From: a virus | Lineage: Duplodnaviria; Caudoviricetes | Virus record (IMG/VR): IMGVR_UViG_3300022591_000012 | Coordinates: 1-54,453 of that record | Length of the DNA stretch: 54,453 bases | Strand: one strand, 5' to 3' | Shown here: positions 1-54,453 of the stretch, in pieces | Layout of the letters: the number at the start of each line of letters is the position of its first letter | Numbering within the stretch: the stretch's first letter is position 1 | Translations under genes and position numbers: made by a program | Notes under the pieces: model-generated | The model's input: the letters and a program-made list of their open reading frames with translations, nothing else | Database searches by the model: none | Told to the model about the DNA's origin: nothing

Positions 1-17
1 GCCGAGGGGCGGGTGGC

Positions 18-1388
18 GTGAGGGAGGATTACGCCCGGTTCCTCGCCGGGAAGGCCCCGAAGCCCGTTGCGATGGGCGTGGAGCCGTTACCCATGCCAGC
101 GCATTTGTTCGACTTCCAGGCCGCCGCAACGGCCTTTTGCATCCGCCAAGGGCGCGCCGCGCTGTTCTTGGATACTGGTCTCGGTAAGACCGTTTGCGAA
201 CTGGAGTTCGCCGCGCAAGGTGCCGCGGCAACGAACGGTTGGGCGCTGATCCTGACTCCGCTTGCCGTGGCGCGGCAGATCGAAACTGAGGGGCGCAGGT
301 TTGGGTATGATTGCCGGGTGATCCGGGACATGTCCCAAACGGGTCCGGGAATCAATATTTGCAATTACGACCGGCTGGATAAGCTGGATTGCGATGCGTT
401 CGGGTGCGTTGTTCTTGATGAGAGTTCGATACTTAAATCGTTCACCGGAGCAACAACGCGGGCGTTGATTGCCTCGTTCCAAGGCGTTCGGTTCCGCCTT
501 TGCGCAACCGCCACACCAGCGCCAAATGACCACACGGAACTCGGCAACCACGCTGAATTTCTCGGGATTATGAACCAAGCCGATATGCTTGTCCGGTGGT
601 TTATCAACGATACAAACGACACCGGAACATGGAGACTCAAGGGCCACGCTGCGGCGCAGTTTTGGGACTGGTGTGCGTCATGGGCCGTTATGGCTTCGTC
701 TCCATCTGATCTTGGCTTTGATGGGTCTCGGTTCGTTCTTCCGGAAATGAAAATCATTCGACATCAAGTGCGGGCTGAGATCGTTCCGGATGATGGTCTG
801 TTCGGGTTTAGTGTCTCCGCAACAGATATATTTAACCTTAAGAGGCAGACGGCAGAGGCTAGGGCCGATGCTGTCGCTGATCTCGTCGCATCGCAGCCCG
901 ACGAGCCGTGGTTGATTTGGTGCGACATCGACGCCGAAGCGGATGCGCTCGTGAAGCGGATACCGGAAGCGGTTGAGGTTCGTGGGTCGCATTCCCCTGA
1001 AAAGAAAGAGGCGGCGATTGCCGCGTTCGTTAGCGGAGAACGGCGCGTCATCGTTTCCAAAACGAAGATCATGGGCGCCGGCCTAAACCTGCAACGTTGC
1101 GCACGGATGGCATTTGTTGGGCGATCCTTCTCATACGAATCGTGGTATCAAGCTGTTCGGCGGTGCTGGCGATTTGGGCAGACTCGGCCGGTTCATGTCC
1201 ACCTGATCGTTGCCGAGGGCGAAGATCAAATCGGGCGCGTGATTGACCGCAAGGCCGAGGGGCATGAAGCCATGAAAGAAAACATGCGTGATGCGTCGTG
1301 CCGTTCCATGGCGAAGTCGTCCGAAGTCAAGGTTCCATACGCACCAACATACGAGGGGAGGTTTCCGACATGGCTATTCGCTGCTTGA
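18..1388 (+). CDS. SF2 (SNF2/DEAD-like) phage helicase
   Basis: Walker A DTGLGKT, LDESS, ATATPAPND, GAGLNLQ and QAVRRCWRFGQ helicase motifs; GTG start close to window edge. Confidence 0.9.
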   Translation: MREDYARFLAGKAPKPVAMGVEPLPMPAHLFDFQAAATAFCIRQGRAALFLDTGLGKTVCELEFAAQGAAATNGWALILTPLAVARQIETEGRRFGYDCRVIRDMSQTGPGINICNYDRLDKLDCDAFGCVVLDESSILKSFTGATTRALIASFQGVRFRLCATATPAPNDHTELGNHAEFLGIMNQADMLVRWFINDTNDTGTWRLKGHAAAQFWDWCASWAVMASSPSDLGFDGSRFVLPEMKIIRHQVRAEIVPDDGLFGFSVSATDIFNLKRQTAEARADAVADLVASQPDEPWLIWCDIDAEADALVKRIPEAVEVRGSHSPEKKEAAIAAFVSGERRVIVSKTKIMGAGLNLQRCARMAFVGRSFSYESWYQAVRRCWRFGQTRPVHVHLIVAEGEDQIGRVIDRKAEGHEAMKENMRDASCRSMAKSSEVKVPYAPTYEGRFPTWLFAA

Positions 1389-2254
1389 ACGAAGCGCACG
1401 GGGAAAACTGGTCTCTGTATCACGGGGACTGCGTTGATGTTGTACGTCAGTTGCCGGACGCCTGTATCGGTTTTTCCGTCTTTTCTCCGCCGTTCTCAAA
1501 CTTGTTCGTATATTCGGACAGCGAGAGCGATATGGGGAACAGCGCCGATGACGGAGAGTTCTTCCGGCACTACGGGTTCCTGTTGGAACAAATGACGCGC
1601 AAGATGAAGCCGGGTCGCTTGGCCGCAGTCCATTGCTCCGATCTGCCGTTGACGAAATGGCGTGACGGCGTGATTGGGATCAAGGACTTCTCGGGCGATA
1701 TCATCCGCGCGCATGAAGCGGCCGGGTGGATACTGCACAGCCGCGTGACGATCTGGAAAGACCCGGTTGTCGAGATGACGCGAACGAAGGCGCTTGGCCT
1801 GCTCTACAAGCAGTTGCAGAAGGACAGCACTCGTAGCCGGCAGGGGATGGCGGACTATCTGTTGGTGTTCCGCGCGCCGGGCGAAAACATCGAGCCCGTC
1901 GGACAGGACAGTAATCTTTTTCCAGTTGACCAGTGGCAGAAATGGGCGTCGCCGGTCTGGATGGACATCCGGCAAACCAACACGCTGAACGTCCAGCAGG
2001 CACGCGAAGGGTCGGACGAGCGGCACGTCTGCCCGCTACAACTTGACCTGATTGAGCGCGCAACGCTGCTTTGGAGTAACCGCGGCGATGTGGTTCTGTC
2101 CCCGTTTACCGGGATTGGGTCTGAGGGATTTTCTGCCGTGAAACTACGGCGGAAGTTTCTGGGCGTTGAGTTGAAGGCTTTATACTTTGATGTCGCGGCG
2201 AAGAACCTACGAAATGCGGAAGCCGGCGCCGTTGACCTGTTCGATGCAGCATGA
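1370..2254 (+). CDS. DNA methyltransferase (N4-C/N6-A, beta class)
   Basis: HGDC, catalytic SPPF, HVCPLQL and SAM-binding LSPFTGIGSEG; SD GAGGGGAG before ATG 1370. Confidence 0.9.
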   Translation: MAIRCLNEAHGENWSLYHGDCVDVVRQLPDACIGFSVFSPPFSNLFVYSDSESDMGNSADDGEFFRHYGFLLEQMTRKMKPGRLAAVHCSDLPLTKWRDGVIGIKDFSGDIIRAHEAAGWILHSRVTIWKDPVVEMTRTKALGLLYKQLQKDSTRSRQGMADYLLVFRAPGENIEPVGQDSNLFPVDQWQKWASPVWMDIRQTNTLNVQQAREGSDERHVCPLQLDLIERATLLWSNRGDVVLSPFTGIGSEGFSAVKLRRKFLGVELKALYFDVAAKNLRNAEAGAVDLFDAA

Positions 2255-2409
2255 CCCAGCAGCCGCCCCTTGGCCTCGCCGATCTCGAAGGGCGCGTCGC
2301 AGTCGCCGCACCCACAACGCTGGTGATGCTCCCCGCCGGGTGGCTGCGGGCGCTGATCGCGTATGTGCGGGCGCTGGAGAAACGGGCGGGGAAGGTCCGC
2401 GCGGCATGA
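2251..2409 (+). CDS. small hypothetical protein (52 aa)
   Basis: ATGA overlap with MTase stop; MTQQPPLGLADLEGRVAV...; below ORF-track cutoff. Confidence 0.5.
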   Translation: MTQQPPLGLADLEGRVAVAAPTTLVMLPAGWLRALIAYVRALEKRAGKVRAA

Positions 2410-2466
2410 GCCGACATTTGCACCCGCTATCCACAGTAAACCATAGCAACAACCGCGTCGGTTCGA

Positions 2467-2495
2467 TTGTTAACCTATTGGATTTTCGCTATAAC
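2467..2495 (+). promoter_or_regulatory. putative sigma70 promoter
   Basis: TTGTTA-17 nt-TATAAC in an AT-rich intergenic gap. Confidence 0.5.
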
Positions 2496-2565
2496 AGGAG
2501 CGGATCAGGCGGGCGCTGGACACGTCCGCCTGATCTTAGCACCGAACCGTGAAAGGGTTCAGGCC

Positions 2566-2766
2566 ATGCCCGACCACAACCTAAGCACAAACGCGCCAGT
2601 TTTTCACGCGGATTTTGAAGCGGCGCGGCGCACGTTTATGACAGCCTTCGCGGTGTTTATGGGAAACTCGGCCGTGCCAGCGCACATCCGCGAGGCGGAA
2701 TACCTCGGCACCGTTTCTGCGCTGACGCAGATCGCCGTGCTGTCGGGGGTGAAGTCCCATGCCTGA
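2566..2766 (+). CDS. hypothetical protein
   Basis: SD AAAGGG; MPDHNLSTNAPV...; overlaps start of the DnaB-like gene. Confidence 0.55.
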   Translation: MPDHNLSTNAPVFHADFEAARRTFMTAFAVFMGNSAVPAHIREAEYLGTVSALTQIAVLSGVKSHA

Positions 2767-4267
2767 CGGGGATACGCCGCTCTTTGGCCTCTCGCACCGG
2801 CTTCCGCCGACCAACATGCAGGCCGAGCAGGCGTTGCTTGGCGCGATATTCTGCAACAACAAGGCATTCGATTTATGCGCCGGGCTGGAGGCGGAGCATT
2901 TCGCTGATCCGGTTCATGGATTCATCTTCAAGGAGTCGGCACGGCTGATCGGCGAGGGGCGGAGCGTTTCGCCTGTCACGCTCAAGGCGTTATTCGAGCA
3001 CAACGGCGTGCTTAACGATGTCGGTGGGGTGAAATACCTCAACGAACTGATTACGGCGATGGTCGGCATCATCAACGCAGGCGACTACGCCCGCGCCATC
3101 CGTGACGCATGGCTTCGCCGGCAACTGATCGCCGTTGGCGAGGAAGCGGTGAACCTGGCGTTCGGCGCGGATACTGCGATCGACGGAGAGGCGGCGGTAA
3201 CGGCAACAATGGACCGCCTGCTGGCGCTTGGCGAGGCGTCGGGAGACAAGCGCGGGACAGACTTTTCCGTGGCGTCCAAAGCCGCGTTTGAGCGATCTGC
3301 CGCGTCGCATCGCGGAGACGCAGGGCAGTCGCGCTTGGATACCGGGATACCCGGCGTTGACCCGCTGTGGGCCGGCTTGTGGCCCGGACAACTGTATTAC
3401 CTGATGGCACGGTCACGCACCGGCAAGACGCCGTGTATGATGCAGATCGCCCGGCACGTTGCATCGCAGTTGAAGGCGGAGGGCGAAGCGTCAAAACGGG
3501 CGCCGGGGCACGTCCATGTTTTCAGCCTGGAAATGACCGCGGAAGACCTGTTGACAATAAATCTCGCGTCTACCACCCGATGGACCGCGGATCAGATCAG
3601 GGCGGGGGATATCGGCGGACCTGCGGACTGGCTGGAGTTTGAGTGCGCGTCGGCACTCCTGGGCACTCTGCCAATAGTAGTTGACGACTGCGCCGAAATC
3701 GACATGGCAACCCTCTCCTTGCGAGCCAGGGTAGTCAAGCGGCGACGCAATACGCGGTTGATCTGCATCGACTACCGTGAGTTGGTCCGGCGCGGACGGG
3801 ATCAGGTTCGCATGGGGTTGCCGGAGTGGATACCGTTTCTCGGCTACCAGTTTAAGGCGCTGGCGAAATCCCTGAATGTCCCGGTGATTGCCTTGGCGCA
3901 GATAAACAAGGGGCGGGACGGGCAGGATAGCACGCGCCCGACTTTGACTGACCTTCCGTACGATGGCGGACAGGCGGCCGATGCCGTTTTCAGCCTTTAT
4001 AGGCCGGAACTTTACATGGGAGACGAACCACCCAAGCCGGCCGTGACTATATCCGCGGACAAGCAAAACCAACGCGATGCCGAGTGGCGTCGCGAGAAGG
4101 AATCCACGCGCGGGCTGGCTGAGTTCAGTGCGCTCAAGCGGCGATTCGGTCCGCCGGGCCGGATCAATCTTCGGTTCGACGGGCCGAGGATGCTCCTGTC
4201 GAAGTGGCGGGATACGTCTGACTTTGATGAACATTACGCAGTGAGCGGGGCTGATTATGGCAGATGA
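2759..4267 (+). CDS. dnaB: DnaB-like replicative helicase
   Basis: N-terminal PPTNMQAEQALLGAI, Walker A-like ARSRTGKT, VFSLEM, ICIDY, PVIALAQIN, ADAVFSLYR. Confidence 0.92.
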   Translation: MPDGDTPLFGLSHRLPPTNMQAEQALLGAIFCNNKAFDLCAGLEAEHFADPVHGFIFKESARLIGEGRSVSPVTLKALFEHNGVLNDVGGVKYLNELITAMVGIINAGDYARAIRDAWLRRQLIAVGEEAVNLAFGADTAIDGEAAVTATMDRLLALGEASGDKRGTDFSVASKAAFERSAASHRGDAGQSRLDTGIPGVDPLWAGLWPGQLYYLMARSRTGKTPCMMQIARHVASQLKAEGEASKRAPGHVHVFSLEMTAEDLLTINLASTTRWTADQIRAGDIGGPADWLEFECASALLGTLPIVVDDCAEIDMATLSLRARVVKRRRNTRLICIDYRELVRRGRDQVRMGLPEWIPFLGYQFKALAKSLNVPVIALAQINKGRDGQDSTRPTLTDLPYDGGQAADAVFSLYRPELYMGDEPPKPAVTISADKQNQRDAEWRREKESTRGLAEFSALKRRFGPPGRINLRFDGPRMLLSKWRDTSDFDEHYAVSGADYGR

Positions 4268-5417
4268 CGGCGAATGCCTCCCGGAGCCTATGACGGCCGC
4301 AGATTGCGACTTGACGGATTTTAAGTTTATGCCGCTTGAAGTCGTTCGATTGCGTAAGTCAAAAGCGTGGCTTTTCGCGAAACGCGAACCGGAAATCGGT
4401 TTCTACGCGATTAACCTTTGGGCGATGTCGTGGCATGAGGTGCCGGCCGCGTCGTTGGAAGACGACGACGACGTATTGGCCGATTATGCCATGTGCAGCC
4501 CGGAACGATGGCCCGATGTTCGCGAGAAGGTGTTGCGAGGCTGGGTCAAATGCAGCGACGGCAGGCTCTACCACGCCACTGTCGCAGAGAAGGCAAAGGA
4601 GTCGTGGGAGCGCAAACAGGAACAGCGACACAGGACCGAGGGCGCGCGACGGGCGCGGGAAGCCAAACGACAGGCTATGTTGTCAGGGCATACACAACAC
4701 GTGACAGACGTTGCCACAACCTCTGTAACAGACAATGTGGCGAACGATGTGACAGACTCTGTTGCCATCGCCACAGAGATTGCCACTTCATCCAAGGGAC
4801 AGGGACAGGGACAGGGACAAAAGGAAGAACCATCTTCGCTTCGCTCAGATGCGCCGGTTGTCGAACTCGATCCCGGCAAGGCGCTGTTCGGCGAGGGGTT
4901 GGAAACCCTGGCTCGGTTAGCAGGCAAACCCGCCGACAAGGTGCGCGGTTTTCTTGGCAAGTGCCGGAACGCGATGAAAGACGATGCCGGGCTGCTGGAA
5001 CTGATCCGCACTGCCGAGCGCGAGTTGATCGTTGATCCCTTGGCATGGCTCACGGCCACGGTGAAATGCCGTTCAGGCCCTCCGTTGCTTGCCGCCATCG
5101 ATGACCCGTGGGGCATTCGCGCATGGTCCTCCCGGCAGGCGGATGCCAAGCTGGAAACCGACGCCAGGACCGGGAAACAGGTGCTAGCCATCAACGGGTA
5201 TCTCATCGAGGCCAGTGCGGATGTTGTCGCGGAAGCGGCTGGGTTGCCGGAAAGCTGGCGCGGGAATTGGGACGCGCTTGGCGGATGGATGCGCGCGGAC
5301 ATCGAACTCACGGCCGAGGTTTTGGCGGCGATATCCGGCCATGCCGGGCGTCTTGGGTCAATCAGTTCGATCGCGGTGTTTGACAGCACGGTTCGTTCGG
5401 TCAGGAGGGCGGCATGA
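4257..5417 (+). CDS. DUF1376/YdaU-like phage replication initiator
   Basis: DCDLTDFKFMPLEVVRLRKS, SWHEVPAASLEDDD, GWVKCSDGRLYH, then Thr-rich linker and KGQGQGQ typical of this family. Confidence 0.8.
   Translation: MADDGECLPEPMTAADCDLTDFKFMPLEVVRLRKSKAWLFAKREPEIGFYAINLWAMSWHEVPAASLEDDDDVLADYAMCSPERWPDVREKVLRGWVKCSDGRLYHATVAEKAKESWERKQEQRHRTEGARRAREAKRQAMLSGHTQHVTDVATTSVTDNVANDVTDSVAIATEIATSSKGQGQGQGQKEEPSSLRSDAPVVELDPGKALFGEGLETLARLAGKPADKVRGFLGKCRNAMKDDAGLLELIRTAERELIVDPLAWLTATVKCRSGPPLLAAIDDPWGIRAWSSRQADAKLETDARTGKQVLAINGYLIEASADVVAEAAGLPESWRGNWDALGGWMRADIELTAEVLAAISGHAGRLGSISSIAVFDSTVRSVRRAA
4700..4790. repeat. iteron-like short repeats, candidate phage origin
   Basis: GTGACAGAC / GTAACAGAC / GTGACAGAC plus TTGCCAC copies in the initiator linker, followed by (GGGACA)n. 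Confidence 0.5.
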
Positions 5418-5541
5418 CGGCGCCGATCCCCCACGCGGCTGGCGCCCGGCGAGGCGTGGCCCGGCTTCGGTGCTCCGGGCGTGTCGTGGGAAGGGCTGCG
5501 GACGGAACCGCCATGGCTGGCTTCCTGGCGGGCTTGCTGTG

Positions 5542-6402
5542 ATGGGCGATCCGTTCCTGATTACCGGCCCCGCTGCAATCAGTTTGTCGGGCGGCAGGAC
5601 CAGCGGCTACCTGCTGTGGCGCATCCTCCAAGCGCACGGTGGAACGCTACCGCCCGATGTCGTGGTGACGTTCGCCAATACGGGCCGGGAAATGGAAGCC
5701 ACGCTTAACTTCGTGCGGGACATCGAAGCTCATTGGGGCCAGCATATCTACTGGCTGGAATACCGGCACGAACCAGGCAAGCACACGTTCGAGGTTGTTA
5801 GCCACAACAGCGCCAGCCGCAACGGAGAGCCGTTCGAACATGTGCTGCGGTCCCGGTCTATGCTCCCGAACCCCGTCATGCGGTTCTGCACGGTCGATCT
5901 GAAAATCCGGACCATGCGACGCTTCCTGAAGGCCGAATTTGGATGGGACAAGTGGACGCAGGTCGTCGGACTGCGGGCCGATGAACCCCGCAGGGTGGCT
6001 AAGGCCACAGACCCCGAAAAGCAAAAGCGGAACGCCGAACCCGGATGGGTGGTCTGCCCGTTGGCTGCGGCCGGGGTTCAGGAAATCGACGTGTTCCGGT
6101 TCTGGCGCACGCAACCCTTCGATCTGCGACTGAAAGGGCCGTGGGAAGGCAATTGCGATGGCTGCTTTCTGAAGAACCGCGGCGGGATTAGCCGTATGTG
6201 CCGAGACCATCCGGAGCGAATGCAGTGGTGGGCTGACGTGGAGAAATCGGCGCGAGGCCGGACGGAAAACCCGGCCATGAGCAACTTTCGCGCCGATCGG
6301 GAAGATTACGCGACAATGCTGCGGATCACCCGCGACCAGGGCGCGCTACCGTTCGACCTGGAGGATTCCATTCCCTGCGATGCGGCCGGGTGCGGCGTAT
6401 GA
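5542..6402 (+). CDS. PAPS reductase family (PP-loop) phage protein
   Basis: SLSGGRTS PP-loop, FANTGRE, RFCTVDLKI, VGLRADE, GNCDGCFLK. Confidence 0.85.
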   Translation: MGDPFLITGPAAISLSGGRTSGYLLWRILQAHGGTLPPDVVVTFANTGREMEATLNFVRDIEAHWGQHIYWLEYRHEPGKHTFEVVSHNSASRNGEPFEHVLRSRSMLPNPVMRFCTVDLKIRTMRRFLKAEFGWDKWTQVVGLRADEPRRVAKATDPEKQKRNAEPGWVVCPLAAAGVQEIDVFRFWRTQPFDLRLKGPWEGNCDGCFLKNRGGISRMCRDHPERMQWWADVEKSARGRTENPAMSNFRADREDYATMLRITRDQGALPFDLEDSIPCDAAGCGV

Positions 6403-7076
6403 ACGCCATCACCCGCGTCAAGGTGCAGCGTTGCCGGAAGTGCCACTGCACGGCCGATCAGGTCCGCTTCCGCCGTGCGCGCGTATGCGACTCCTGCGAT
6501 GCGGTCGAGAAGGCCGAGCGTGCGGCGCGGATAGCTGACCGCCCGAATCGGGTGCCGGTGGTCAAGAGGGTCGATCCCGGCGACTGCCCCGAGCACCGGG
6601 CCTGGGTGGCGAGCCTGCCGTGTGCGGTGCCAGGGTGCCGCGGCAAGAGTGACCCGCACCACGTTCGCGCCGGCACCGACTGCGGCACCGGCATAAAGCC
6701 TTCCGATGCTTGGTGTGTGCCCCTCTGCGGCGGCTTGGCCGGGCACCACATGGAGGGCCATCGCATCGGCTGGCGGACATTCGAGGCCCGGCACGGCGGG
6801 ATCGATCTCCGCTTCCTCGCCACAGAACTGGCGGCGAGGTCGCCATACCTGACCGCCAAACCCAACCCCAAGAGGACTGACGCGATGACCCCTATCGAAC
6901 GCTTGACGGCCTACCTCGCCGCGCTCCCGCCGTCAGAAGATAGCATCCCGATCGACTGCACGCTCGCCGGGTCGCTTACTGTCGGCGATCTTCGCGCTGT
7001 GCTGGCGGCACTCGACGCGGCGAACGCCGAACTCAACCGCCAGGCAGGCGACGGTCTTGGGGACCGGGGAGCGTAG
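6399..7076 (+). CDS. DUF968/HNH-like Zn-binding nuclease-like protein with C-terminal extension
   Basis: WVASLPCAVPGC...DPHHVR...GIKPSDAWCVPLC...HH...H; ATGA overlap. Confidence 0.75.
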   Translation: MNAITRVKVQRCRKCHCTADQVRFRRARVCDSCDAVEKAERAARIADRPNRVPVVKRVDPGDCPEHRAWVASLPCAVPGCRGKSDPHHVRAGTDCGTGIKPSDAWCVPLCGGLAGHHMEGHRIGWRTFEARHGGIDLRFLATELAARSPYLTAKPNPKRTDAMTPIERLTAYLAALPPSEDSIPIDCTLAGSLTVGDLRAVLAALDAANAELNRQAGDGLGDRGA

Positions 7077-7078
7077 CC

Positions 7079-7369
7079 ATGCCCTGCATCCGATTGGGCG
7101 GCGGCGGGATAGTCTGTGTTTCCGCTGTATACAAGCCCGGCGATCTTCCGCCTGAAGGCTACCTTGCGTGGCAAGAGTGGGCAGAGGTCCAGCGAAATGC
7201 CGGGATCAAGCTGGTCGTGTGCCCGACGTGCGGGCTTTATCGGACGCCGCAAGAACTGAGCACGCGGGAAATCCGGTGGACCGTCTACGATCGGCGCAAA
7301 CAGCCGCACGCGAGATCGGCGTTCGAGTGCGCGAAGTGTGCCGAGAAGCGGCCGGATGGCGGATCGTGA
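7079..7369 (+). CDS. small Zn-finger protein
   Basis: CPTC and CAKC pairs; SD GGGGAG. Confidence 0.65.
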   Translation: MPCIRLGGGGIVCVSAVYKPGDLPPEGYLAWQEWAEVQRNAGIKLVVCPTCGLYRTPQELSTREIRWTVYDRRKQPHARSAFECAKCAEKRPDGGS

Positions 7370-7421
7370 CCGCAGAAATCCCGTTGCATCTTCCAGCCCG
7401 ATCGGATACATGCGGCGGACT

Positions 7422-7509
7422 GCATTGGTGGACGAGTGGCTTAAGTCAGCGGCCTAATCAGCCGTCAGAGCCTTCGGGTCTCTCGGGAGTTCGAATCTCC
7501 CCCAAGGCA
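7422..7509 (+). tRNA. atypical class II-like tRNA, anticodon AAT (nominally Ile)
   Basis: Acceptor GCATTGG/CCAAGGC (1 mismatch), D-arm GAC-GAGTGGCTTAA-GTC, anticodon arm GCGGC-CTAATCA-GCCGT, 19-nt variable arm with TTCG loop, T-arm GGGAG-TTCGAAT-CTCCC; no encoded CCA. Confidence 0.7.
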
Positions 7510-7523
7510 GCATCCAGTTTGCC

Positions 7524-7620
7524 TATGCCTTGTCGTCCCGACATTGGATAGGGACAGCCCCGCGCGACGGTGCGCAACGACGGCGGGGCGCCGGGTTCGA
7601 TGCCCGGGCAAGGATACCCA
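7524..7620 (+). ncRNA. tRNA-like RNA with expanded anticodon arm, ending in CCA
   Basis: CCTTGT/GCAAGG acceptor, GTCCC/GGGAC D-stem with TGG in loop, GCCCCGC/GCGGGGC stem with 19-nt loop, T-arm CCGGG-TTCGATG-CCCGG, 3' CCCA. Confidence 0.55.
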
Positions 7621-7745
7621 TGCCGAGCGGTTCGGAGGCGTTGAGGATCGAGAGATAGCCGGGGAGGCCCATAGCGAGGCTGATGATCCGGTAAAGGGTA
7701 GATCGGAGCCAATGACCGGCGGACCTGTCCCGCGCATCGACAGGC

Positions 7746-7783
7746 AAAGGGCCGCCCGGGTTCATCCCCGTGAGCGGCCCTTT
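7746..7783. terminator. bidirectional intrinsic terminator
   Basis: AAAGGGCCGC...GCGGCCCTTT between convergent units. Confidence 0.7.
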
Positions 7784-7818
7784 CGTTTGGAACGCCGTAA
7801 CCGGATTACCGGGGCCGG

Positions 7819-8001
7819 TCACTCATCGGCCGCAGCCTCCGTCAATTCGTCCCGGATTTCGCGCCAATCTAGCCTGTCCATGTTGAGCGCCCGGCAGCAC
7901 TGCCCTTCCGACAAGACGCCCTCGTTGTGCAAGCGCACGATCAAGCTAAGCGCCAAGATCAACCGACTGTCTTCGGTGGTCTCGGATTTAGCGTTCGGCA
8001 T
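7819..8001 (-). CDS. small HTH-like hypothetical protein
   Basis: GVLSEGQCCRALNMDRLDWR; last gene of a coupled leftward operon. Confidence 0.6.
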   Translation of the reverse strand: MPNAKSETTEDSRLILALSLIVRLHNEGVLSEGQCCRALNMDRLDWREIRDELTEAAADE

Positions 8002-8004
8002 GTT

Positions 8005-8241
8005 TCACACCCTCAAAAAAGCATCTGCCTGATCGTAGAAACGGTTGTGCACGGCGCCTTCCAGTTCGATCTTCTGGCGTTCGATCTCACCGTGCAACCG
8101 CTCGATCTCTGCCTTGAGTTCCGCCACCGCCTCGGCCGGCGTCGTGTCGCTGTCTTCGATGCCGAGGGCGCGGATCACCGCGTCAAGGTCATTGGCGTCG
8201 GAGAGCGGGACGGCCGTGGTTATGGATTTGTCAGTTGCCAT
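8005..8241 (-). CDS. hypothetical coiled-coil protein
   Basis: ORF tightly packed in leftward operon. Confidence 0.6.
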   Translation of the reverse strand: MATDKSITTAVPLSDANDLDAVIRALGIEDSDTTPAEAVAELKAEIERLHGEIERQKIELEGAVHNRFYDQADAFLRV

Positions 8242-8701
8242 GTTCGTTCACCCCAGGAAGTTGCAGCAACGCGATGATGGCTTCCGCCTGGTCGCGCCGG
8301 ATCATGAAGCCTCCACCCTCGGATGGATGGACCGCCTTGATGTCCAAGCCGTTCAGCTTGCACCAGTTCGGCATGGCCGCATGGTAGCGGATGGTGATGT
8401 CCTCCAGAGGACCGGCAGGGATGATGCCAGCCGCTGCCTGTTCCTTACGCCAGCCGATCCGCCACCGGGCGCGTCGATCCTCCCGCCCATAGTCCGGCGC
8501 CTTACACGGGAACCCCGCCTTATATTCGGCGCGTCCGAACGCCTCTGCTTCCTCACCAGAGGGCGGCCACGCGGTGGTTTGGACCGCCCGCTCCGCCAGC
8601 GGTTTCCGCGGGCAATTTGGGTAATCACCGCACGGCTCTGCTGCGCCGACGAAGGAGCGGCAGATGCAGGTTTCGGTGGTGGTACTGGGATCACTCGGCA
8701 T
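8231..8701 (-). CDS. hypothetical protein with RMF-like motif
   Basis: Likely start MPSDPS at 8701; GRAEYKAG..CKAPDY...RARWRIGW. Confidence 0.55.
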   Translation of the reverse strand: MPSDPSTTTETCICRSFVGAAEPCGDYPNCPRKPLAERAVQTTAWPPSGEEAEAFGRAEYKAGFPCKAPDYGREDRRARWRIGWRKEQAAAGIIPAGPLEDITIRYHAAMPNWCKLNGLDIKAVHPSEGGGFMIRRDQAEAIIALLQLPGVNEHGN

Positions 8702-8879
8702 TTTCTGCGCCCTCATCGCACTGGCCTTCCCGCTCGCATTTGCACGTGCCGCCACACCAACCGCACCATGCGGGTTCCGGAAGATCGTAGTGGGGGTCAG
8801 GGTCAGGCGGGGTGGTTTCGGGTTGGGGGTTGACATCTTTCAGCGACTCCTGGGCGGTGGTTTTCAGATCGTCGCTCAT
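8691..8879 (-). CDS. small Cys-rich hypothetical protein
   Basis: ATGA coupling to upstream gene; CGWCGGTCKC. Confidence 0.5.
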   Translation of the reverse strand: MSDDLKTTAQESLKDVNPQPETTPPDPDPHYDLPEPAWCGWCGGTCKCEREGQCDEGAENAE

Positions 8880-9103
8880 ATTGACACCTTCTTTCCCGTC
8901 CCCGGAAACGTGGCGATATCGCCGCTACCGTCGAGGCGCTGGACCTTGCATCTGTCGCCAAGGGCAACGGCAGCCTGAAAGCGCCACAGCGCCTCGCCCT
9001 CGCTGCAATCCACGGTGCGGTATTCCGTCGCCGGATCGCCGAACACGACGCGGCACATTGCGCACTGATCAACCTCGGCCGCAATCAGGGTTGTCTCGCT
9101 CAT
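8876..9103 (-). CDS. hypothetical protein
   Basis: SD AAGGAG, ATGA overlap. Confidence 0.6.
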   Translation of the reverse strand: MSETTLIAAEVDQCAMCRVVFGDPATEYRTVDCSEGEALWRFQAAVALGDRCKVQRLDGSGDIATFPGTGKKVSI

Positions 9104-9516
9104 GTCGACTCCTTCCGTTCTGCGCGCTGATCCGTAGCAACCATATCCCGGATTTCCCGCCTATCCGCATCAGGCAACATTTGCGCAGCATGCAGCAGCG
9201 GCACATCCAGTGCCAAGAATATCGCGCTTCTCAGCGCCCGGACTTCCGGCGACGCGGCAAGGTATTCGTCTACTGTCGATTGGCCGAGCCGGATTGCGCG
9301 CTTCATCGCCTCATAGACAATGCGCAAATCAGCCCGCCGGACAGAAACGCGATCCCGGTCCTGTTCTTCGGCTTGGTCCATTATGTTGTTGATGGCCGCG
9401 GCGCGTTGCTCGGGAGTAAGGTTTTCAGCCTCCGGTCCCCACGACACATGCGCGCTGACAACGCGAGACTCATTCAGTCGCGCCAGCAGTCGGTCTTGTT
9501 CTGGTGCTTCGCTCAC
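9100..9516 (-). CDS. hypothetical protein
   Basis: GTG start at 9516 with SD GGAGG, GTGA overlap. Confidence 0.65.
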   Translation of the reverse strand: MSEAPEQDRLLARLNESRVVSAHVSWGPEAENLTPEQRAAAINNIMDQAEEQDRDRVSVRRADLRIVYEAMKRAIRLGQSTVDEYLAASPEVRALRSAIFLALDVPLLHAAQMLPDADRREIRDMVATDQRAERKEST

Positions 9517-9731
9517 TTCTTCCTCCGTGCCGGCGCCGCCAATTCCATAGCCCGATCGTAAGCCGCCAACTGACGAGCGGCCTCCGCTTTGCACAGGTCT
9601 ATCACCTTGTCGGCAGTCCGCTTTCCCCTCTGTGTATAGACGAGTCCACTTTCCATTAAGATGATAACGGCGTGAAAAACATTGAGGTCTGTATGCGCTT
9701 TAGCTGCGGCAAGTGCCGGGGATTCTTTCAC
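9513..9731 (-). CDS. hypothetical protein
   Basis: GTG start at 9731 with SD GGAGG; flanked by 27-bp direct repeats. Confidence 0.6.
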   Translation of the reverse strand: MKESPALAAAKAHTDLNVFHAVIILMESGLVYTQRGKRTADKVIDLCKAEAARQLAAYDRAMELAAPARRKK

Positions 9732-9754
9732 TTCTTCCTCCGTGCCGGTGCCGC
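9513..9754. repeat. 27-bp direct repeat (9513-9539 and 9728-9754)
   Basis: TCACTTCTTCCTCCGTGCCGG(C/T)GCCGC, one mismatch. Confidence 0.9.
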
Positions 9755-9907
9755 AGGCTTCGGCAACCATCCTCCATCCACCAGCCATGCAATGACCGCC
9801 TTCCGGACGATCAGCGACATCGACCACTCATGGTGCGCCGCGGCTTTCGCTAGCGCCTCATGCTCGGGCGGTTCCAAGCGGAACCCCGTGACTGCTTTCT
9901 TTGCCAT
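9728..9907 (-). CDS. ribbon-helix-helix (CopG/Arc-like) regulator, 59 aa
   Basis: MAKKAVTGFRLEPPEHEALAKAAAHHEWSMSLIVRKAVIAWL; not in ORF track. Confidence 0.75.
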   Translation of the reverse strand: MAKKAVTGFRLEPPEHEALAKAAAHHEWSMSLIVRKAVIAWLVDGGWLPKPAAPARRKK

Positions 9908-9913
9908 GCAGGG

Positions 9914-9942
9914 ACCATAGCGATTCCGTCAACGCGCGTCAA
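9914..9942 (-). promoter_or_regulatory. sigma70 promoter of RHH operon
   Basis: TTGACG-17 nt-TATGGT, 6 nt before ATG. Confidence 0.65.
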
Positions 9943-10004
9943 CATTGTTGTTGCGTTTATCGGCGGGGCGGGGTATGGATGGCGAAGCGAAACAGGAGAT
10001 CGAG

Positions 10005-10295
10005 ATGCCCCGAATGCCTACATCAAAACCCCCGCGCCTCGGTGACGCGCCGATCGAACAGAAGCACCGTGAGGCCATGAACGCGGTTGCCGCCTCGCTG
10101 GACGAGGTGTTCAACGGCACCAAGCGCGGCCATGACCGCGATACCGGGTTTGTCCTGCTGGTGTTCCCGTTCGGCGCCAAGGACGGCCGGTGCAATTACA
10201 TTTCGAACGGCGCGGATCGGCGCGACATCATCGTAATGATGAAAGAGCAGATCGCCCGGTTTGAGGGACAGGCTGACGTGAGCGGTCGCGCGTGA
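10005..10295 (+). CDS. hypothetical phage protein
   Basis: SD AGGAG; GFVLLVFPFG...CNYISNGADRRD. Confidence 0.7.
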   Translation: MPRMPTSKPPRLGDAPIEQKHREAMNAVAASLDEVFNGTKRGHDRDTGFVLLVFPFGAKDGRCNYISNGADRRDIIVMMKEQIARFEGQADVSGRA

Positions 10296-10322
10296 CGAAA
10301 CCACGTCCAAACGGAGGCTCAC

Positions 10323-10571
10323 ATGTGCCGGCGCGGCCACTATTGGGATGACGGGAAGCCAGCCCACAACTGCGAAATATGCGGAGCGTCATTCACGCAG
10401 GCCGACGAGGCTACGCTGCCCGAGGCGGTCTGCGACGACGGCCGGGAGGGTCGGTTCTGCCCGTCGTGCCGTTGCGATCTGGTTGAGGACTGGCCGTCAG
10501 AGGATTGCGCGGAGACGGAACTGGAACAGGTCGCTGAGTGGCGATTGAAACACGCCGCCGCGGCGGCATAG
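10323..10571 (+). CDS. small Zn-finger protein
   Basis: SD GGAGG; CEIC and CPSC. Confidence 0.6.
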   Translation: MCRRGHYWDDGKPAHNCEICGASFTQADEATLPEAVCDDGREGRFCPSCRCDLVEDWPSEDCAETELEQVAEWRLKHAAAAA

Positions 10572-10593
10572 CAAACGGACGAAGGAAAGAACG

Positions 10594-10908
10594 ATGGCAA
10601 CTGTGACAATTGATGGACGCTCGTTTTCGGGCCGGTCTGTCTCAATCATCAACGGGCGCGTCATCATTGATGGCGTCGCCCAAGGCGGAACCTTATCCGG
10701 CGTAGTCGAGATCAAAATCACGGAAGGCGTGCTTGCTGAACTGAAGACCGACGCCTCGGTATCATGCGGGTCGGTGACAGGTAACGTTTCAGCAGGCGGT
10801 AGCGTCAACTGTGATCGTGTCGGCGGCAGCGTGACAGCCGGCGGTTCGGTGAACTGCGATGATGTCGGCGGATCGGTTTCGGCTGGCGGCAGCGTGCGTC
10901 ACGGCTGA
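10594..10908 (+). CDS. small beta-solenoid-like repeat protein
   Basis: SD AAGGA; repeats VGGSV(S/T)AGGSVNCD. Confidence 0.75.
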   Translation: MATVTIDGRSFSGRSVSIINGRVIIDGVAQGGTLSGVVEIKITEGVLAELKTDASVSCGSVTGNVSAGGSVNCDRVGGSVTAGGSVNCDDVGGSVSAGGSVRHG

Positions 10909-10958
10909 ACATCAAACAGAGGCGCGGTATCGCCTCCCCGACACACAAGGGAAAAACA

Positions 10959-11111
10959 ATGTTTACATTTTTCAAGTGGTTATGCGTCTTTATCGGCGCG
11001 CTGTTCCTGGCCTTTGTCGGCGCCTCGATGCTGGTTTTTCTCGCCAATGACTACCGCGACCAGATCGTCACACAGACCGTGCGGCAGGCGCAGCACTCGG
11101 CGCAGCAGTAG
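10959..11111 (+). CDS. small single-pass membrane protein (50 aa)
   Basis: SD AAGGG; MFTFFKWLCVFIGALFLAFVGASMLVFLA; below ORF-track cutoff. Confidence 0.55.
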   Translation: MFTFFKWLCVFIGALFLAFVGASMLVFLANDYRDQIVTQTVRQAQHSAQQ

Positions 11112-11127
11112 GAGTCTCCCCAAACGC

Positions 11128-11163
11128 AAAACGCCCGCTCGGATCGCTCCGGCGGGCGTTCTG
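11128..11163. terminator. terminator between convergent genes
   Basis: AAAACGCCCGC...GCGGGCGTT. Confidence 0.65.
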
Positions 11164-11167
11164 CTGT

Positions 11168-11398
11168 CTATCTCGGCGCGCGGCGCTGCTTCCGCTTCGC
11201 CGCCGCTGCCACGTTCGCCGGCTCTAGCGCCCGGCGGCGTGCGGTTATCAGACGCGCCAACCGCTCTCGCCACTCGGCCTCTTTCCAGAGGTCCGCGGAC
11301 GAGAACTCCCGCCGCCCGTCCACGATCAAGGTCGGCCGCAACCCGGCGATCCGCCGCCTGAGCGTCGCGATCTCCCGGCGGATTTCCGCCAGTGTCAT
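11168..11398 (-). CDS. small basic hypothetical protein
   Basis: ATGA coupling; ends at terminator. Confidence 0.55.
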   Translation of the reverse strand: MTLAEIRREIATLRRRIAGLRPTLIVDGRREFSSADLWKEAEWRERLARLITARRRALEPANVAAAAKRKQRRAPR

Positions 11399-11586
11399 TC
11401 GGTTGGCTTTGGCGATGGTGGTTCAGCAGGCGCCGGCATCGGCGGGTAGACCGTGCCGCCCGCATCCCGGATCGCCGCGCCGGCCTTCAGCAGCGCGAAA
11501 AGCGTCCGAGTGCCGGGCGTGGCTCGAAATGCCGCGTCCGCGGTTTTCAGCGCGGCAAACATTCCGGGGAAATCAACATCGCTCAT
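11395..11586 (-). CDS. hypothetical protein
   Basis: SD GGGAG before MSDVDFPG. Confidence 0.5.
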   Translation of the reverse strand: MSDVDFPGMFAALKTADAAFRATPGTRTLFALLKAGAAIRDAGGTVYPPMPAPAEPPSPKPTE

Positions 11587-11601
11587 CCGGCACACGCTCC
11601 C

Positions 11602-11638
11602 AAAAAATCGACATCGCCGCTTTTTTGACGGCGCTGTC
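11602..11638 (-). terminator. putative intrinsic terminator
   Basis: GACAGCGCCG-loop-CGGCGATGTC followed by GATTTTTT on minus strand. Confidence 0.5.
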
Positions 11639-11670
11639 AATGGGAGATTGAATGATGTATATCGTTGGAA

Positions 11671-12036
11671 CTAACCCGAGTTTACTGCTGCCCGCACCGC
11701 AGCCTCAAGCGCGGCCATGGCGGATTTGTGGTCCGCATGCCCGTGCGAACTGTAATCCACGAAGTTCATGCCGACAGCATCCCACTTCCATTTCTCATCG
11801 CCTGCGACAGCGCAGATCGAGCCGACATGGACGTGGTATGCACCCATGTACAGATCACAGTTTCCGTTGTATTGATTTTTGTATAGCAGCGGCAGCGTAA
11901 CGGACTGGGCCGCCACCGCATCCCGGCGGTGGAACTCGGCCATGATCTCTCCGGCGGTTCCGTTCGGCGTGCGGCAGGCGGACGCGTAGTGCCGTGCCAA
12001 CTCCGCCAGCTTCATCGTATTCAGGTCGTTGTCCAT
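11671..12036 (-). CDS. hypothetical protein
   Basis: SD GGAGG; part of leftward operon. Confidence 0.65.
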   Translation of the reverse strand: MDNDLNTMKLAELARHYASACRTPNGTAGEIMAEFHRRDAVAAQSVTLPLLYKNQYNGNCDLYMGAYHVHVGSICAVAGDEKWKWDAVGMNFVDYSSHGHADHKSAMAALEAAVRAAVNSG

Positions 12037-12039
12037 GGC

Positions 12040-12243
12040 TCAGTCCTCCATTCGGGGCATCGTCCACCCCTCAAGTTCCGCGATCTCCGACACTCGTTTC
12101 CAGTAGCCGCCCCGGAAGTCGTCGCTGTCCCCCGGCGATGGCCGGTTCTGCGGGTGGCTGAACCAATCGGCCGGTTGCACATCGGCCGGTCGCTGCTCCG
12201 AAACCGAACTGGCGCGGTTATAGCCGGCGTTGAACTGCGTCAT
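12040..12243 (-). CDS. hypothetical protein
   Basis: SD GGGGAGG; ATGA overlap. Confidence 0.6.
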   Translation of the reverse strand: MTQFNAGYNRASSVSEQRPADVQPADWFSHPQNRPSPGDSDDFRGGYWKRVSEIAELEGWTMPRMED

Positions 12244-12665
12244 TGGTCAGCCTCCCCTTCCGGTACTTCCGGCAAATCCTCGATCTGTCCAGGCAGTTCG
12301 GACGGGTCGAACTCGTCATACGGCGGATCGGGGAAGTCGAAATCCTCGCCTTCCAGCGCCTCGGCAGTCCGGGTCCATGCCTCGGCCCATTCAGATGCGG
12401 CGCGGCCTTTGTCGCCCTCCTGCCACTTGTCGGACTTGCCGCCGATCTCCGACTCTGCATCTTCTGCAATTCCGGCGACAAACTCGCGGGCTTCCTCCAA
12501 AGCGCCGTTGTATTCGCCCAGGGCCTCGCGAAACTGGTCATTGAGTGCGGCCAGGCCATCGGCATAAGCCGTTCTGGCGGCAACGTAGGCATCGCTTGCG
12601 CGGCGCAGCGAGGCGGTGATGTCGTCGCGCTCCTTGGACTGCGCTCGGGTCAGTTTCAGGGTCAT
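12240..12665 (-). CDS. acidic helical phage protein
   Basis: KSDKWQEGDKG motif; ATGA coupling. Confidence 0.7.
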   Translation of the reverse strand: MTLKLTRAQSKERDDITASLRRASDAYVAARTAYADGLAALNDQFREALGEYNGALEEAREFVAGIAEDAESEIGGKSDKWQEGDKGRAASEWAEAWTRTAEALEGEDFDFPDPPYDEFDPSELPGQIEDLPEVPEGEADQ

Positions 12666-12931
12666 GGCTCAAACCTCTCGAACGCGTCACTCATCACATC
12701 CCGAACCCGCCGGATCGCGTTATTCCACCCGGCGGAATACACAGCGACATGCTCGGGTGCCGTCGCGCTGGTGTCCGGCGGCAGGTTCCCGGCCAGGACA
12801 CGGGAAGTCAACCGCGTGACCGTATCTCGGTACCCGCAGCATTTCGTCACCAGTTGCCCAATTGCTTCGGATAGGTCGTCGGACGCAGCGAGGCGGTTGC
12901 CCTCGGGGTCTCGGATTTCGATTAGGGCCAT
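12662..12931 (-). CDS. hypothetical protein
   Basis: SD GGGGAG; YSAGWNNAI. Confidence 0.6.
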   Translation of the reverse strand: MALIEIRDPEGNRLAASDDLSEAIGQLVTKCCGYRDTVTRLTSRVLAGNLPPDTSATAPEHVAVYSAGWNNAIRRVRDVMSDAFERFEP

Positions 12932-12934
12932 GGC

Positions 12935-13213
12935 TCAGGTCTCCCCGCATGCATCGGCAATCGCCCGCAACATCCGCTCGTCATCAACCCGCGCCTTCTC
13001 GGCCAGATGGGCGTGAAACAGCATCACTTGTGCCAGATCTGTGAGCGCGTTCCCGAATGTCAGCAGAGCAACCGTTGATTCCAGCGTGGGGGTCTCAGAA
13101 AACCCCTTCTCCCTGCCGATGCGGGCAAGATAGTGCACAAGCGACATATGCTCATCGGCAAGGCTTTTCATTTCGGCGATTTCGGCGGGGTTGATTTTTG
13201 GTTTGCGTGCCAT
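12935..13213 (-). CDS. hypothetical protein
   Basis: SD AAGGGA. Confidence 0.6.
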   Translation of the reverse strand: MARKPKINPAEIAEMKSLADEHMSLVHYLARIGREKGFSETPTLESTVALLTFGNALTDLAQVMLFHAHLAEKARVDDERMLRAIADACGET

Positions 13214-13234
13214 TGGTCTGGTATCCCTTCGGTG

Positions 13235-13465
13235 TCAGTAAACGGGTTGCAAATGCGCAGCCTGCCACGGGCAGCGCGGCGCGTCCGCGAACGGGACAAA
13301 CCGCGTCACGTCATTCAGCTTCAAGCCATGCTTTGCGGTGCAGACAAGATCATTGTTGATGCGCCCAAGCCATGAGCCGTCCGGGTTTACCGCGACGCAC
13401 TCGGCCCACGGCGTTTCTCCGGGTAGCCAGACTTTTACGGTTTCGCCGATCTTTGGCGTGGTCAT
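13235..13465 (-). CDS. DUF2314-like small protein
   Basis: GETPWAE...GRINND...HGLKLND; junction motif AACCGGAG upstream. Confidence 0.6.
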   Translation of the reverse strand: MTTPKIGETVKVWLPGETPWAECVAVNPDGSWLGRINNDLVCTAKHGLKLNDVTRFVPFADAPRCPWQAAHLQPVY

Positions 13466-13488
13466 CGTCGTGTCTCCGGTTCGTGGTA

Positions 13489-13776
13489 TCAGGCAGTCCA
13501 GCCAAGCCGCGCCGCAATAATGGTCACGCGCGGGTCGCACATATCCCCGCCGAGCCGGTAGGGCGGGTCCTCAAGCCCGTGCTCAATGCAGAGCAGCGCC
13601 CGACCCATGTGACAACAGGCGTCAGCCATGGTGGCGTCTGTCTTGACGATCGCGAGCAGCAGGGGGTCAGGCGCCTCGTCGTCGGCCGTCGTGTTGTCGA
13701 TCGCCCACTGAGCGTACTCACGAATTAGCTTGGCGGTTTCGACGGCCGGGATTGTGTGGTTGAGCGTGCTAGGCAT
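13489..13776 (-). CDS. hypothetical protein
   Basis: SD GAGG, preceded by hairpin junction. Confidence 0.65.
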   Translation of the reverse strand: MPSTLNHTIPAVETAKLIREYAQWAIDNTTADDEAPDPLLLAIVKTDATMADACCHMGRALLCIEHGLEDPPYRLGGDMCDPRVTIIAARLGWTA

Positions 13777-13830
13777 GATCGTTACCTCGTTGTTGGGGTG
13801 TTAGCCGGGCGCGTGGCCCGGCGGGTTGGG

Positions 13831-14226
13831 TTAGGCGGCTTCTTCGATTGCCTTGCGTTCCGCCTCTTGCATGACTTCCCGCGCCTTCGTGCATATGTTG
13901 TCCTCAACACATCTGGCCTCGCCATCGGCCTCGGCCTGGGCGCTTACGTATGCATTAAGGCCAGATTCATCGTCCAAATCGTAATCAGATTGGTCGATGT
14001 CGTCCGGGGTGACGTGGACGGAGATGTCGTGATGTTGGGGGTCGCATTCCGGCGGCGCAAACTTAACCGTGATTCTATCGTCATCGGTGAAGTATCCGAA
14101 CTCGGCATCAAGAGCCGCCTCGACGGCATCTTTGACCGCCTCGTAAGCCTTGTCACAAGAGCAACCATCGACCTCGCCGATGGACATCTTGCTTAAAGTG
14201 GCTGTAATCTTGATCTGCTTTGCCAT
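13831..14226 (-). CDS. acidic hypothetical protein
   Basis: SD CCGGAG; alternative start 14232. Confidence 0.7.
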   Translation of the reverse strand: MAKQIKITATLSKMSIGEVDGCSCDKAYEAVKDAVEAALDAEFGYFTDDDRITVKFAPPECDPQHHDISVHVTPDDIDQSDYDLDDESGLNAYVSAQAEADGEARCVEDNICTKAREVMQEAERKAIEEAA

Positions 14227-14285
14227 TGTCATTACTCCGGTTTGAGCCGGGCGCGTGGCCGCCCGGTGGTGGGGTTAGGCGGAGG

Positions 14286-14501
14286 CTATTTTTCTACGCA
14301 CGCTGTCGAGCGTGATTCCATCGCCAGCACCGCGCGCTTGATCCTGTGCCACGCCGCATCGCTCATACCGTCGTATACCATCCTGACGGCGGCATGAATT
14401 ACCGCATCGCGTGCGGATGGATTACAATGGGGATTGCTGCACTGATCCAGCGACGTAGCGCCGCACGAGCAGGGCCACGGCACGGTGGCATCTTCGCTCA
14501 T
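14286..14501 (-). CDS. small Cys-containing protein
   Basis: ATGA overlap; CSCG...CSNPHC. Confidence 0.55.
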   Translation of the reverse strand: MSEDATVPWPCSCGATSLDQCSNPHCNPSARDAVIHAAVRMVYDGMSDAAWHRIKRAVLAMESRSTACVEK

Positions 14502-14656
14502 GCCACCACCTCTACCGTCACGCCGGGGTCTTTTCCAAAGTAGTTTCCGTAAATGGCGATCGCGGTCTTCATGGCAGATTCCTGATCCTTGCCCCGGACT
14601 GTTCCGAGGTATTTTCCAGCGGTGCTGGTGACTGAGAAGTTCTTGAGGATCGTCAT
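14498..14656 (-). CDS. small hypothetical protein
   Basis: SD GGAG; first gene after leftward promoter. Confidence 0.65.
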   Translation of the reverse strand: MTILKNFSVTSTAGKYLGTVRGKDQESAMKTAIAIYGNYFGKDPGVTVEVVA

Positions 14657-14690
14657 CGTGTCTCTCCGGGTTGGCGTCTGCTGTGGGGGT

Positions 14691-14814
14691 GTTATGGACC
14701 GTTCGTCAGTGACGGTCAACAGCTAAATGCACCATCAGACGATTTTTATTTTCCGATAAAATATGGGGAACATAAAAATAGGTGTTGACGGTCGTTAGTG
14801 ACGGGATTTATATA
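14691..14814. promoter_or_regulatory. divergent promoters with shared palindromic operator
   Basis: Minus TTGACC-17-CATAAC; plus TTGACG-18-TATATA; CGTCAGTGACG (14704-14714) and CGTTAGTGACG (14793-14803) in the spacers. Confidence 0.7.
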
Positions 14815-14840
14815 AGGGCGTCGCAACAGGAGTAACGAGA

Positions 14841-15068
14841 ATGGCCCTGACAGACGCGGATATCGCCCAGTTCGCCAAAGCGGCAGTGAAGTCCGGGGCA
14901 ACTGCGTATGATGTCGCTACTCCGGAAGGAAAAGCCCGGTTGGCTGCGCAAGGCCGGACGGCTGCGCAGGCTTATTTTGATCAGGCCAAGGCGGACATCC
15001 GGGACAGCGGCTACCGCGTGACGAAACGGGTCGAGGATGTGCTCTGGCAGACCTTGATGTCGATTTGA
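14841..15068 (+). CDS. hypothetical protein
   Basis: SD AGGAG; first rightward gene. Confidence 0.7.
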   Translation: MALTDADIAQFAKAAVKSGATAYDVATPEGKARLAAQGRTAAQAYFDQAKADIRDSGYRVTKRVEDVLWQTLMSI

Positions 15069-15092
15069 ACTACACTACAACCGGAGGCATAA

Positions 15093-15275
15093 TTGCCCAT
15101 CGACCCCAAAGGCAAAGAGCGCCAAGCCCGCATGACAGAACGCCGCAAAGCCTGCGAGGAAGCTTGCCGCCGCATCCGCGACGACCGCGCCGCGATCCGC
15201 ACCCTCGATGACGCGATAACTGCTGCGGCTGTGGCGCTGGCACCGCCGAAGAAACCGACACAGGAGATGACATGA
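15093..15275 (+). CDS. small hypothetical protein
   Basis: SD GGAGG with TTG start. Confidence 0.55.
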   Translation: MPIDPKGKERQARMTERRKACEEACRRIRDDRAAIRTLDDAITAAAVALAPPKKPTQEMT

Positions 15276-15604
15276 GCAAACCCCTAACCGCCGCAAAGGT
15301 CCGCTCAGTGCTTCGGCAAGCTGGATACGATTGCGCGAAGTCCCACACGACAAGGGTCCGCGGATGGCGGAGCTGGTCATCCGGGTTTCTTGTCCGTGAC
15401 TGCGGCAAAATCATCGTTGAATATAAGGCCGATTTTCCGAGTGAAAATCGCGTTCGCGCGTGGCTTGAACGATATCGGGTTGCGCTGTCCGCTGCCGGGT
15501 TAGCAGTGACAGACGGGCCGCATGACAGCCTTTTTGTCGTGGCGCTGGCACCGATCCGGAATACCGGAGACGAAACCCGCGACGCGGGGAAAGATGAGAG
15601 ATGA
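15272..15604 (+). CDS. hypothetical protein
   Basis: SD AGGAG, ATGA overlap. Confidence 0.65.
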   Translation: MSKPLTAAKVRSVLRQAGYDCAKSHTTRVRGWRSWSSGFLVRDCGKIIVEYKADFPSENRVRAWLERYRVALSAAGLAVTDGPHDSLFVVALAPIRNTGDETRDAGKDER

Positions 15605-15915
15605 CCGCGCCAGACACTGCCCGATGGGGCGATGATATCCTGACCAGCGACCACATCCGAGGGTGTCAGGGCCGCGAGTATCAATGCACATGTGGATACG
15701 ATGACGCCAAAGATGCCGAGATCACACGGCTACGCGCCGAAGTGGCCGATCTTCGTATTTCCGTTATCGCGTTCTGTGGCCCGTTTGCGGCGGAATACGC
15801 GAGGGATCGTGGCTATCCGCACAACCATCTGCACCCGCACCATTACGACATCCTCGCGAAAGCCGGTGCTCGGATGGATGATTTTGTCCGTGTCAAATTG
15901 GATGAGCACGCATGA
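15601..15915 (+). CDS. hypothetical protein
   Basis: ATGA overlap; CQGREYQCTCGY and LHPHHYDILAKAGARMDDF. Confidence 0.65.
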   Translation: MTAPDTARWGDDILTSDHIRGCQGREYQCTCGYDDAKDAEITRLRAEVADLRISVIAFCGPFAAEYARDRGYPHNHLHPHHYDILAKAGARMDDFVRVKLDEHA

Positions 15916-16271
15916 CCCTCCCCTTCATCCCCGCACCCCCCACGACTGAAATCATCCGCGACATCCTTGCGGACCCCACCGCCCGCGTGCGGGAGCGCCA
16001 GCTTGCGGAACGGGCGTTGGAACTGGAGGAAGCCATCCAGGCCAACCACGACACGCGCTACGGAAAAGGACACGCGGCCCGAGCCGTATTTTCGCCGGCC
16101 GACGTGGCGCTGTTCGAGGCGGCGGGGATCGTCTGGAACAGGCCCCCGCCCTGGCAACCGACGCCCGATCAGCGAGAGGCGTGGAGGCGCGATCCCGGCG
16201 CGGCGAAGCGGGAGCGGGAGATCGGACTTGATCCGGTCAGGGTGGACATCGTGCCGGAGCAACTTCCATGA
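15912..16271 (+). CDS. hypothetical protein
   Basis: ATGA coupling on both sides. Confidence 0.6.
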   Translation: MTLPFIPAPPTTEIIRDILADPTARVRERQLAERALELEEAIQANHDTRYGKGHAARAVFSPADVALFEAAGIVWNRPPPWQPTPDQREAWRRDPGAAKREREIGLDPVRVDIVPEQLP

Positions 16272-16690
16272 CAACCCCTATCCAACGCCTGACGCGCTAC
16301 GTCCACCACATGTCCACCATCATTCCGGACGGGGATTTCCTGATCGCCAGCGCACCGGGCGGCGTGGCGCTGGAACTGTCCGATCTGCGGGCGGTGCTGG
16401 CGACGGCGCAACCTGATCCGGACGAGTGGTTCAGACTGCGTGCCGGCGAGGATGACCGGATAGCCGCGCTACAGAAACTTTGCCGCGAACGGACCCATCC
16501 CGTTGATCCCGCGGCGGCGATACCGGCGCCGGAGGTCGGACAGGTGTGGGCTGGCTGGACGGTCATTGCCGCCGGCCCGCACATTCACCTGGAGCGCAGC
16601 GGAAAGTGGCGGATCGATACGCACGAGCAGTTCCGGACTTGGGTGCTGCGCACTGGCGCCCGCCCAGCAACCACGGGAGCCGGCGCATGA
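16268..16690 (+). CDS. hypothetical protein
   Basis: SD GGAG, ATGA coupling; N-terminus resembles 6885-7076. Confidence 0.65.
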   Translation: MTTPIQRLTRYVHHMSTIIPDGDFLIASAPGGVALELSDLRAVLATAQPDPDEWFRLRAGEDDRIAALQKLCRERTHPVDPAAAIPAPEVGQVWAGWTVIAAGPHIHLERSGKWRIDTHEQFRTWVLRTGARPATTGAGA

Positions 16691-16902
16691 CCTACACCGA
16701 ACCTCAACGCCGTGCGCTGGCCTGGCTGACCCCGGAGTGGCAGAACGCCACCCGGCCGGTTAGCGCGGCCCTGGATAGCCTCTGGACGTATCATCGGGCG
16801 ATGGTCGAGCGGGAAGCCTATTCCGGCCCGCGTGGTGGATGGAGGGTGCGCTGGCGGCTGACACCGGCGGGCGTGGCAGCGAAGGCGGCACCCGGCGCCT
16901 GA
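16687..16902 (+). CDS. small winged-helix-like protein
   Basis: SD GGGAG; TEPQRRAL...WRLTPAG. Confidence 0.6.
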   Translation: MTYTEPQRRALAWLTPEWQNATRPVSAALDSLWTYHRAMVEREAYSGPRGGWRVRWRLTPAGVAAKAAPGA

Positions 16903-16905
16903 GAC

Positions 16906-17103
16906 ATGCCGCCCAAGCGCCACCACAAACCGCCGGCACCAGCGTCCGCCCCCGACCCAGCCGCAGCCAGGGCGGAATACGATGCCGCGTGCCGCGAGGC
17001 AGCCCGGCTCTACCGCCCCGAGTCCAAATCGCCGGAGTGGTGCGCAGCCGTCGCCGTGGCCGATCTGGCGTGGAAAAGATGGATCGATGCCCGGCGCGGA
17101 TAG
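16906..17103 (+). CDS. hypothetical protein
   Basis: Starts 3 nt after upstream stop. Confidence 0.5.
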   Translation: MPPKRHHKPPAPASAPDPAAARAEYDAACREAARLYRPESKSPEWCAAVAVADLAWKRWIDARRG

Positions 17104-17177
17104 GATGGCGCAAGATTATTGCGCGCTGGTGCGGCAAAACACGGGGTTTCACCGCACCGCATTGCGCAAAACCGCCT

Positions 17178-17408
17178 TTACGCGCAACTTTCGGAAAGTT
17201 TGCGTTTTTCCCGTTGAGCCTCGGGCGGGGACCGCTCCCATGCCGACACCAGCGACTCGACCCATCGCGGGAACGCCTGGAACCCCGCTCCGGGCCGCTC
17301 CCTGCCCCAATAGCTGACCGTGGTGACGTTTGCGCCGGTCAGCGCGGAAAAGTCCTGGAGCGATAGCCCCAGGGTTTTCAGGCGAGCGCGGAAGTCGGCG
17401 GGGGTCAC
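17178..17408 (-). CDS. small HTH (Cro/XRE-like) protein
   Basis: TPADFRARLKTLGLSLQDFSALTGANVTTVSYW; SD AAGGA. Confidence 0.75.
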   Translation of the reverse strand: MTPADFRARLKTLGLSLQDFSALTGANVTTVSYWGRERPGAGFQAFPRWVESLVSAWERSPPEAQREKRKLSESCA

Positions 17409-17590
17409 GTCAGGTTCCTTTGCGGCGGGTCTGTATTCATGATGCGAGCGATCTGCGCTTGAACATGAGGTTGCTCAATCTCGGCCTTAAAGCGCGTTGC
17501 TGCCGCCCGCCACTGAACAAGCCGCTGCTCCGCCGTCATCTCGCCCATGGTCATATTTGATCCATCGGGACGTTTGGGCCATTCGGTCAT
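17405..17590 (-). CDS. hypothetical protein
   Basis: AACCGGAG junction motif upstream. Confidence 0.65.
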   Translation of the reverse strand: MTEWPKRPDGSNMTMGEMTAEQRLVQWRAAATRFKAEIEQPHVQAQIARIMNTDPPQRNLT

Positions 17591-17682
17591 CGGTTCATCT
17601 CCGGTTCGTGGTGTCAGATGGTCAGGTTCGTTAGGTCGGGTAAGCGTCGGCAACGCCGTTTTCGTTGACGTGGAAAGTCACA

Positions 17683-18072
17683 TCACCGCCTCGCGCCGGC
17701 CGCGATCGAATCCCGCAGGGCTTGTTCGGCCTGGTCGGGGCGCAGCGTGTTGGCGGAATGCAACGCTTGAGGAATTTCGCAGGTAGCGCCGGCGGCGATA
17801 TCCAAGGCGGCGAGGGCCAGCGCGTATTTGCCGCCGATGTGCGCAATCGTTTCGCGCAGATGGGCCGCCATCAGACCGGTTTGGTCGCCCAAGGCGGCGT
17901 TGCCGGCCGCGTCGGCGGTTGCGGTCAAGGCGTCGAGCTTGCGGACCAGCTCGCCAAGATCGAGTTCGAGGCCCTCCAGCGGTGCGGCAACGTCGCGCAG
18001 CGCGGCGGTGGCGACATTGAGGCGTACCACGGTGCCGAGGTGGATACGTTCGAGTGTGGCGGGTTCGGTCAT
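17683..18072 (-). CDS. hypothetical helical protein
   Basis: ORF in leftward array. Confidence 0.6.
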   Translation of the reverse strand: MTEPATLERIHLGTVVRLNVATAALRDVAAPLEGLELDLGELVRKLDALTATADAAGNAALGDQTGLMAAHLRETIAHIGGKYALALAALDIAAGATCEIPQALHSANTLRPDQAEQALRDSIAAGARR

Positions 18073-18107
18073 TTGGGGTCTCTGGAGTCGGGTTTAGGCG
18101 TTCATGG

Positions 18108-18425
18108 TTAGGGGGTGAAGGCCATCGGCACGCCACTCATGATGGCTGGACCCTTCAGGTGTGCAGTATCTTCCGGGCAAAGGCTGCGGACCTCGGTTTG
18201 AAAGCCGATATCTCTCATGCGCTCGGCTGCCACAAAAGCAGCGCGGGTGACATAATCTTTGGTCAGATCAGTCATGCTCGCCATGACGGTATCCGTCACC
18301 CAATAATGCTCAGGCCCCAAAACTTTCTGCATGGCGGACTCATCCGAGTCCGGGCATGTTCGCAAAACATACACATGCCCCGGCCCTTCAACTCGCTCTT
18401 CGCGGCAAACTAGGATCATGGTCAT
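18108..18425 (-). CDS. hypothetical protein
   Basis: Hairpin plus AACCGGAG junction upstream. Confidence 0.65.
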   Translation of the reverse strand: MTMILVCREERVEGPGHVYVLRTCPDSDESAMQKVLGPEHYWVTDTVMASMTDLTKDYVTRAAFVAAERMRDIGFQTEVRSLCPEDTAHLKGPAIMSGVPMAFTP

Positions 18426-18476
18426 TCTCGTATCTCCGGTTCGTTGAGCCGGGCCGAAGCCCGGCGGTTTGGTGGA

Positions 18477-18857
18477 TCAGGTGGCGGACTTCCAGTGGTC
18501 GAACTCGGCGCGCTGCTCGGCAGTCATCTCCAAATCCAGCGCAGAGACATTGATCGGTCGCGCGTCCTTAAGGTGCGGGTTGACGAATTTCCCGGAACCT
18601 GTGTGGCAGAGGACCGCCCAATCAACCGGGTCGGACAGATCGCCGAACGTGCTTTGAGGCGCCTGCCAGTCCGAAACCGTATAGACGGTGTATCCGGCGG
18701 CTGTGGCGGACTGCAATAGGATCGCCGGAAACCGGAGGGTGCAGTCATCCGTGTGGACGGTGGCCCAACCGAGACGCAGACGGTTGCTGCGTCTCACCTC
18801 TGCGAAATCCGCGGCGTGTGTCTTGCCGTCCAAATGGGATGTGATCTGGGTTTTCAT
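18477..18857 (-). CDS. hypothetical protein
   Basis: Hairpin plus AACCGGAGTAACGAAG upstream. Confidence 0.7.
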   Translation of the reverse strand: MKTQITSHLDGKTHAADFAEVRRSNRLRLGWATVHTDDCTLRFPAILLQSATAAGYTVYTVSDWQAPQSTFGDLSDPVDWAVLCHTGSGKFVNPHLKDARPINVSALDLEMTAEQRAEFDHWKSAT

Positions 18858-18902
18858 CTTCGTTACTCCGGTTGAGGTGGGGCCGAGGCCCCGCCCAAGT
18901 GG

Positions 18903-19208
18903 TTAAGATGCGGCGTTGATGGCATCCCGGATTTCCGCCAGCAGATCGCCAACACCTTCCTGCATTTCGTCACCTTCAAAGCCCTCAATGAACCGCTCGG
19001 CTTTGGTGAGAGCGGCCAGCAACGTCGGAGCCGCCGCCAGCTTCTTCGCATCCCGCCGCGCTTCCTCAACCCCGGCATTTCCGCCGTAAGCGCCGCTTAG
19101 GTTCATGAAGCAGAGAACCCGGTCGGTGTTCTTTTCGCCAACATACGGTGTTCCGACATCGCTTCCGCCGAAGAACTTCATCTTCTGGATCAGGTCTTGG
19201 GTCTGCAT
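18903..19208 (-). CDS. hypothetical phage protein
   Basis: DAKKLAAAPTLLAAL...AERFIEGFEGDEMQEG; SD AGGAG. Confidence 0.7.
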   Translation of the reverse strand: MQTQDLIQKMKFFGGSDVGTPYVGEKNTDRVLCFMNLSGAYGGNAGVEEARRDAKKLAAAPTLLAALTKAERFIEGFEGDEMQEGVGDLLAEIRDAINAAS

Positions 19209-19286
19209 CTCATGATCTCCTGTTGGGTATCAGGCCGAGCGGCCAGACCCGCCCCCGCCGTGACGGGGGAAGGCCCGGCGGTTCGG

Positions 19287-19541
19287 TCAGGCGTGGACCC
19301 AAGCGCGATCGGCAAGCGGAAACTCCGCGGCCGATCCGTTGCCCCAGGCGGCCAGCGCCGCTTCGTCCGCGGCGTCGATCTCGTAGGCCCTGAACTCCAC
19401 GGCGACTTCGTCCATCGGCAGGGCGTGCGGGTTAATGCCGACCGCATCGTCAAACTGAATCAGCACATCGCGCGCCGTCTCGCCTTCTCCCGTCCATTGG
19501 AGAAGTCCGGCGTTGATGTCGAAAAGCGCAAATTTGGTCAT
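19287..19541 (-). CDS. hypothetical protein
   Basis: Hairpin plus AACCGGAGTAACGAAG upstream. Confidence 0.7.
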   Translation of the reverse strand: MTKFALFDINAGLLQWTGEGETARDVLIQFDDAVGINPHALPMDEVAVEFRAYEIDAADEAALAAWGNGSAAEFPLADRAWVHA

Positions 19542-19587
19542 CTTCGTTACTCCGGTTTGAGGCGGGGGATCGCTCCCCCGGCTGGGG

Positions 19588-19800
19588 TTAGGCGCGGGTG
19601 GCGATCCACTGCGCCCCGCGAAGGAACGCGACGGCCTCATCAATTGTCCGGAGGCTGATTTCGTCTTGCGCCCACTCCGTAGCCGCCGGCTCCGGGAAAT
19701 ACTCTTCGCGGCGATGCACGATGCTGCCTATACATGCGTCGCCATCCCATACGTCGTAAACGTCGCGGCATGATTTGGCGGGCCTGATGTCAATAGCCAT
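19588..19800 (-). CDS. hypothetical protein
   Basis: SD AAGGA; first gene after leftward promoter. Confidence 0.65.
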   Translation of the reverse strand: MAIDIRPAKSCRDVYDVWDGDACIGSIVHRREEYFPEPAATEWAQDEISLRTIDEAVAFLRGAQWIATRA

Positions 19801-19847
19801 CGTCTCTGTCCTTGTTCCGGGTCCGGCCATCCCGTCCCGATGCCCGT

Positions 19848-19896
19848 ATTATGCACGATGCAGCGGACATGGCAACAGGAAAATGCACAGTGCATT
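19848..19896 (-). promoter_or_regulatory. leftward promoter with upstream palindrome
   Basis: TTGCCA-16-CATAAT on minus strand; AATGCAC-A-GTGCATT at 19882-19896. Confidence 0.55.
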
Positions 19897-19960
19897 GTAT
19901 TATTAGTTGGACTGATGACACACACGATATTGTTGTCAGGATGACCGCGCTGCGCTAAAT

Positions 19961-20173
19961 ATGGCAGCGTCCGCTGCAACGGAGACCGTCGTGCCCGCCT
20001 CCCCCGCGCATCAAATCCGCCGGCTGCGATCCCGCATCGTCCGGCTCAAAACCGAGCTATCGGATATGAGGCAAATCGCAGAGGCGTTCCACGAGGCGTT
20101 CCAGCGCGAAATGCTTGACAAACCAACCCGGTGCAGCGATATGCTGACACAGCACGTTAACGTAGGAGCGTAA
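19961..20173 (+). CDS. hypothetical coiled-coil protein
   Basis: ORF upstream of packaging genes. Confidence 0.45.
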   Translation: MAASAATETVVPASPAHQIRRLRSRIVRLKTELSDMRQIAEAFHEAFQREMLDKPTRCSDMLTQHVNVGA

Positions 20174-20177
20174 CCCC

Positions 20178-20366
20178 ATGTCCGCACTCGGTTCTCCCGT
20201 CAAAAGCACCGGCACCGCGCCAACCGGCAAAACCTCGGCCGCTCAGGGCACGTCGGTTGGCGGCGGCTCCCGCCCGGGCGGCACGAGCAAGCACCCGATT
20301 GATGTGTCCAGCCCGAGCGATCATCACACGCTGGACCGCAAGCCGCCGTCCGGTTGGCTGAAGTAG
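20178..20366 (+). CDS. small low-complexity protein
   Basis: SD AGGAG. Confidence 0.6.
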   Translation: MSALGSPVKSTGTAPTGKTSAAQGTSVGGGSRPGGTSKHPIDVSSPSDHHTLDRKPPSGWLK

Positions 20367-20383
20367 CATTAAGCGGGGACGCC

Positions 20384-20716
20384 GTGGGCGTTGAAAGCAA
20401 CGCAAGTCAACGATCTGGCGGGATTACCGGAAAGGGCTTCCAGAAGGGGCAATCCGGTAATCCTGGAGGCGTGCCGAAAGGGCTGGCTGAGGTCGTTAAA
20501 CTCGCACGCACGCACACCGTTGCGGCGATTCAAGCTCTAGCCGACATCTGTCAGAACGACGATGCGCCGCCGGCCGCTCGCGTTTCCGCCTCGTCCGCTA
20601 TTCTCGACCGGGCGTGGGGTAAGCCGAAAGAAACATTGGAGCACGCCGGACCTGATGGCGCCGCGATCCCCGTCTCCATAGCCGTCACATTTCATAAGCC
20701 TGCGCCGCCGGCGTGA
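20384..20716 (+). CDS. putative terminase small subunit (DUF5681-like)
   Basis: GFQKGQSGNPGG motif, ILDRAWGKP; directly upstream of TerL. Confidence 0.75.
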   Translation: MGVESNASQRSGGITGKGFQKGQSGNPGGVPKGLAEVVKLARTHTVAAIQALADICQNDDAPPAARVSASSAILDRAWGKPKETLEHAGPDGAAIPVSIAVTFHKPAPPA

Positions 20717-21990
20717 TGCAAGCGCAGTTCGCGGACTGCTTTCAATTTTTGTTTGAGCCATCGCGCTACAAGGTCATCTATGGCGGGCGCGGTTCCGGCA
20801 AATCGATGAGCGTGGCCCGCGCGCTGCTGATAACAGCGGCGGCGGAACCGCTTCGCATCTTGTGTGCCCGAGAGCTACAGACCTCGATCCGGGATAGCGT
20901 CCATAAGCTGCTGTCCGATGAGATCGGCGCGCTCGGCCTGGCCGACTTCTACGAAATACAAAACGCGGCGATCTACGGTCGGAACGGGACGGAGTTCATT
21001 TTCCGCGGCTTGCGGCATAACGTCGCGGAAGTGAAGTCGATGCAGGGGCTTGACCGGGTTTGGGTGGAAGAAGCGCAGCTTGTCAGCAAGTCGTCATGGG
21101 AAATCTTGTTGCCAACCGTACGAAAGGATGGCAGCGAAATCTGGCTGACATTCAATCCGGTACTGGAGGAGGACGAGACCTATCAGCGGTTCGTGGTCAA
21201 CCCGCCATCCACCGCGGTTGTCAGGGAAGTCAACTGGACCGACAACCCGTGGTTCCCAAGTGTGTTGCGGATCGAGATGGAGGAATTGCAGCGCCGCGAT
21301 CCGGACGCCTGCCTGAATATCTACGGCGGGAAGTGCCGTCACGCTCTTGATGGCGCGATTTATGCCAACGAGCTACGCGACGCGACGGCTCAGGGTCGCA
21401 TTACTCGCGTGCCGTGTGAGCCGGGCAGTCCGGTCTATACCGCGTGGGATCTGGGGCACAGCGACAACACCGCGATCTGGTTTTTTCAGCGCGTCGGATT
21501 CGATTACAGGATGCTGGCGTATTTTCAGGACACCGCGCAAAAGATCGAGCATTACCTGTTAGAATTACAAAATCGCGGTTACGTCTATGGTCGCCACTAC
21601 CTGCCGCATGATGCCGAAAGCAACCGCCTGGAAGGGAAGTCGATCGCCAATCAGATACGCGGGGTATACGGCTCTAATGCCGTCATCGTTGTGCCTCGCA
21701 CCGATAACGTCGGAAACGACCTAAACATCTGTCGAACCGTGTTTGCGAACTGTTGGTTCGATAAGGAAAAATGCGCCGATGGCTTGCACGCGCTGCGGCA
21801 TTACCGCTATGGCGTGGACGAGGACACCGGCCGCCGGTCGCGGCTGCCGCTGCACGACTGGTCGAGCGACGGTAGCGACGCATTCCGCACATTCGCGGTT
21901 GGATTCAGGCAAGAGAAGCGTGAGGTGCCGGGCAAGCGCCGCCAGATGACCGCCAGCAACGACGTTTCGCACAGTTGGCTAGGTTCGTAG
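20713..21990 (+). CDS. terL: terminase large subunit (PBSX-type)
   Basis: YGGRGSGKS, CARELQTSIRDSV, WVEEA, TFNP, AWDLG, HDWSSDGSDAFR. Confidence 0.95.
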   Translation: MMQAQFADCFQFLFEPSRYKVIYGGRGSGKSMSVARALLITAAAEPLRILCARELQTSIRDSVHKLLSDEIGALGLADFYEIQNAAIYGRNGTEFIFRGLRHNVAEVKSMQGLDRVWVEEAQLVSKSSWEILLPTVRKDGSEIWLTFNPVLEEDETYQRFVVNPPSTAVVREVNWTDNPWFPSVLRIEMEELQRRDPDACLNIYGGKCRHALDGAIYANELRDATAQGRITRVPCEPGSPVYTAWDLGHSDNTAIWFFQRVGFDYRMLAYFQDTAQKIEHYLLELQNRGYVYGRHYLPHDAESNRLEGKSIANQIRGVYGSNAVIVVPRTDNVGNDLNICRTVFANCWFDKEKCADGLHALRHYRYGVDEDTGRRSRLPLHDWSSDGSDAFRTFAVGFRQEKREVPGKRRQMTASNDVSHSWLGS

Positions 21991-22041
21991 TGCAAACGAC
22001 CGTGAGATAGCGTAATATCACCGCAGAAAGGAACCCCCGAC

Positions 22042-22287
22042 ATGCCCGCACCCTACTCCTGGCAGTCCAGTCCAAACCCCTGGCAGACAATTGGCGAGAC
22101 GATCGACGCGCTGGAGGCCAAGATCGCCGCGCAGCAGTCTCCGGACCCGGCAATCCTGACGCGCATGGCTGCGCTGGAAGCCAAGGCAGCGCAGGTTGAT
22201 GCGCTCGCCGCCCGGCTGACCGCAGCGGAAGCGGAGCACGCAAGCCTGTTGGCCGCCCTGTCGGCGCCTACGAAGCCCGCAGCATGA
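22042..22287 (+). CDS. small coiled-coil protein
   Basis: SD AAGGA. Confidence 0.65.
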   Translation: MPAPYSWQSSPNPWQTIGETIDALEAKIAAQQSPDPAILTRMAALEAKAAQVDALAARLTAAEAEHASLLAALSAPTKPAA

Positions 22288-22448
22288 CCGAGGCGGCATT
22301 TCTCGACCTCCTGGCCCGCGACATAGCCACTCGGCCCGAGGCTCTCGTCCCTCTGACCGAGGGGTTTGTGTCTGACGCGCTGGCGCTGGTGGCTGGCGTG
22401 GTTGTTGACCCCGACGCGCCGATTGATGGCGAGGTTGAGTTGGGGTGA
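22284..22448 (+). CDS. PrlF antitoxin C-terminal-like peptide (54 aa)
   Basis: AFLDLLARDIATRPEALVPL...ALVAGVVVDPDAPIDGEV; ATGA overlap; not in ORF track. Confidence 0.6.
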   Translation: MTEAAFLDLLARDIATRPEALVPLTEGFVSDALALVAGVVVDPDAPIDGEVELG

Positions 22449-22574
22449 TTCCGAAACCACGATCCGCCGAGCGAGAGCGGCGATCGAAGCAGCAGAAAGG
22501 GCGTGCCGTGAGCAAGCCGAAGCCGAAGGGCGACAAGAAGCCGTTCCCGCCGAAGAAGCCGAAGGGGAAATGAG

Positions 22575-22754
22575 ATGAGCGACAAGCCCGCGCGGCTGAT
22601 CAGCATGAGCGCCCCCGAGGATGTTGCCGCCGGCCCGCTGGTCAGGTCGGACGGTGAGGACGATAAGCGTTACGCCGCACGCGCGGCGCTGATGGACCGA
22701 CTGTTTGCAATCCCTGACGATTGCGACGATGTCTCCGAAGGAGAAAAGAGGTGA
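22575..22754 (+). CDS. small hypothetical protein (59 aa)
   Basis: MSDKPARLISM...; SD AAGGGG; GTGA overlap with next gene. Confidence 0.5.
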   Translation: MSDKPARLISMSAPEDVAAGPLVRSDGEDDKRYAARAALMDRLFAIPDDCDDVSEGEKR

Positions 22755-23236
22755 GCACCTATTCAGGCATTTCATTTTATGACCGGGTTGAACTTGCCGC
22801 GCGTCAACTGTGCGCCGACGCCGGCTACGATAAGCATGCGGACGATCTCGTGCCCCGGCCGGACACGCTCACATCTGCCACAACGCCGGTTGGTGAGGTG
22901 GCGTTGCCGCCGGCCAAGCCGGTGCCGTTGTGGCGGTTCTGGCGGGATGCCGCCATTGAGCAGGTGAGGGAAGAAAATGAGCGACGCGCCCGCGAGGATG
23001 ATCAACGTGAGGCGGACAGGGACGCTGCCGCCGACCTGACCAGCGGGCCGGCCAACGAGGACGATGAGCGATGCAGCGTTGCGCGCGCCGCCCTCGTGCG
23101 CGATGCGCAACGCGCGATGTATGGCGGCGACGCAGATGGTTATGACAGGTTTATGGTGATATTCTGCGTTAGCGTGGCCGGATTCATAGGCATCGCGCTT
23201 ATCGGTTCTTTGGTGGCCAGCGTGATTGCGCCCTGA
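22751..23236 (+). CDS. hypothetical protein with C-terminal TM helix
   Basis: SD AAGGAG, GTG start; FMVIFCVSVAGFIGIALIGSLVASVI. Confidence 0.6.
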   Translation: MSTYSGISFYDRVELAARQLCADAGYDKHADDLVPRPDTLTSATTPVGEVALPPAKPVPLWRFWRDAAIEQVREENERRAREDDQREADRDAAADLTSGPANEDDERCSVARAALVRDAQRAMYGGDADGYDRFMVIFCVSVAGFIGIALIGSLVASVIAP

Positions 23237-23309
23237 ACCGTGTAGCTCTTGGTGCATCTACGAGCGTGGTGTCTGCAAGTTTTGCGGGCACCCGCAGGAG
23301 AGGACAAAG

Positions 23310-23483
23310 ATGGGACTGGTAATCTACGACATCGAGACAGACCAGACGCGCGAGGTAACGCAGGCGGACATTGACCGGCTGACCGCCGTCGCAAGTGCCT
23401 ACGGTCGGCTGCGCGTGGAGGTCGAGAGAGTCCACGCGGCGCTGCTGGCCGAGATTAAGGCGATCAAGGGGAGGGGCAAGTGA
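23310..23483 (+). CDS. small hypothetical protein
   Basis: SD GGAGAGG; TREVTQADID. Confidence 0.65.
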   Translation: MGLVIYDIETDQTREVTQADIDRLTAVASAYGRLRVEVERVHAALLAEIKAIKGRGK

Positions 23484-24031
23484 CGGCGGTTGCCTACCGC
23501 GCTGGCGTCATGGCTGCGGATAGTGTCGGCTGGACGTGCAACTTGTCGGTCGCGGTGCCCGTCGCGCCGAAGATCAAGCGGTTGCGTGGCGGTGGCCTGA
23601 TAGCGGCTGCTGGCCAGACAGTGGCGATTGATCGGTTTGTCGAGTGGATGTTGCGTGGCGGCGGAAAGCCCGAAGGCATCGACAGGGACGACTTGACCGG
23701 CTTGTGGGTCCACCCGGACGGCTCCGTGTGGATGTGCCTGCACGATCTGCACTTCATCCGCATTCACTCTGAGTTCTTCGCGATCGGGGCGCCATCCACA
23801 TTTATGATGGGCGCGCTGTTTGCCGGCGCGACGGCCGAGGAATCTGTGCGGCTGGCAATTGCGCACACCGATGGCGCTGGCGGATCGGTCCAGGTCGAAC
23901 ATATTCATGCCGGCGATCCGGGCGGTATCATTAAGTTGTCGCCGGGGTGCGATCCGCGATCGGTTGTACCGGCGCAGTTTCGGCCGGTGCCGAAACCGGG
24001 ATGCGGTGGATGGGTGGAAAGTGGCAAATGA
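23480..24031 (+). CDS. HslV/proteasome beta-like Ntn-hydrolase
   Basis: N-terminal M-T-AVAY...MAADS, PKI, FAIGA, GATAEESVRLAI..D. Confidence 0.7.
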   Translation: MTAVAYRAGVMAADSVGWTCNLSVAVPVAPKIKRLRGGGLIAAAGQTVAIDRFVEWMLRGGGKPEGIDRDDLTGLWVHPDGSVWMCLHDLHFIRIHSEFFAIGAPSTFMMGALFAGATAEESVRLAIAHTDGAGGSVQVEHIHAGDPGGIIKLSPGCDPRSVVPAQFRPVPKPGCGGWVESGK

Positions 24032-24405
24032 TCGACCTCATAGGTTTTGTCGACCATGATGACCCATGCCCGACATGCGGCAAGACGCATTATGGGCCGA
24101 CCAGGCGGTGTAGGATGACGCGCCATAAGCCGTTCTTTGTCGCTAAACCCGCCAGCCTGTTCGTCGTCGCTCATGATGGAGGATGCGAAGGCTACAGCCT
24201 TCCACTGCTGGCGTTCACCGATAAGGCTTCGGCGCTGAAATGGTGCAAGTCGCAAGACGGTAGTTATAGCGTGGCCGAGGTGCCCGTGTTCCCGGAGTTG
24301 CCGGCCGCGCCGTGGTACCGGGTTGAACCAGTCACGGAAGGCGCCTCGCCGCCCGACGACGAGTGGTCCCGGCTGCTGGAGTGCAAGCGGGCCGCGGCGA
24401 TATGA
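24028..24405 (+). CDS. hypothetical protein
   Basis: ATGA coupling; alternative start 24115. Confidence 0.5.
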   Translation: MIDLIGFVDHDDPCPTCGKTHYGPTRRCRMTRHKPFFVAKPASLFVVAHDGGCEGYSLPLLAFTDKASALKWCKSQDGSYSVAEVPVFPELPAAPWYRVEPVTEGASPPDDEWSRLLECKRAAAI

Positions 24406-24812
24406 GTGGCAATCTTCCCGAGTGGGATATGGCCCGCATAGCTGCGGCGGCGCATGCCGCATTCGTTGCGGCATTCGGGCCGCATGAAACCCCAATGACG
24501 AATCGCTTCGTGCCAGATGATGCAGATCAAACCTCTATTGAGTTGGTGTTACGCGCCGCTGATTCGTTGTTAACGACCGCTCAAATTATTGACAGCATTG
24601 TTGTGCCGGCCGCGGCGGCGCTAGCCGAAGAAACGCCTCACGGCTGGTCGTTTCTCCCCTTGGAACTGCCCTATGGGGCCTATCGCGCGGCGCGTCATGG
24701 CGACGGCTTTGTTTCTATCCGGGTGGTGATGGGACGAGATATTGTTAGCGGCTTGGTGTTGTTGACAATCGACGTTTTGACATCCCCCGTTCCGGCCGCA
24801 TCATGCCACTGA
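24402..24812 (+). CDS. hypothetical protein
   Basis: ATGA coupling. Confidence 0.55.
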   Translation: MSGNLPEWDMARIAAAAHAAFVAAFGPHETPMTNRFVPDDADQTSIELVLRAADSLLTTAQIIDSIVVPAAAALAEETPHGWSFLPLELPYGAYRAARHGDGFVSIRVVMGRDIVSGLVLLTIDVLTSPVPAASCH

Positions 24813-25027
24813 CCGGATGGCAGAAAATCGAGTTCTACGACCCCGCGCTGGACGCTCAGGCGGCGCGGATCAGTGGATTTGACGGCCGGGGCGGCGAATA
24901 CTGGCGCAAGGTGCCGCTCTGCCCGACCGGCAAGTCCCGGCGCGCACAAATCAACGCGGTGCTGGACGAGATCGAGGATGCTATTGCGCTGGCCGATCGT
25001 GGGCAGCGAGAACCAGGAGAGGTCTGA
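24803..25027 (+). CDS. hypothetical protein
   Basis: Overlapping coupling with both neighbours. Confidence 0.6.
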   Translation: MPLTGWQKIEFYDPALDAQAARISGFDGRGGEYWRKVPLCPTGKSRRAQINAVLDEIEDAIALADRGQREPGEV

Positions 25028-25833
25028 TGACGACACCTAACGAACTGGCCGAACGTATTGCCGTATTAGACGCAGACGGAATCGCAAGGCCCACCAGCTT
25101 ACTTTTATTTCGGGGTGCAATGGAGTGCATACCCACCATACTCGGGCCGCGCCCGGAAACCGAAGTGCTAATGAATGCCAACGGGACGGGCCGCGTCGAT
25201 GAGCCGGAACCGTCGCCTTATGAGGGGTTGTCCATGGCTATCGCCGATGAGAAGGAAGGTAAGTGGCCGCCGATCCCCTATGTCAGCAGCGATCTCACAG
25301 AGCAACTGGCTGCCGCAGCGGCGAATCAGTTTCCCGGCAGCGTCACCTATGTCAGCAACAACAAATCCTACGAAGACGAGATCATCGAACACCTTGCCCT
25401 GATCGGCCGCCTGTCGGAACGCATCTCGGAACTCGAAGCCGAGAACACGGACCTGCGCCGCGTCTCGGGTTATTGGCAAGTCAAGTGCTTTGAGGCGATT
25501 GAGCTTGCTCGGCTCGGCAGCATCTGTCCCGTCGACCTCGCCCCGTTCGATCCCAAGAGTATCGCCGCTGAAAGCGGCGAACCAGCGGCGCCATTCACCG
25601 CCGATGAGTTGGTGGCCGCGCTGGAGGACTCACAGCGGCTTTACGGGAGCGACACCCCGACCGTGACAGCCCCCGCCGTTCTCAGCGCCAAGATGGGAAC
25701 CGTTCCCATCGGCGGGCCAGTCCCCACGGGATGGCGGATTGTTGTTTCGCCGCCCGTCCCCGCCGCCAAGCCGCCGCTTCCGGCTCAGGCGCTTGGCTCG
25801 CAGACGCAGGATATCGGGCTGGTGGTGCGATGA
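25027..25833 (+). CDS. hypothetical protein with coiled coil
   Basis: SD AGGAGAGG; 268 aa. Confidence 0.7.
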   Translation: MTTPNELAERIAVLDADGIARPTSLLLFRGAMECIPTILGPRPETEVLMNANGTGRVDEPEPSPYEGLSMAIADEKEGKWPPIPYVSSDLTEQLAAAAANQFPGSVTYVSNNKSYEDEIIEHLALIGRLSERISELEAENTDLRRVSGYWQVKCFEAIELARLGSICPVDLAPFDPKSIAAESGEPAAPFTADELVAALEDSQRLYGSDTPTVTAPAVLSAKMGTVPIGGPVPTGWRIVVSPPVPAAKPPLPAQALGSQTQDIGLVVR

Positions 25834-26249
25834 GCGAGACTATCAGCGTTGTGCTGAAATTCATAAGCAGCCCGGTTGGCGGATTTTTTCTGGGCGCATT
25901 GATAGCCGCCTTGATAGCCGCCGCAATCATGGGAGCGATGACAGATGGGGTCATCGATAAACTTCATCCAGAATGGCCCGTTGTGGAAGCGTTTTGGCAT
26001 GGAGAGTTCCCTATGAATGGTCTGGTTTTGCAAGATATTGAGACAGATCGTGCTTTAGGGCTATTAGGCTTTTTCGTGACAGAGGAAGATCCAGTGTTAT
26101 CGCGCCGCCTAGACGCAGGCGGATACGCGCTTCTCGTCCATTTACCGCAGGCGCCAACATTGCAAACTCTCGAACGGTTGGCAGCGTGTAAAAACCGGGG
26201 TCGTCTAATTGAACAAGCTTTGGCTGTTCAGCCGGCGCGGCACGACTAA
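25830..26249 (+). CDS. putative membrane protein, lower GC
   Basis: GGFFLGALIAALIAAAIMGAM TM segment; ATGA overlap. Confidence 0.55.
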   Translation: MSETISVVLKFISSPVGGFFLGALIAALIAAAIMGAMTDGVIDKLHPEWPVVEAFWHGEFPMNGLVLQDIETDRALGLLGFFVTEEDPVLSRRLDAGGYALLVHLPQAPTLQTLERLAACKNRGRLIEQALAVQPARHD

Positions 26250-26292
26250 AGCCCTACCATTGCCGGAACGGTAATGCTAAACTAACCCCAAC

Positions 26293-26360
26293 GCCAACCG
26301 GCTGGCCGTCTGCGCCGGGCATCTCAACGCTACCACGGGCCACGCGCCCGGAGATGTCCG
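26293..26360 (+). promoter_or_regulatory. pseudoknot leader RNA, copy A
   Basis: GCCA-A-CCGGC-TGGC...GCCGG; CGGGCATCTC pairs with GAGATGTCCG over SD/ATG; TGCTAAACT -10 upstream. Confidence 0.7.
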
Positions 26361-26653
26361 TGCGAACTGCTTTGCAAGCCACCACAGCCCTTTCCGGCCT
26401 GATCGACACGTCCGGTGCCGCGATTCCATCAACGCGGCCCGCTGTCGATGTCCGCACCCTCCCGCTGATCGACCCCGATGCGCTGCCGCCGATGCCTGAG
26501 GGGTTCGAGGCGCGGTTGCACGGTGACGACGAGATCGTGGTGTGGTGGCCCGCGCAAGGGCTGCACGCCGCGGTGCCGCTGCTGGAACGGGAGACGGCGA
26601 TCCCCGAGGCGGTGGCGGCCATGATTTCGGCGGCGGGAGGCGCAATCGGATGA
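26354..26653 (+). CDS. hypothetical protein, paralog of next gene
   Basis: LPLIDP..LPP..GFEARL...VWWPAQGLHAA. Confidence 0.7.
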   Translation: MSVRTALQATTALSGLIDTSGAAIPSTRPAVDVRTLPLIDPDALPPMPEGFEARLHGDDEIVVWWPAQGLHAAVPLLERETAIPEAVAAMISAAGGAIG

Positions 26654-26961
26654 ACACCGACCCCGAGGCATGGCTCCATGCCTATCAGGCTCTCGATCGG
26701 CGCCATCGGCGCCATCGGGCGGAGACCTTCCTTGTCACCGACCTTCCCTTAGCCGATCCGGCATCGCTCCCGCCTCATCCGCCGCTGCCGCGTGGCATTG
26801 AGGCGCGGCTTCTGGAGTCCGTTGGCCCGACGATAATCCTCTGGTGGCCGTCGCAGGGCATGCACGCGGCATTTCCCGCAAAAGACTGCAACAAGTGCTA
26901 TGCGCCGGCCTTGGACCAGTTGATCCAGGCCGCATCCTTCGGCCGCTCGGGGCGCGCCTGA
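26650..26961 (+). CDS. hypothetical protein, paralog of previous gene
   Basis: LPLADP..LPP..GIEARL...LWWPSQGMHAA; SD GGAGG. Confidence 0.7.
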   Translation: MNTDPEAWLHAYQALDRRHRRHRAETFLVTDLPLADPASLPPHPPLPRGIEARLLESVGPTIILWWPSQGMHAAFPAKDCNKCYAPALDQLIQAASFGRSGRA

Positions 26962-26962
26962 G

Positions 26963-29353
26963 ATGGCTCAGGACCCGGACAAGCCGAAAGACGACGGCAA
27001 GGTACGCCTCCCGCGCACCGACAGCGCCATGAACAAGATCGCCCCGAAGATGACCGCGCCCGCCGACGACAAGGGCGGAAAGACCAAGGGCGCGAAAGCC
27101 AAGGAAGCCGAGCGCAAGGAAAAGCTCCTGCACCGCGCGCTGAAGCGGTTCGACAAGGCAGTTGAGGCCGAAGCCGCCAACCGCAAGGAGGGGCTGGACG
27201 ATAAGAAATTCGCCGCGGGAGCACCATATCAATGGCCCGCCGGCATCGTGGCGCAGCGGAACCTCGATCAGCGTCCGTGTTTGACAATCAACAGACTGCC
27301 TAATTTCATTCACCAGATCACAAACGACCAGAGGCAGAACCGCCCCGGCATCGTGATTTCCCCGACAGGAGACCGCGGCGACGTTGACGTTGCCAAGATG
27401 TACCGCGGCTTGATCCGGTTCATCGAGCGGGATTCCTGCGCTGACACAGCCTACGACACCGGCTTTGACAGTGCAGTCCGCATGGGATGGGGCTACTGGC
27501 GTATTCTCACGGAATACGAAAGCCCCGACAGTCGCAACATGAAGCTAGTAATCCGCCGCATCCGAAACACATTTACTGTCTACATGGACCCATCTGCGGA
27601 TGACCAGACCGCCGCCGACGCGAAGTGGGGATTTATTTCCACGATGATACCGCGCGACGAGTTCACTGACAAATACCCAGACGCGGACCCGATGCCGTTC
27701 GACAAGGCATCCATCGGCGAGCCGATGAAGAACTGGCTCAGCAAGGACGAAATCCGCATCGCCGAGTATTTCGAGATCGAATACAAGATGCGGACGCTTG
27801 TAGCCCTGGATAACGGGCACGAGGGATGGGAAGACGAGCTTGACGACGCCGTGCGCGAAGCCATCGCGGACGGCAGAATCGAAGTCATTGATGAGCGCGA
27901 AAGCCGCGTTCCAAAGGTAAAATGGTATAAAATCACCGCAAAAGACGTGCTGGAAGAAACAGATTGGATCGGCTCTACAATCCCGATTGTCCGGGTTGTC
28001 GGAGAAGAAGAGGATATCGAGGGCAAGGTCATTCTGTCGGGCATCGTGCGGCACGCCAAAGATTCGCAGCGGATGTACAATTATCATAAAACCGGCGAAA
28101 CCGAACTGGTCGCGCTTGCTCCCAAGGCGCCGTTCATCGGCGAGGAAGGTCAGTTCGAAGGGCACGAAGACGAATGGAGAACCGCCAACACGCGGTCCCT
28201 GCCGTATCTGAGCTACAAGGGGACCAGCGTCAACGGCACCCCGATACCGCCGCCGCAACGCCAGCCATTTGCCGGCATTCCAGCCGGCGTCGTCAACGCT
28301 GCTCAGGGCGCCGCTCAGGACATGCAGGCGACGACCGGCATCCGATTCGACGCCACCATGAACGAGCGGATGATAGACGAAAGCGGCAAGGCGATCCGCG
28401 AGTTGCGCCGCTCCGGCGACATGGGATCGTTCCACTTCATCGACAACCTGGCGCGGTCGTTGCGCCGCACGGGCGAAATCCTCGTTGAGGCCATCCCCCT
28501 GGTTTATGACACCGCGCGAACATTGACGATTTTGCGTGAGGACGACAAGGAAGAGCAGATCAGGATTGACCCGACGCTGCCGAAGCCGACCGGCGAAATG
28601 CGCAAGCCGGATGGAAAGCGGATCAAACTGTTCAACCCGAAATTCGGGAAATACGGCGTGACGGTGACGATCGGGCCTTCGTTCGCGACAAAACGGATCG
28701 AGGCGAGCGAAAACATGATCTCGTTCGCCAAGGCGCTGCCGCAGACGGGCGCGCTCATCGCTGATCTGATCGCCAAAAATCAAGACTGGCCCGGCGCGGA
28801 AGAGATCGCCACCCGCCTCGCCAAGACGCTGCCGCCGGGGTTGCTCCAGCCCGATATGAAGGACGTTCCGCCGCAGGTTCAGGCCATCCTTCAGCAACAG
28901 GACGCGCAGGTTAAGGAATTGGGCATGAAGCTCCAGGCCGCCATGCTGGAATTGCAGGACAAGCGGGCGGATCGGGCGGTCGATATTGACAAGGTGAACA
29001 AGGACTTTGAGGCAAAACTTCTGAAGGTGGTGGCCGACACCGAGGCAAAAATGGCCGCGGTGGAGGAAAAGGCCGCGGCGAACTTCAACACTCACATCGG
29101 CGCGCAAATTCAGGAACTCGGCGCCAACGTCGCGGGCCTGATCCAGCAATTGGAGCATCCGCCACAAACAGCCGGCGGCGGCGATGGACAGAAGCCGCCG
29201 GGCAATGAGACTGCCGCGCCGGCCGAGGCGCCGGAACCGAACGAACCGCCGCCCGTGGCGTTGCAGCATCTCAAGCAGGGGCGAGCGACGACCTTTGCGA
29301 ACGGCCAGAAATGGACGCTCGGGCCGGACGGCAAGCCGGCGAGGGTCGTGTAA
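26963..29353 (+). CDS. P22-like portal protein
   Basis: QWP, RPCLTINRL, NDQRQNRP, GWGYWRI, KDSQRMYNY, APKAPFIG, SGKAI, GPSFATKR, DWPGAEEIA. Confidence 0.95.
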   Translation: MAQDPDKPKDDGKVRLPRTDSAMNKIAPKMTAPADDKGGKTKGAKAKEAERKEKLLHRALKRFDKAVEAEAANRKEGLDDKKFAAGAPYQWPAGIVAQRNLDQRPCLTINRLPNFIHQITNDQRQNRPGIVISPTGDRGDVDVAKMYRGLIRFIERDSCADTAYDTGFDSAVRMGWGYWRILTEYESPDSRNMKLVIRRIRNTFTVYMDPSADDQTAADAKWGFISTMIPRDEFTDKYPDADPMPFDKASIGEPMKNWLSKDEIRIAEYFEIEYKMRTLVALDNGHEGWEDELDDAVREAIADGRIEVIDERESRVPKVKWYKITAKDVLEETDWIGSTIPIVRVVGEEEDIEGKVILSGIVRHAKDSQRMYNYHKTGETELVALAPKAPFIGEEGQFEGHEDEWRTANTRSLPYLSYKGTSVNGTPIPPPQRQPFAGIPAGVVNAAQGAAQDMQATTGIRFDATMNERMIDESGKAIRELRRSGDMGSFHFIDNLARSLRRTGEILVEAIPLVYDTARTLTILREDDKEEQIRIDPTLPKPTGEMRKPDGKRIKLFNPKFGKYGVTVTIGPSFATKRIEASENMISFAKALPQTGALIADLIAKNQDWPGAEEIATRLAKTLPPGLLQPDMKDVPPQVQAILQQQDAQVKELGMKLQAAMLELQDKRADRAVDIDKVNKDFEAKLLKVVADTEAKMAAVEEKAAANFNTHIGAQIQELGANVAGLIQQLEHPPQTAGGGDGQKPPGNETAAPAEAPEPNEPPPVALQHLKQGRATTFANGQKWTLGPDGKPARVV

Positions 29354-29601
29354 TGGACTGGACCCCCATCCACCACGAAGACCACGACCCCGCGCCAGCA
29401 CCAGCGACCGGACCAGCGCCCGAACCGAAGCAAAGTCGCGAGCCGAAATCCGCATCCGCTTTGCCTCTCATGCTGTCGGTCGGCGCAACGCCCGATCTGG
29501 CCGAGGCCATGGAACGCCTGGAAGGAAAGATCGACAGGCTTATCAGCTTGTTAAACGCTGAACCTAAAGCGTCACGTGAAGAAACGCCAACAACCCCTTG
29601 A
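29353..29601 (+). CDS. small hypothetical protein
   Basis: TAATG overlap with portal stop. Confidence 0.55.
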   Translation: MDWTPIHHEDHDPAPAPATGPAPEPKQSREPKSASALPLMLSVGATPDLAEAMERLEGKIDRLISLLNAEPKASREETPTTP

Positions 29602-29655
29602 CAACGCATAACCATGCCGTCTAATTAACGGTCACAACCTGCGAGGCTACCGTTC

Positions 29656-30777
29656 ATGGCTGTGGCAACCCGAGGACCGGACATTCTGACCCGATCAGCG
29701 CCCCCGCTATCGGCGGTTTCCGATATGCCCCTGGCTGACATTGAGAAGCCGCCTGCATCGGCGTCAAACGACCCGGCAGACCATGCCAGGGGCGTTGCTG
29801 AGGAAATGTCGCCGCAAGCGCAGGCCGCCGCTCGTGCGGCCAAGGTGACGGACCCGGACGCCAAGCCGGTTGAAGCCAAGCCGGTCGAGGAGCCGATTGA
29901 CCTATCCGACCTCCCGGAGAACGCGCCGTACTGGTATAAACGCGAAGTAGGCAGGATGCGGCAGCAGACCCGCGCCGCGAAGGCCGGATTTGCCACCGAG
30001 GCCGAGGCCGCAAAGAAAGAGGCTGCCGACGCAAGCGCCGCAGCCGCGAAGGCCGCAGCCGACGCGAAGGCCGAAGCCGAAGCCGCCCGCGCCGAACTCG
30101 CCCGGATCAAGGCGGAGATCGAAGCCAAGGCCGCCGAAGCCCCGCCGGAGGCACCGGAGCCGCCGGCCGCCGATCCGCGTCCGGCACGCGACGCGTTCGA
30201 TGATCCCGACGCTTACGACTCCGCGCTGGAGGCGTGGTCCGAGCGCAAGGCCGCCGCGAAGATCGAGGCGGATCGCGTCGCCGCGGAAACCGCCGTCAAG
30301 GAGGCTGCGAAAGCCGCGGAAGCCGAAGCCGCGAAGGCCGCGCAAGATGCCGAAATTGCCAAGGTCGTCGCGACCTGGACCGAAAAGAGGACCGCGGCGA
30401 TTGAGCGGTATCCGGACTACGTTGAAGTGACCGAGGCCGATAAGCTGGTGATATCGGACGATATGGCAAAAACGATCGTGACTGCGCCGAACGGCACCGA
30501 TATTGCGTATTACCTGGGCAAGAATTTGGACGAATCCAAGCGCATCGCGGCGCTGCCAAGCCGGACGCAGCAGATTTTCGAGATCGGCGCGCTGTCCGCG
30601 AAACTGGCCGCAACCCCGGCCCGTGCGCCTCGCCCGAAGCCGCTGCAACCGATCGAGACCGGCAGCAACGCCGCCGATACGTCCGATCGGGAAGAAACGA
30701 TGGCGGAAGTCGAAGCTCGGGTTTCCGCGCGGATTGCCGCGCAGCGCAAGCCGTTCATTCAAGCGACTCGCCACTGA
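29656..30777 (+). CDS. scaffolding protein
   Basis: Ala/Glu coiled coil, PARDAFDD, YPDY, IAYYLGKN; position between portal and coat. Confidence 0.8.
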   Translation: MAVATRGPDILTRSAPPLSAVSDMPLADIEKPPASASNDPADHARGVAEEMSPQAQAAARAAKVTDPDAKPVEAKPVEEPIDLSDLPENAPYWYKREVGRMRQQTRAAKAGFATEAEAAKKEAADASAAAAKAAADAKAEAEAARAELARIKAEIEAKAAEAPPEAPEPPAADPRPARDAFDDPDAYDSALEAWSERKAAAKIEADRVAAETAVKEAAKAAEAEAAKAAQDAEIAKVVATWTEKRTAAIERYPDYVEVTEADKLVISDDMAKTIVTAPNGTDIAYYLGKNLDESKRIAALPSRTQQIFEIGALSAKLAATPARAPRPKPLQPIETGSNAADTSDREETMAEVEARVSARIAAQRKPFIQATRH

Positions 30778-30789
30778 CCGCCAGAGCGG

Positions 30790-30874
30790 CCCGACCGGAC
30801 GGGTAATTCCGGGATGACTACCGACTACCGACTACCACCGGCACGGCCGGGCACGCACCGAGGCGCATCTCGGG
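30790..30874 (+). promoter_or_regulatory. pseudoknot leader RNA, copy B
   Basis: CCCG-A-CCGGA-CGGG-TAAT-TCCGG; alternative CCGGGATG/CATCTCGG helix. Confidence 0.65.
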
Positions 30875-30945
30875 ACCGAAGGAACCAACCGATGACCGCA
30901 ACAACCCAATAGTCGCTCCGATTGCGGGGCGCACAGGAGCCTGAC

Positions 30946-32130
30946 ATGGCAACCAACGCCCTGCTTACCCCTTCGCTCATCACGAAGGAAACGCTCGCCA
31001 TTCTGAGCAACAACCTTGTCGCCGCCGGCAAGGTCAACAGACAGTTCGAAAACCAGTTCGTCAAGATCGGCACCACGCTGACCGTCCGCAAGCCGGTTCG
31101 CTTCAAGGTGACGCGCGGCCCCGCGCTGCAAATCCAGGACATCACCGAGCCGTCCACCTCAATCACGGTGTCTCAGCAGGCGCACGTCGATTGGCAGTTT
31201 TCGTGCCAGGAACTCACGCTGACCATCGAGGACTTTTCCGAACGGTATTGCAAGCCGGCGGCTGAGGAACTCGCGAACGACGTGGACTATACGGTCCTCG
31301 GCCTGTTCAGCCAGTTGTTCAACCAGACCGGCACGCCGGGCACCGCTCCGTCTGCGTTCGCTGACCTGGCCGATGTCGGCCAAAGGATGGACGAAGGCGC
31401 GGTGCCGCAGGAAAGCCGCGTGCTGGTGCTCTCCCCGAAATCGTATTGGGCAATGGCAAAGGGCCTGATCGGCTACTACGTTCAGAATGTTTCTGAACCC
31501 GCGTTCAAGGGCTTCCTGGCGAACATCGCCAACTTCGAAATATTCATGGACCAGAACGTCCAGGCGCAGACTGTCGGCAACTGGAGCGGAACGCCGGTCG
31601 TCAACGGCGCCGGCCAAACCGGCGGCGTTCTGGTGACGAACGGGTGGACCGCCTCCGTGTCCGGCCTGTTGGCCCTTGGCGACATCTTCACCATCACGGG
31701 CGTTTACGCGATCAACCCGAAGAACCGGCAGTCCACCGGCGCGCTGCAAAACTTCCTGGTGACTTCGGCGGTGACTTCGGATGCGGGCGGCAACGCTGCC
31801 ATCGGCATCTATCCGGCGATCACTACGAGCGGTGCTTATCAGACCGTTTCCGCAGCGCCCGCCAACGGCGCCTCGATCACGGTCAAGGGCGCGGCGAACA
31901 CCTCGTATTTCCAGAACGTGGCGTTCACGAAGGACTGCTTCGGCCTCGTGACGGTGCCGATGGAACTCCCGAACGGCGTGGACTTCGTGGCGCGGGAAAT
32001 GCACCGGAACATTTCGATGCGGATCGTGCGGGCGTTCGACATCTTCAACGATGTCACTCCGGCCCGTATCGACATTCTTTACGGCGTCGCCTGCTTCTAC
32101 CCGGAGTTGGGCGTCCGCGTAACGGCGTAA
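30946..32130 (+). CDS. major capsid protein (P22 coat/gp5 family)
   Basis: NALLTPSLITKETLAILSNNLV, KIGTTLTVRKP, MDQNV, GDIFTITGV, RIDILYG; SD AGGAG. Confidence 0.95.
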   Translation: MATNALLTPSLITKETLAILSNNLVAAGKVNRQFENQFVKIGTTLTVRKPVRFKVTRGPALQIQDITEPSTSITVSQQAHVDWQFSCQELTLTIEDFSERYCKPAAEELANDVDYTVLGLFSQLFNQTGTPGTAPSAFADLADVGQRMDEGAVPQESRVLVLSPKSYWAMAKGLIGYYVQNVSEPAFKGFLANIANFEIFMDQNVQAQTVGNWSGTPVVNGAGQTGGVLVTNGWTASVSGLLALGDIFTITGVYAINPKNRQSTGALQNFLVTSAVTSDAGGNAAIGIYPAITTSGAYQTVSAAPANGASITVKGAANTSYFQNVAFTKDCFGLVTVPMELPNGVDFVAREMHRNISMRIVRAFDIFNDVTPARIDILYGVACFYPELGVRVTA

Positions 32131-32134
32131 CCAC

Positions 32135-32169
32135 GGGGCGCGTCCCGGCCTTGACCGGCCGGGCGCCCT
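32135..32169 (+). terminator. GC-rich hairpin after coat gene
   Basis: CCCGGCC-TTGACC-GGCCGGG; no U-tract. Confidence 0.35.
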
Positions 32170-32194
32170 CAACATAGCGAGCAAAGAACGCAGC

Positions 32195-32503
32195 ATGACA
32201 TCCCGCGAAAAACGCCGCCTCCGCAAGCAGTTCGACGCTCAAATAGAGCAAGAGCGCAACGGCGCACCGATTCCCGGCGAGATCGCCGAACGAATGACCA
32301 AGGACAAGCCGGCGGTCATTCTGCATCAGGTCGTCGTCACCGAGCGCGGCACGGGGCGGTTGATCCCGTTCGGCCCGATGATGATCCAGGACGCGGCGGG
32401 CATGTTCTGCGAAGCCATCAACCGGCAAATCCTTCTCGGCGCGGAGAAGGTCTTCACGTCCGCCGCCGTCGTCCCCATGACCCCGATCCAAGCAGGAGCG
32501 TAA
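32195..32503 (+). CDS. hypothetical protein
   Basis: ORF in late operon. Confidence 0.65.
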   Translation: MTSREKRRLRKQFDAQIEQERNGAPIPGEIAERMTKDKPAVILHQVVVTERGTGRLIPFGPMMIQDAAGMFCEAINRQILLGAEKVFTSAAVVPMTPIQAGA

Positions 32504-32504
32504 C

Positions 32505-33884
32505 ATGCCCTTTTCCACCACCGGCACCGTGACCACCACGAGCAACGTCCGACAGCTGTCCGACCGCAACGGCGAGAACGGCGGCCCCGGAACCCAACTC
32601 GGCGCGTCCGCCGCCGATCTCATCGGCTTCTACGGCGCAGCCCCCGTCGCGCAGCCGTCCGGCGGCTTTCAGGCGTTGGCTCAGGCGCTGCCCGGCGGGC
32701 TGATCAACTCCTACGCGCCGACGCTCACGCCTTCCGCCGTTGCCGCCAATACCACGGCGGAACAGACCTTCACCGTGACGGGCCTTGCCGGCACGCCCTC
32801 GCTGGTCATCGTCAACAAGCCGACCGCGCAAGCCGGCCTTGGCATTGCCGGCGTGCGCGTCTCGGCCGCGAACACCCTGGCGATCAACTACAGCAACGAC
32901 ACGTCCGGTTCGATCACTCCGACCGCTTCGGAAGTCTATCAGGTGGTCGAACTGATTTCCGGTGACGGCTTGACGTTCACCGCGACGTTGACCCCGGCGG
33001 CGGTTGCGGCGAACGTGACATCCGAGCAGACGTTCAGCGTTCCCACCGGCAACGTGCAGGTTGGCACCGCGCTCGCGGTGAACAAGCCGACTTCTCAGGC
33101 CGGACTTGGGGTGTCCTCGGCTCGCGTCTCCGCGGCGAATACCGTGGCAATTACGTTCTTCAACAACACCGCGGCCCCGATCACTCCGACCGCGGCGGAA
33201 GTCTACGTGTTTGCGGACCTGAACGGGGTTTCCGCCGCCGATAATGTGCTGGTCTACAACATCAACGTCGGCACTCTGGCGGGCGTGGCCCCGACCACCT
33301 CGGCGGAACAGACTATCGCGGCAACCGGCCTGCTGACCACGGACGTTGTGCTCGGCGTCTCCAAGCCGACTGCGCAAGCGGGCATCGGCATTGTCGGGCA
33401 ACGCATCGTCTCCGCCGGTTCGCTGGGCGTGACGTTCATCAACGCCTCGGCCGGCACCGTGACCCCGACCGGTTCCGAAATTTACAAGGTGCCGCTGTTC
33501 CGCGCCGCGCCAGTAGCCCCTATCGTGGAATACAACCAGACGCTGACCCCGGTTGCCGTCGCCGCCAACACGACCGCTGAACAGGTGTTCACTGTGACGG
33601 GCCTGCCCGCGTCCACCGCGGTCCAGGTCACCAAGCCGTCCGCCTCCGCCGGCCTGGCGCTTGTCGGCGCCCGGGTGTCCGCCGCGAACACCCTGGCGCT
33701 GACGTTCCAGAACAACACGGGGCTGGCGCTTACCCCGCCGGCTGAGACCTACCTGATTTCGTCCTTCCCGCAGGCGGTGGGCGGGGTTGAGGTCATCCAG
33801 GCCGTGACGCAGGCCGGGCCGAACAATTTGGTCAACGCGATCCGCGGGGCGCTGGTGAGCACCGGCCTGATTGCCGGGTCGTAA
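32505..33884 (+). CDS. putative capsid decoration/head-fibre protein with four tandem beta-sandwich repeats
   Basis: IGFYGAAPVAQP N-terminus, ALVSTGLIAGS C-terminus, 4x TP.AVAANTTAEQ...KP...AGL...RVSAANT. Confidence 0.7.
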   Translation: MPFSTTGTVTTTSNVRQLSDRNGENGGPGTQLGASAADLIGFYGAAPVAQPSGGFQALAQALPGGLINSYAPTLTPSAVAANTTAEQTFTVTGLAGTPSLVIVNKPTAQAGLGIAGVRVSAANTLAINYSNDTSGSITPTASEVYQVVELISGDGLTFTATLTPAAVAANVTSEQTFSVPTGNVQVGTALAVNKPTSQAGLGVSSARVSAANTVAITFFNNTAAPITPTAAEVYVFADLNGVSAADNVLVYNINVGTLAGVAPTTSAEQTIAATGLLTTDVVLGVSKPTAQAGIGIVGQRIVSAGSLGVTFINASAGTVTPTGSEIYKVPLFRAAPVAPIVEYNQTLTPVAVAANTTAEQVFTVTGLPASTAVQVTKPSASAGLALVGARVSAANTLALTFQNNTGLALTPPAETYLISSFPQAVGGVEVIQAVTQAGPNNLVNAIRGALVSTGLIAGS

Positions 33885-33969
33885 CCTCTACCAACGTCCG
33901 GTGCCCTGTAGTAATATGGGGCACCGGCATTTGGGCCGGGCGGAACCGGCGCGGCCGGGTGGAGTGACC

Positions 33970-34287
33970 ATGAGCGACACGACGCAGTTGGAAATGACGC
34001 CCGAGGCGCGGTCCTTCGTGCAAAAGTGGGGGTTGAAAGACGTTCGGCAGGTAGGCTCTGCGCTTCGCCTGTCGCCATCGGACTATTGGAAGTTCATCGC
34101 CGTGTGGCTGGCCGCCGTTGACCTGGAAAACCTAGCCGACATGCGCCACGAGTCCGGCTTCCTGGATCAATTCGAGGGGTTTAAGATTTACCTTGACGGA
34201 GATGTGGCCGGCACCGGACTGACCCGCGCGCCGGACGGAACAGAGGAAGCGCCGCCCCTTTACACGCAGGAGGTGGCCAAGCCATGA
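33970..34287 (+). CDS. hypothetical protein
   Basis: SD GGAG. Confidence 0.6.
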   Translation: MSDTTQLEMTPEARSFVQKWGLKDVRQVGSALRLSPSDYWKFIAVWLAAVDLENLADMRHESGFLDQFEGFKIYLDGDVAGTGLTRAPDGTEEAPPLYTQEVAKP

Positions 34288-34538
34288 GCGCAATGGTTGA
34301 CCGGGTGGCGCGTGCGATTGGCGTTCGAGAGGCGGAGATTATGCTCGGGGCGCCGCCGGGTGTTTGCGCCGACACCCGCGAGCTTGCCCGCGCTGCCATT
34401 GCCGCCATGCGCGAACCGACTGACGCGATGGTGGATGCCGCGGTTGAGTTCACGTCGGATGCTCCGACCGGCCGACGCCAGTCGGTGCGGGTTTGGCAGG
34501 CCATGATCGACGCGGCGTTGAAGGGTGACCCCACATGA
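34284..34538 (+). CDS. small phage protein
   Basis: ARAAIAAMREPTDAM...WQAMIDAAL; SD AGGAGG. Confidence 0.7.
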   Translation: MSAMVDRVARAIGVREAEIMLGAPPGVCADTRELARAAIAAMREPTDAMVDAAVEFTSDAPTGRRQSVRVWQAMIDAALKGDPT

Positions 34539-34756
34539 CCAAGCCTCCCGCCAAAGCCAAGCCCCGACGCGCGGCGCCCGCGCCTGCACTCTCAACGTCC
34601 GAACCCGACATCAAGTGGCAAGCGCAAGACGCCCTGCACACGTTGAAGCGGGCGCATGAGATCAAGAACGACCCCAAGTTGATGCACCACGTTCGCGAGC
34701 ACGCGAAGGTCGAGAAGGCCGCGCTCTCGAAGGTCATCGGGCGGGGACAGAAGTAA
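34535..34756 (+). CDS. small basic phage protein
   Basis: WQAQDALHTLKRAHEIKNDPKLM. Confidence 0.7.
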   Translation: MTKPPAKAKPRRAAPAPALSTSEPDIKWQAQDALHTLKRAHEIKNDPKLMHHVREHAKVEKAALSKVIGRGQK

Positions 34757-35052
34757 TGACCATCACGGTTCCTGAAGAACTTCAAAAAGAATGGCACGAA
34801 GCCATCACTCACTTTGCCATGGTGATGGAAATAAACCTGCGCGGCTTTGTGTTTCGCCAATTTAACTGCGACACATCCGATTTCGATTGGGTGTTTGGCA
34901 GTGCCAAGTGGCCTCGCCTTTTGTGCGCCGACACCGGATTGCCGTGGCAGGATGATCCGATGAACGGAAACCGCGGCGACATTCCACTGGCCGACTTTCT
35001 GTTGTATCTCAGGGATTGGTATCATCCACGCCGGAAAAGGGACATCGCCTAA
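34756..35052 (+). CDS. hypothetical protein
   Basis: TAATG coupling on both sides. Confidence 0.55.
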   Translation: MTITVPEELQKEWHEAITHFAMVMEINLRGFVFRQFNCDTSDFDWVFGSAKWPRLLCADTGLPWQDDPMNGNRGDIPLADFLLYLRDWYHPRRKRDIA

Positions 35053-35597
35053 TGGCCATCCTCCAACACCACCACGAAGGCATCGTGCGCGATCTGCCGC
35101 CGTCGCCGGATCATGCCGAATACCCCAAGATGCTGTCGCATCCGGCCTATGTGCCGGCTGTGCCGGCGGTGGAAGTCAGGGAAGGCACCGCAATAAGCTG
35201 GACGCGCGGCGAACCGGAACGTTTCCCGCCGGTTCAGGTCAAGAACGCCGACGACGAGGCATATTATGTCGCCAGGGGCTACAAGCAGTGCGGCCATTCG
35301 GACCCCGCCGCGTTCTCCCGTGCCCATGCCGGGTTGCGGGTGGCGCCGGCCGCTTACAAGCCGCAGGAATACCCCAAGTATATCGGGGACGTTCTGGTGA
35401 ACGGCCCGGACGAAGAGGCCGCCGCCCTGGCTGCCGCCGAAGCCGCCCGCGTCGCGGCCGAAGTGCCGGCTCTGGCTCCGGAGAAGACCGCAGATCAGTT
35501 GAGGATCGAGACATTGGAGGCGCAGCTTGCGTCGCTCATGGAGATGATGACCGCGCCGGAAGCGCCGCGGCGCGGGCGTCCGCCGAAACAGGACTGA
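35052..35597 (+). CDS. head-associated phage protein
   Basis: Two EYPK...V.N..DE repeats and RRGRPPK tail. Confidence 0.65.
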   Translation: MAILQHHHEGIVRDLPPSPDHAEYPKMLSHPAYVPAVPAVEVREGTAISWTRGEPERFPPVQVKNADDEAYYVARGYKQCGHSDPAAFSRAHAGLRVAPAAYKPQEYPKYIGDVLVNGPDEEAAALAAAEAARVAAEVPALAPEKTADQLRIETLEAQLASLMEMMTAPEAPRRGRPPKQD

Positions 35598-35631
35598 CAC
35601 CCGCCGCCTGACATGCTAGACTAGCGCCGAA

Positions 35632-35680
35632 GCGAACCGGCTCGCGAAGTTGCCGGGCATCTCGAATATCCGGATGTCCG
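35632..35680 (+). promoter_or_regulatory. pseudoknot leader RNA, copy C
   Basis: GCGA-A-CCGGC-TCGC...GCCGG; CGGGCATC/GATGTCCG; TGCTAGACT -10 upstream. Confidence 0.7.
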
Positions 35681-35683
35681 CAA

Positions 35684-36415
35684 GTGGCCGTAACCGCGCT
35701 TGATATCATCACCGATGCACTCGAATTGCTTGGCGTCTACGGGCCGGGCGATTCGATCTCCGCCGCCGATAGTTCCCGCGCGCTATCTGTGTTGGCGGAC
35801 ATGATGGACCTGTGGAGCAACGAAAGCCTTGCGTGCTTCGCCTGGGCCACGACGACGTTCACGCTCCAGGTCGGGAAGTCGCAATACACGATCGGGCCGG
35901 GCGGCGATATCAGTGCGACGCGGCCAATCAGGATATCCGACGCGCCGGGCGCAACCTATTTGCTGGACACCAACGGCAACCGCTATCTGATGGATGCGGT
36001 GGATCAGTTGGCGTGGAATATGCAGACGACGGCGGTCGCCGACTCAGATCTCCCCGACACCCTATTTTTCGACCCGCAATTTCCGTTTGGGATTATCAAC
36101 ATCTGGCCGACGCCGGCCATGTCCTACACCTGCTCGTTCCTCTCCTATCTGCCGCTGTCCGATCCGTCCGCGCTCTCATCGGCAATCAGCCTGCCGCCGG
36201 GCTACAAGCGGGCGATCACAACCAATCTTGCGGTGTGTTTGAAGCCGTACTTCACCAGCGCGCAACTCGATCCGGATGTGCGCGAGGAAGCGCGGGAGTC
36301 GAGGGGAATCATCAAGCGATCGAACATGAAGCCGCCGAAGGCCGCGTATGATCCGGAGATCATTGCGCGCGGGCAGTCGAGCTACAACATTTATTCTGAC
36401 CGCTATAGCAGGTAA
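35684..36415 (+). CDS. P22 gp4-like head-tail adaptor
   Basis: TALDIITDALELLGV..GD, MMDLWSNE, YTIGPGG, LPPGYKRAI..NLA. Confidence 0.8.
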   Translation: MAVTALDIITDALELLGVYGPGDSISAADSSRALSVLADMMDLWSNESLACFAWATTTFTLQVGKSQYTIGPGGDISATRPIRISDAPGATYLLDTNGNRYLMDAVDQLAWNMQTTAVADSDLPDTLFFDPQFPFGIINIWPTPAMSYTCSFLSYLPLSDPSALSSAISLPPGYKRAITTNLAVCLKPYFTSAQLDPDVREEARESRGIIKRSNMKPPKAAYDPEIIARGQSSYNIYSDRYSR

Positions 36416-38703
36416 TGGCAAAATCCCCAATCCTCGGCGGGTTTAGCAAGTCACGCGCGGGCGATCTCTCGTCCGGCGAAGTCTATAATCTGTTCATGGA
36501 AGTGGTGGAGACCAAAGACGGCAAATCCCCCGGCACGCTCTACAATTCCGCCGGTCTCGACCTGAATGCCTCGCTCGGCTCCGGCCCGATCCGCGGCGTT
36601 CACGTTCTCAACGACATCCTCTATGTCGTGTCCGGGCCGCAAGTCTGGAGCCTGACGCCAAACGGCATTGCGACCCTGTGCGGCACGATCGGCATTGAGA
36701 CTTCGCCCGTATCGATGTTCGACAACCGGCGGCAGCTACTGATCCTGGATGGCGTTGGCGGCTGGCTTGTCCCCGGCGGCTACCCGCTGGCGTCCGGCAC
36801 GATTTCCGCGCCCGGCGGACTGTATGCGCTGGGCGACACGATCACCCTGAAAGCCACGTCGGGGAACCAGAGCAGTTACCCGGTTCTGGAGGTGACGGCG
36901 GTATCCGACAACCCCGTCACAGCCTACACGCTGCCGAACGCGGGCACGGCCTACGGCACGGCGGCGAGCGTTGCCACGACCACGATCAACGGACAACCCG
37001 GGCACGGCACGGGGTTGACGTTGAGCATTACGGCCAGCGCCGGCTCGATAACGGTTGCGGAACCACTCGTCGCCGGCAGCGGCTACGCGGTCGGCGACAC
37101 CGGAACCATCACGGGCGGCAGCGGCAATGCGGTGTATCGCGTTACCGCAATCGGCAGCGGCGGCGCCGTGACAACCGTCATTATGCTCAACCCCGGCACG
37201 CTCTACGCGAGCATTGCCGGATGTCCGACGACCGCCGCACCGGGCGTGCCGGCAAATGTCGGCACCGGGCTTGCGCTCAACATCACCGCATCGTCCGGCT
37301 CGATCACGGCTTCCGGTCTGGCGAACGGCGGGCGGAATTACGCTGTCGGCAATGTGGGATTTGTTTCCGGCGGCTCGGGAGACGCCACCTATCTGGTGAC
37401 GGCAATCGGCGCGAACGGCACCGTAACGGGCTTTTCGATCACGCAGGCCGGCGCGGCTGATCCGGTCCCGGCATCGTTCACACAGAAATCGACATCCGGA
37501 TCAGGATCGAACTTCACGCTGACCTCCCCGACGTTCGGAACGTTCGTTGGCCTTGTGCCGGTGTCGCTGCCGTTCGCGCAACCGCTCATGGGCGGAGTGA
37601 TTGACGGCTTCGGGCTGATGATCTTCCTCGGTTCGCAAAACATTGCGGGATCGGATGAACTCGACCTTTCGACGTGGCGGGCTGTGATTTACGGGGTTGC
37701 GAACCAGTCGCCGGATAGCTGCATGGCGCTGGCAGTCGTCAAAGACGAGGCGTTCATCCTCAAGGAGCGGAACACCGAGGTCTGGGTAGACCAGGGGTTG
37801 CCGGGCTTTGCGTTCGGGCCGATATCCGCCGTCCACATCGAGCACGGGTGCGCCGCGCCGTTCTCTGCCACGAAGATCGGGGATCATCTTGCGTGGCTGT
37901 CGCGCAACGACCAGGGGCAGGGGATCGTTGTTCTGGCGCAAGGCTACAACGTCACGCCGATCTCAACGCAGGCGTTGGTGGCGGAGTTCGAGTCCTACCC
38001 GAACATCGGCGACGCCATTGGCTACTCTCGGCAGCAGGGCGGGCACACCTTCTACGTGCTGACGTTCCCGGAAGCCGACAAGACGTGGTGCTTCGACCTG
38101 ACCGCATCATCCATGGCCGGCGTGCCGCTGTGGCACAGGCTGGCGGCATGGACCGCCGGGAAGTGGCACAGGCATTGGGGCAACTGCTTCACGCCATGGC
38201 GCGGGTCCGAGAAGCTGGTAACGGCGGTGTCCACCTATCAGGCGAAAGCCGTCACGCTGACCGGATCGGTGGCGACGGCCTCGGGGCTGGTGGGACTGCC
38301 GTCCGCGTTCTTTTGCGGCGTGTTCAGCGTTTGGCTTGACGTGCCGGACTCGGGCGGTGGGGTTGGCGTCACGTTTTCAAATCAGGCCGGCGGCACGGCG
38401 GGCGGGCTGTCCATCGCGATCCAGAACGATGCCAACGGAACGCCGCAGATCACGGTCAAGGCATGGGATGCGAGCGCAGCCGCTATCGTGGTGGCAACCT
38501 ATGACTTCACCGGCTGGACCGTTTGGGTGAACGTGCTGGTCTCCATCGACACCGCGACGCAGCAGTTGCAGGTTTATGCGAATACCGTGGTGTCCGGGGT
38601 TCTGGTCGAGACGGCGCTGACGGCGGTTTCAGCGGTGTGGAGTTCCTCAAATGCCATAGCCCCGGCGGCGACGCGGGCGTGGTCTCTTTCGGTGGTGCCA
38701 TGA
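36415..38703 (+). CDS. P22 gp10-like tail hub, N-terminal part, with inserted Gly/Thr repeats and a partial LamG-like domain
   Basis: SPILG, GSGPIRG, SPD, TEVW, GHTFYVLTFP..KTWCFD, WHR. Confidence 0.8.
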   Translation: MAKSPILGGFSKSRAGDLSSGEVYNLFMEVVETKDGKSPGTLYNSAGLDLNASLGSGPIRGVHVLNDILYVVSGPQVWSLTPNGIATLCGTIGIETSPVSMFDNRRQLLILDGVGGWLVPGGYPLASGTISAPGGLYALGDTITLKATSGNQSSYPVLEVTAVSDNPVTAYTLPNAGTAYGTAASVATTTINGQPGHGTGLTLSITASAGSITVAEPLVAGSGYAVGDTGTITGGSGNAVYRVTAIGSGGAVTTVIMLNPGTLYASIAGCPTTAAPGVPANVGTGLALNITASSGSITASGLANGGRNYAVGNVGFVSGGSGDATYLVTAIGANGTVTGFSITQAGAADPVPASFTQKSTSGSGSNFTLTSPTFGTFVGLVPVSLPFAQPLMGGVIDGFGLMIFLGSQNIAGSDELDLSTWRAVIYGVANQSPDSCMALAVVKDEAFILKERNTEVWVDQGLPGFAFGPISAVHIEHGCAAPFSATKIGDHLAWLSRNDQGQGIVVLAQGYNVTPISTQALVAEFESYPNIGDAIGYSRQQGGHTFYVLTFPEADKTWCFDLTASSMAGVPLWHRLAAWTAGKWHRHWGNCFTPWRGSEKLVTAVSTYQAKAVTLTGSVATASGLVGLPSAFFCGVFSVWLDVPDSGGGVGVTFSNQAGGTAGGLSIAIQNDANGTPQITVKAWDASAAAIVVATYDFTGWTVWVNVLVSIDTATQQLQVYANTVVSGVLVETALTAVSAVWSSSNAIAPAATRAWSLSVVP

Positions 38704-40727
38704 CCTATATTCCGCAACTTGTTAGTCTTGATACCGGCACTTTAGCCATCACGCCGTGCAGCGGATACGCGGCTTGGAAGATAAGCCGGGGCGGCAGCGG
38801 GTACGTCTCAGGGGATATCGGATCGACCGTAACAGTAATCGGCGGCACGTATACGGTTGCGGCTACGGCTACGATCGAGTCTGTAAGCGGTGGCGCAATT
38901 ACCTCCCTTTCGCCGCCTACAAACCACGGCACCTATACCGTCCTTCCTATAGGCGATGTCGCGTTGAGCGGGGGGTCTGGTTCCGGCGCTGTGGCGGCAG
39001 TCGGAGGCGTGCAGACTCCCGCCTTGTTTTCCCCTTCCGGGGCGGGTATGCCGTCAAGCATTGCGGAAATGACCTTCAGCCTATGGGGGTATAGCGACTG
39101 CTCGTTTCCTGAGTTCCTTTTTGGCGGGGCAAATAGCGCCCTTGCTGGGTCGTCTATTTCTTTCGCCATAACCGCCCCATCGTTCGGTCACGGCGTAAAT
39201 ATCTCTCTTAGAGACAGTTCCGGAACGCAAATCTTCTCCGGCTTGTTCTCCGGGGCCGGGGAGACGCGATCCGCAGTATATAACATACTGGTTTCGGTCA
39301 GCACCACAACTCAAACTATTCAGGTTTACGTTAACGATAACATCCAGACATCATCAAACGCAATCTGGTACAACGCACATGCGGTTGATAATCCAGCCGC
39401 CGGCCTTTGGTCTTTGAGGGGCGATATAAGCGACGGAAATGTTGGTCTGGCCTCCTTTTATGCGGTTGCTTCTTTCACGGACCTGTCCGTCACGGCAAAC
39501 CGCCGTGCGTTTATCAATGCCGATCTGTCATCTACCGATCCATCAACGCTCCCCGCCGCCCCTATAAACCTGTATCTGAACAAGGGGGACTCGCCATCCG
39601 CCATCGCCAATAACCACGGCACGGGCGGTGCGTGGACGATGTTGGTCGGCGATGTGTGGCCGGGCGGGACTCCAAATCCTATAGTGTTCTCGCAAGGCTA
39701 TTGCTCGCCCTTAGTCACCGCGAATGCAGCCTCTTACACGACCAATGAAAACACCGCGCTCACGGCGTCGCTCACAAGCCACGCCACGGACCAGCGCCCC
39801 GGCGGGTATCTCGTCTATTCCGCCTCTACATCGCCATCGCACGGCAGCGTCACAGTAAACGCGGACGGGACATTCACATACACGCCGACGACGGGCTTCT
39901 ACGGTTCGGACAGTTTCTACTACGAAGTTACCGACACCATGCCTTCCGGGTATGTGCAGCCCGGCTATACCTATACCGCCAGGGTGAGCATTACCGTGAC
40001 CCGAGTCTATTCCGTCACCATGGCTGATCTTTTCTTTACCCCCACACCGGCCTTCGTGGACCTGTCCGTAGCCTCCAACCGCCGCAAGTTCATCACCGAT
40101 ACCGGCGGCGCTCAGAGCCTCGGGCCGGACGGTTCGGTTCCGCTCGGCGTGACGCCTCCCGTGTTTCTGTCCTCAAACGGCACGCCGTCCACCTTCGCGG
40201 CAAACAACGGGCGGGGCGGTGCGTTTGCGCTCAGCGGCACGTTGACGGCCGGCGCGAGCAATCCCCCGGCGGCGGTTTCGGTATCGGTCACGCCTGCGTC
40301 CGTGCCGGCATCGGCGGGACAGGGCGTTTTGGGCGACTACAAATCCGGCAACCTCTATGCGTTCAATCCCAACACCCTGACCGACAACGGCACGCAACGG
40401 CGGTGGCTCAGACGATGGCGGGCGCTGGGATCGGATGGGGAAAACGCCAAGCGGTTCTCCGCCCTTGTTGTGGACATGCAAACCGGCGCGGGCGTCCCGG
40501 CGGATTCAAACCCGCAACTCATGCTGCGCTGGTCCGACGATGGGGGCGCGACATGGAGCGACGGACGAATTGTGCCCGCCGGGAAGCTCGGGGCGACGGC
40601 GCAATCCATCAAGTTCAACCGCCTCGGCTCAACGCGGCGCTTCGGCGGGTCGGATCGGATATTCGAACTGTCGTCCACCGATCAATTCATGACGGCCATA
40701 ATCGCCGCCGAGGTCGATGTGTCATGA
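38700..40727 (+). CDS. LamG-like plus Ig-like protein fused to gp10-like C-terminal part
   Basis: PSHGSVTVNADGTFTYTP Ig-like repeat; C-terminal LGDYKSGNLY...PQLMLRWSDDGGATWS...NRLG..DRIFELS. Confidence 0.8.
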   Translation: MTYIPQLVSLDTGTLAITPCSGYAAWKISRGGSGYVSGDIGSTVTVIGGTYTVAATATIESVSGGAITSLSPPTNHGTYTVLPIGDVALSGGSGSGAVAAVGGVQTPALFSPSGAGMPSSIAEMTFSLWGYSDCSFPEFLFGGANSALAGSSISFAITAPSFGHGVNISLRDSSGTQIFSGLFSGAGETRSAVYNILVSVSTTTQTIQVYVNDNIQTSSNAIWYNAHAVDNPAAGLWSLRGDISDGNVGLASFYAVASFTDLSVTANRRAFINADLSSTDPSTLPAAPINLYLNKGDSPSAIANNHGTGGAWTMLVGDVWPGGTPNPIVFSQGYCSPLVTANAASYTTNENTALTASLTSHATDQRPGGYLVYSASTSPSHGSVTVNADGTFTYTPTTGFYGSDSFYYEVTDTMPSGYVQPGYTYTARVSITVTRVYSVTMADLFFTPTPAFVDLSVASNRRKFITDTGGAQSLGPDGSVPLGVTPPVFLSSNGTPSTFAANNGRGGAFALSGTLTAGASNPPAAVSVSVTPASVPASAGQGVLGDYKSGNLYAFNPNTLTDNGTQRRWLRRWRALGSDGENAKRFSALVVDMQTGAGVPADSNPQLMLRWSDDGGATWSDGRIVPAGKLGATAQSIKFNRLGSTRRFGGSDRIFELSSTDQFMTAIIAAEVDVS

Positions 40728-41281
40728 GGCGCTTCCTCATCACCGGCCTGCCGCGCTCCCGGACGGCATGGCTTGCCGTTGCGGCGACGCATGGAGAGGT
40801 TGTCTGCCACCACGAGCCTAAGAACAACCTGCCGTCGTGGGATGCCATTTTCGATACCGTGTGGAGCGGCGGCGGATGCGTCGGCATTTCGGATCACGGG
40901 CTTGGCTTTTACCTTCCGGAGATCATCCGGCGGGTGGCGCCGCGAACGCTGATCGTGGAACGGCCCATCGCAGAGGTGAAAGCCTCCCTGGCGCGGCTCG
41001 GCGAGCGGCCCACCAACCTCTGCGATCTTCTGTTGGAGGCGTTGACGTATCAACATCCGTTGATACTGCGCGTGCGATACTCGGCCCTCGCCAATACCGC
41101 TGTCGTGGTGGCGTGCCTGCGATGGCTTGTGCCCGGGGCGGAGATAGACGCGGCGCGGATCGCGCGGCTGCAAGGCGAGAACATCCAGGCGGATTGGAAC
41201 CGGGCGGCTGAGCTTGCCGCCGGGGCTGATCCTGCCGCGTTCATTCCGGCGGATGTTCTGGCGAGGCTGCGCGCGTCATGA
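40724..41281 (+). CDS. sulfotransferase-like P-loop protein
   Basis: FLITGLPRSRTAWL, CHHEP, LIVERP...SL. Confidence 0.65.
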   Translation: MRRFLITGLPRSRTAWLAVAATHGEVVCHHEPKNNLPSWDAIFDTVWSGGGCVGISDHGLGFYLPEIIRRVAPRTLIVERPIAEVKASLARLGERPTNLCDLLLEALTYQHPLILRVRYSALANTAVVVACLRWLVPGAEIDAARIARLQGENIQADWNRAAELAAGADPAAFIPADVLARLRAS

Positions 41282-41889
41282 GCCAGCCGCAAATCCTCTC
41301 CCCGAATCAGCCGATGACGGACGGCAACGGCAAGGTCACGCACGACTGGTGGCGGGCGCTGCACGCGCTGTTCAAGAGTTCCGGGACGCTGGCAGCCGGC
41401 GTGACCGTGAAAGGAAGCGCGGTGCTGGCGGAGACCGTGGTCAATTCAGGCGGCACGATCGCCGCACCCGATGCGCCTGGAGCAACGCTGATCGGCAACG
41501 CCGGACCCGCGGCGGCGCAACCCGGCTATATCCCGGTTGATCCGTCATTGTCGCTCGCTGGTGGGGCGCTGGCCCTGCCGACGCTGCCCGCGGCGGTGCT
41601 ATGGGGCAATCCGACCTACGCCCCGGCCAAGCCCGTCACGATCAGGCTTGGCGCGGGCGTGGAGTTTTCCGGCGGAATGCTTGTCGTGCCGGCGGGTGCG
41701 GCGGGGTCTGATGCGTCGGCCTACGCTGTTCCGGATCGCAGCGGTCAGGTTGCGGACCTGGAACGGCGGGTTGCCTTTCTGGAAACGCTGCTGCTGTCGC
41801 TGCCCGATGTCCGCGGGCGGCTGGCGGAAATCGAACGCCGGTTGCGTGACGACGAAATCCGATCAACCTTCAGAAGTTGGGGCCATTAA
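41278..41889 (+). CDS. tail needle/spike-like protein
   Basis: N-terminal P.TDGNGKVTHDWWRAL, C-terminal coiled coil; position after gp10. Confidence 0.55.
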   Translation: MSQPQILSPNQPMTDGNGKVTHDWWRALHALFKSSGTLAAGVTVKGSAVLAETVVNSGGTIAAPDAPGATLIGNAGPAAAQPGYIPVDPSLSLAGGALALPTLPAAVLWGNPTYAPAKPVTIRLGAGVEFSGGMLVVPAGAAGSDASAYAVPDRSGQVADLERRVAFLETLLLSLPDVRGRLAEIERRLRDDEIRSTFRSWGH

Positions 41890-42219
41890 ATGCCTGTGCA
41901 AATAATCCAGATGTTTGCGCCGACCGTGCTGACGACATCGGCGGCGACGCTGTTCACCGCATCCGGGGCGACGCTCAACCGCGGGCGAATCCGGTTCACC
42001 AACACGTCGGGATCGAACGTCACTGTAACGGCCTACGGGATACCGAACGGCGGCACGGCGGGGCCGGGCAACGAGTTCCTTGTCGCGCAGACGGTCCTGG
42101 CTGGTGCAAACCTTGATGTGGACGTGCCGGTTCTTGCGCCGGGCGGGTTTATCCAGGCGCTGGCGTCGGCGGGGACTTCGGTAACGGCGCATTCGCTTGA
42201 TGGCGTGCTATCCTCGTGA
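41890..42219 (+). CDS. small all-beta virion protein
   Basis: RFTNT...GTAG..N...VLAPGGFIQA. Confidence 0.65.
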   Translation: MPVQIIQMFAPTVLTTSAATLFTASGATLNRGRIRFTNTSGSNVTVTAYGIPNGGTAGPGNEFLVAQTVLAGANLDVDVPVLAPGGFIQALASAGTSVTAHSLDGVLSS

Positions 42220-42237
42220 TACATTAACGCCACAAAA

Positions 42238-42292
42238 CCATACCGGCATGGGGCTTTCCGGGCACCTCTGAGCGTTGTTGGAGTTGTCCGGT
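42238..42292 (+). promoter_or_regulatory. pseudoknot leader RNA, copy D
   Basis: CCAT-A-CCGGC-ATGG...TCCGG; CCGGGCACCTC/GAGTTGTCCGG over SD; TGATACATT -10 upstream. Confidence 0.7.
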
Positions 42293-43150
42293 ATGCCGTT
42301 TACATCCATCCTGGGTTCGGGGCTGCTTTCCGGCGCGGCTTCTATTTTCGGCGGCGTCATGGGCAGCAATGCCGCGAAGAAAGCGGCATCGACTGAGGCA
42401 AACGCCTACAACCAAGCGACCGGCACAGAACTCGGCATGTTCAACACCGCGCAAGCGGACATGCAGCCGTGGTTGGCGGGTGGACAGAACAGCCTTGCGG
42501 CGCTGCAAAAGGCCCTCGGCATCGGGCCGGGCGGAACCGGCGCGTCAAACCCGCTCCTTCAGATGCTCGGCATCGGGCCGAACGGCCAACCGACCGGCGC
42601 CGGCATCAATCCGGCAACTTTTCAGTCGTCGCCGGGGTATCAGTTCCAGCTTCAGCAGGGCTTGGATGCCATTACCAACTCGAACGCGGCTGGCGGCATC
42701 GGCGGCAACGCGCTGAAGCAGTTGCAGGGCTACGGCCAAGGGGTGGCCAATCAGGGCTGGCAGCAATACATGGGCAACGTCAACACCGGCTGGCAAGGGC
42801 TTCTGAGTTCCCTTATGGGACTGTCCGGGCAGGGCATGGGCGCGGCCAGCACGATCGGCGGCGACGCGCTCGCGACCGGGCAACTGATCGGCGGCAACCA
42901 GATCGGGGCGGGCAGCGCGACCGCGAGCGGCGTCCTGGGCAGCAACAACGCTATGGCCGGCGGACTGAATAGCGGCTTCAAAAGCCTGATGGGCGGCGGG
43001 ATGTCCGGCGGCGGCGGCGGCGGGTTGGCGTCGCTGCTTTCGGGTCTGTTCAGCGGCGGAAGCGGCGCCACGGGCAACGCGCTCGCCTATGGTGCCGCCA
43101 CCAGCCCCGAAGCGATGGGCGGCGGCGGATACTACGGCCCGGCGTTCTAG
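42293..43150 (+). CDS. DNA ejection protein, P22 gp7-like
   Basis: Gly-rich, AAKKAA..A, QPWLAGG, FQSSPGYQFQLQQG. Confidence 0.8.
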   Translation: MPFTSILGSGLLSGAASIFGGVMGSNAAKKAASTEANAYNQATGTELGMFNTAQADMQPWLAGGQNSLAALQKALGIGPGGTGASNPLLQMLGIGPNGQPTGAGINPATFQSSPGYQFQLQQGLDAITNSNAAGGIGGNALKQLQGYGQGVANQGWQQYMGNVNTGWQGLLSSLMGLSGQGMGAASTIGGDALATGQLIGGNQIGAGSATASGVLGSNNAMAGGLNSGFKSLMGGGMSGGGGGGLASLLSGLFSGGSGATGNALAYGAATSPEAMGGGGYYGPAF

Positions 43151-43159
43151 GATCGTCCC

Positions 43160-45157
43160 ATGCCGATTGATCCCAATCTTGCCTTTGGCTTCCGCCCGAC
43201 CCCGAACGTAGGGCCGGACTTCGGCGGTGCGATTCAGGACGCGCAGCAAGCCAATGCGCTGATCCAGCAGCGGCAGAAAATGCAGTCGCAAAACGCGCTG
43301 CGGAACATCCTCGGCCAGCCCGGCGCGATTGACGCCATGGGCAACCCGACTCCGGACGCGATGGCGCGGGTGACGGCGGTTGACCCTATCATGGGGGTTA
43401 ATCTGCGGCAGAACATGCTGGTGCAGCAGCAGAACCAGACGCGCATGGACATGATGCGGACGGACTTGTTTCAGAAAAAAACGGCGATGATTGCCGATGC
43501 CCTTGCGCCGATCTTAGAAGAATATGAGATGCAAACCGGCGAAAATGCTGGTGCAAATGCAAAATCGCCTGAGCAAGCGCAAGCGCAAGCGCAAGAGGCT
43601 ACTGACGCGGCAATATCTCGGTTGGAGCAAGGCGGCGGCCTTTCTGAAAGCGAAAAGCGAAATCTCCCAAGGAAATTTGATCCGGTTCAGTTCCGGCAGT
43701 TTTTTTCGGGGTATGAAGGGTATCAGAATTGGCTGAAAAATCAACGGGCGGACCATCGCGAGCAGCGGGAGGAGAATTACCAAAACCGCGAACTCGACAT
43801 CCGCCAACAGACCGCGGACGGCGACAAATGGACATGGACGAACGGCTTTGGCCCGGGGCCTGACGGAACTCAGGTCCCCGGAAGCTGGCGGTTTCCGACG
43901 AAGCAGGAGGGAGAACCGAAGTTCTTTCCGCACGTGACGCAGACCGGGAAAGCCCCGGCTCCGGGCAGCGCCGGGGCAGAAAACACAGCGATCGACGCCG
44001 ATATCAAAAAAGAGCATCCGGACTGGTCGGACGGTCAGGTGGCGCTTGAACGGAACAAGCGGATTGCTGCGAATAAAGCCCCGGCTCCGGGCAGCGCGGC
44101 GGCGGATCACGTCGCAATAGATGCGGACATTAAAAAGCAACACCCCGATTGGACTCCCGGACAAGTTACGGTTGAGCGCATAATTCGCACAAAGGCGGCA
44201 AATAGCGGGCCGATAGAGGTTTCGGATGAAGAACTTGCATCCATTGGCGCACAGGCCGCAACCGGCGAACCGCTCATGCAGATTGTGCCGGGATATCGCG
44301 AGGGCGCCGAGGCGTTGCGTCAAAAGGCCAGAAGCGAGGCAATAAAGCAGATCAGGGCCGAAAATCCCGGCATGACAGCCGAGCAGGCCGGTCAGACGCT
44401 GGCGATGCGGGCAATTGAGTATCAGGGCGGCAAAAAGAGCGTCGGGCAACTCGATCAGATGCTTGGCGCAACCCACCAGGCCGTTGGCCAGTTGGACTAC
44501 AACGTCAGTCAGGTCAAAGAAGACCTGAAAAAGCTACCGTCCGCCGATATGTCGCCCATTATCAACGCCATCGTTCGAGGCGAAGAAAACTGGACGGGCG
44601 ATCCGGCTTATTCGGCTCTGTTCTTCCACATGCACGCGGTGGCGGTGGAATCGGCTCGCATCCTGTCCGGCGGCCAAGCGTCGGTTGCGCAGCTTCATCA
44701 AGGCGCGATGGACGAAGCGAAGAAGTGGGCCAGCGTCAATATGACGCCATCCTCGTTCGATGCGGTTGCGGCATCGATGCTTGGGGAGGGCGAAAACCGC
44801 ATCGCGACGTACCAAACCGCCATTACCTACATGAAGGACCGGACGGGTAACGGCGGCGCTTCCACCGCCCCCGCCAAGACCGATGCCGCGCAAAAGGGGG
44901 CGTCGCAATCCGGTTTCTACACCGGAGATAATCCACCCGCCGCATATCCGGACGCGAAGAAAGCGCCAGATGGAAAATGGTATGTCAAGAAAGACGGCGA
45001 TTGGTGGGTGGTTCCGAGCGAAGACGGCGCTCCCGCCGCGCAACCGGCGGGCGGACAGGCGGTGGCAAAGCCTGACGACATGCAGGACGGCGCGGTTGTC
45101 GAACAGGGCGGCAAGCGATATCGAAAGCAAGGCACGAATTGGGTTGAGGTGCAGTAA
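43160..45157 (+). CDS. DNA ejection protein, gp20-like position
   Basis: MPIDPNLA start, Gln/Ala-rich helices, internal 42-aa repeat, short C-terminal aromatic modules. Confidence 0.7.
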   Translation: MPIDPNLAFGFRPTPNVGPDFGGAIQDAQQANALIQQRQKMQSQNALRNILGQPGAIDAMGNPTPDAMARVTAVDPIMGVNLRQNMLVQQQNQTRMDMMRTDLFQKKTAMIADALAPILEEYEMQTGENAGANAKSPEQAQAQAQEATDAAISRLEQGGGLSESEKRNLPRKFDPVQFRQFFSGYEGYQNWLKNQRADHREQREENYQNRELDIRQQTADGDKWTWTNGFGPGPDGTQVPGSWRFPTKQEGEPKFFPHVTQTGKAPAPGSAGAENTAIDADIKKEHPDWSDGQVALERNKRIAANKAPAPGSAAADHVAIDADIKKQHPDWTPGQVTVERIIRTKAANSGPIEVSDEELASIGAQAATGEPLMQIVPGYREGAEALRQKARSEAIKQIRAENPGMTAEQAGQTLAMRAIEYQGGKKSVGQLDQMLGATHQAVGQLDYNVSQVKEDLKKLPSADMSPIINAIVRGEENWTGDPAYSALFFHMHAVAVESARILSGGQASVAQLHQGAMDEAKKWASVNMTPSSFDAVAASMLGEGENRIATYQTAITYMKDRTGNGGASTAPAKTDAAQKGASQSGFYTGDNPPAAYPDAKKAPDGKWYVKKDGDWWVVPSEDGAPAAQPAGGQAVAKPDDMQDGAVVEQGGKRYRKQGTNWVEVQ

Positions 45158-45159
45158 CG

Positions 45160-48100
45160 ATGCCCTTTGACCCGACTCAGCCGTTTACCGTCGTAACGCC
45201 GGTTTCTGGCTTTGATCCCTCCAAGCCGTTCACCGTGGTCACTCCCGCCGCCGCGCAATCTGCGCAACCCGCCACACCTCCCGGCTACACGCCCGCCGAA
45301 GTGCAAGCGTCTCGCTCTGTCCCGCCAAACCCCGACGTCATCGCTCCAGATATGCTAACCCGCATCTGGAACGCTGTAACCGGCGCGGCGGCGGGCGCAT
45401 GGAACGCCAGCGGCCAGCCGAACCCGGTAACGCAGGCGGCAAACGCCGCGGCAGACCGGGACCTCCCGACGCTGGCACCCGTCATCCACGGGATAAACTA
45501 TCTTGCGGACCAGTCCGGACGCCCGCTCGCCGCCGCCATCCAGGGCGCGCAGGCCGGTGTTGCGCAGACCGGCGCGGAACTCGGCGCACCTCAACTTGGC
45601 CGCGACCTCGCCGCGATGCCGGAAGCGTTTGCCGGGATGCCTGGCGCGTTGCGGACCCCGGAGCCGGTAGCGGGCCGACCCGCCGGACTTCGCATCGAGC
45701 CGACCATGCGAGGGCCGGAACCGGGCGGCACGCCTGTTGCTCCCGCCCCGACATCGCCGCCTCCCGCGCCTCCAACGCTGGCGTTGGCCGGGCCGGAACC
45801 GAAGCCTGCCGCCCCGGCGCCAACTCTTGCGCTGCCCGCTCCTGAGCCGCCAAAGCCAGCCCCGACAGCGCCCGCCGAGACGCCCGCCGGGGAAACTGTC
45901 AACCGCGTAACCTACTTCGATCAGGCTCAAGGCGAATACGCCAGCGGCATAGTCAAGGGCACGCGTCCGGACGGGACAATGGTGGTGGACCGCGGCGCCG
46001 GGCCGTATGTGTTCGTGCATCCCGGTTCGGTCGTCGGGGAGCGCGTGGCGCCCGCGCCCCGCCCGGTTGCGTCCGCCGCTCCGGGGCCGTCGCCGGAAGC
46101 CGGGGGTGGCGCGGCAACGGCAACCGCGACCAAGCCATACCGCTCTGCCACGCAAATTCAGCGCGAAGAAGGCGTTGGCTACAATCAAGCCGTCGCGATC
46201 CGTGACGCAGAAGTGGCGGAAGCCGAGGCGCGGGCCAAGGCGGAAGAAGCCGCAAAGCCCGATCCGGCGAAGGCGCACGGCGGCCCGTGGACCGAGGCTG
46301 GAAAGAACACGGACGGAGAGACGGTCTACGCGAATCCGGACGGGCGCCATGCGGTGTTTGTGGACGGGGTGCCCTGGGCCGAAGCCGCCGGGACTGATCC
46401 GGAGAAGCGGAAGCCGCGGTATCAGATTGTCGGGACCGGGCAGGGCGACGCGCCGGATAAACCCGCCCCGGCGACAGTCAAGCCGAATAAAACCCTGTCG
46501 CTGGATGGCGAATCTCCCGCCGATACCATAAAGCCGGGCGGCGCGAACCCGCTGGAACCGTTCTTCCCGCGCGTGCCAACTGCGGATAACCCGCTGACGG
46601 TGGCGGAGATCGAGCAGGCTCGCGTTGCTGCGCAAGCGCATGTCGCGGCCGAGGCGGACAAGGCGCGGAAAGCGCTGGATGTCCCGGCCGCAGTGCCGAC
46701 AGGGCCGGGTCCGAAAGTTTCAGCAAATAGCGACACTCCGAGGCAATCCGACGCGCCAACCGCGACTGCGCCCGGCCCGAAACTCGAACTCCCGCCCATT
46801 CCTCCCAAAGAAGCCGCCAGCCTCGCGACAGCCTACGAAGGGCATCCCGCCGTCGATGACGTGCGCCGGGCCGTGGAGGCTGGCACGCCTCCCGAGCAGA
46901 TCGCAGGGAAAGGAAATCCGTTCACGGCAACGGAAGTGCGGGCGCTGGCGGATCATCACGGGTGGAAGGCGAAGCCGGTAGACGCCCCGCCGCCCGCGGC
47001 AAGCATTATAGTCGATGGTCAGACATTCACTTCCGAGAGCTTGGACGCGCGGATAAAGGTGGGCACGAAACAACTGAAGGAGCTTCAGCGCGAAGCCTCG
47101 GCCGAGATGAATCCGGATCGGTGGCGGAAGATCGCCGCCGAGGTAGTGGCTCGTCAGCAGGAACTTGAGCGGCAGCGGGACGCGCTCTATGCACACCAGA
47201 ACCCGCAACCGGCAGGCGCTCCGCCAATCCGCCCCATGCAATCATGGGTCACTGACGCCGACCGCGCCAGATGGGAAGCAGAAAGGGCCGAACGCGACAG
47301 GCTTGACCCGCAGCCTGAAAATCCGCCGCTTCCAGTCGATGAACCGCCGGACTTTGGCGAAAAAAAACCCGTAGACGCCCCGCCGCCGCAGTCCGGCGGT
47401 TACGTCATGCTGGACCCGGCGCAAATCGCCGTCGATCCAGCCCGCTTCCAATACAAGGAAAGCGGCGAGGGTGGCGTTACCGGCGCTCTGCACGGCATCG
47501 ACACATGGGAGCCGGCGCTCGCCAACCCGATCACGGCATGGCAGGACAAGTCTGGCAAGTTGTGGGTGGTCAACGGCCACCAGCGCACCGACCTCGCCAA
47601 GCGGGCGCAAACTGCGGGACAGCAGGGCGTGCAGATGCCGGCGCGCGTGTTCCGCGAGGAAGACGGCTACACCCCGGAATACATGCGGGCGTTGGGCGCT
47701 TACCAGAACATCGCGGAAGGCTCGGGCACGGCGATTGATGCCGCCAAGGTCATGCGGGCCGCCGACGCAATCCCGGACACATTCAAGCTGCCAAGCCTGC
47801 CGCCGCGAGGGCAGATCGTGCGGGATGCCGCCGGGCTGACGAAATTGTCGGATGAAGCGTTCGGCGCGGCCGTCAACGGCGTAATTCTGCCCGCCTATGC
47901 CGCGCATGTCGGCAACCTGCTGTCCGATCCGACCGAGCAAATGGCGGCGATCGACATCCTGACGCGCGGCCATCCCGCGAACTCCGATCAAGCCCGCATG
48001 ATGGTGCTGGATGTCCGCGCCAGCGGCTTTCTGCGCGGCGAACAGACATCGCTCTTTGGCGATGAGGACTTTGCCCGGTCACTGGTCCCGGAACGCGCCC

Positions 48101-51100
48101 GCGTGCTGGATGGCGCGCTGCGGCAACTGCGCCGGGCCAAAACGGTGTTTCGCGCCGCGATTGAGGGCGAAGACACTTTAACTTCGGTCGGCAATAAGTT
48201 AGACCGTGAGGGCAACACGCAGGCCAGGACGGACAATGAGCGACTTATCGACACGCTCGAACGGGAATCCACCACGCGAGGACCAATCTCCGACGCGCTC
48301 ACAGCCGCAGCACGAGACCTTGCCGGGGGAAAGCCAATCGGATCGGCCGTCTCCCGGTTCATCGCCGCCGCCCGCGACCCTGGACCCGTACAACATGGCG
48401 CTGCTGACGCTGGCGATGGACATGCGGGCGAAAGCGAAGGCGGGGAAGTAGAGGGGCAGGACGGGCTGTTTGAGGGGCGTGGACTGCCATCCCTAATCCC
48501 TGCCGTCCGCGTCGCCGGAAAAACCTACACCGGCACAGACCACGCCAACGCATCCGGGAAAGTGCCACGCGAAGGCAACGAGGATGTCGCCTCAGTCTAT
48601 GGCTTCGTTGACGATCGCGGCAGGTTCCTCGATCGCACGCGGGCGTATGAGTATGCCGAGGCGCATGGGCTGCTGGCGCCGGGCGCGGAAGGACGGGGAC
48701 GGTCGGAACTGACTTCGGGGGATTTGCGGGGGAGCGAGGGTCGTAAGTTAGGTCCGATTCCGGTCAACGTTCGCGACATCGTTCCGGCAATGCGGATCAC
48801 GCCAAAAAATGGACGGTCTTACATCCTTCAGGGCAAACGTGGCGAACTGCACGATGATGTTGTCAGCCGCGCCTATGCAGATGACGAATCGCTTTACGAC
48901 AACAAACACAAGAGCGAACTCGGATTTGTCGATGAGACAACCGGGCGCTGGTATTCGCGCGATGACGCCGCACGGGCCGTTGGCGTCCATGAAGCGAGCG
49001 AATTGCTGGGCAACTTAGCCGAATCCCCCGGCCTCGACCAGACCGAGACCCCGGCGTTCCGTGCGTGGTTTGGCGGCAGTAAGGTGGTGGATGGTGCGGG
49101 TAGGCCGCTGGTGGTTTACCATGGTAGCCCGAAGCCGTATGCCGCTGAGGCGGCACAATTTGAAATTCCGCGCGTTCATGAGTCTGCGGCATTCTTTACC
49201 GATAGCCCATATTCCGGGAATGCCTATGCTTTTAGCTTGAGGTATCGCGGGTCAGACCGCGTGGCGCCGAACGTTATTCCTGTTTATTTAAGCATGAAGA
49301 ACCCGCTAGAGGTTGATTTTGGCGGAAAGGTAAAAGAACGGGGCTTTGATCCACTCATTTGGCACGCAGAAGAACATGGCTACGATGGGCTGATCATTCG
49401 GAATGTTATTGATAGCCCGCGCGGTGATGTAGATGCCGACCCGCAGACGGTATATGCGGCTTTCTTTCCCACCCAAATCAAATCCGCCATCGGCAACCGC
49501 GGAACCTTCGACCCCACGGACCCGAACATCCTGGCGGAGCAGTCCGGCATCCCTACCCCCCTTTACAGCGCCACTTCCCGCGCCGTCGATGCGCTGAAAC
49601 AGGCCAAGGGAACCGGCGAGCAAATGCTTGCCGCAATCAGCAAAACGCCCGGCGTGAAACCCGAAGAAATGAAGTGGCTTGGGCTGGACGACTGGTTGCG
49701 CGGTCGTGGGGTGGTCACGAAGGCTGAGATACAGGATTTCGTGCGGGAGCATGCGGTTGATGTCCGGGAGGTGATGAGAGGCGACCCGCACCCTCTGCCG
49801 CCGGCAGAATATCGCCGCTGGATTAATTTGTCTGATCGCGTAAATGGCGGCGAGACATTGACGGTCGCGGAAAACAAGGAGCTTGACGATTTAGAGTTTC
49901 GCGCGAGGGCGTTTCAGGGTCCGAAGACCACAAAGTATTCCGGATACACCCTTCCCGGCGGTGAAAACTACCGGGAATTGTTGCTGACGTTGCCGCCTAA
50001 GCCTCGATCGGTTGATTTTGGCGAAGTTCGCTCCCCTGGTCATGATTACGGCGCTACGGATCACATCGCGAACTGGCAAGGTCAGCACGAAGTCAAGGGC
50101 GTCAATGAATATCCGTTTACGATTAACGGGCAGGAAATGGGCACTATTACCCATTGGCCTTACACGTTCGACGGGAGAGGTAATCGCGCGCCGGAAAAAT
50201 ACGTCGTCAATTCTCCGTGGGTCCAAAATGCACAGATGGCCTCGATGGAGGCGGCAAAGAAGATTGTCAACGAGCGGTATAATGAGGCTGCGGCACCGGG
50301 GCAAAACGCTTACCATTCTTCTCATTGGGACGAACCCAACGTCCTAGCGCACGTCCGGTTTGATGAACGGGATGCGCCGGACGGCGCGCATGTATTGATG
50401 GTGCATGAGGTGCAGTCGGATTGGCATCAGGCGGGAAGGAGGTCCGGATACAAAGGTGACGTTGATGTCGATGCGCTTCGCCTCCGCGAACAGGAATTGA
50501 TCGGCAAGGGAGCGAGCGCCACACCTGAAGAAAAGCAAGAATGGGCGGATATCATGAACCGCATTCAAGCGTCCGGAAAGGCGGTTCCGGATGCCCCATT
50601 CAAAACTTCATGGTCCGCGCTCGCCATGCGCCGCATTATCAAGTATGCGGCGGATAACGGCTTCGATCGCGTGGCATGGTCGCCGGGGGCTGTTCATGCG
50701 GATCGGTATGATCTGAGCAAACAGATTAGTTCGCTTGATTACCAGAAAAACGCCAATGGCACATACCGGCTATCCTATCAGAAGGATCGCCGCGGCCACA
50801 TGATTGGGGACGCTATTCCTGCTGAAAAGTTGGAAGATTATGTCGGCAAGGATGTTGCGAAAAAAATAGTGGATGGCGGTGGCAAGCCGGTAAATTTTGC
50901 CGCCACCAACGACAGGCCGAACATCTATAATCGATTGTCCGGCCTCGATCTGAAAGTCGGCGGCGAAGGCATGACCGGCTTCTACGACAACATCCTCCCG
51001 AAAGAGACGAACAAGATCATCGGGAAGTTTGGCGCGAAGGTCGGGCGGAGTTTGATCGGGACCGGGGAAAGCGAACCTGGCCAACCGTGGCGACGTGACA

Positions 51101-52926
51101 CATCGACGCGGCTATTTGATGCTGCGGATCGCGCCGAAGCGGCTGGCGACAAAACTGCGATGCGGCAGTTGATCCATGCCGGCGAGCACATTGAAGACCC
51201 CGGATCAGATCATGTTGCGCTGTTTTACGGATTTAATGATGCCGCCAAGAAATACCTCACGGAAGCAGGCGGAGCGCCGGAACTTCCCGCGACGAAAGAG
51301 CCAGTCCACTCCTTCGACCTGACCCCGGAACTGCAACGCGCCGCCCAAACTGAGGGCATGGCGCTGTTCGCAGGCCGCCGCCTCCCCGCCCCACCCCGAG
51401 ACGCCGCCCCGGACCTGTTCGGCACCGCGCGCCCATCCGCACCGACACGCACCCCGGAACCGACGATCCGCGACGACCAGCGGCAGGCCGTCATGCCTGG
51501 GATGGAACCCTCCGCACGGCAGGCGCAGGCGGCTCGGGATGCGGCGGGGCCGCGTGGGGGGCAGAAGGCTGCGGATGAGGGGTTGTTTGGGCGGCCGGAG
51601 ACGGAGCAGCCGGAATTGCCGCCCGATTGGGCAACCAGTCACGCCAAGGACCTGAACGGCTCCGTGGCATGGCACCAAGGCGATATCGCGCTGATCCGTG
51701 GCCGCGCCGTCAACGGCAGGCAAATCTACGTCCCCGCCAAGGACGGCTTTGGCCGCGCCCGCGTGGACTTCGGCGGCTACACCGGAACCGCGTTCACCGT
51801 GCCGGAACTTCAGGCGTTGCGTGCCGCCCGCGAGCGCGTGGCTGCGGCTGATGAGGCGGCGGAGCGGCAGCGGCTTGCCGCCACGCCGCGACGCTCTGCC
51901 TTCGCCAATCACGGCCAGAACTTCACGGACATGACCGGCGAGGCGCCGACGCATGGGTATGAGGAAGCGGCGGATTGGGTCATGCGGATGGGCCGGGAAA
52001 CCGGGCACGAACACATCGCTGTGGTGGACAATCAGACGGGGGAGATCGTCCACGCGGGGACAAGCCACCAGGCTGCCAGCGTCGCCTTTCCGCACGCCAA
52101 TGTGCTGGGCGAAGACGGCCGATACACGATCCACCACAACCATCCAAGCGGCACGGCGCTGTCGCCGCAAGACATGACGATGCTGGTCAATAAGGGCGTC
52201 AGCAACGTCGTCAGCCATGGGCACAACGGCGTCACCACATGGGCCGCGCCGGGGCCGGTAATGCGGGGCGTCCGCACTGACAAACTTCCCGAATTGCTCA
52301 AGGCGTCTACCGGCATCCATACCGCGCATTCGATTGCGGCGAACATGGCGGATCAGATCGTGCGCCCGCTTATGAATGCGGGGGAACTAACCCGAGATCA
52401 CGCAAACGCGCTCTATACCGATGTCGCCAATCGCATTCTTCATGCGCAAGGCTTGATCGACTATCACTCAACGCTACCTTTGCCGGATGCGGTGCAAGCC
52501 GGCCTCGACAAGCAACTGAAGGCACTCGGAAATGCTGATAGACCCGCCCGGACCCTTCGCCCCGAAGAAAGAGTTGCAGGACTTCCTGGACCAACACAAG
52601 GACAACCCGGACCCCGGCGCCAAGTGGGCGGTTCGGGCGGTCAGGGGGCATCTGGCGAACTACGAGAAGGGGCCGACTCCGGTGAGCAGGGCGGTCTCCG
52701 AGAAACTAAGCCGGGAGAACCTGAATCGGATACTTCGGGGCGAGCCAACCGTTCACGGCGGCAAGTAACCCCCTACGCCCCCGCCATCCCCGGCGGCGTC
52801 AAGGACCCTGGCGGCGATGAAGGCCAACGCCAAGGCGTGAACGCCCTGGCCGAAGCGTCCCGCCGCGCGAAGGCCAATTCCACGAACGCGCTGGCGAGGC
52901 TGGCAGCCAAAACTAGCCCGCCGTAA
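45160..52926 (+). CDS. giant polyvalent ejection protein (ParB-like, ART-like, EVQSDW domain, JAB-like)
   Basis: VVNGHQR; FRAWFGGSKVVD..G.PLVVYHG...QIKSA.GN.GTF; HEVQSDWHQ; HHNHPSG..LS.QD. Confidence 0.85.
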   Translation: MPFDPTQPFTVVTPVSGFDPSKPFTVVTPAAAQSAQPATPPGYTPAEVQASRSVPPNPDVIAPDMLTRIWNAVTGAAAGAWNASGQPNPVTQAANAAADRDLPTLAPVIHGINYLADQSGRPLAAAIQGAQAGVAQTGAELGAPQLGRDLAAMPEAFAGMPGALRTPEPVAGRPAGLRIEPTMRGPEPGGTPVAPAPTSPPPAPPTLALAGPEPKPAAPAPTLALPAPEPPKPAPTAPAETPAGETVNRVTYFDQAQGEYASGIVKGTRPDGTMVVDRGAGPYVFVHPGSVVGERVAPAPRPVASAAPGPSPEAGGGAATATATKPYRSATQIQREEGVGYNQAVAIRDAEVAEAEARAKAEEAAKPDPAKAHGGPWTEAGKNTDGETVYANPDGRHAVFVDGVPWAEAAGTDPEKRKPRYQIVGTGQGDAPDKPAPATVKPNKTLSLDGESPADTIKPGGANPLEPFFPRVPTADNPLTVAEIEQARVAAQAHVAAEADKARKALDVPAAVPTGPGPKVSANSDTPRQSDAPTATAPGPKLELPPIPPKEAASLATAYEGHPAVDDVRRAVEAGTPPEQIAGKGNPFTATEVRALADHHGWKAKPVDAPPPAASIIVDGQTFTSESLDARIKVGTKQLKELQREASAEMNPDRWRKIAAEVVARQQELERQRDALYAHQNPQPAGAPPIRPMQSWVTDADRARWEAERAERDRLDPQPENPPLPVDEPPDFGEKKPVDAPPPQSGGYVMLDPAQIAVDPARFQYKESGEGGVTGALHGIDTWEPALANPITAWQDKSGKLWVVNGHQRTDLAKRAQTAGQQGVQMPARVFREEDGYTPEYMRALGAYQNIAEGSGTAIDAAKVMRAADAIPDTFKLPSLPPRGQIVRDAAGLTKLSDEAFGAAVNGVILPAYAAHVGNLLSDPTEQMAAIDILTRGHPANSDQARMMVLDVRASGFLRGEQTSLFGDEDFARSLVPERARVLDGALRQLRRAKTVFRAAIEGEDTLTSVGNKLDREGNTQARTDNERLIDTLERESTTRGPISDALTAAARDLAGGKPIGSAVSRFIAAARDPGPVQHGAADAGDGHAGESEGGEVEGQDGLFEGRGLPSLIPAVRVAGKTYTGTDHANASGKVPREGNEDVASVYGFVDDRGRFLDRTRAYEYAEAHGLLAPGAEGRGRSELTSGDLRGSEGRKLGPIPVNVRDIVPAMRITPKNGRSYILQGKRGELHDDVVSRAYADDESLYDNKHKSELGFVDETTGRWYSRDDAARAVGVHEASELLGNLAESPGLDQTETPAFRAWFGGSKVVDGAGRPLVVYHGSPKPYAAEAAQFEIPRVHESAAFFTDSPYSGNAYAFSLRYRGSDRVAPNVIPVYLSMKNPLEVDFGGKVKERGFDPLIWHAEEHGYDGLIIRNVIDSPRGDVDADPQTVYAAFFPTQIKSAIGNRGTFDPTDPNILAEQSGIPTPLYSATSRAVDALKQAKGTGEQMLAAISKTPGVKPEEMKWLGLDDWLRGRGVVTKAEIQDFVREHAVDVREVMRGDPHPLPPAEYRRWINLSDRVNGGETLTVAENKELDDLEFRARAFQGPKTTKYSGYTLPGGENYRELLLTLPPKPRSVDFGEVRSPGHDYGATDHIANWQGQHEVKGVNEYPFTINGQEMGTITHWPYTFDGRGNRAPEKYVVNSPWVQNAQMASMEAAKKIVNERYNEAAAPGQNAYHSSHWDEPNVLAHVRFDERDAPDGAHVLMVHEVQSDWHQAGRRSGYKGDVDVDALRLREQELIGKGASATPEEKQEWADIMNRIQASGKAVPDAPFKTSWSALAMRRIIKYAADNGFDRVAWSPGAVHADRYDLSKQISSLDYQKNANGTYRLSYQKDRRGHMIGDAIPAEKLEDYVGKDVAKKIVDGGGKPVNFAATNDRPNIYNRLSGLDLKVGGEGMTGFYDNILPKETNKIIGKFGAKVGRSLIGTGESEPGQPWRRDTSTRLFDAADRAEAAGDKTAMRQLIHAGEHIEDPGSDHVALFYGFNDAAKKYLTEAGGAPELPATKEPVHSFDLTPELQRAAQTEGMALFAGRRLPAPPRDAAPDLFGTARPSAPTRTPEPTIRDDQRQAVMPGMEPSARQAQAARDAAGPRGGQKAADEGLFGRPETEQPELPPDWATSHAKDLNGSVAWHQGDIALIRGRAVNGRQIYVPAKDGFGRARVDFGGYTGTAFTVPELQALRAARERVAAADEAAERQRLAATPRRSAFANHGQNFTDMTGEAPTHGYEEAADWVMRMGRETGHEHIAVVDNQTGEIVHAGTSHQAASVAFPHANVLGEDGRYTIHHNHPSGTALSPQDMTMLVNKGVSNVVSHGHNGVTTWAAPGPVMRGVRTDKLPELLKASTGIHTAHSIAANMADQIVRPLMNAGELTRDHANALYTDVANRILHAQGLIDYHSTLPLPDAVQAGLDKQLKALGNADRPARTLRPEERVAGLPGPTQGQPGPRRQVGGSGGQGASGELREGADSGEQGGLRETKPGEPESDTSGRANRSRRQVTPYAPAIPGGVKDPGGDEGQRQGVNALAEASRRAKANSTNALARLAAKTSPP
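52532..52768 (+). CDS. small protein nested in the +1 frame of the giant gene
   Basis: MLIDPPGPFAPKKELQDFLDQH, amphipathic helices, while the outer frame is low-complexity. Confidence 0.5.
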   Translation: MLIDPPGPFAPKKELQDFLDQHKDNPDPGAKWAVRAVRGHLANYEKGPTPVSRAVSEKLSRENLNRILRGEPTVHGGK

Positions 52927-52952
52927 CAAAACCCGCTATACTGCCGCCACAC

Positions 52953-53014
52953 CCGACCGGCCGGACCTTGCCGGGCATCGTCACCCGCCCCATCGGTGAA
53001 CCACCAGATGCCCG
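52953..53014 (+). promoter_or_regulatory. pseudoknot leader RNA, copy E
   Basis: CCG-A-CCGGC-CGG...GCCGG; CGGGCATC/GATGCCCG covering ATG; TATACT -10 upstream. Confidence 0.7.
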
Positions 53015-54453
53015 ACGCGCCCGCGCTATCTTTCGATGACATGGTTTCCCGATGGGTGAAGCGCGGCTACCCGCAAACGTCCTCCGAGGGCATCGCGGAC
53101 AACATGACCCGCGAATCCGGCGGAAAGTCCGGCAGCGTAGGCGACGGCGGAACATCCATTGGCCTGTTCCAGCATCACGCCACCCGCAAGGCGGAACTCG
53201 AAGCCTACGCCAAAGAGCGCGGCAAGCCCGTCACCGACCCGGATGTGCAGATCGACTTCGCTGATCGGGAGTTGCGGACGAAGTTTCCGATGCTCCAGAA
53301 GCAACTCGCGTCCGGCATGGATCGCGGCGCGGCCGAGGACAGCTTCAAGCGCATATTTGAGCGTCCCGCCTCCATCATGTGGCAGAACAAGCCGACGCTG
53401 GCGACGGACAAATACCGCTTTTCCGATTACGCGCTGAATGAGCACGCCAGGCGCAAGAACACCGATGTCGTCTATATGGCGCCGCAGGACTATCTTGACC
53501 TGTCGCCGGACCTGGAAAGCAAGCCGTTCGAATCCCCGGCGGGACGGTCGATAAAGGCTTCCGTGGACCGCGGCGACGAGATCGAATCCATCCCCACGAT
53601 GGCGATCAACGCCGGCAAGGTGACGGAGCAGGACGGCCGGCACCGGGCGCTGCTGGCGCAGGAGCATGGCATAGACGCCATCCCCGTGGCGATTACGCAG
53701 CCGCCCGGGGAAAAGCCCGCAGAGATTGAGGGCATGGGCGGCAAGATCGTGCCGCACGATTTCCCGTCGGCCAAGGATGTGCCGAAGTCGCTGCTGTCGC
53801 GCGTGGCGAGCGCGGTCAATCCGATCGGGCGGGCGGAAGCCGCGGAGCCGGCGCCGCGGGCCGATGGCCTTATCCGCGTTGACTATGACCCATTCGCGAA
53901 AAGTGCCGAGGCGACGAAAGCGGCGCCGCGGGCCGATGGCCTTATCCGCGTGGAGGGCGATCCGTTTGCAGATGAGAAGAAGGCCAAGCCGGACAACATG
54001 GTCGTGTCCGGGATCAAGGGCGTGGGGGCGGGCTTCGGCAAGACTGTGCTCGCAGGGCAGGAGTTGCTTGGTAAGGGGCTGGAAGCAGTTGGCGCACCGG
54101 AGACCGGCAAGTGGCTGGTGGACGACGCCCGCAAGGGCGTGGACAACCTCAATGCTACGATGGCGCCGGACAAAGCAGCGCATCCCATCGTTTCGACCAT
54201 TGGCGAAATCGGCGGGTCCATGGCGGTTCCGGGCGGGATCGCCGGGAAGATCGGCGGGAACGCGCTGAAAATGGGCGCCGTATCGGGCGCATTGAGCGGG
54301 GCGCTGACGCCAAGCGGCGGCGACGGGCACTTTGCCCTGGGCATGCGCAGCAAACAGCTCGCCAACATGGCGATCGGCCTCAATGACGTTTACGTATTGC
54401 AGTCGGCGAGTTCGAATCTGTTCCAGTTCCGCGAGCGCATCCTGAAAGGCATG
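53008..54453 (+). CDS. virion protein with phage tail-lysozyme domain and ParB-like domain, 3'-partial
   Basis: Open to window end (absent from ORF track); GIADNMTRESG...GDGGTSIGLFQH...FERP; EQDGRHRA...GIDAIPV. Confidence 0.8.
   Translation, partial: MPDAPALSFDDMVSRWVKRGYPQTSSEGIADNMTRESGGKSGSVGDGGTSIGLFQHHATRKAELEAYAKERGKPVTDPDVQIDFADRELRTKFPMLQKQLASGMDRGAAEDSFKRIFERPASIMWQNKPTLATDKYRFSDYALNEHARRKNTDVVYMAPQDYLDLSPDLESKPFESPAGRSIKASVDRGDEIESIPTMAINAGKVTEQDGRHRALLAQEHGIDAIPVAITQPPGEKPAEIEGMGGKIVPHDFPSAKDVPKSLLSRVASAVNPIGRAEAAEPAPRADGLIRVDYDPFAKSAEATKAAPRADGLIRVEGDPFADEKKAKPDNMVVSGIKGVGAGFGKTVLAGQELLGKGLEAVGAPETGKWLVDDARKGVDNLNATMAPDKAAHPIVSTIGEIGGSMAVPGGIAGKIGGNALKMGAVSGALSGALTPSGGDGHFALGMRSKQLANMAIGLNDVYVLQSASSNLFQFRERILKGM

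Follow-up and report, generated by a model that had tools for sequence, protein, structure and literature searches.

The question raised by this locus is whether the virion-gene operons of an uncultivated P22-like phage carry a common RNA element in their leaders and whether that element acts on translation. The window was the whole phage record of 54 kb (54,453 nucleotides). In the original prediction, a five-copy pseudoknot competed with a helix over the ribosome binding site (RBS) and served as a translational switch that a protein or ligand turned on.

Copies of the leader motif in the window

The five P1 helices began where predicted, at 26293, 30790, 35632, 42238 and 52953, and paired as GCCA/TGGC, CCCG/CGGG, GCGA/TCGC, CCAT/ATGG and CCG/CGG. 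The loop was ACCGGC in four copies and ACCGGA in copy B. Although the pseudoknot sequence was present in all five, copy B was not equivalent to the rest, having neither a -10 box nor an anti-SD arm. The four full copies were located at 26275-26362 (A), 35614-35683 (C), 42217-42295 (D) and 52937-53014 (E). They had in common a TGnTAnnnT-type extended -10 box and three structural parts. P1 was a hairpin of 3-4 bp with the loop ACCGGC, P2 a downstream GCCGG-G able to pair with the P1 loop as an H-type pseudoknot, and P3 a helix, CGGGCAUCUC/GAGAUGUCCG, holding the SD or start codon. The boxes TG-c-TAAACT, TG-c-TAGACT, TG-a-TACATT and cg-c-TATACT were found as described, but their distance to P1 was 9, 9, 12 and 10 nt, not 10-13 nt. 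The P2 partner was GCCGGG in copies A, C and E and TCCGGG, with A-T compensation, in copy B; in copy D, TCCGGG gave a C/T mismatch that reduced P2 to 4 bp. The proposed P3 helices were recovered in copies A, C, D and E, each with GGAG or ATG within the 3' arm.

All copies were on the + strand. The extended -10-like box of copy A (TGcTAAACT, 26275..26283), one of 27 TGNTANNNT sites in the window, is a predicted late promoter with a putative start site. Its pseudoknot module (26293..26319) comprised P1 GCCA (26293-96)/TGGC (26303-06) around the loop at 26297-26302, followed by L3 (26307-13), the P2 3' strand GCCGG (26314-18) and a G at 26319. P3 of copy A (26316..26360) paired CGGGCATCTC at 26316-25 with GAGATGTCCG at 26351-60, enclosed a small inner hairpin and covered GGAG (26350-53) and ATG (26354), with a GTG at 26360. 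It was present in the MFE fold, with a duplex energy of -18.1 kcal/mol that was equalled by 2 of 300 random windows, and the copy scored 49.8 bits with model R2. Copy C had the extended box TGcTAGACT (35614..35622) with CTGACA 17 nt upstream, scanned as a promoter with 9/12 matches plus TG. Its pseudoknot and P3 (35632..35680) consisted of GCGA/TCGC, the loop at 35636-41, GCCGGG at 35652-57 and CGGGCATC (35654-61) paired with GATGTCCG (35673-80), ahead of a predicted GTG start at 35684. The P3 duplex (-15.3 kcal/mol) was equalled by 35/300 random windows, and the R2 score was 60.1 bits, copy C being in the R2 seed.

Copy D, also in that seed, scored 61.7 bits. The extended box TGaTACATT (42217..42225) was accompanied by a second box, TGCTATCCT, at 42206. 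The pseudoknot and P3 (42238..42295) comprised CCAT/ATGG, the loop at 42242-47, TCCGGG at 42257-62 and a helix of CCGGGCACCTC (42258-68) with GAGTTGTCCGG (42281-91) containing one C-U mismatch (-17.3 kcal/mol; equalled by 13/300 random windows). The SD GGAG was at 42280-83 and the ATG at 42293. In copy E, which was outside the R2 seed and scored 36.7 bits, the box TATACT (52937..52942) was preceded by CGC rather than TG, and the orthologous copy in relative G001 had the same CGCTATACT box. Its pseudoknot and P3 (52953..53014) were formed from CCG/CGG, the loop at 52956-61, GCCGGG at 52970-75 and CGGGCATC (52972-79) with GATGCCCG (53007-14), the latter containing the predicted ATG start at 53008 (-16.8 kcal/mol; equalled by 16/300).

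Copy B (30789..30813, +) was a pseudoknot alone in the scaffold-coat intergenic region. P1 was (G)CCCG/CGGG(T), in which a fifth pair, G-T, is possible, around the loop at 30794-99, and the P2 3' strand TCCGG (30808-12) was followed by G. It scored 37.1 bits with model R1, in whose seed it was included, and orthologous A-T versions occurred in G001 and L130. The predicted P1-less units at 30837, 33923 and 33945 were real, and a fourth CCGGC/GCCGG unit was found at 33861. The unit in the coat leader (30837..30851, +), ACCGGC-acg-GCCGGG, was a simple CCGGC/GCCGG hairpin with a weak R1 match of 10.7 bits and an orthologue at 8071 in G001. The other three (33861-78, 33923-40 and 33945-59, +; together 33861..33959) included a weak R1 match of 13.1 bits at 33934-67, and the last was separated by 1 nt from GGAG, the SD of the gene starting at ATG 33970. 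By our own reading, a unit was present in six of the eight intergenic gaps of at least 40 nt within 26.2-53.0 kb.

Strand specificity and covariation

The motif was non-random and strand-specific. ACCGGM-N8-14-CCGGG had five matches, all on the + strand, against a shuffle mean of 1.59, and two of 100 shuffles reached five. ACCGGC-N9-14-CCGGGCAYC occurred four times forward and never in reverse, with 0 and 0 for the backwards control. The two strands of the window together contained just 27 occurrences of TGNTANNNT, yet it lay just upstream of three of the four full copies. The top five window matches of R1, a model made with relatives together with copies B and E, were the five copies, all on the + strand.

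Orthologous leaders in G001, G002, G004, L127, L130 and L339 kept the cassette with different P1 helices (CCG/CGG, CCA/TGG, CCGC/GCGG, GCGC/GCGC and CCAC/GTGG). A TGCTAnAC(T)-like box was present at most of them, and the script located a TAnnnT box in 11 of 16 leaders, with 10-17 nt from the hexamer to the loop. The coat and scaffold leaders of the relatives carried tandem pseudoknot arrays with neither promoter nor P3, of two to five units at the coat gene. Among 82 distinct A-CCGGN...N'CCGG-G units from the window and relatives, P1 had at least 3 bp in 31, where about four were expected by chance on our own estimate from (6/16)^3.

The covariation sought in relatives was strong for P1. The two variable inner pairs of P1 took the forms CG/GC/AU/UA and CG/GC/AU across 30 pseudoknot units, 76.6% of P1 cells were paired versus 30-37% in slid controls, and the covariation score of 0.628 (0.132 in shuffles) was reached by 0/500 shuffles. 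In 19 leaders selected by a P1+P3 model, P1 was 100% paired with three to four pair types at two positions. P2 covaried at its terminal pair only (C-G, A-U, G-C), with CG in five, AU in three and GC in one unit of the equal-spacing subset. N and N' were complementary in 26/30 pseudoknot units versus 21/51 other units. Because P2 was invariant within the 19 leaders and CCGG is self-complementary, P2 pairing rests on this one covarying position, which was mismatched (C/U) in all four D-type copies. P3 was 92.6% paired in the 19 leaders versus 35-49% when slid, in an alignment that was fitted to the model; true covariation was little, with double changes in three pairs and four cells in all. A conserved G-U wobble in P3 of 12/19 leaders, together with P1 and the terminal P2 pair, agreed with the predicted sense-strand RNA structure.

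The ribosome site and the proposed operator

In 13 of 16 leaders, no more than 35 of 300 random windows equalled the P3 duplex energy, and in eight no more than 13 of 300 did; in three leaders P3 was no better than random windows. The P3 5' arm took 2-4 nt of the P2 3' strand in 16/16 leaders, so that P3 and P2 compete. This much of the switch reading held, as did the SD or start codon within P3. Its further step, that stabilising the pseudoknot frees the RBS, was weakened by constrained folding of the 16 leaders, in which blocking of the P2 strands stood in for the pseudoknot. For the 3' arm of P3, mean unpaired probability rose from 0.03-0.31 to 0.07-0.48 across the leaders and fell in one of them. 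A P3 core was kept in the constrained MFE of most leaders. It measured 5 to 7 bp in copies A, C, D and E and included the SD in A and D; pseudoknot formation alone would therefore not free the RBS, and is predicted to open the ribosome site only partly. In a rough energy comparison by nearest-neighbour folding, the nested, non-pseudoknot ensemble was 8-18 kcal/mol below the P2-blocked state, which the roughly -12 kcal/mol of a P2 helix, less the pseudoknot penalty, may fail to repay. Competition with P3 cannot be the only role of the pseudoknot because it occurs without P3, in copy B and in the arrays of relatives. A dedicated regulator was not apparent: the ORFs scanned yielded no RNA-binding regulator candidate, and pseudoknot-carrying phages had only morphogenesis genes in common with the window and no regulator gene specific to them.

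The cassette is tentatively read as a cis-acting translational operator on the sense RNA, at somewhat less than even probability. Such leader cassettes would head the virion (late) operons with three parts in fixed order. The first would be the predicted extended -10 promoter. The second would be a compact H-type pseudoknot starting some 2-6 nt downstream of the expected start site, made of a P1 of 3-5 bp free in sequence, a single-A loop 1, P2 CCGGC/GCCGG and a loop 3 of 3-7 nt followed by a conserved G. The third would be the hairpin P3, whose anti-SD-like CAUCUC/CACCUC arm directly 3' of the pseudoknot would pair with the SD or start codon of the operon's first gene. Translation initiation would then be under cassette control, with P3 as the repressing structure and the pseudoknot as a separable handle adjoining the ribosome site. 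Since pseudoknot and P3 base have 2-4 nt in common, pseudoknot formation would weaken P3. The pseudoknot would likely bind a trans factor or be the earliest fold to form during transcription, and either could determine the ease with which ribosomes open P3. In the coat leader and ahead of the gene at 33970, this handle would appear again at 0-3 nt from SDs on their 5' side, P1 being present or absent.

Alternative roles and related systems

A role as mRNA stabiliser or processing barrier is possible, at about one chance in four in our judgement. The pseudoknots and P1-less GC hairpins would lie at the 5' ends of primary or processed transcripts and block 5'-end-dependent decay (RppH/RNase E scanning, RNase J), so that segments for virion proteins, which are in high demand, would last long, and P3 would be an ordinary ribosome-site hairpin adjacent by chance. 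The distance from the box was tightly kept (9-12 nt in the window), so P1 would begin about 2-6 nt from the 5' end. Promoterless tandem arrays precede the coat gene, whose product is the most abundant, and like copy B these P3-less pseudoknots fit a role in stability or transcription as well as a translational operator. An A/U-rich box before a stable structure in GC-rich RNA could also be a ribonuclease cleavage site, but it fits the most conserved positions of an extended -10 (TG, T-12, A-11, T-7) and not a loose cleavage preference. Stabilisation leaves unexplained the invasion of P2 by P3 in 16/16 leaders and the close abutment of units to SDs, at 1 nt for window unit 33945 and 2 nt for G002 80663 and G004 8342.

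Processive antitermination is improbable. A nascent pseudoknot, with or without protein, would modify RNA polymerase leaving the late promoter, and the pre-coat arrays would reload the modification. Nut and put sites lie just after promoters and again in long intergenic leaders, and the units are placed similarly with respect to the predicted promoters. Put-like action needs no phage regulator, and the carriers have none in common. C-rich, G-poor tracts (CTACCGA three times at 30817-36, similar tracts in relatives) may resemble Rho-loading sites that perhaps need suppression. Against this, boxA-like elements numbered 12 in the window versus 10.9 expected, with none at the leaders, and intrinsic terminators were not in excess, with only three overlapping + strand candidates in 25-54 kb. 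The helix is conserved here, versus the loop in boxB, and P3 over the ribosome site is left unexplained.

More improbable still is a DNA-level element, either an ACCGGC...GCCGGG operator for a late repressor or activator or a promoter-plus-stem-loop recombination cassette marking module-exchange points like the PeSLs of T4-type phages. In its favour, the core forms an imperfect inverted repeat, the genome is mosaic, with cassettes at its operon borders and only the virion module common to relatives, and the gene that adjoins the units at 33.9 kb (32505-33884) has been replaced in G001, G002 and G004. Against it, the half-to-half distance varies from 3 to 11 nt, which fits poorly with a dimeric DNA-binding protein, P1 covaries without sequence conservation, P3 G-U pairs would be C-A mismatches on the opposite strand, and every copy is oriented with transcription.

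Among known systems, preQ1-I and guanidine-III riboswitches are H-type pseudoknots of similar size next to an SD, whose fold competes with ribosome access. Many elements per genome before virion genes are not a metabolite-sensor pattern, and no Rfam family matched the element at gathering thresholds or, on the leader regions, at E up to 10; the original reading likewise recognised no named RNA family in it. The gene 32 pseudoknot of T4/RB69 has a single A as loop 1, as do the elements here. In the relevant part of PMC535899, this operator is a pseudoknot of about 28 nt at the leader 5' end that is recognised by a protein, which then controls the downstream ribosome site. The placement upstream of the ribosome site is alike, whereas the T4 pseudoknot precedes unstructured, cooperatively coated UUAAA repeats, not a GC-rich hairpin, and its control is autogenous and confined to a single gene; among the genes of the window phage, none was recognised as gp32/SSB. 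The mom leader of phage Mu has the layout proposed here, a 5' RNA site followed by a locking hairpin. Its initiation region is locked in a 'translation inhibition structure', and occupation of a small structured RNA site immediately 5' is proposed to melt it (PMC6483171, in part). Com acts on one mRNA, compared with four to five operons per genome here, and its site, a simple hairpin bearing a sequence motif, is not a pseudoknot. Com activates, whereas the direction here is only putative, and the ORFs that were scanned yielded no Com-like zinc-finger protein.

SAS/ESAS of Cluster K mycobacteriophages are one-orientation repeats just upstream of the translation starts of some genes, with a suspected role in initiation (PMC3203893, in part). 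They resemble the present family in orientation and in position near a subset of starts, but differ in sequence and host. SAS includes the SD itself and lies in the non-structural genome half, not in the virion half as here; ESAS arms are 17 bp, and the description in that part of the source includes neither pseudoknot nor promoter association. PeSLs are likewise promoter-plus-stem-loop composites repeated many times between genes (PMC4122927, PMC2839356, both in part). Each joins a terminator to an early promoter, they are discussed as recombination points, and the former source has such cassettes mediating shuffling, which would favour the DNA-level reading. The cassettes of the present phage belong to late genes, include a covarying pseudoknot and have a predicted stem-loop that hides the ribosome site.

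Judged from its sequence, each virion-gene operon of this phage and a few close relatives opens with a common small folded RNA leader, predicted to be a pseudoknot joined to a hairpin that masks the ribosome binding site. The job of this leader is probably translation control.

The virion module and its leader cassettes

The motif is present in the window beyond chance. Re-reading of the sequence returned the five copies of the fold at the positions of the original prediction, and the pairings listed for them were correct. Copies A (26275-26362), C (35614-35683), D (42217-42295) and E (52937-53014) were full leader cassettes on the plus strand, and copy B (30789-30813) consisted of the pseudoknot only. 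The cassette box was of the TGnTAnnnT type in A, C and D, which is the sequence of a sigma-70 extended -10 element (TG, one base, TAnnnT), and differed in E, where CG replaces TG (CGcTATACT); start sites at these boxes are predicted. P1, a stem of 3-4 bp enclosing the loop ACCGGC, began 9-12 nt past the box. The partner of this loop in helix P2, (G/T)CCGG-G, stood 5-7 nt 3' of P1 and was directly joined to CAUCUC or CACCUC. The complement GAGAUGUCCG, or a variant of it, followed 9-27 nt further downstream, completing hairpin P3, and contained the SD or the start codon in all four cassettes. Units without P1 (ACCGGC, 3-6 nt, GCCGGG) were located at 30837, 33861, 33923 and 33945. The sequence TGNTANNNT occurred 27 times in the window, yet stood 5' of three of the four full copies.

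The motif pattern gave five matches in the window, all on a single strand, versus 1.59 expected, and a longer pattern gave four forward matches, none in reverse and none in the control. A covariance model of pseudoknot units (R1), seeded with seven units from relatives plus window copies B and E (nine in total), placed the five copies as the five best matches of the window. By our reading of the gene map, units were present in six of eight intergenic gaps of at least 40 nt in the late region. The fold had not been recognised as an RNA family, and Rfam 15 likewise gave no match at gathering thresholds across the whole window. With E values up to 10, one row was returned for region 26200-26420 (14.8 bits, threshold 39) and three for region 30700-30960 (10.9-18.7 bits, thresholds 35-45), none of which overlapped a unit on the plus strand. 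Keyword searches of open-access text did not find a description of the motif.

The 54,453-bp sequence, a whole IMG/VR virus record, was classed as linear with an estimated completeness of 100% by CheckV. Among the sequencing runs listed for it were four DNA runs of one study, which may be its source, and one run with a small share, but no RNA run. Both ends cut ORFs, a SNF2/helicase-like ORF open at its 5' side (1-1388) and a lysozyme-domain gene open at its 3' side (52996-54453), so the record is probably not complete to the base despite this estimate. The operon behind copy E was truncated at the 3' end of the record. The right half held a P22-like virion module with genes for the portal (26963-29353), scaffold (29656-30777), coat (30946-32130), an adaptor-like protein (35684-36415), an Hc3-like protein (36415-38703), an ejection protein (42293-43150), a polyvalent protein of 2588 aa (45160-52926) and a tail-lysozyme protein (starting at 53008). 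Identity of the portal to the nearest named phages was only 38-44%. Portals in contigs of Betaproteobacteria MAGs were 54-60% identical to that of the window, a weak hint at the host from sequence similarity. The 2588-aa protein carried an ART-PolyVal ADP-ribosyltransferase domain (residues 1311-1450, E 2e-16), an unusual cargo for a P22-like ejection module, and also had PHROG matches to giant polyvalent or ejected proteins. Elsewhere in the record, ARAGORN predicted a tRNA-Ile of 91 nt whose anticodon, AAT, is unusual (7421-7511); the prediction may be false, or the phage tRNA may be an odd one.

Covariation and conservation of the motif

P1 formed at least three consecutive pairs in 31 of 82 distinct units from the window and its relatives. 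Its two variable inner pairs showed three to four Watson-Crick types and zero unpaired cells (n = 30 units); because units were chosen for a P1 of at least 3 bp, this paired fraction is circular, whereas the covariation is not. The covariation score was 0.628 compared with 0.132 in shuffles, and none of 500 shuffles reached 0.628. In slid P1 registers, 30-37% of cells were paired. The same picture was obtained for 19 leaders selected by a P1 plus P3 leader model (R2), and in the split of promoter-pattern matches into 11 with and 10 without P1.

The CCGG core of P2 was invariant and always complementary. At the fifth pair of 30 pseudoknot units, C-G was found 22 times, A-U three times and G-C once, and the four C/U mismatches all belonged to leaders orthologous to copy D; this position was thus complementary in 26/30 pseudoknot units compared with 21/51 other units. 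Loop 1 comprised one nucleotide (A), loop 2 none and loop 3 between three and seven, a geometry that fits a classical H-type pseudoknot. Since CCGG is self-complementary and invariant, the predicted fold rests on one covarying pair. In P1-less units, the two P2 strands form a plain hairpin.

P3 was 92.6% paired in 19 leaders compared with 35-49% when slid. A G-U wobble, retained in 12 of these leaders, places the helix on the sense RNA. Double changes affected only three pairs with four cells in total, in an alignment fitted to the model. Relative to 300 random windows of the same genome, at most 35 did as well as the P3 duplex in 13 of 16 leaders, and at most 13 did so in eight; three leaders were no better than random. 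When the 16 leaders were aligned with MAFFT, the P1 and P3 arms fell out of register, and RNAalifold therefore recovered no pairs beyond the invariant CCGG/CCGG ones. MAFFT alignment of the units split the loop.

Portal-homologue loci were collected from viral contigs (79 loci), genome contigs (5 loci) and metagenome contigs (70 loci). Among these, the cassette was confined to the closest group (portal identity 64-76%), which comprised G001, G002, G003/L127, G004 (also L128 and L132), G005/L130 and L339. Whole records held three to five full cassettes. They were located at 3747, 11344, 19213, 32599 and 37680 in G001, at 7037, 19689, 35354 and 76129 in G002, and on the minus strand at 84936, 60563 and 19603 in G004. 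These three genomes also held promoter-less pseudoknots, often in tandem, in scaffold and coat leaders. TGCTAnAC-like boxes were present at most leaders of the relatives. P1 differed between orthologous leaders, with GCCA/TGGC, CCG/CGG, CCA/TGG, CCGC/GCGG or GCGC/GCGC in those corresponding to copy A. Contig G007 had units in the coat leader only, with the loop AACCGGA, and searches of G006 and G007 with model R2 gave no match. In the more distant loci L334, L336, L378 and L406, single pseudoknot-like units stood 3' of the portal gene. When the 79 portal-related loci were searched de novo for pseudoknots built on a different P2 sequence, no further recurrent type emerged.

Pattern scans of viral contigs for the bare motif gave single, mostly chance matches among the matches listed: in 238 strand-scans of the loci from one such scan, one unit was found in 110 and three or more in 11. 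These matches were set aside. A tighter pattern including the promoter box returned 21 loci. Eleven had a P1 of at least 3 bp, all in G001-, G002- or G005-like genomes; the other ten, with P1 of at most 2 bp, look like chance, and this pattern did not widen the family. In 151 genomes from the order of the Betaproteobacteria MAG holding a portal relative, three had one match each. These were rejected, as the proper 3' half was missing and they lay in coding-like sequence. Searches across the whole of two MAGs yielded nothing at E <=0.01. Altogether, the motif is a real, conserved and strand-specific RNA family, new to Rfam and limited to a small, uncultivated clade of P22-like phages.

The closest virion-module relatives were 30 kb larger than the 54-kb window, with 88 kb for G004 (direct terminal repeats) and 86 kb for G002. 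Outside the virion module they shared almost nothing with it except one DnaB-like helicase, found in G002 and G006. Mosaicism around the conserved late module is strongly modular.

Candidate roles of the motif in late gene expression

The most likely reading, which we put forward tentatively, is that the motif would act on the late operons as a translational operator. Initiation of translation is the favoured step because units lie near ribosome sites, whether directly in sequence or by way of P3. The pseudoknot module was also found without P3, as arrays in coat leaders, and the last array unit ended 0-3 nt 5' of the SD in the coat leaders of G002, G004, L130 and L131. The unit at 33945 of the window stopped 1 nt short of GGAG. 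A role as mRNA stabiliser would account for the pseudoknot module nearly as well, given the fixed distance to the promoter box and the arrays 5' of the coat gene. Antitermination lacks support: no boxA stood near any unit, boxA-like matches in the window were at chance level (12 versus 10.9 expected), and terminator scans were at shuffle level with no excess. A role at the DNA level is disfavoured by the variable half-site spacing, the covariation of P1 and the presence of G-U pairs.

The original prediction specified a translational switch in which a stabilised pseudoknot frees the ribosome-binding site. The competition between helices on which it relied was found throughout, with the 5' arm of P3 taking 2-4 nt of the P2 3' strand in 16/16 leaders, so that full P3 and P2 are mutually exclusive. 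The release of the site did not follow in constrained folding, where the pseudoknot was mimicked by blocking the P2 strands and forcing P1. A shortened P3 persisted in the MFE structure of most leaders, with the SD still inside in copies A and D, and the mean unpaired probability of the P3 3' arm rose from 0.03-0.31 to only 0.07-0.48. Together, the shared nucleotides and the persisting hairpin suggest that the pseudoknot weakens the base of P3 without releasing the ribosome site by itself. In a rough comparison, the nested ensemble was 8-18 kcal/mol more stable than the P2-blocked one, and the roughly -12 kcal/mol of a P2 helix, less the pseudoknot penalty, may or may not repay this gap. As one possible version of a translational operator, this particular switch appears unlikely.

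Further small elements were observed in and near the coat leader. A uORF of six codons (ATG ACC GCA ACA ACC CAA TAG, 30892-30912) with its own SD, AAGGA, was followed by a hairpin, CGCTCCG-attg-CGGGGCG, and then by the coat SD AGGAG and the ATG at 30946 (region 30892-30948). G001, G002 and G004 kept an ORF of 4-5 codons, stop excluded, and then the same GTCGCTCCG...GCGGGGCGC hairpin. From its sequence, this arrangement resembles one in which coat translation is coupled to a uORF and controlled by it. The pseudoknot and the P1-less hairpin flank a tandem repeat rich in C and poor in G (CTACCGA x3, 30817-30836), for which Rho loading or, as a CA-rich element, enhancement of translation are candidate functions; other C-rich tracts were located at the equivalent place in G001, G002 and G004. 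Directly 3' of the coat stop codon, a strong GC hairpin without U tract, GGGGCGCGTCCCGGCC-ttgacc-GGCCGGGCGCCC (32137-32173), may serve to stabilise the 3' end or act as a terminator of atypical form.

Among the known systems compared, Mu Com/mom was nearest in layout, its regulator hairpin adjoining a translation-inhibition structure; similarly, P3 sequesters the SD or start in the four cassettes and the pseudoknot ends inside the 5' arm of P3. Unlike in Mu, no Com-like zinc-finger family was found by Pfam and PHROGs among the ORFs scanned. The T4 gene 32 operator shares a 5' pseudoknot, there the nucleation site, but is followed by an unstructured A/U-rich tract, whereas a GC-rich P3 hairpin follows here. 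In contrast to lambda nut, with boxA and a boxB of conserved loop, the leaders have no boxA, and the helix is conserved with the enclosed sequence free. The SAS/ESAS sites of Cluster K mycobacteriophages are likewise a repeat family at gene starts, described as being of still unknown function (PMC3203893), and PeSL is likewise a promoter-plus-stem-loop cassette. The motif lacks a defining feature of each of Mu Com/mom, gene 32, SAS/ESAS and PeSL and is therefore a member of none.

Candidate trans-acting factors and implications

Genes common to the window and the other pseudoknot-bearing phages were virion-module genes only (tblastn of 494 ORFs). Among about 90 translated ORFs scanned with Pfam and PHROGs, none matched an antiterminator, sigma factor, Com, RegA or SSB. 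A search for CxxC...CxxC gave only an 82-aa ORF (10323-10571) and an off-frame ORF, neither common to the pseudoknot-bearing relatives. If a factor exists, the candidates are virion proteins, host proteins and the products of two small conserved ORFs, 23226-23483 (85 aa) and 24803-25027 (74 aa). Both lie just upstream of the first late leader and are kept in nearly all relatives, including some without leader pseudoknot, and family scans (Pfam, PHROGs) assigned them to no family. In the 85-aa frame, the N-terminus is rich in Cys (C-x3-C-x6-C-x2-C), but the Atlas record of this ORF begins at residue 29, so the Cys-rich part may not be translated.

The N-terminus of the P22 scaffolding protein has been implicated in translational autoregulation (bioRxiv 10.1101/2022.12.13.520362). 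This, together with the restriction of common genes to the virion module, makes an assembly-coupled feedback conceivable. In such a feedback, a virion protein not yet assembled, with the scaffolding protein as the most plausible candidate, would bind the A-CCGGC/GCCGG-G units in the coat leader and 5' of each morphogenesis operon, tuning translation of the virion module to assembly; we regard this as improbable. If true, it would provide a defined RNA target for a control known for decades in P22-like phages. To our knowledge, the operator of this scaffold autoregulation is still undefined.

The reach of a translational operator would be limited to a small uncultivated clade, with function predicted from sequence. 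If the reading holds, all virion operons of this phage group would be marked by one structured RNA signal, with post-transcriptional control through a pseudoknot-plus-hairpin design absent from Rfam. Few phage translational operators are known (gene 32, RegA, Com/mom), and a multi-operon case would then join them; a compact part of about 60 nt would become available for synthetic control. The operator may also bear on how P22-like phages balance the synthesis of scaffold, coat and portal.
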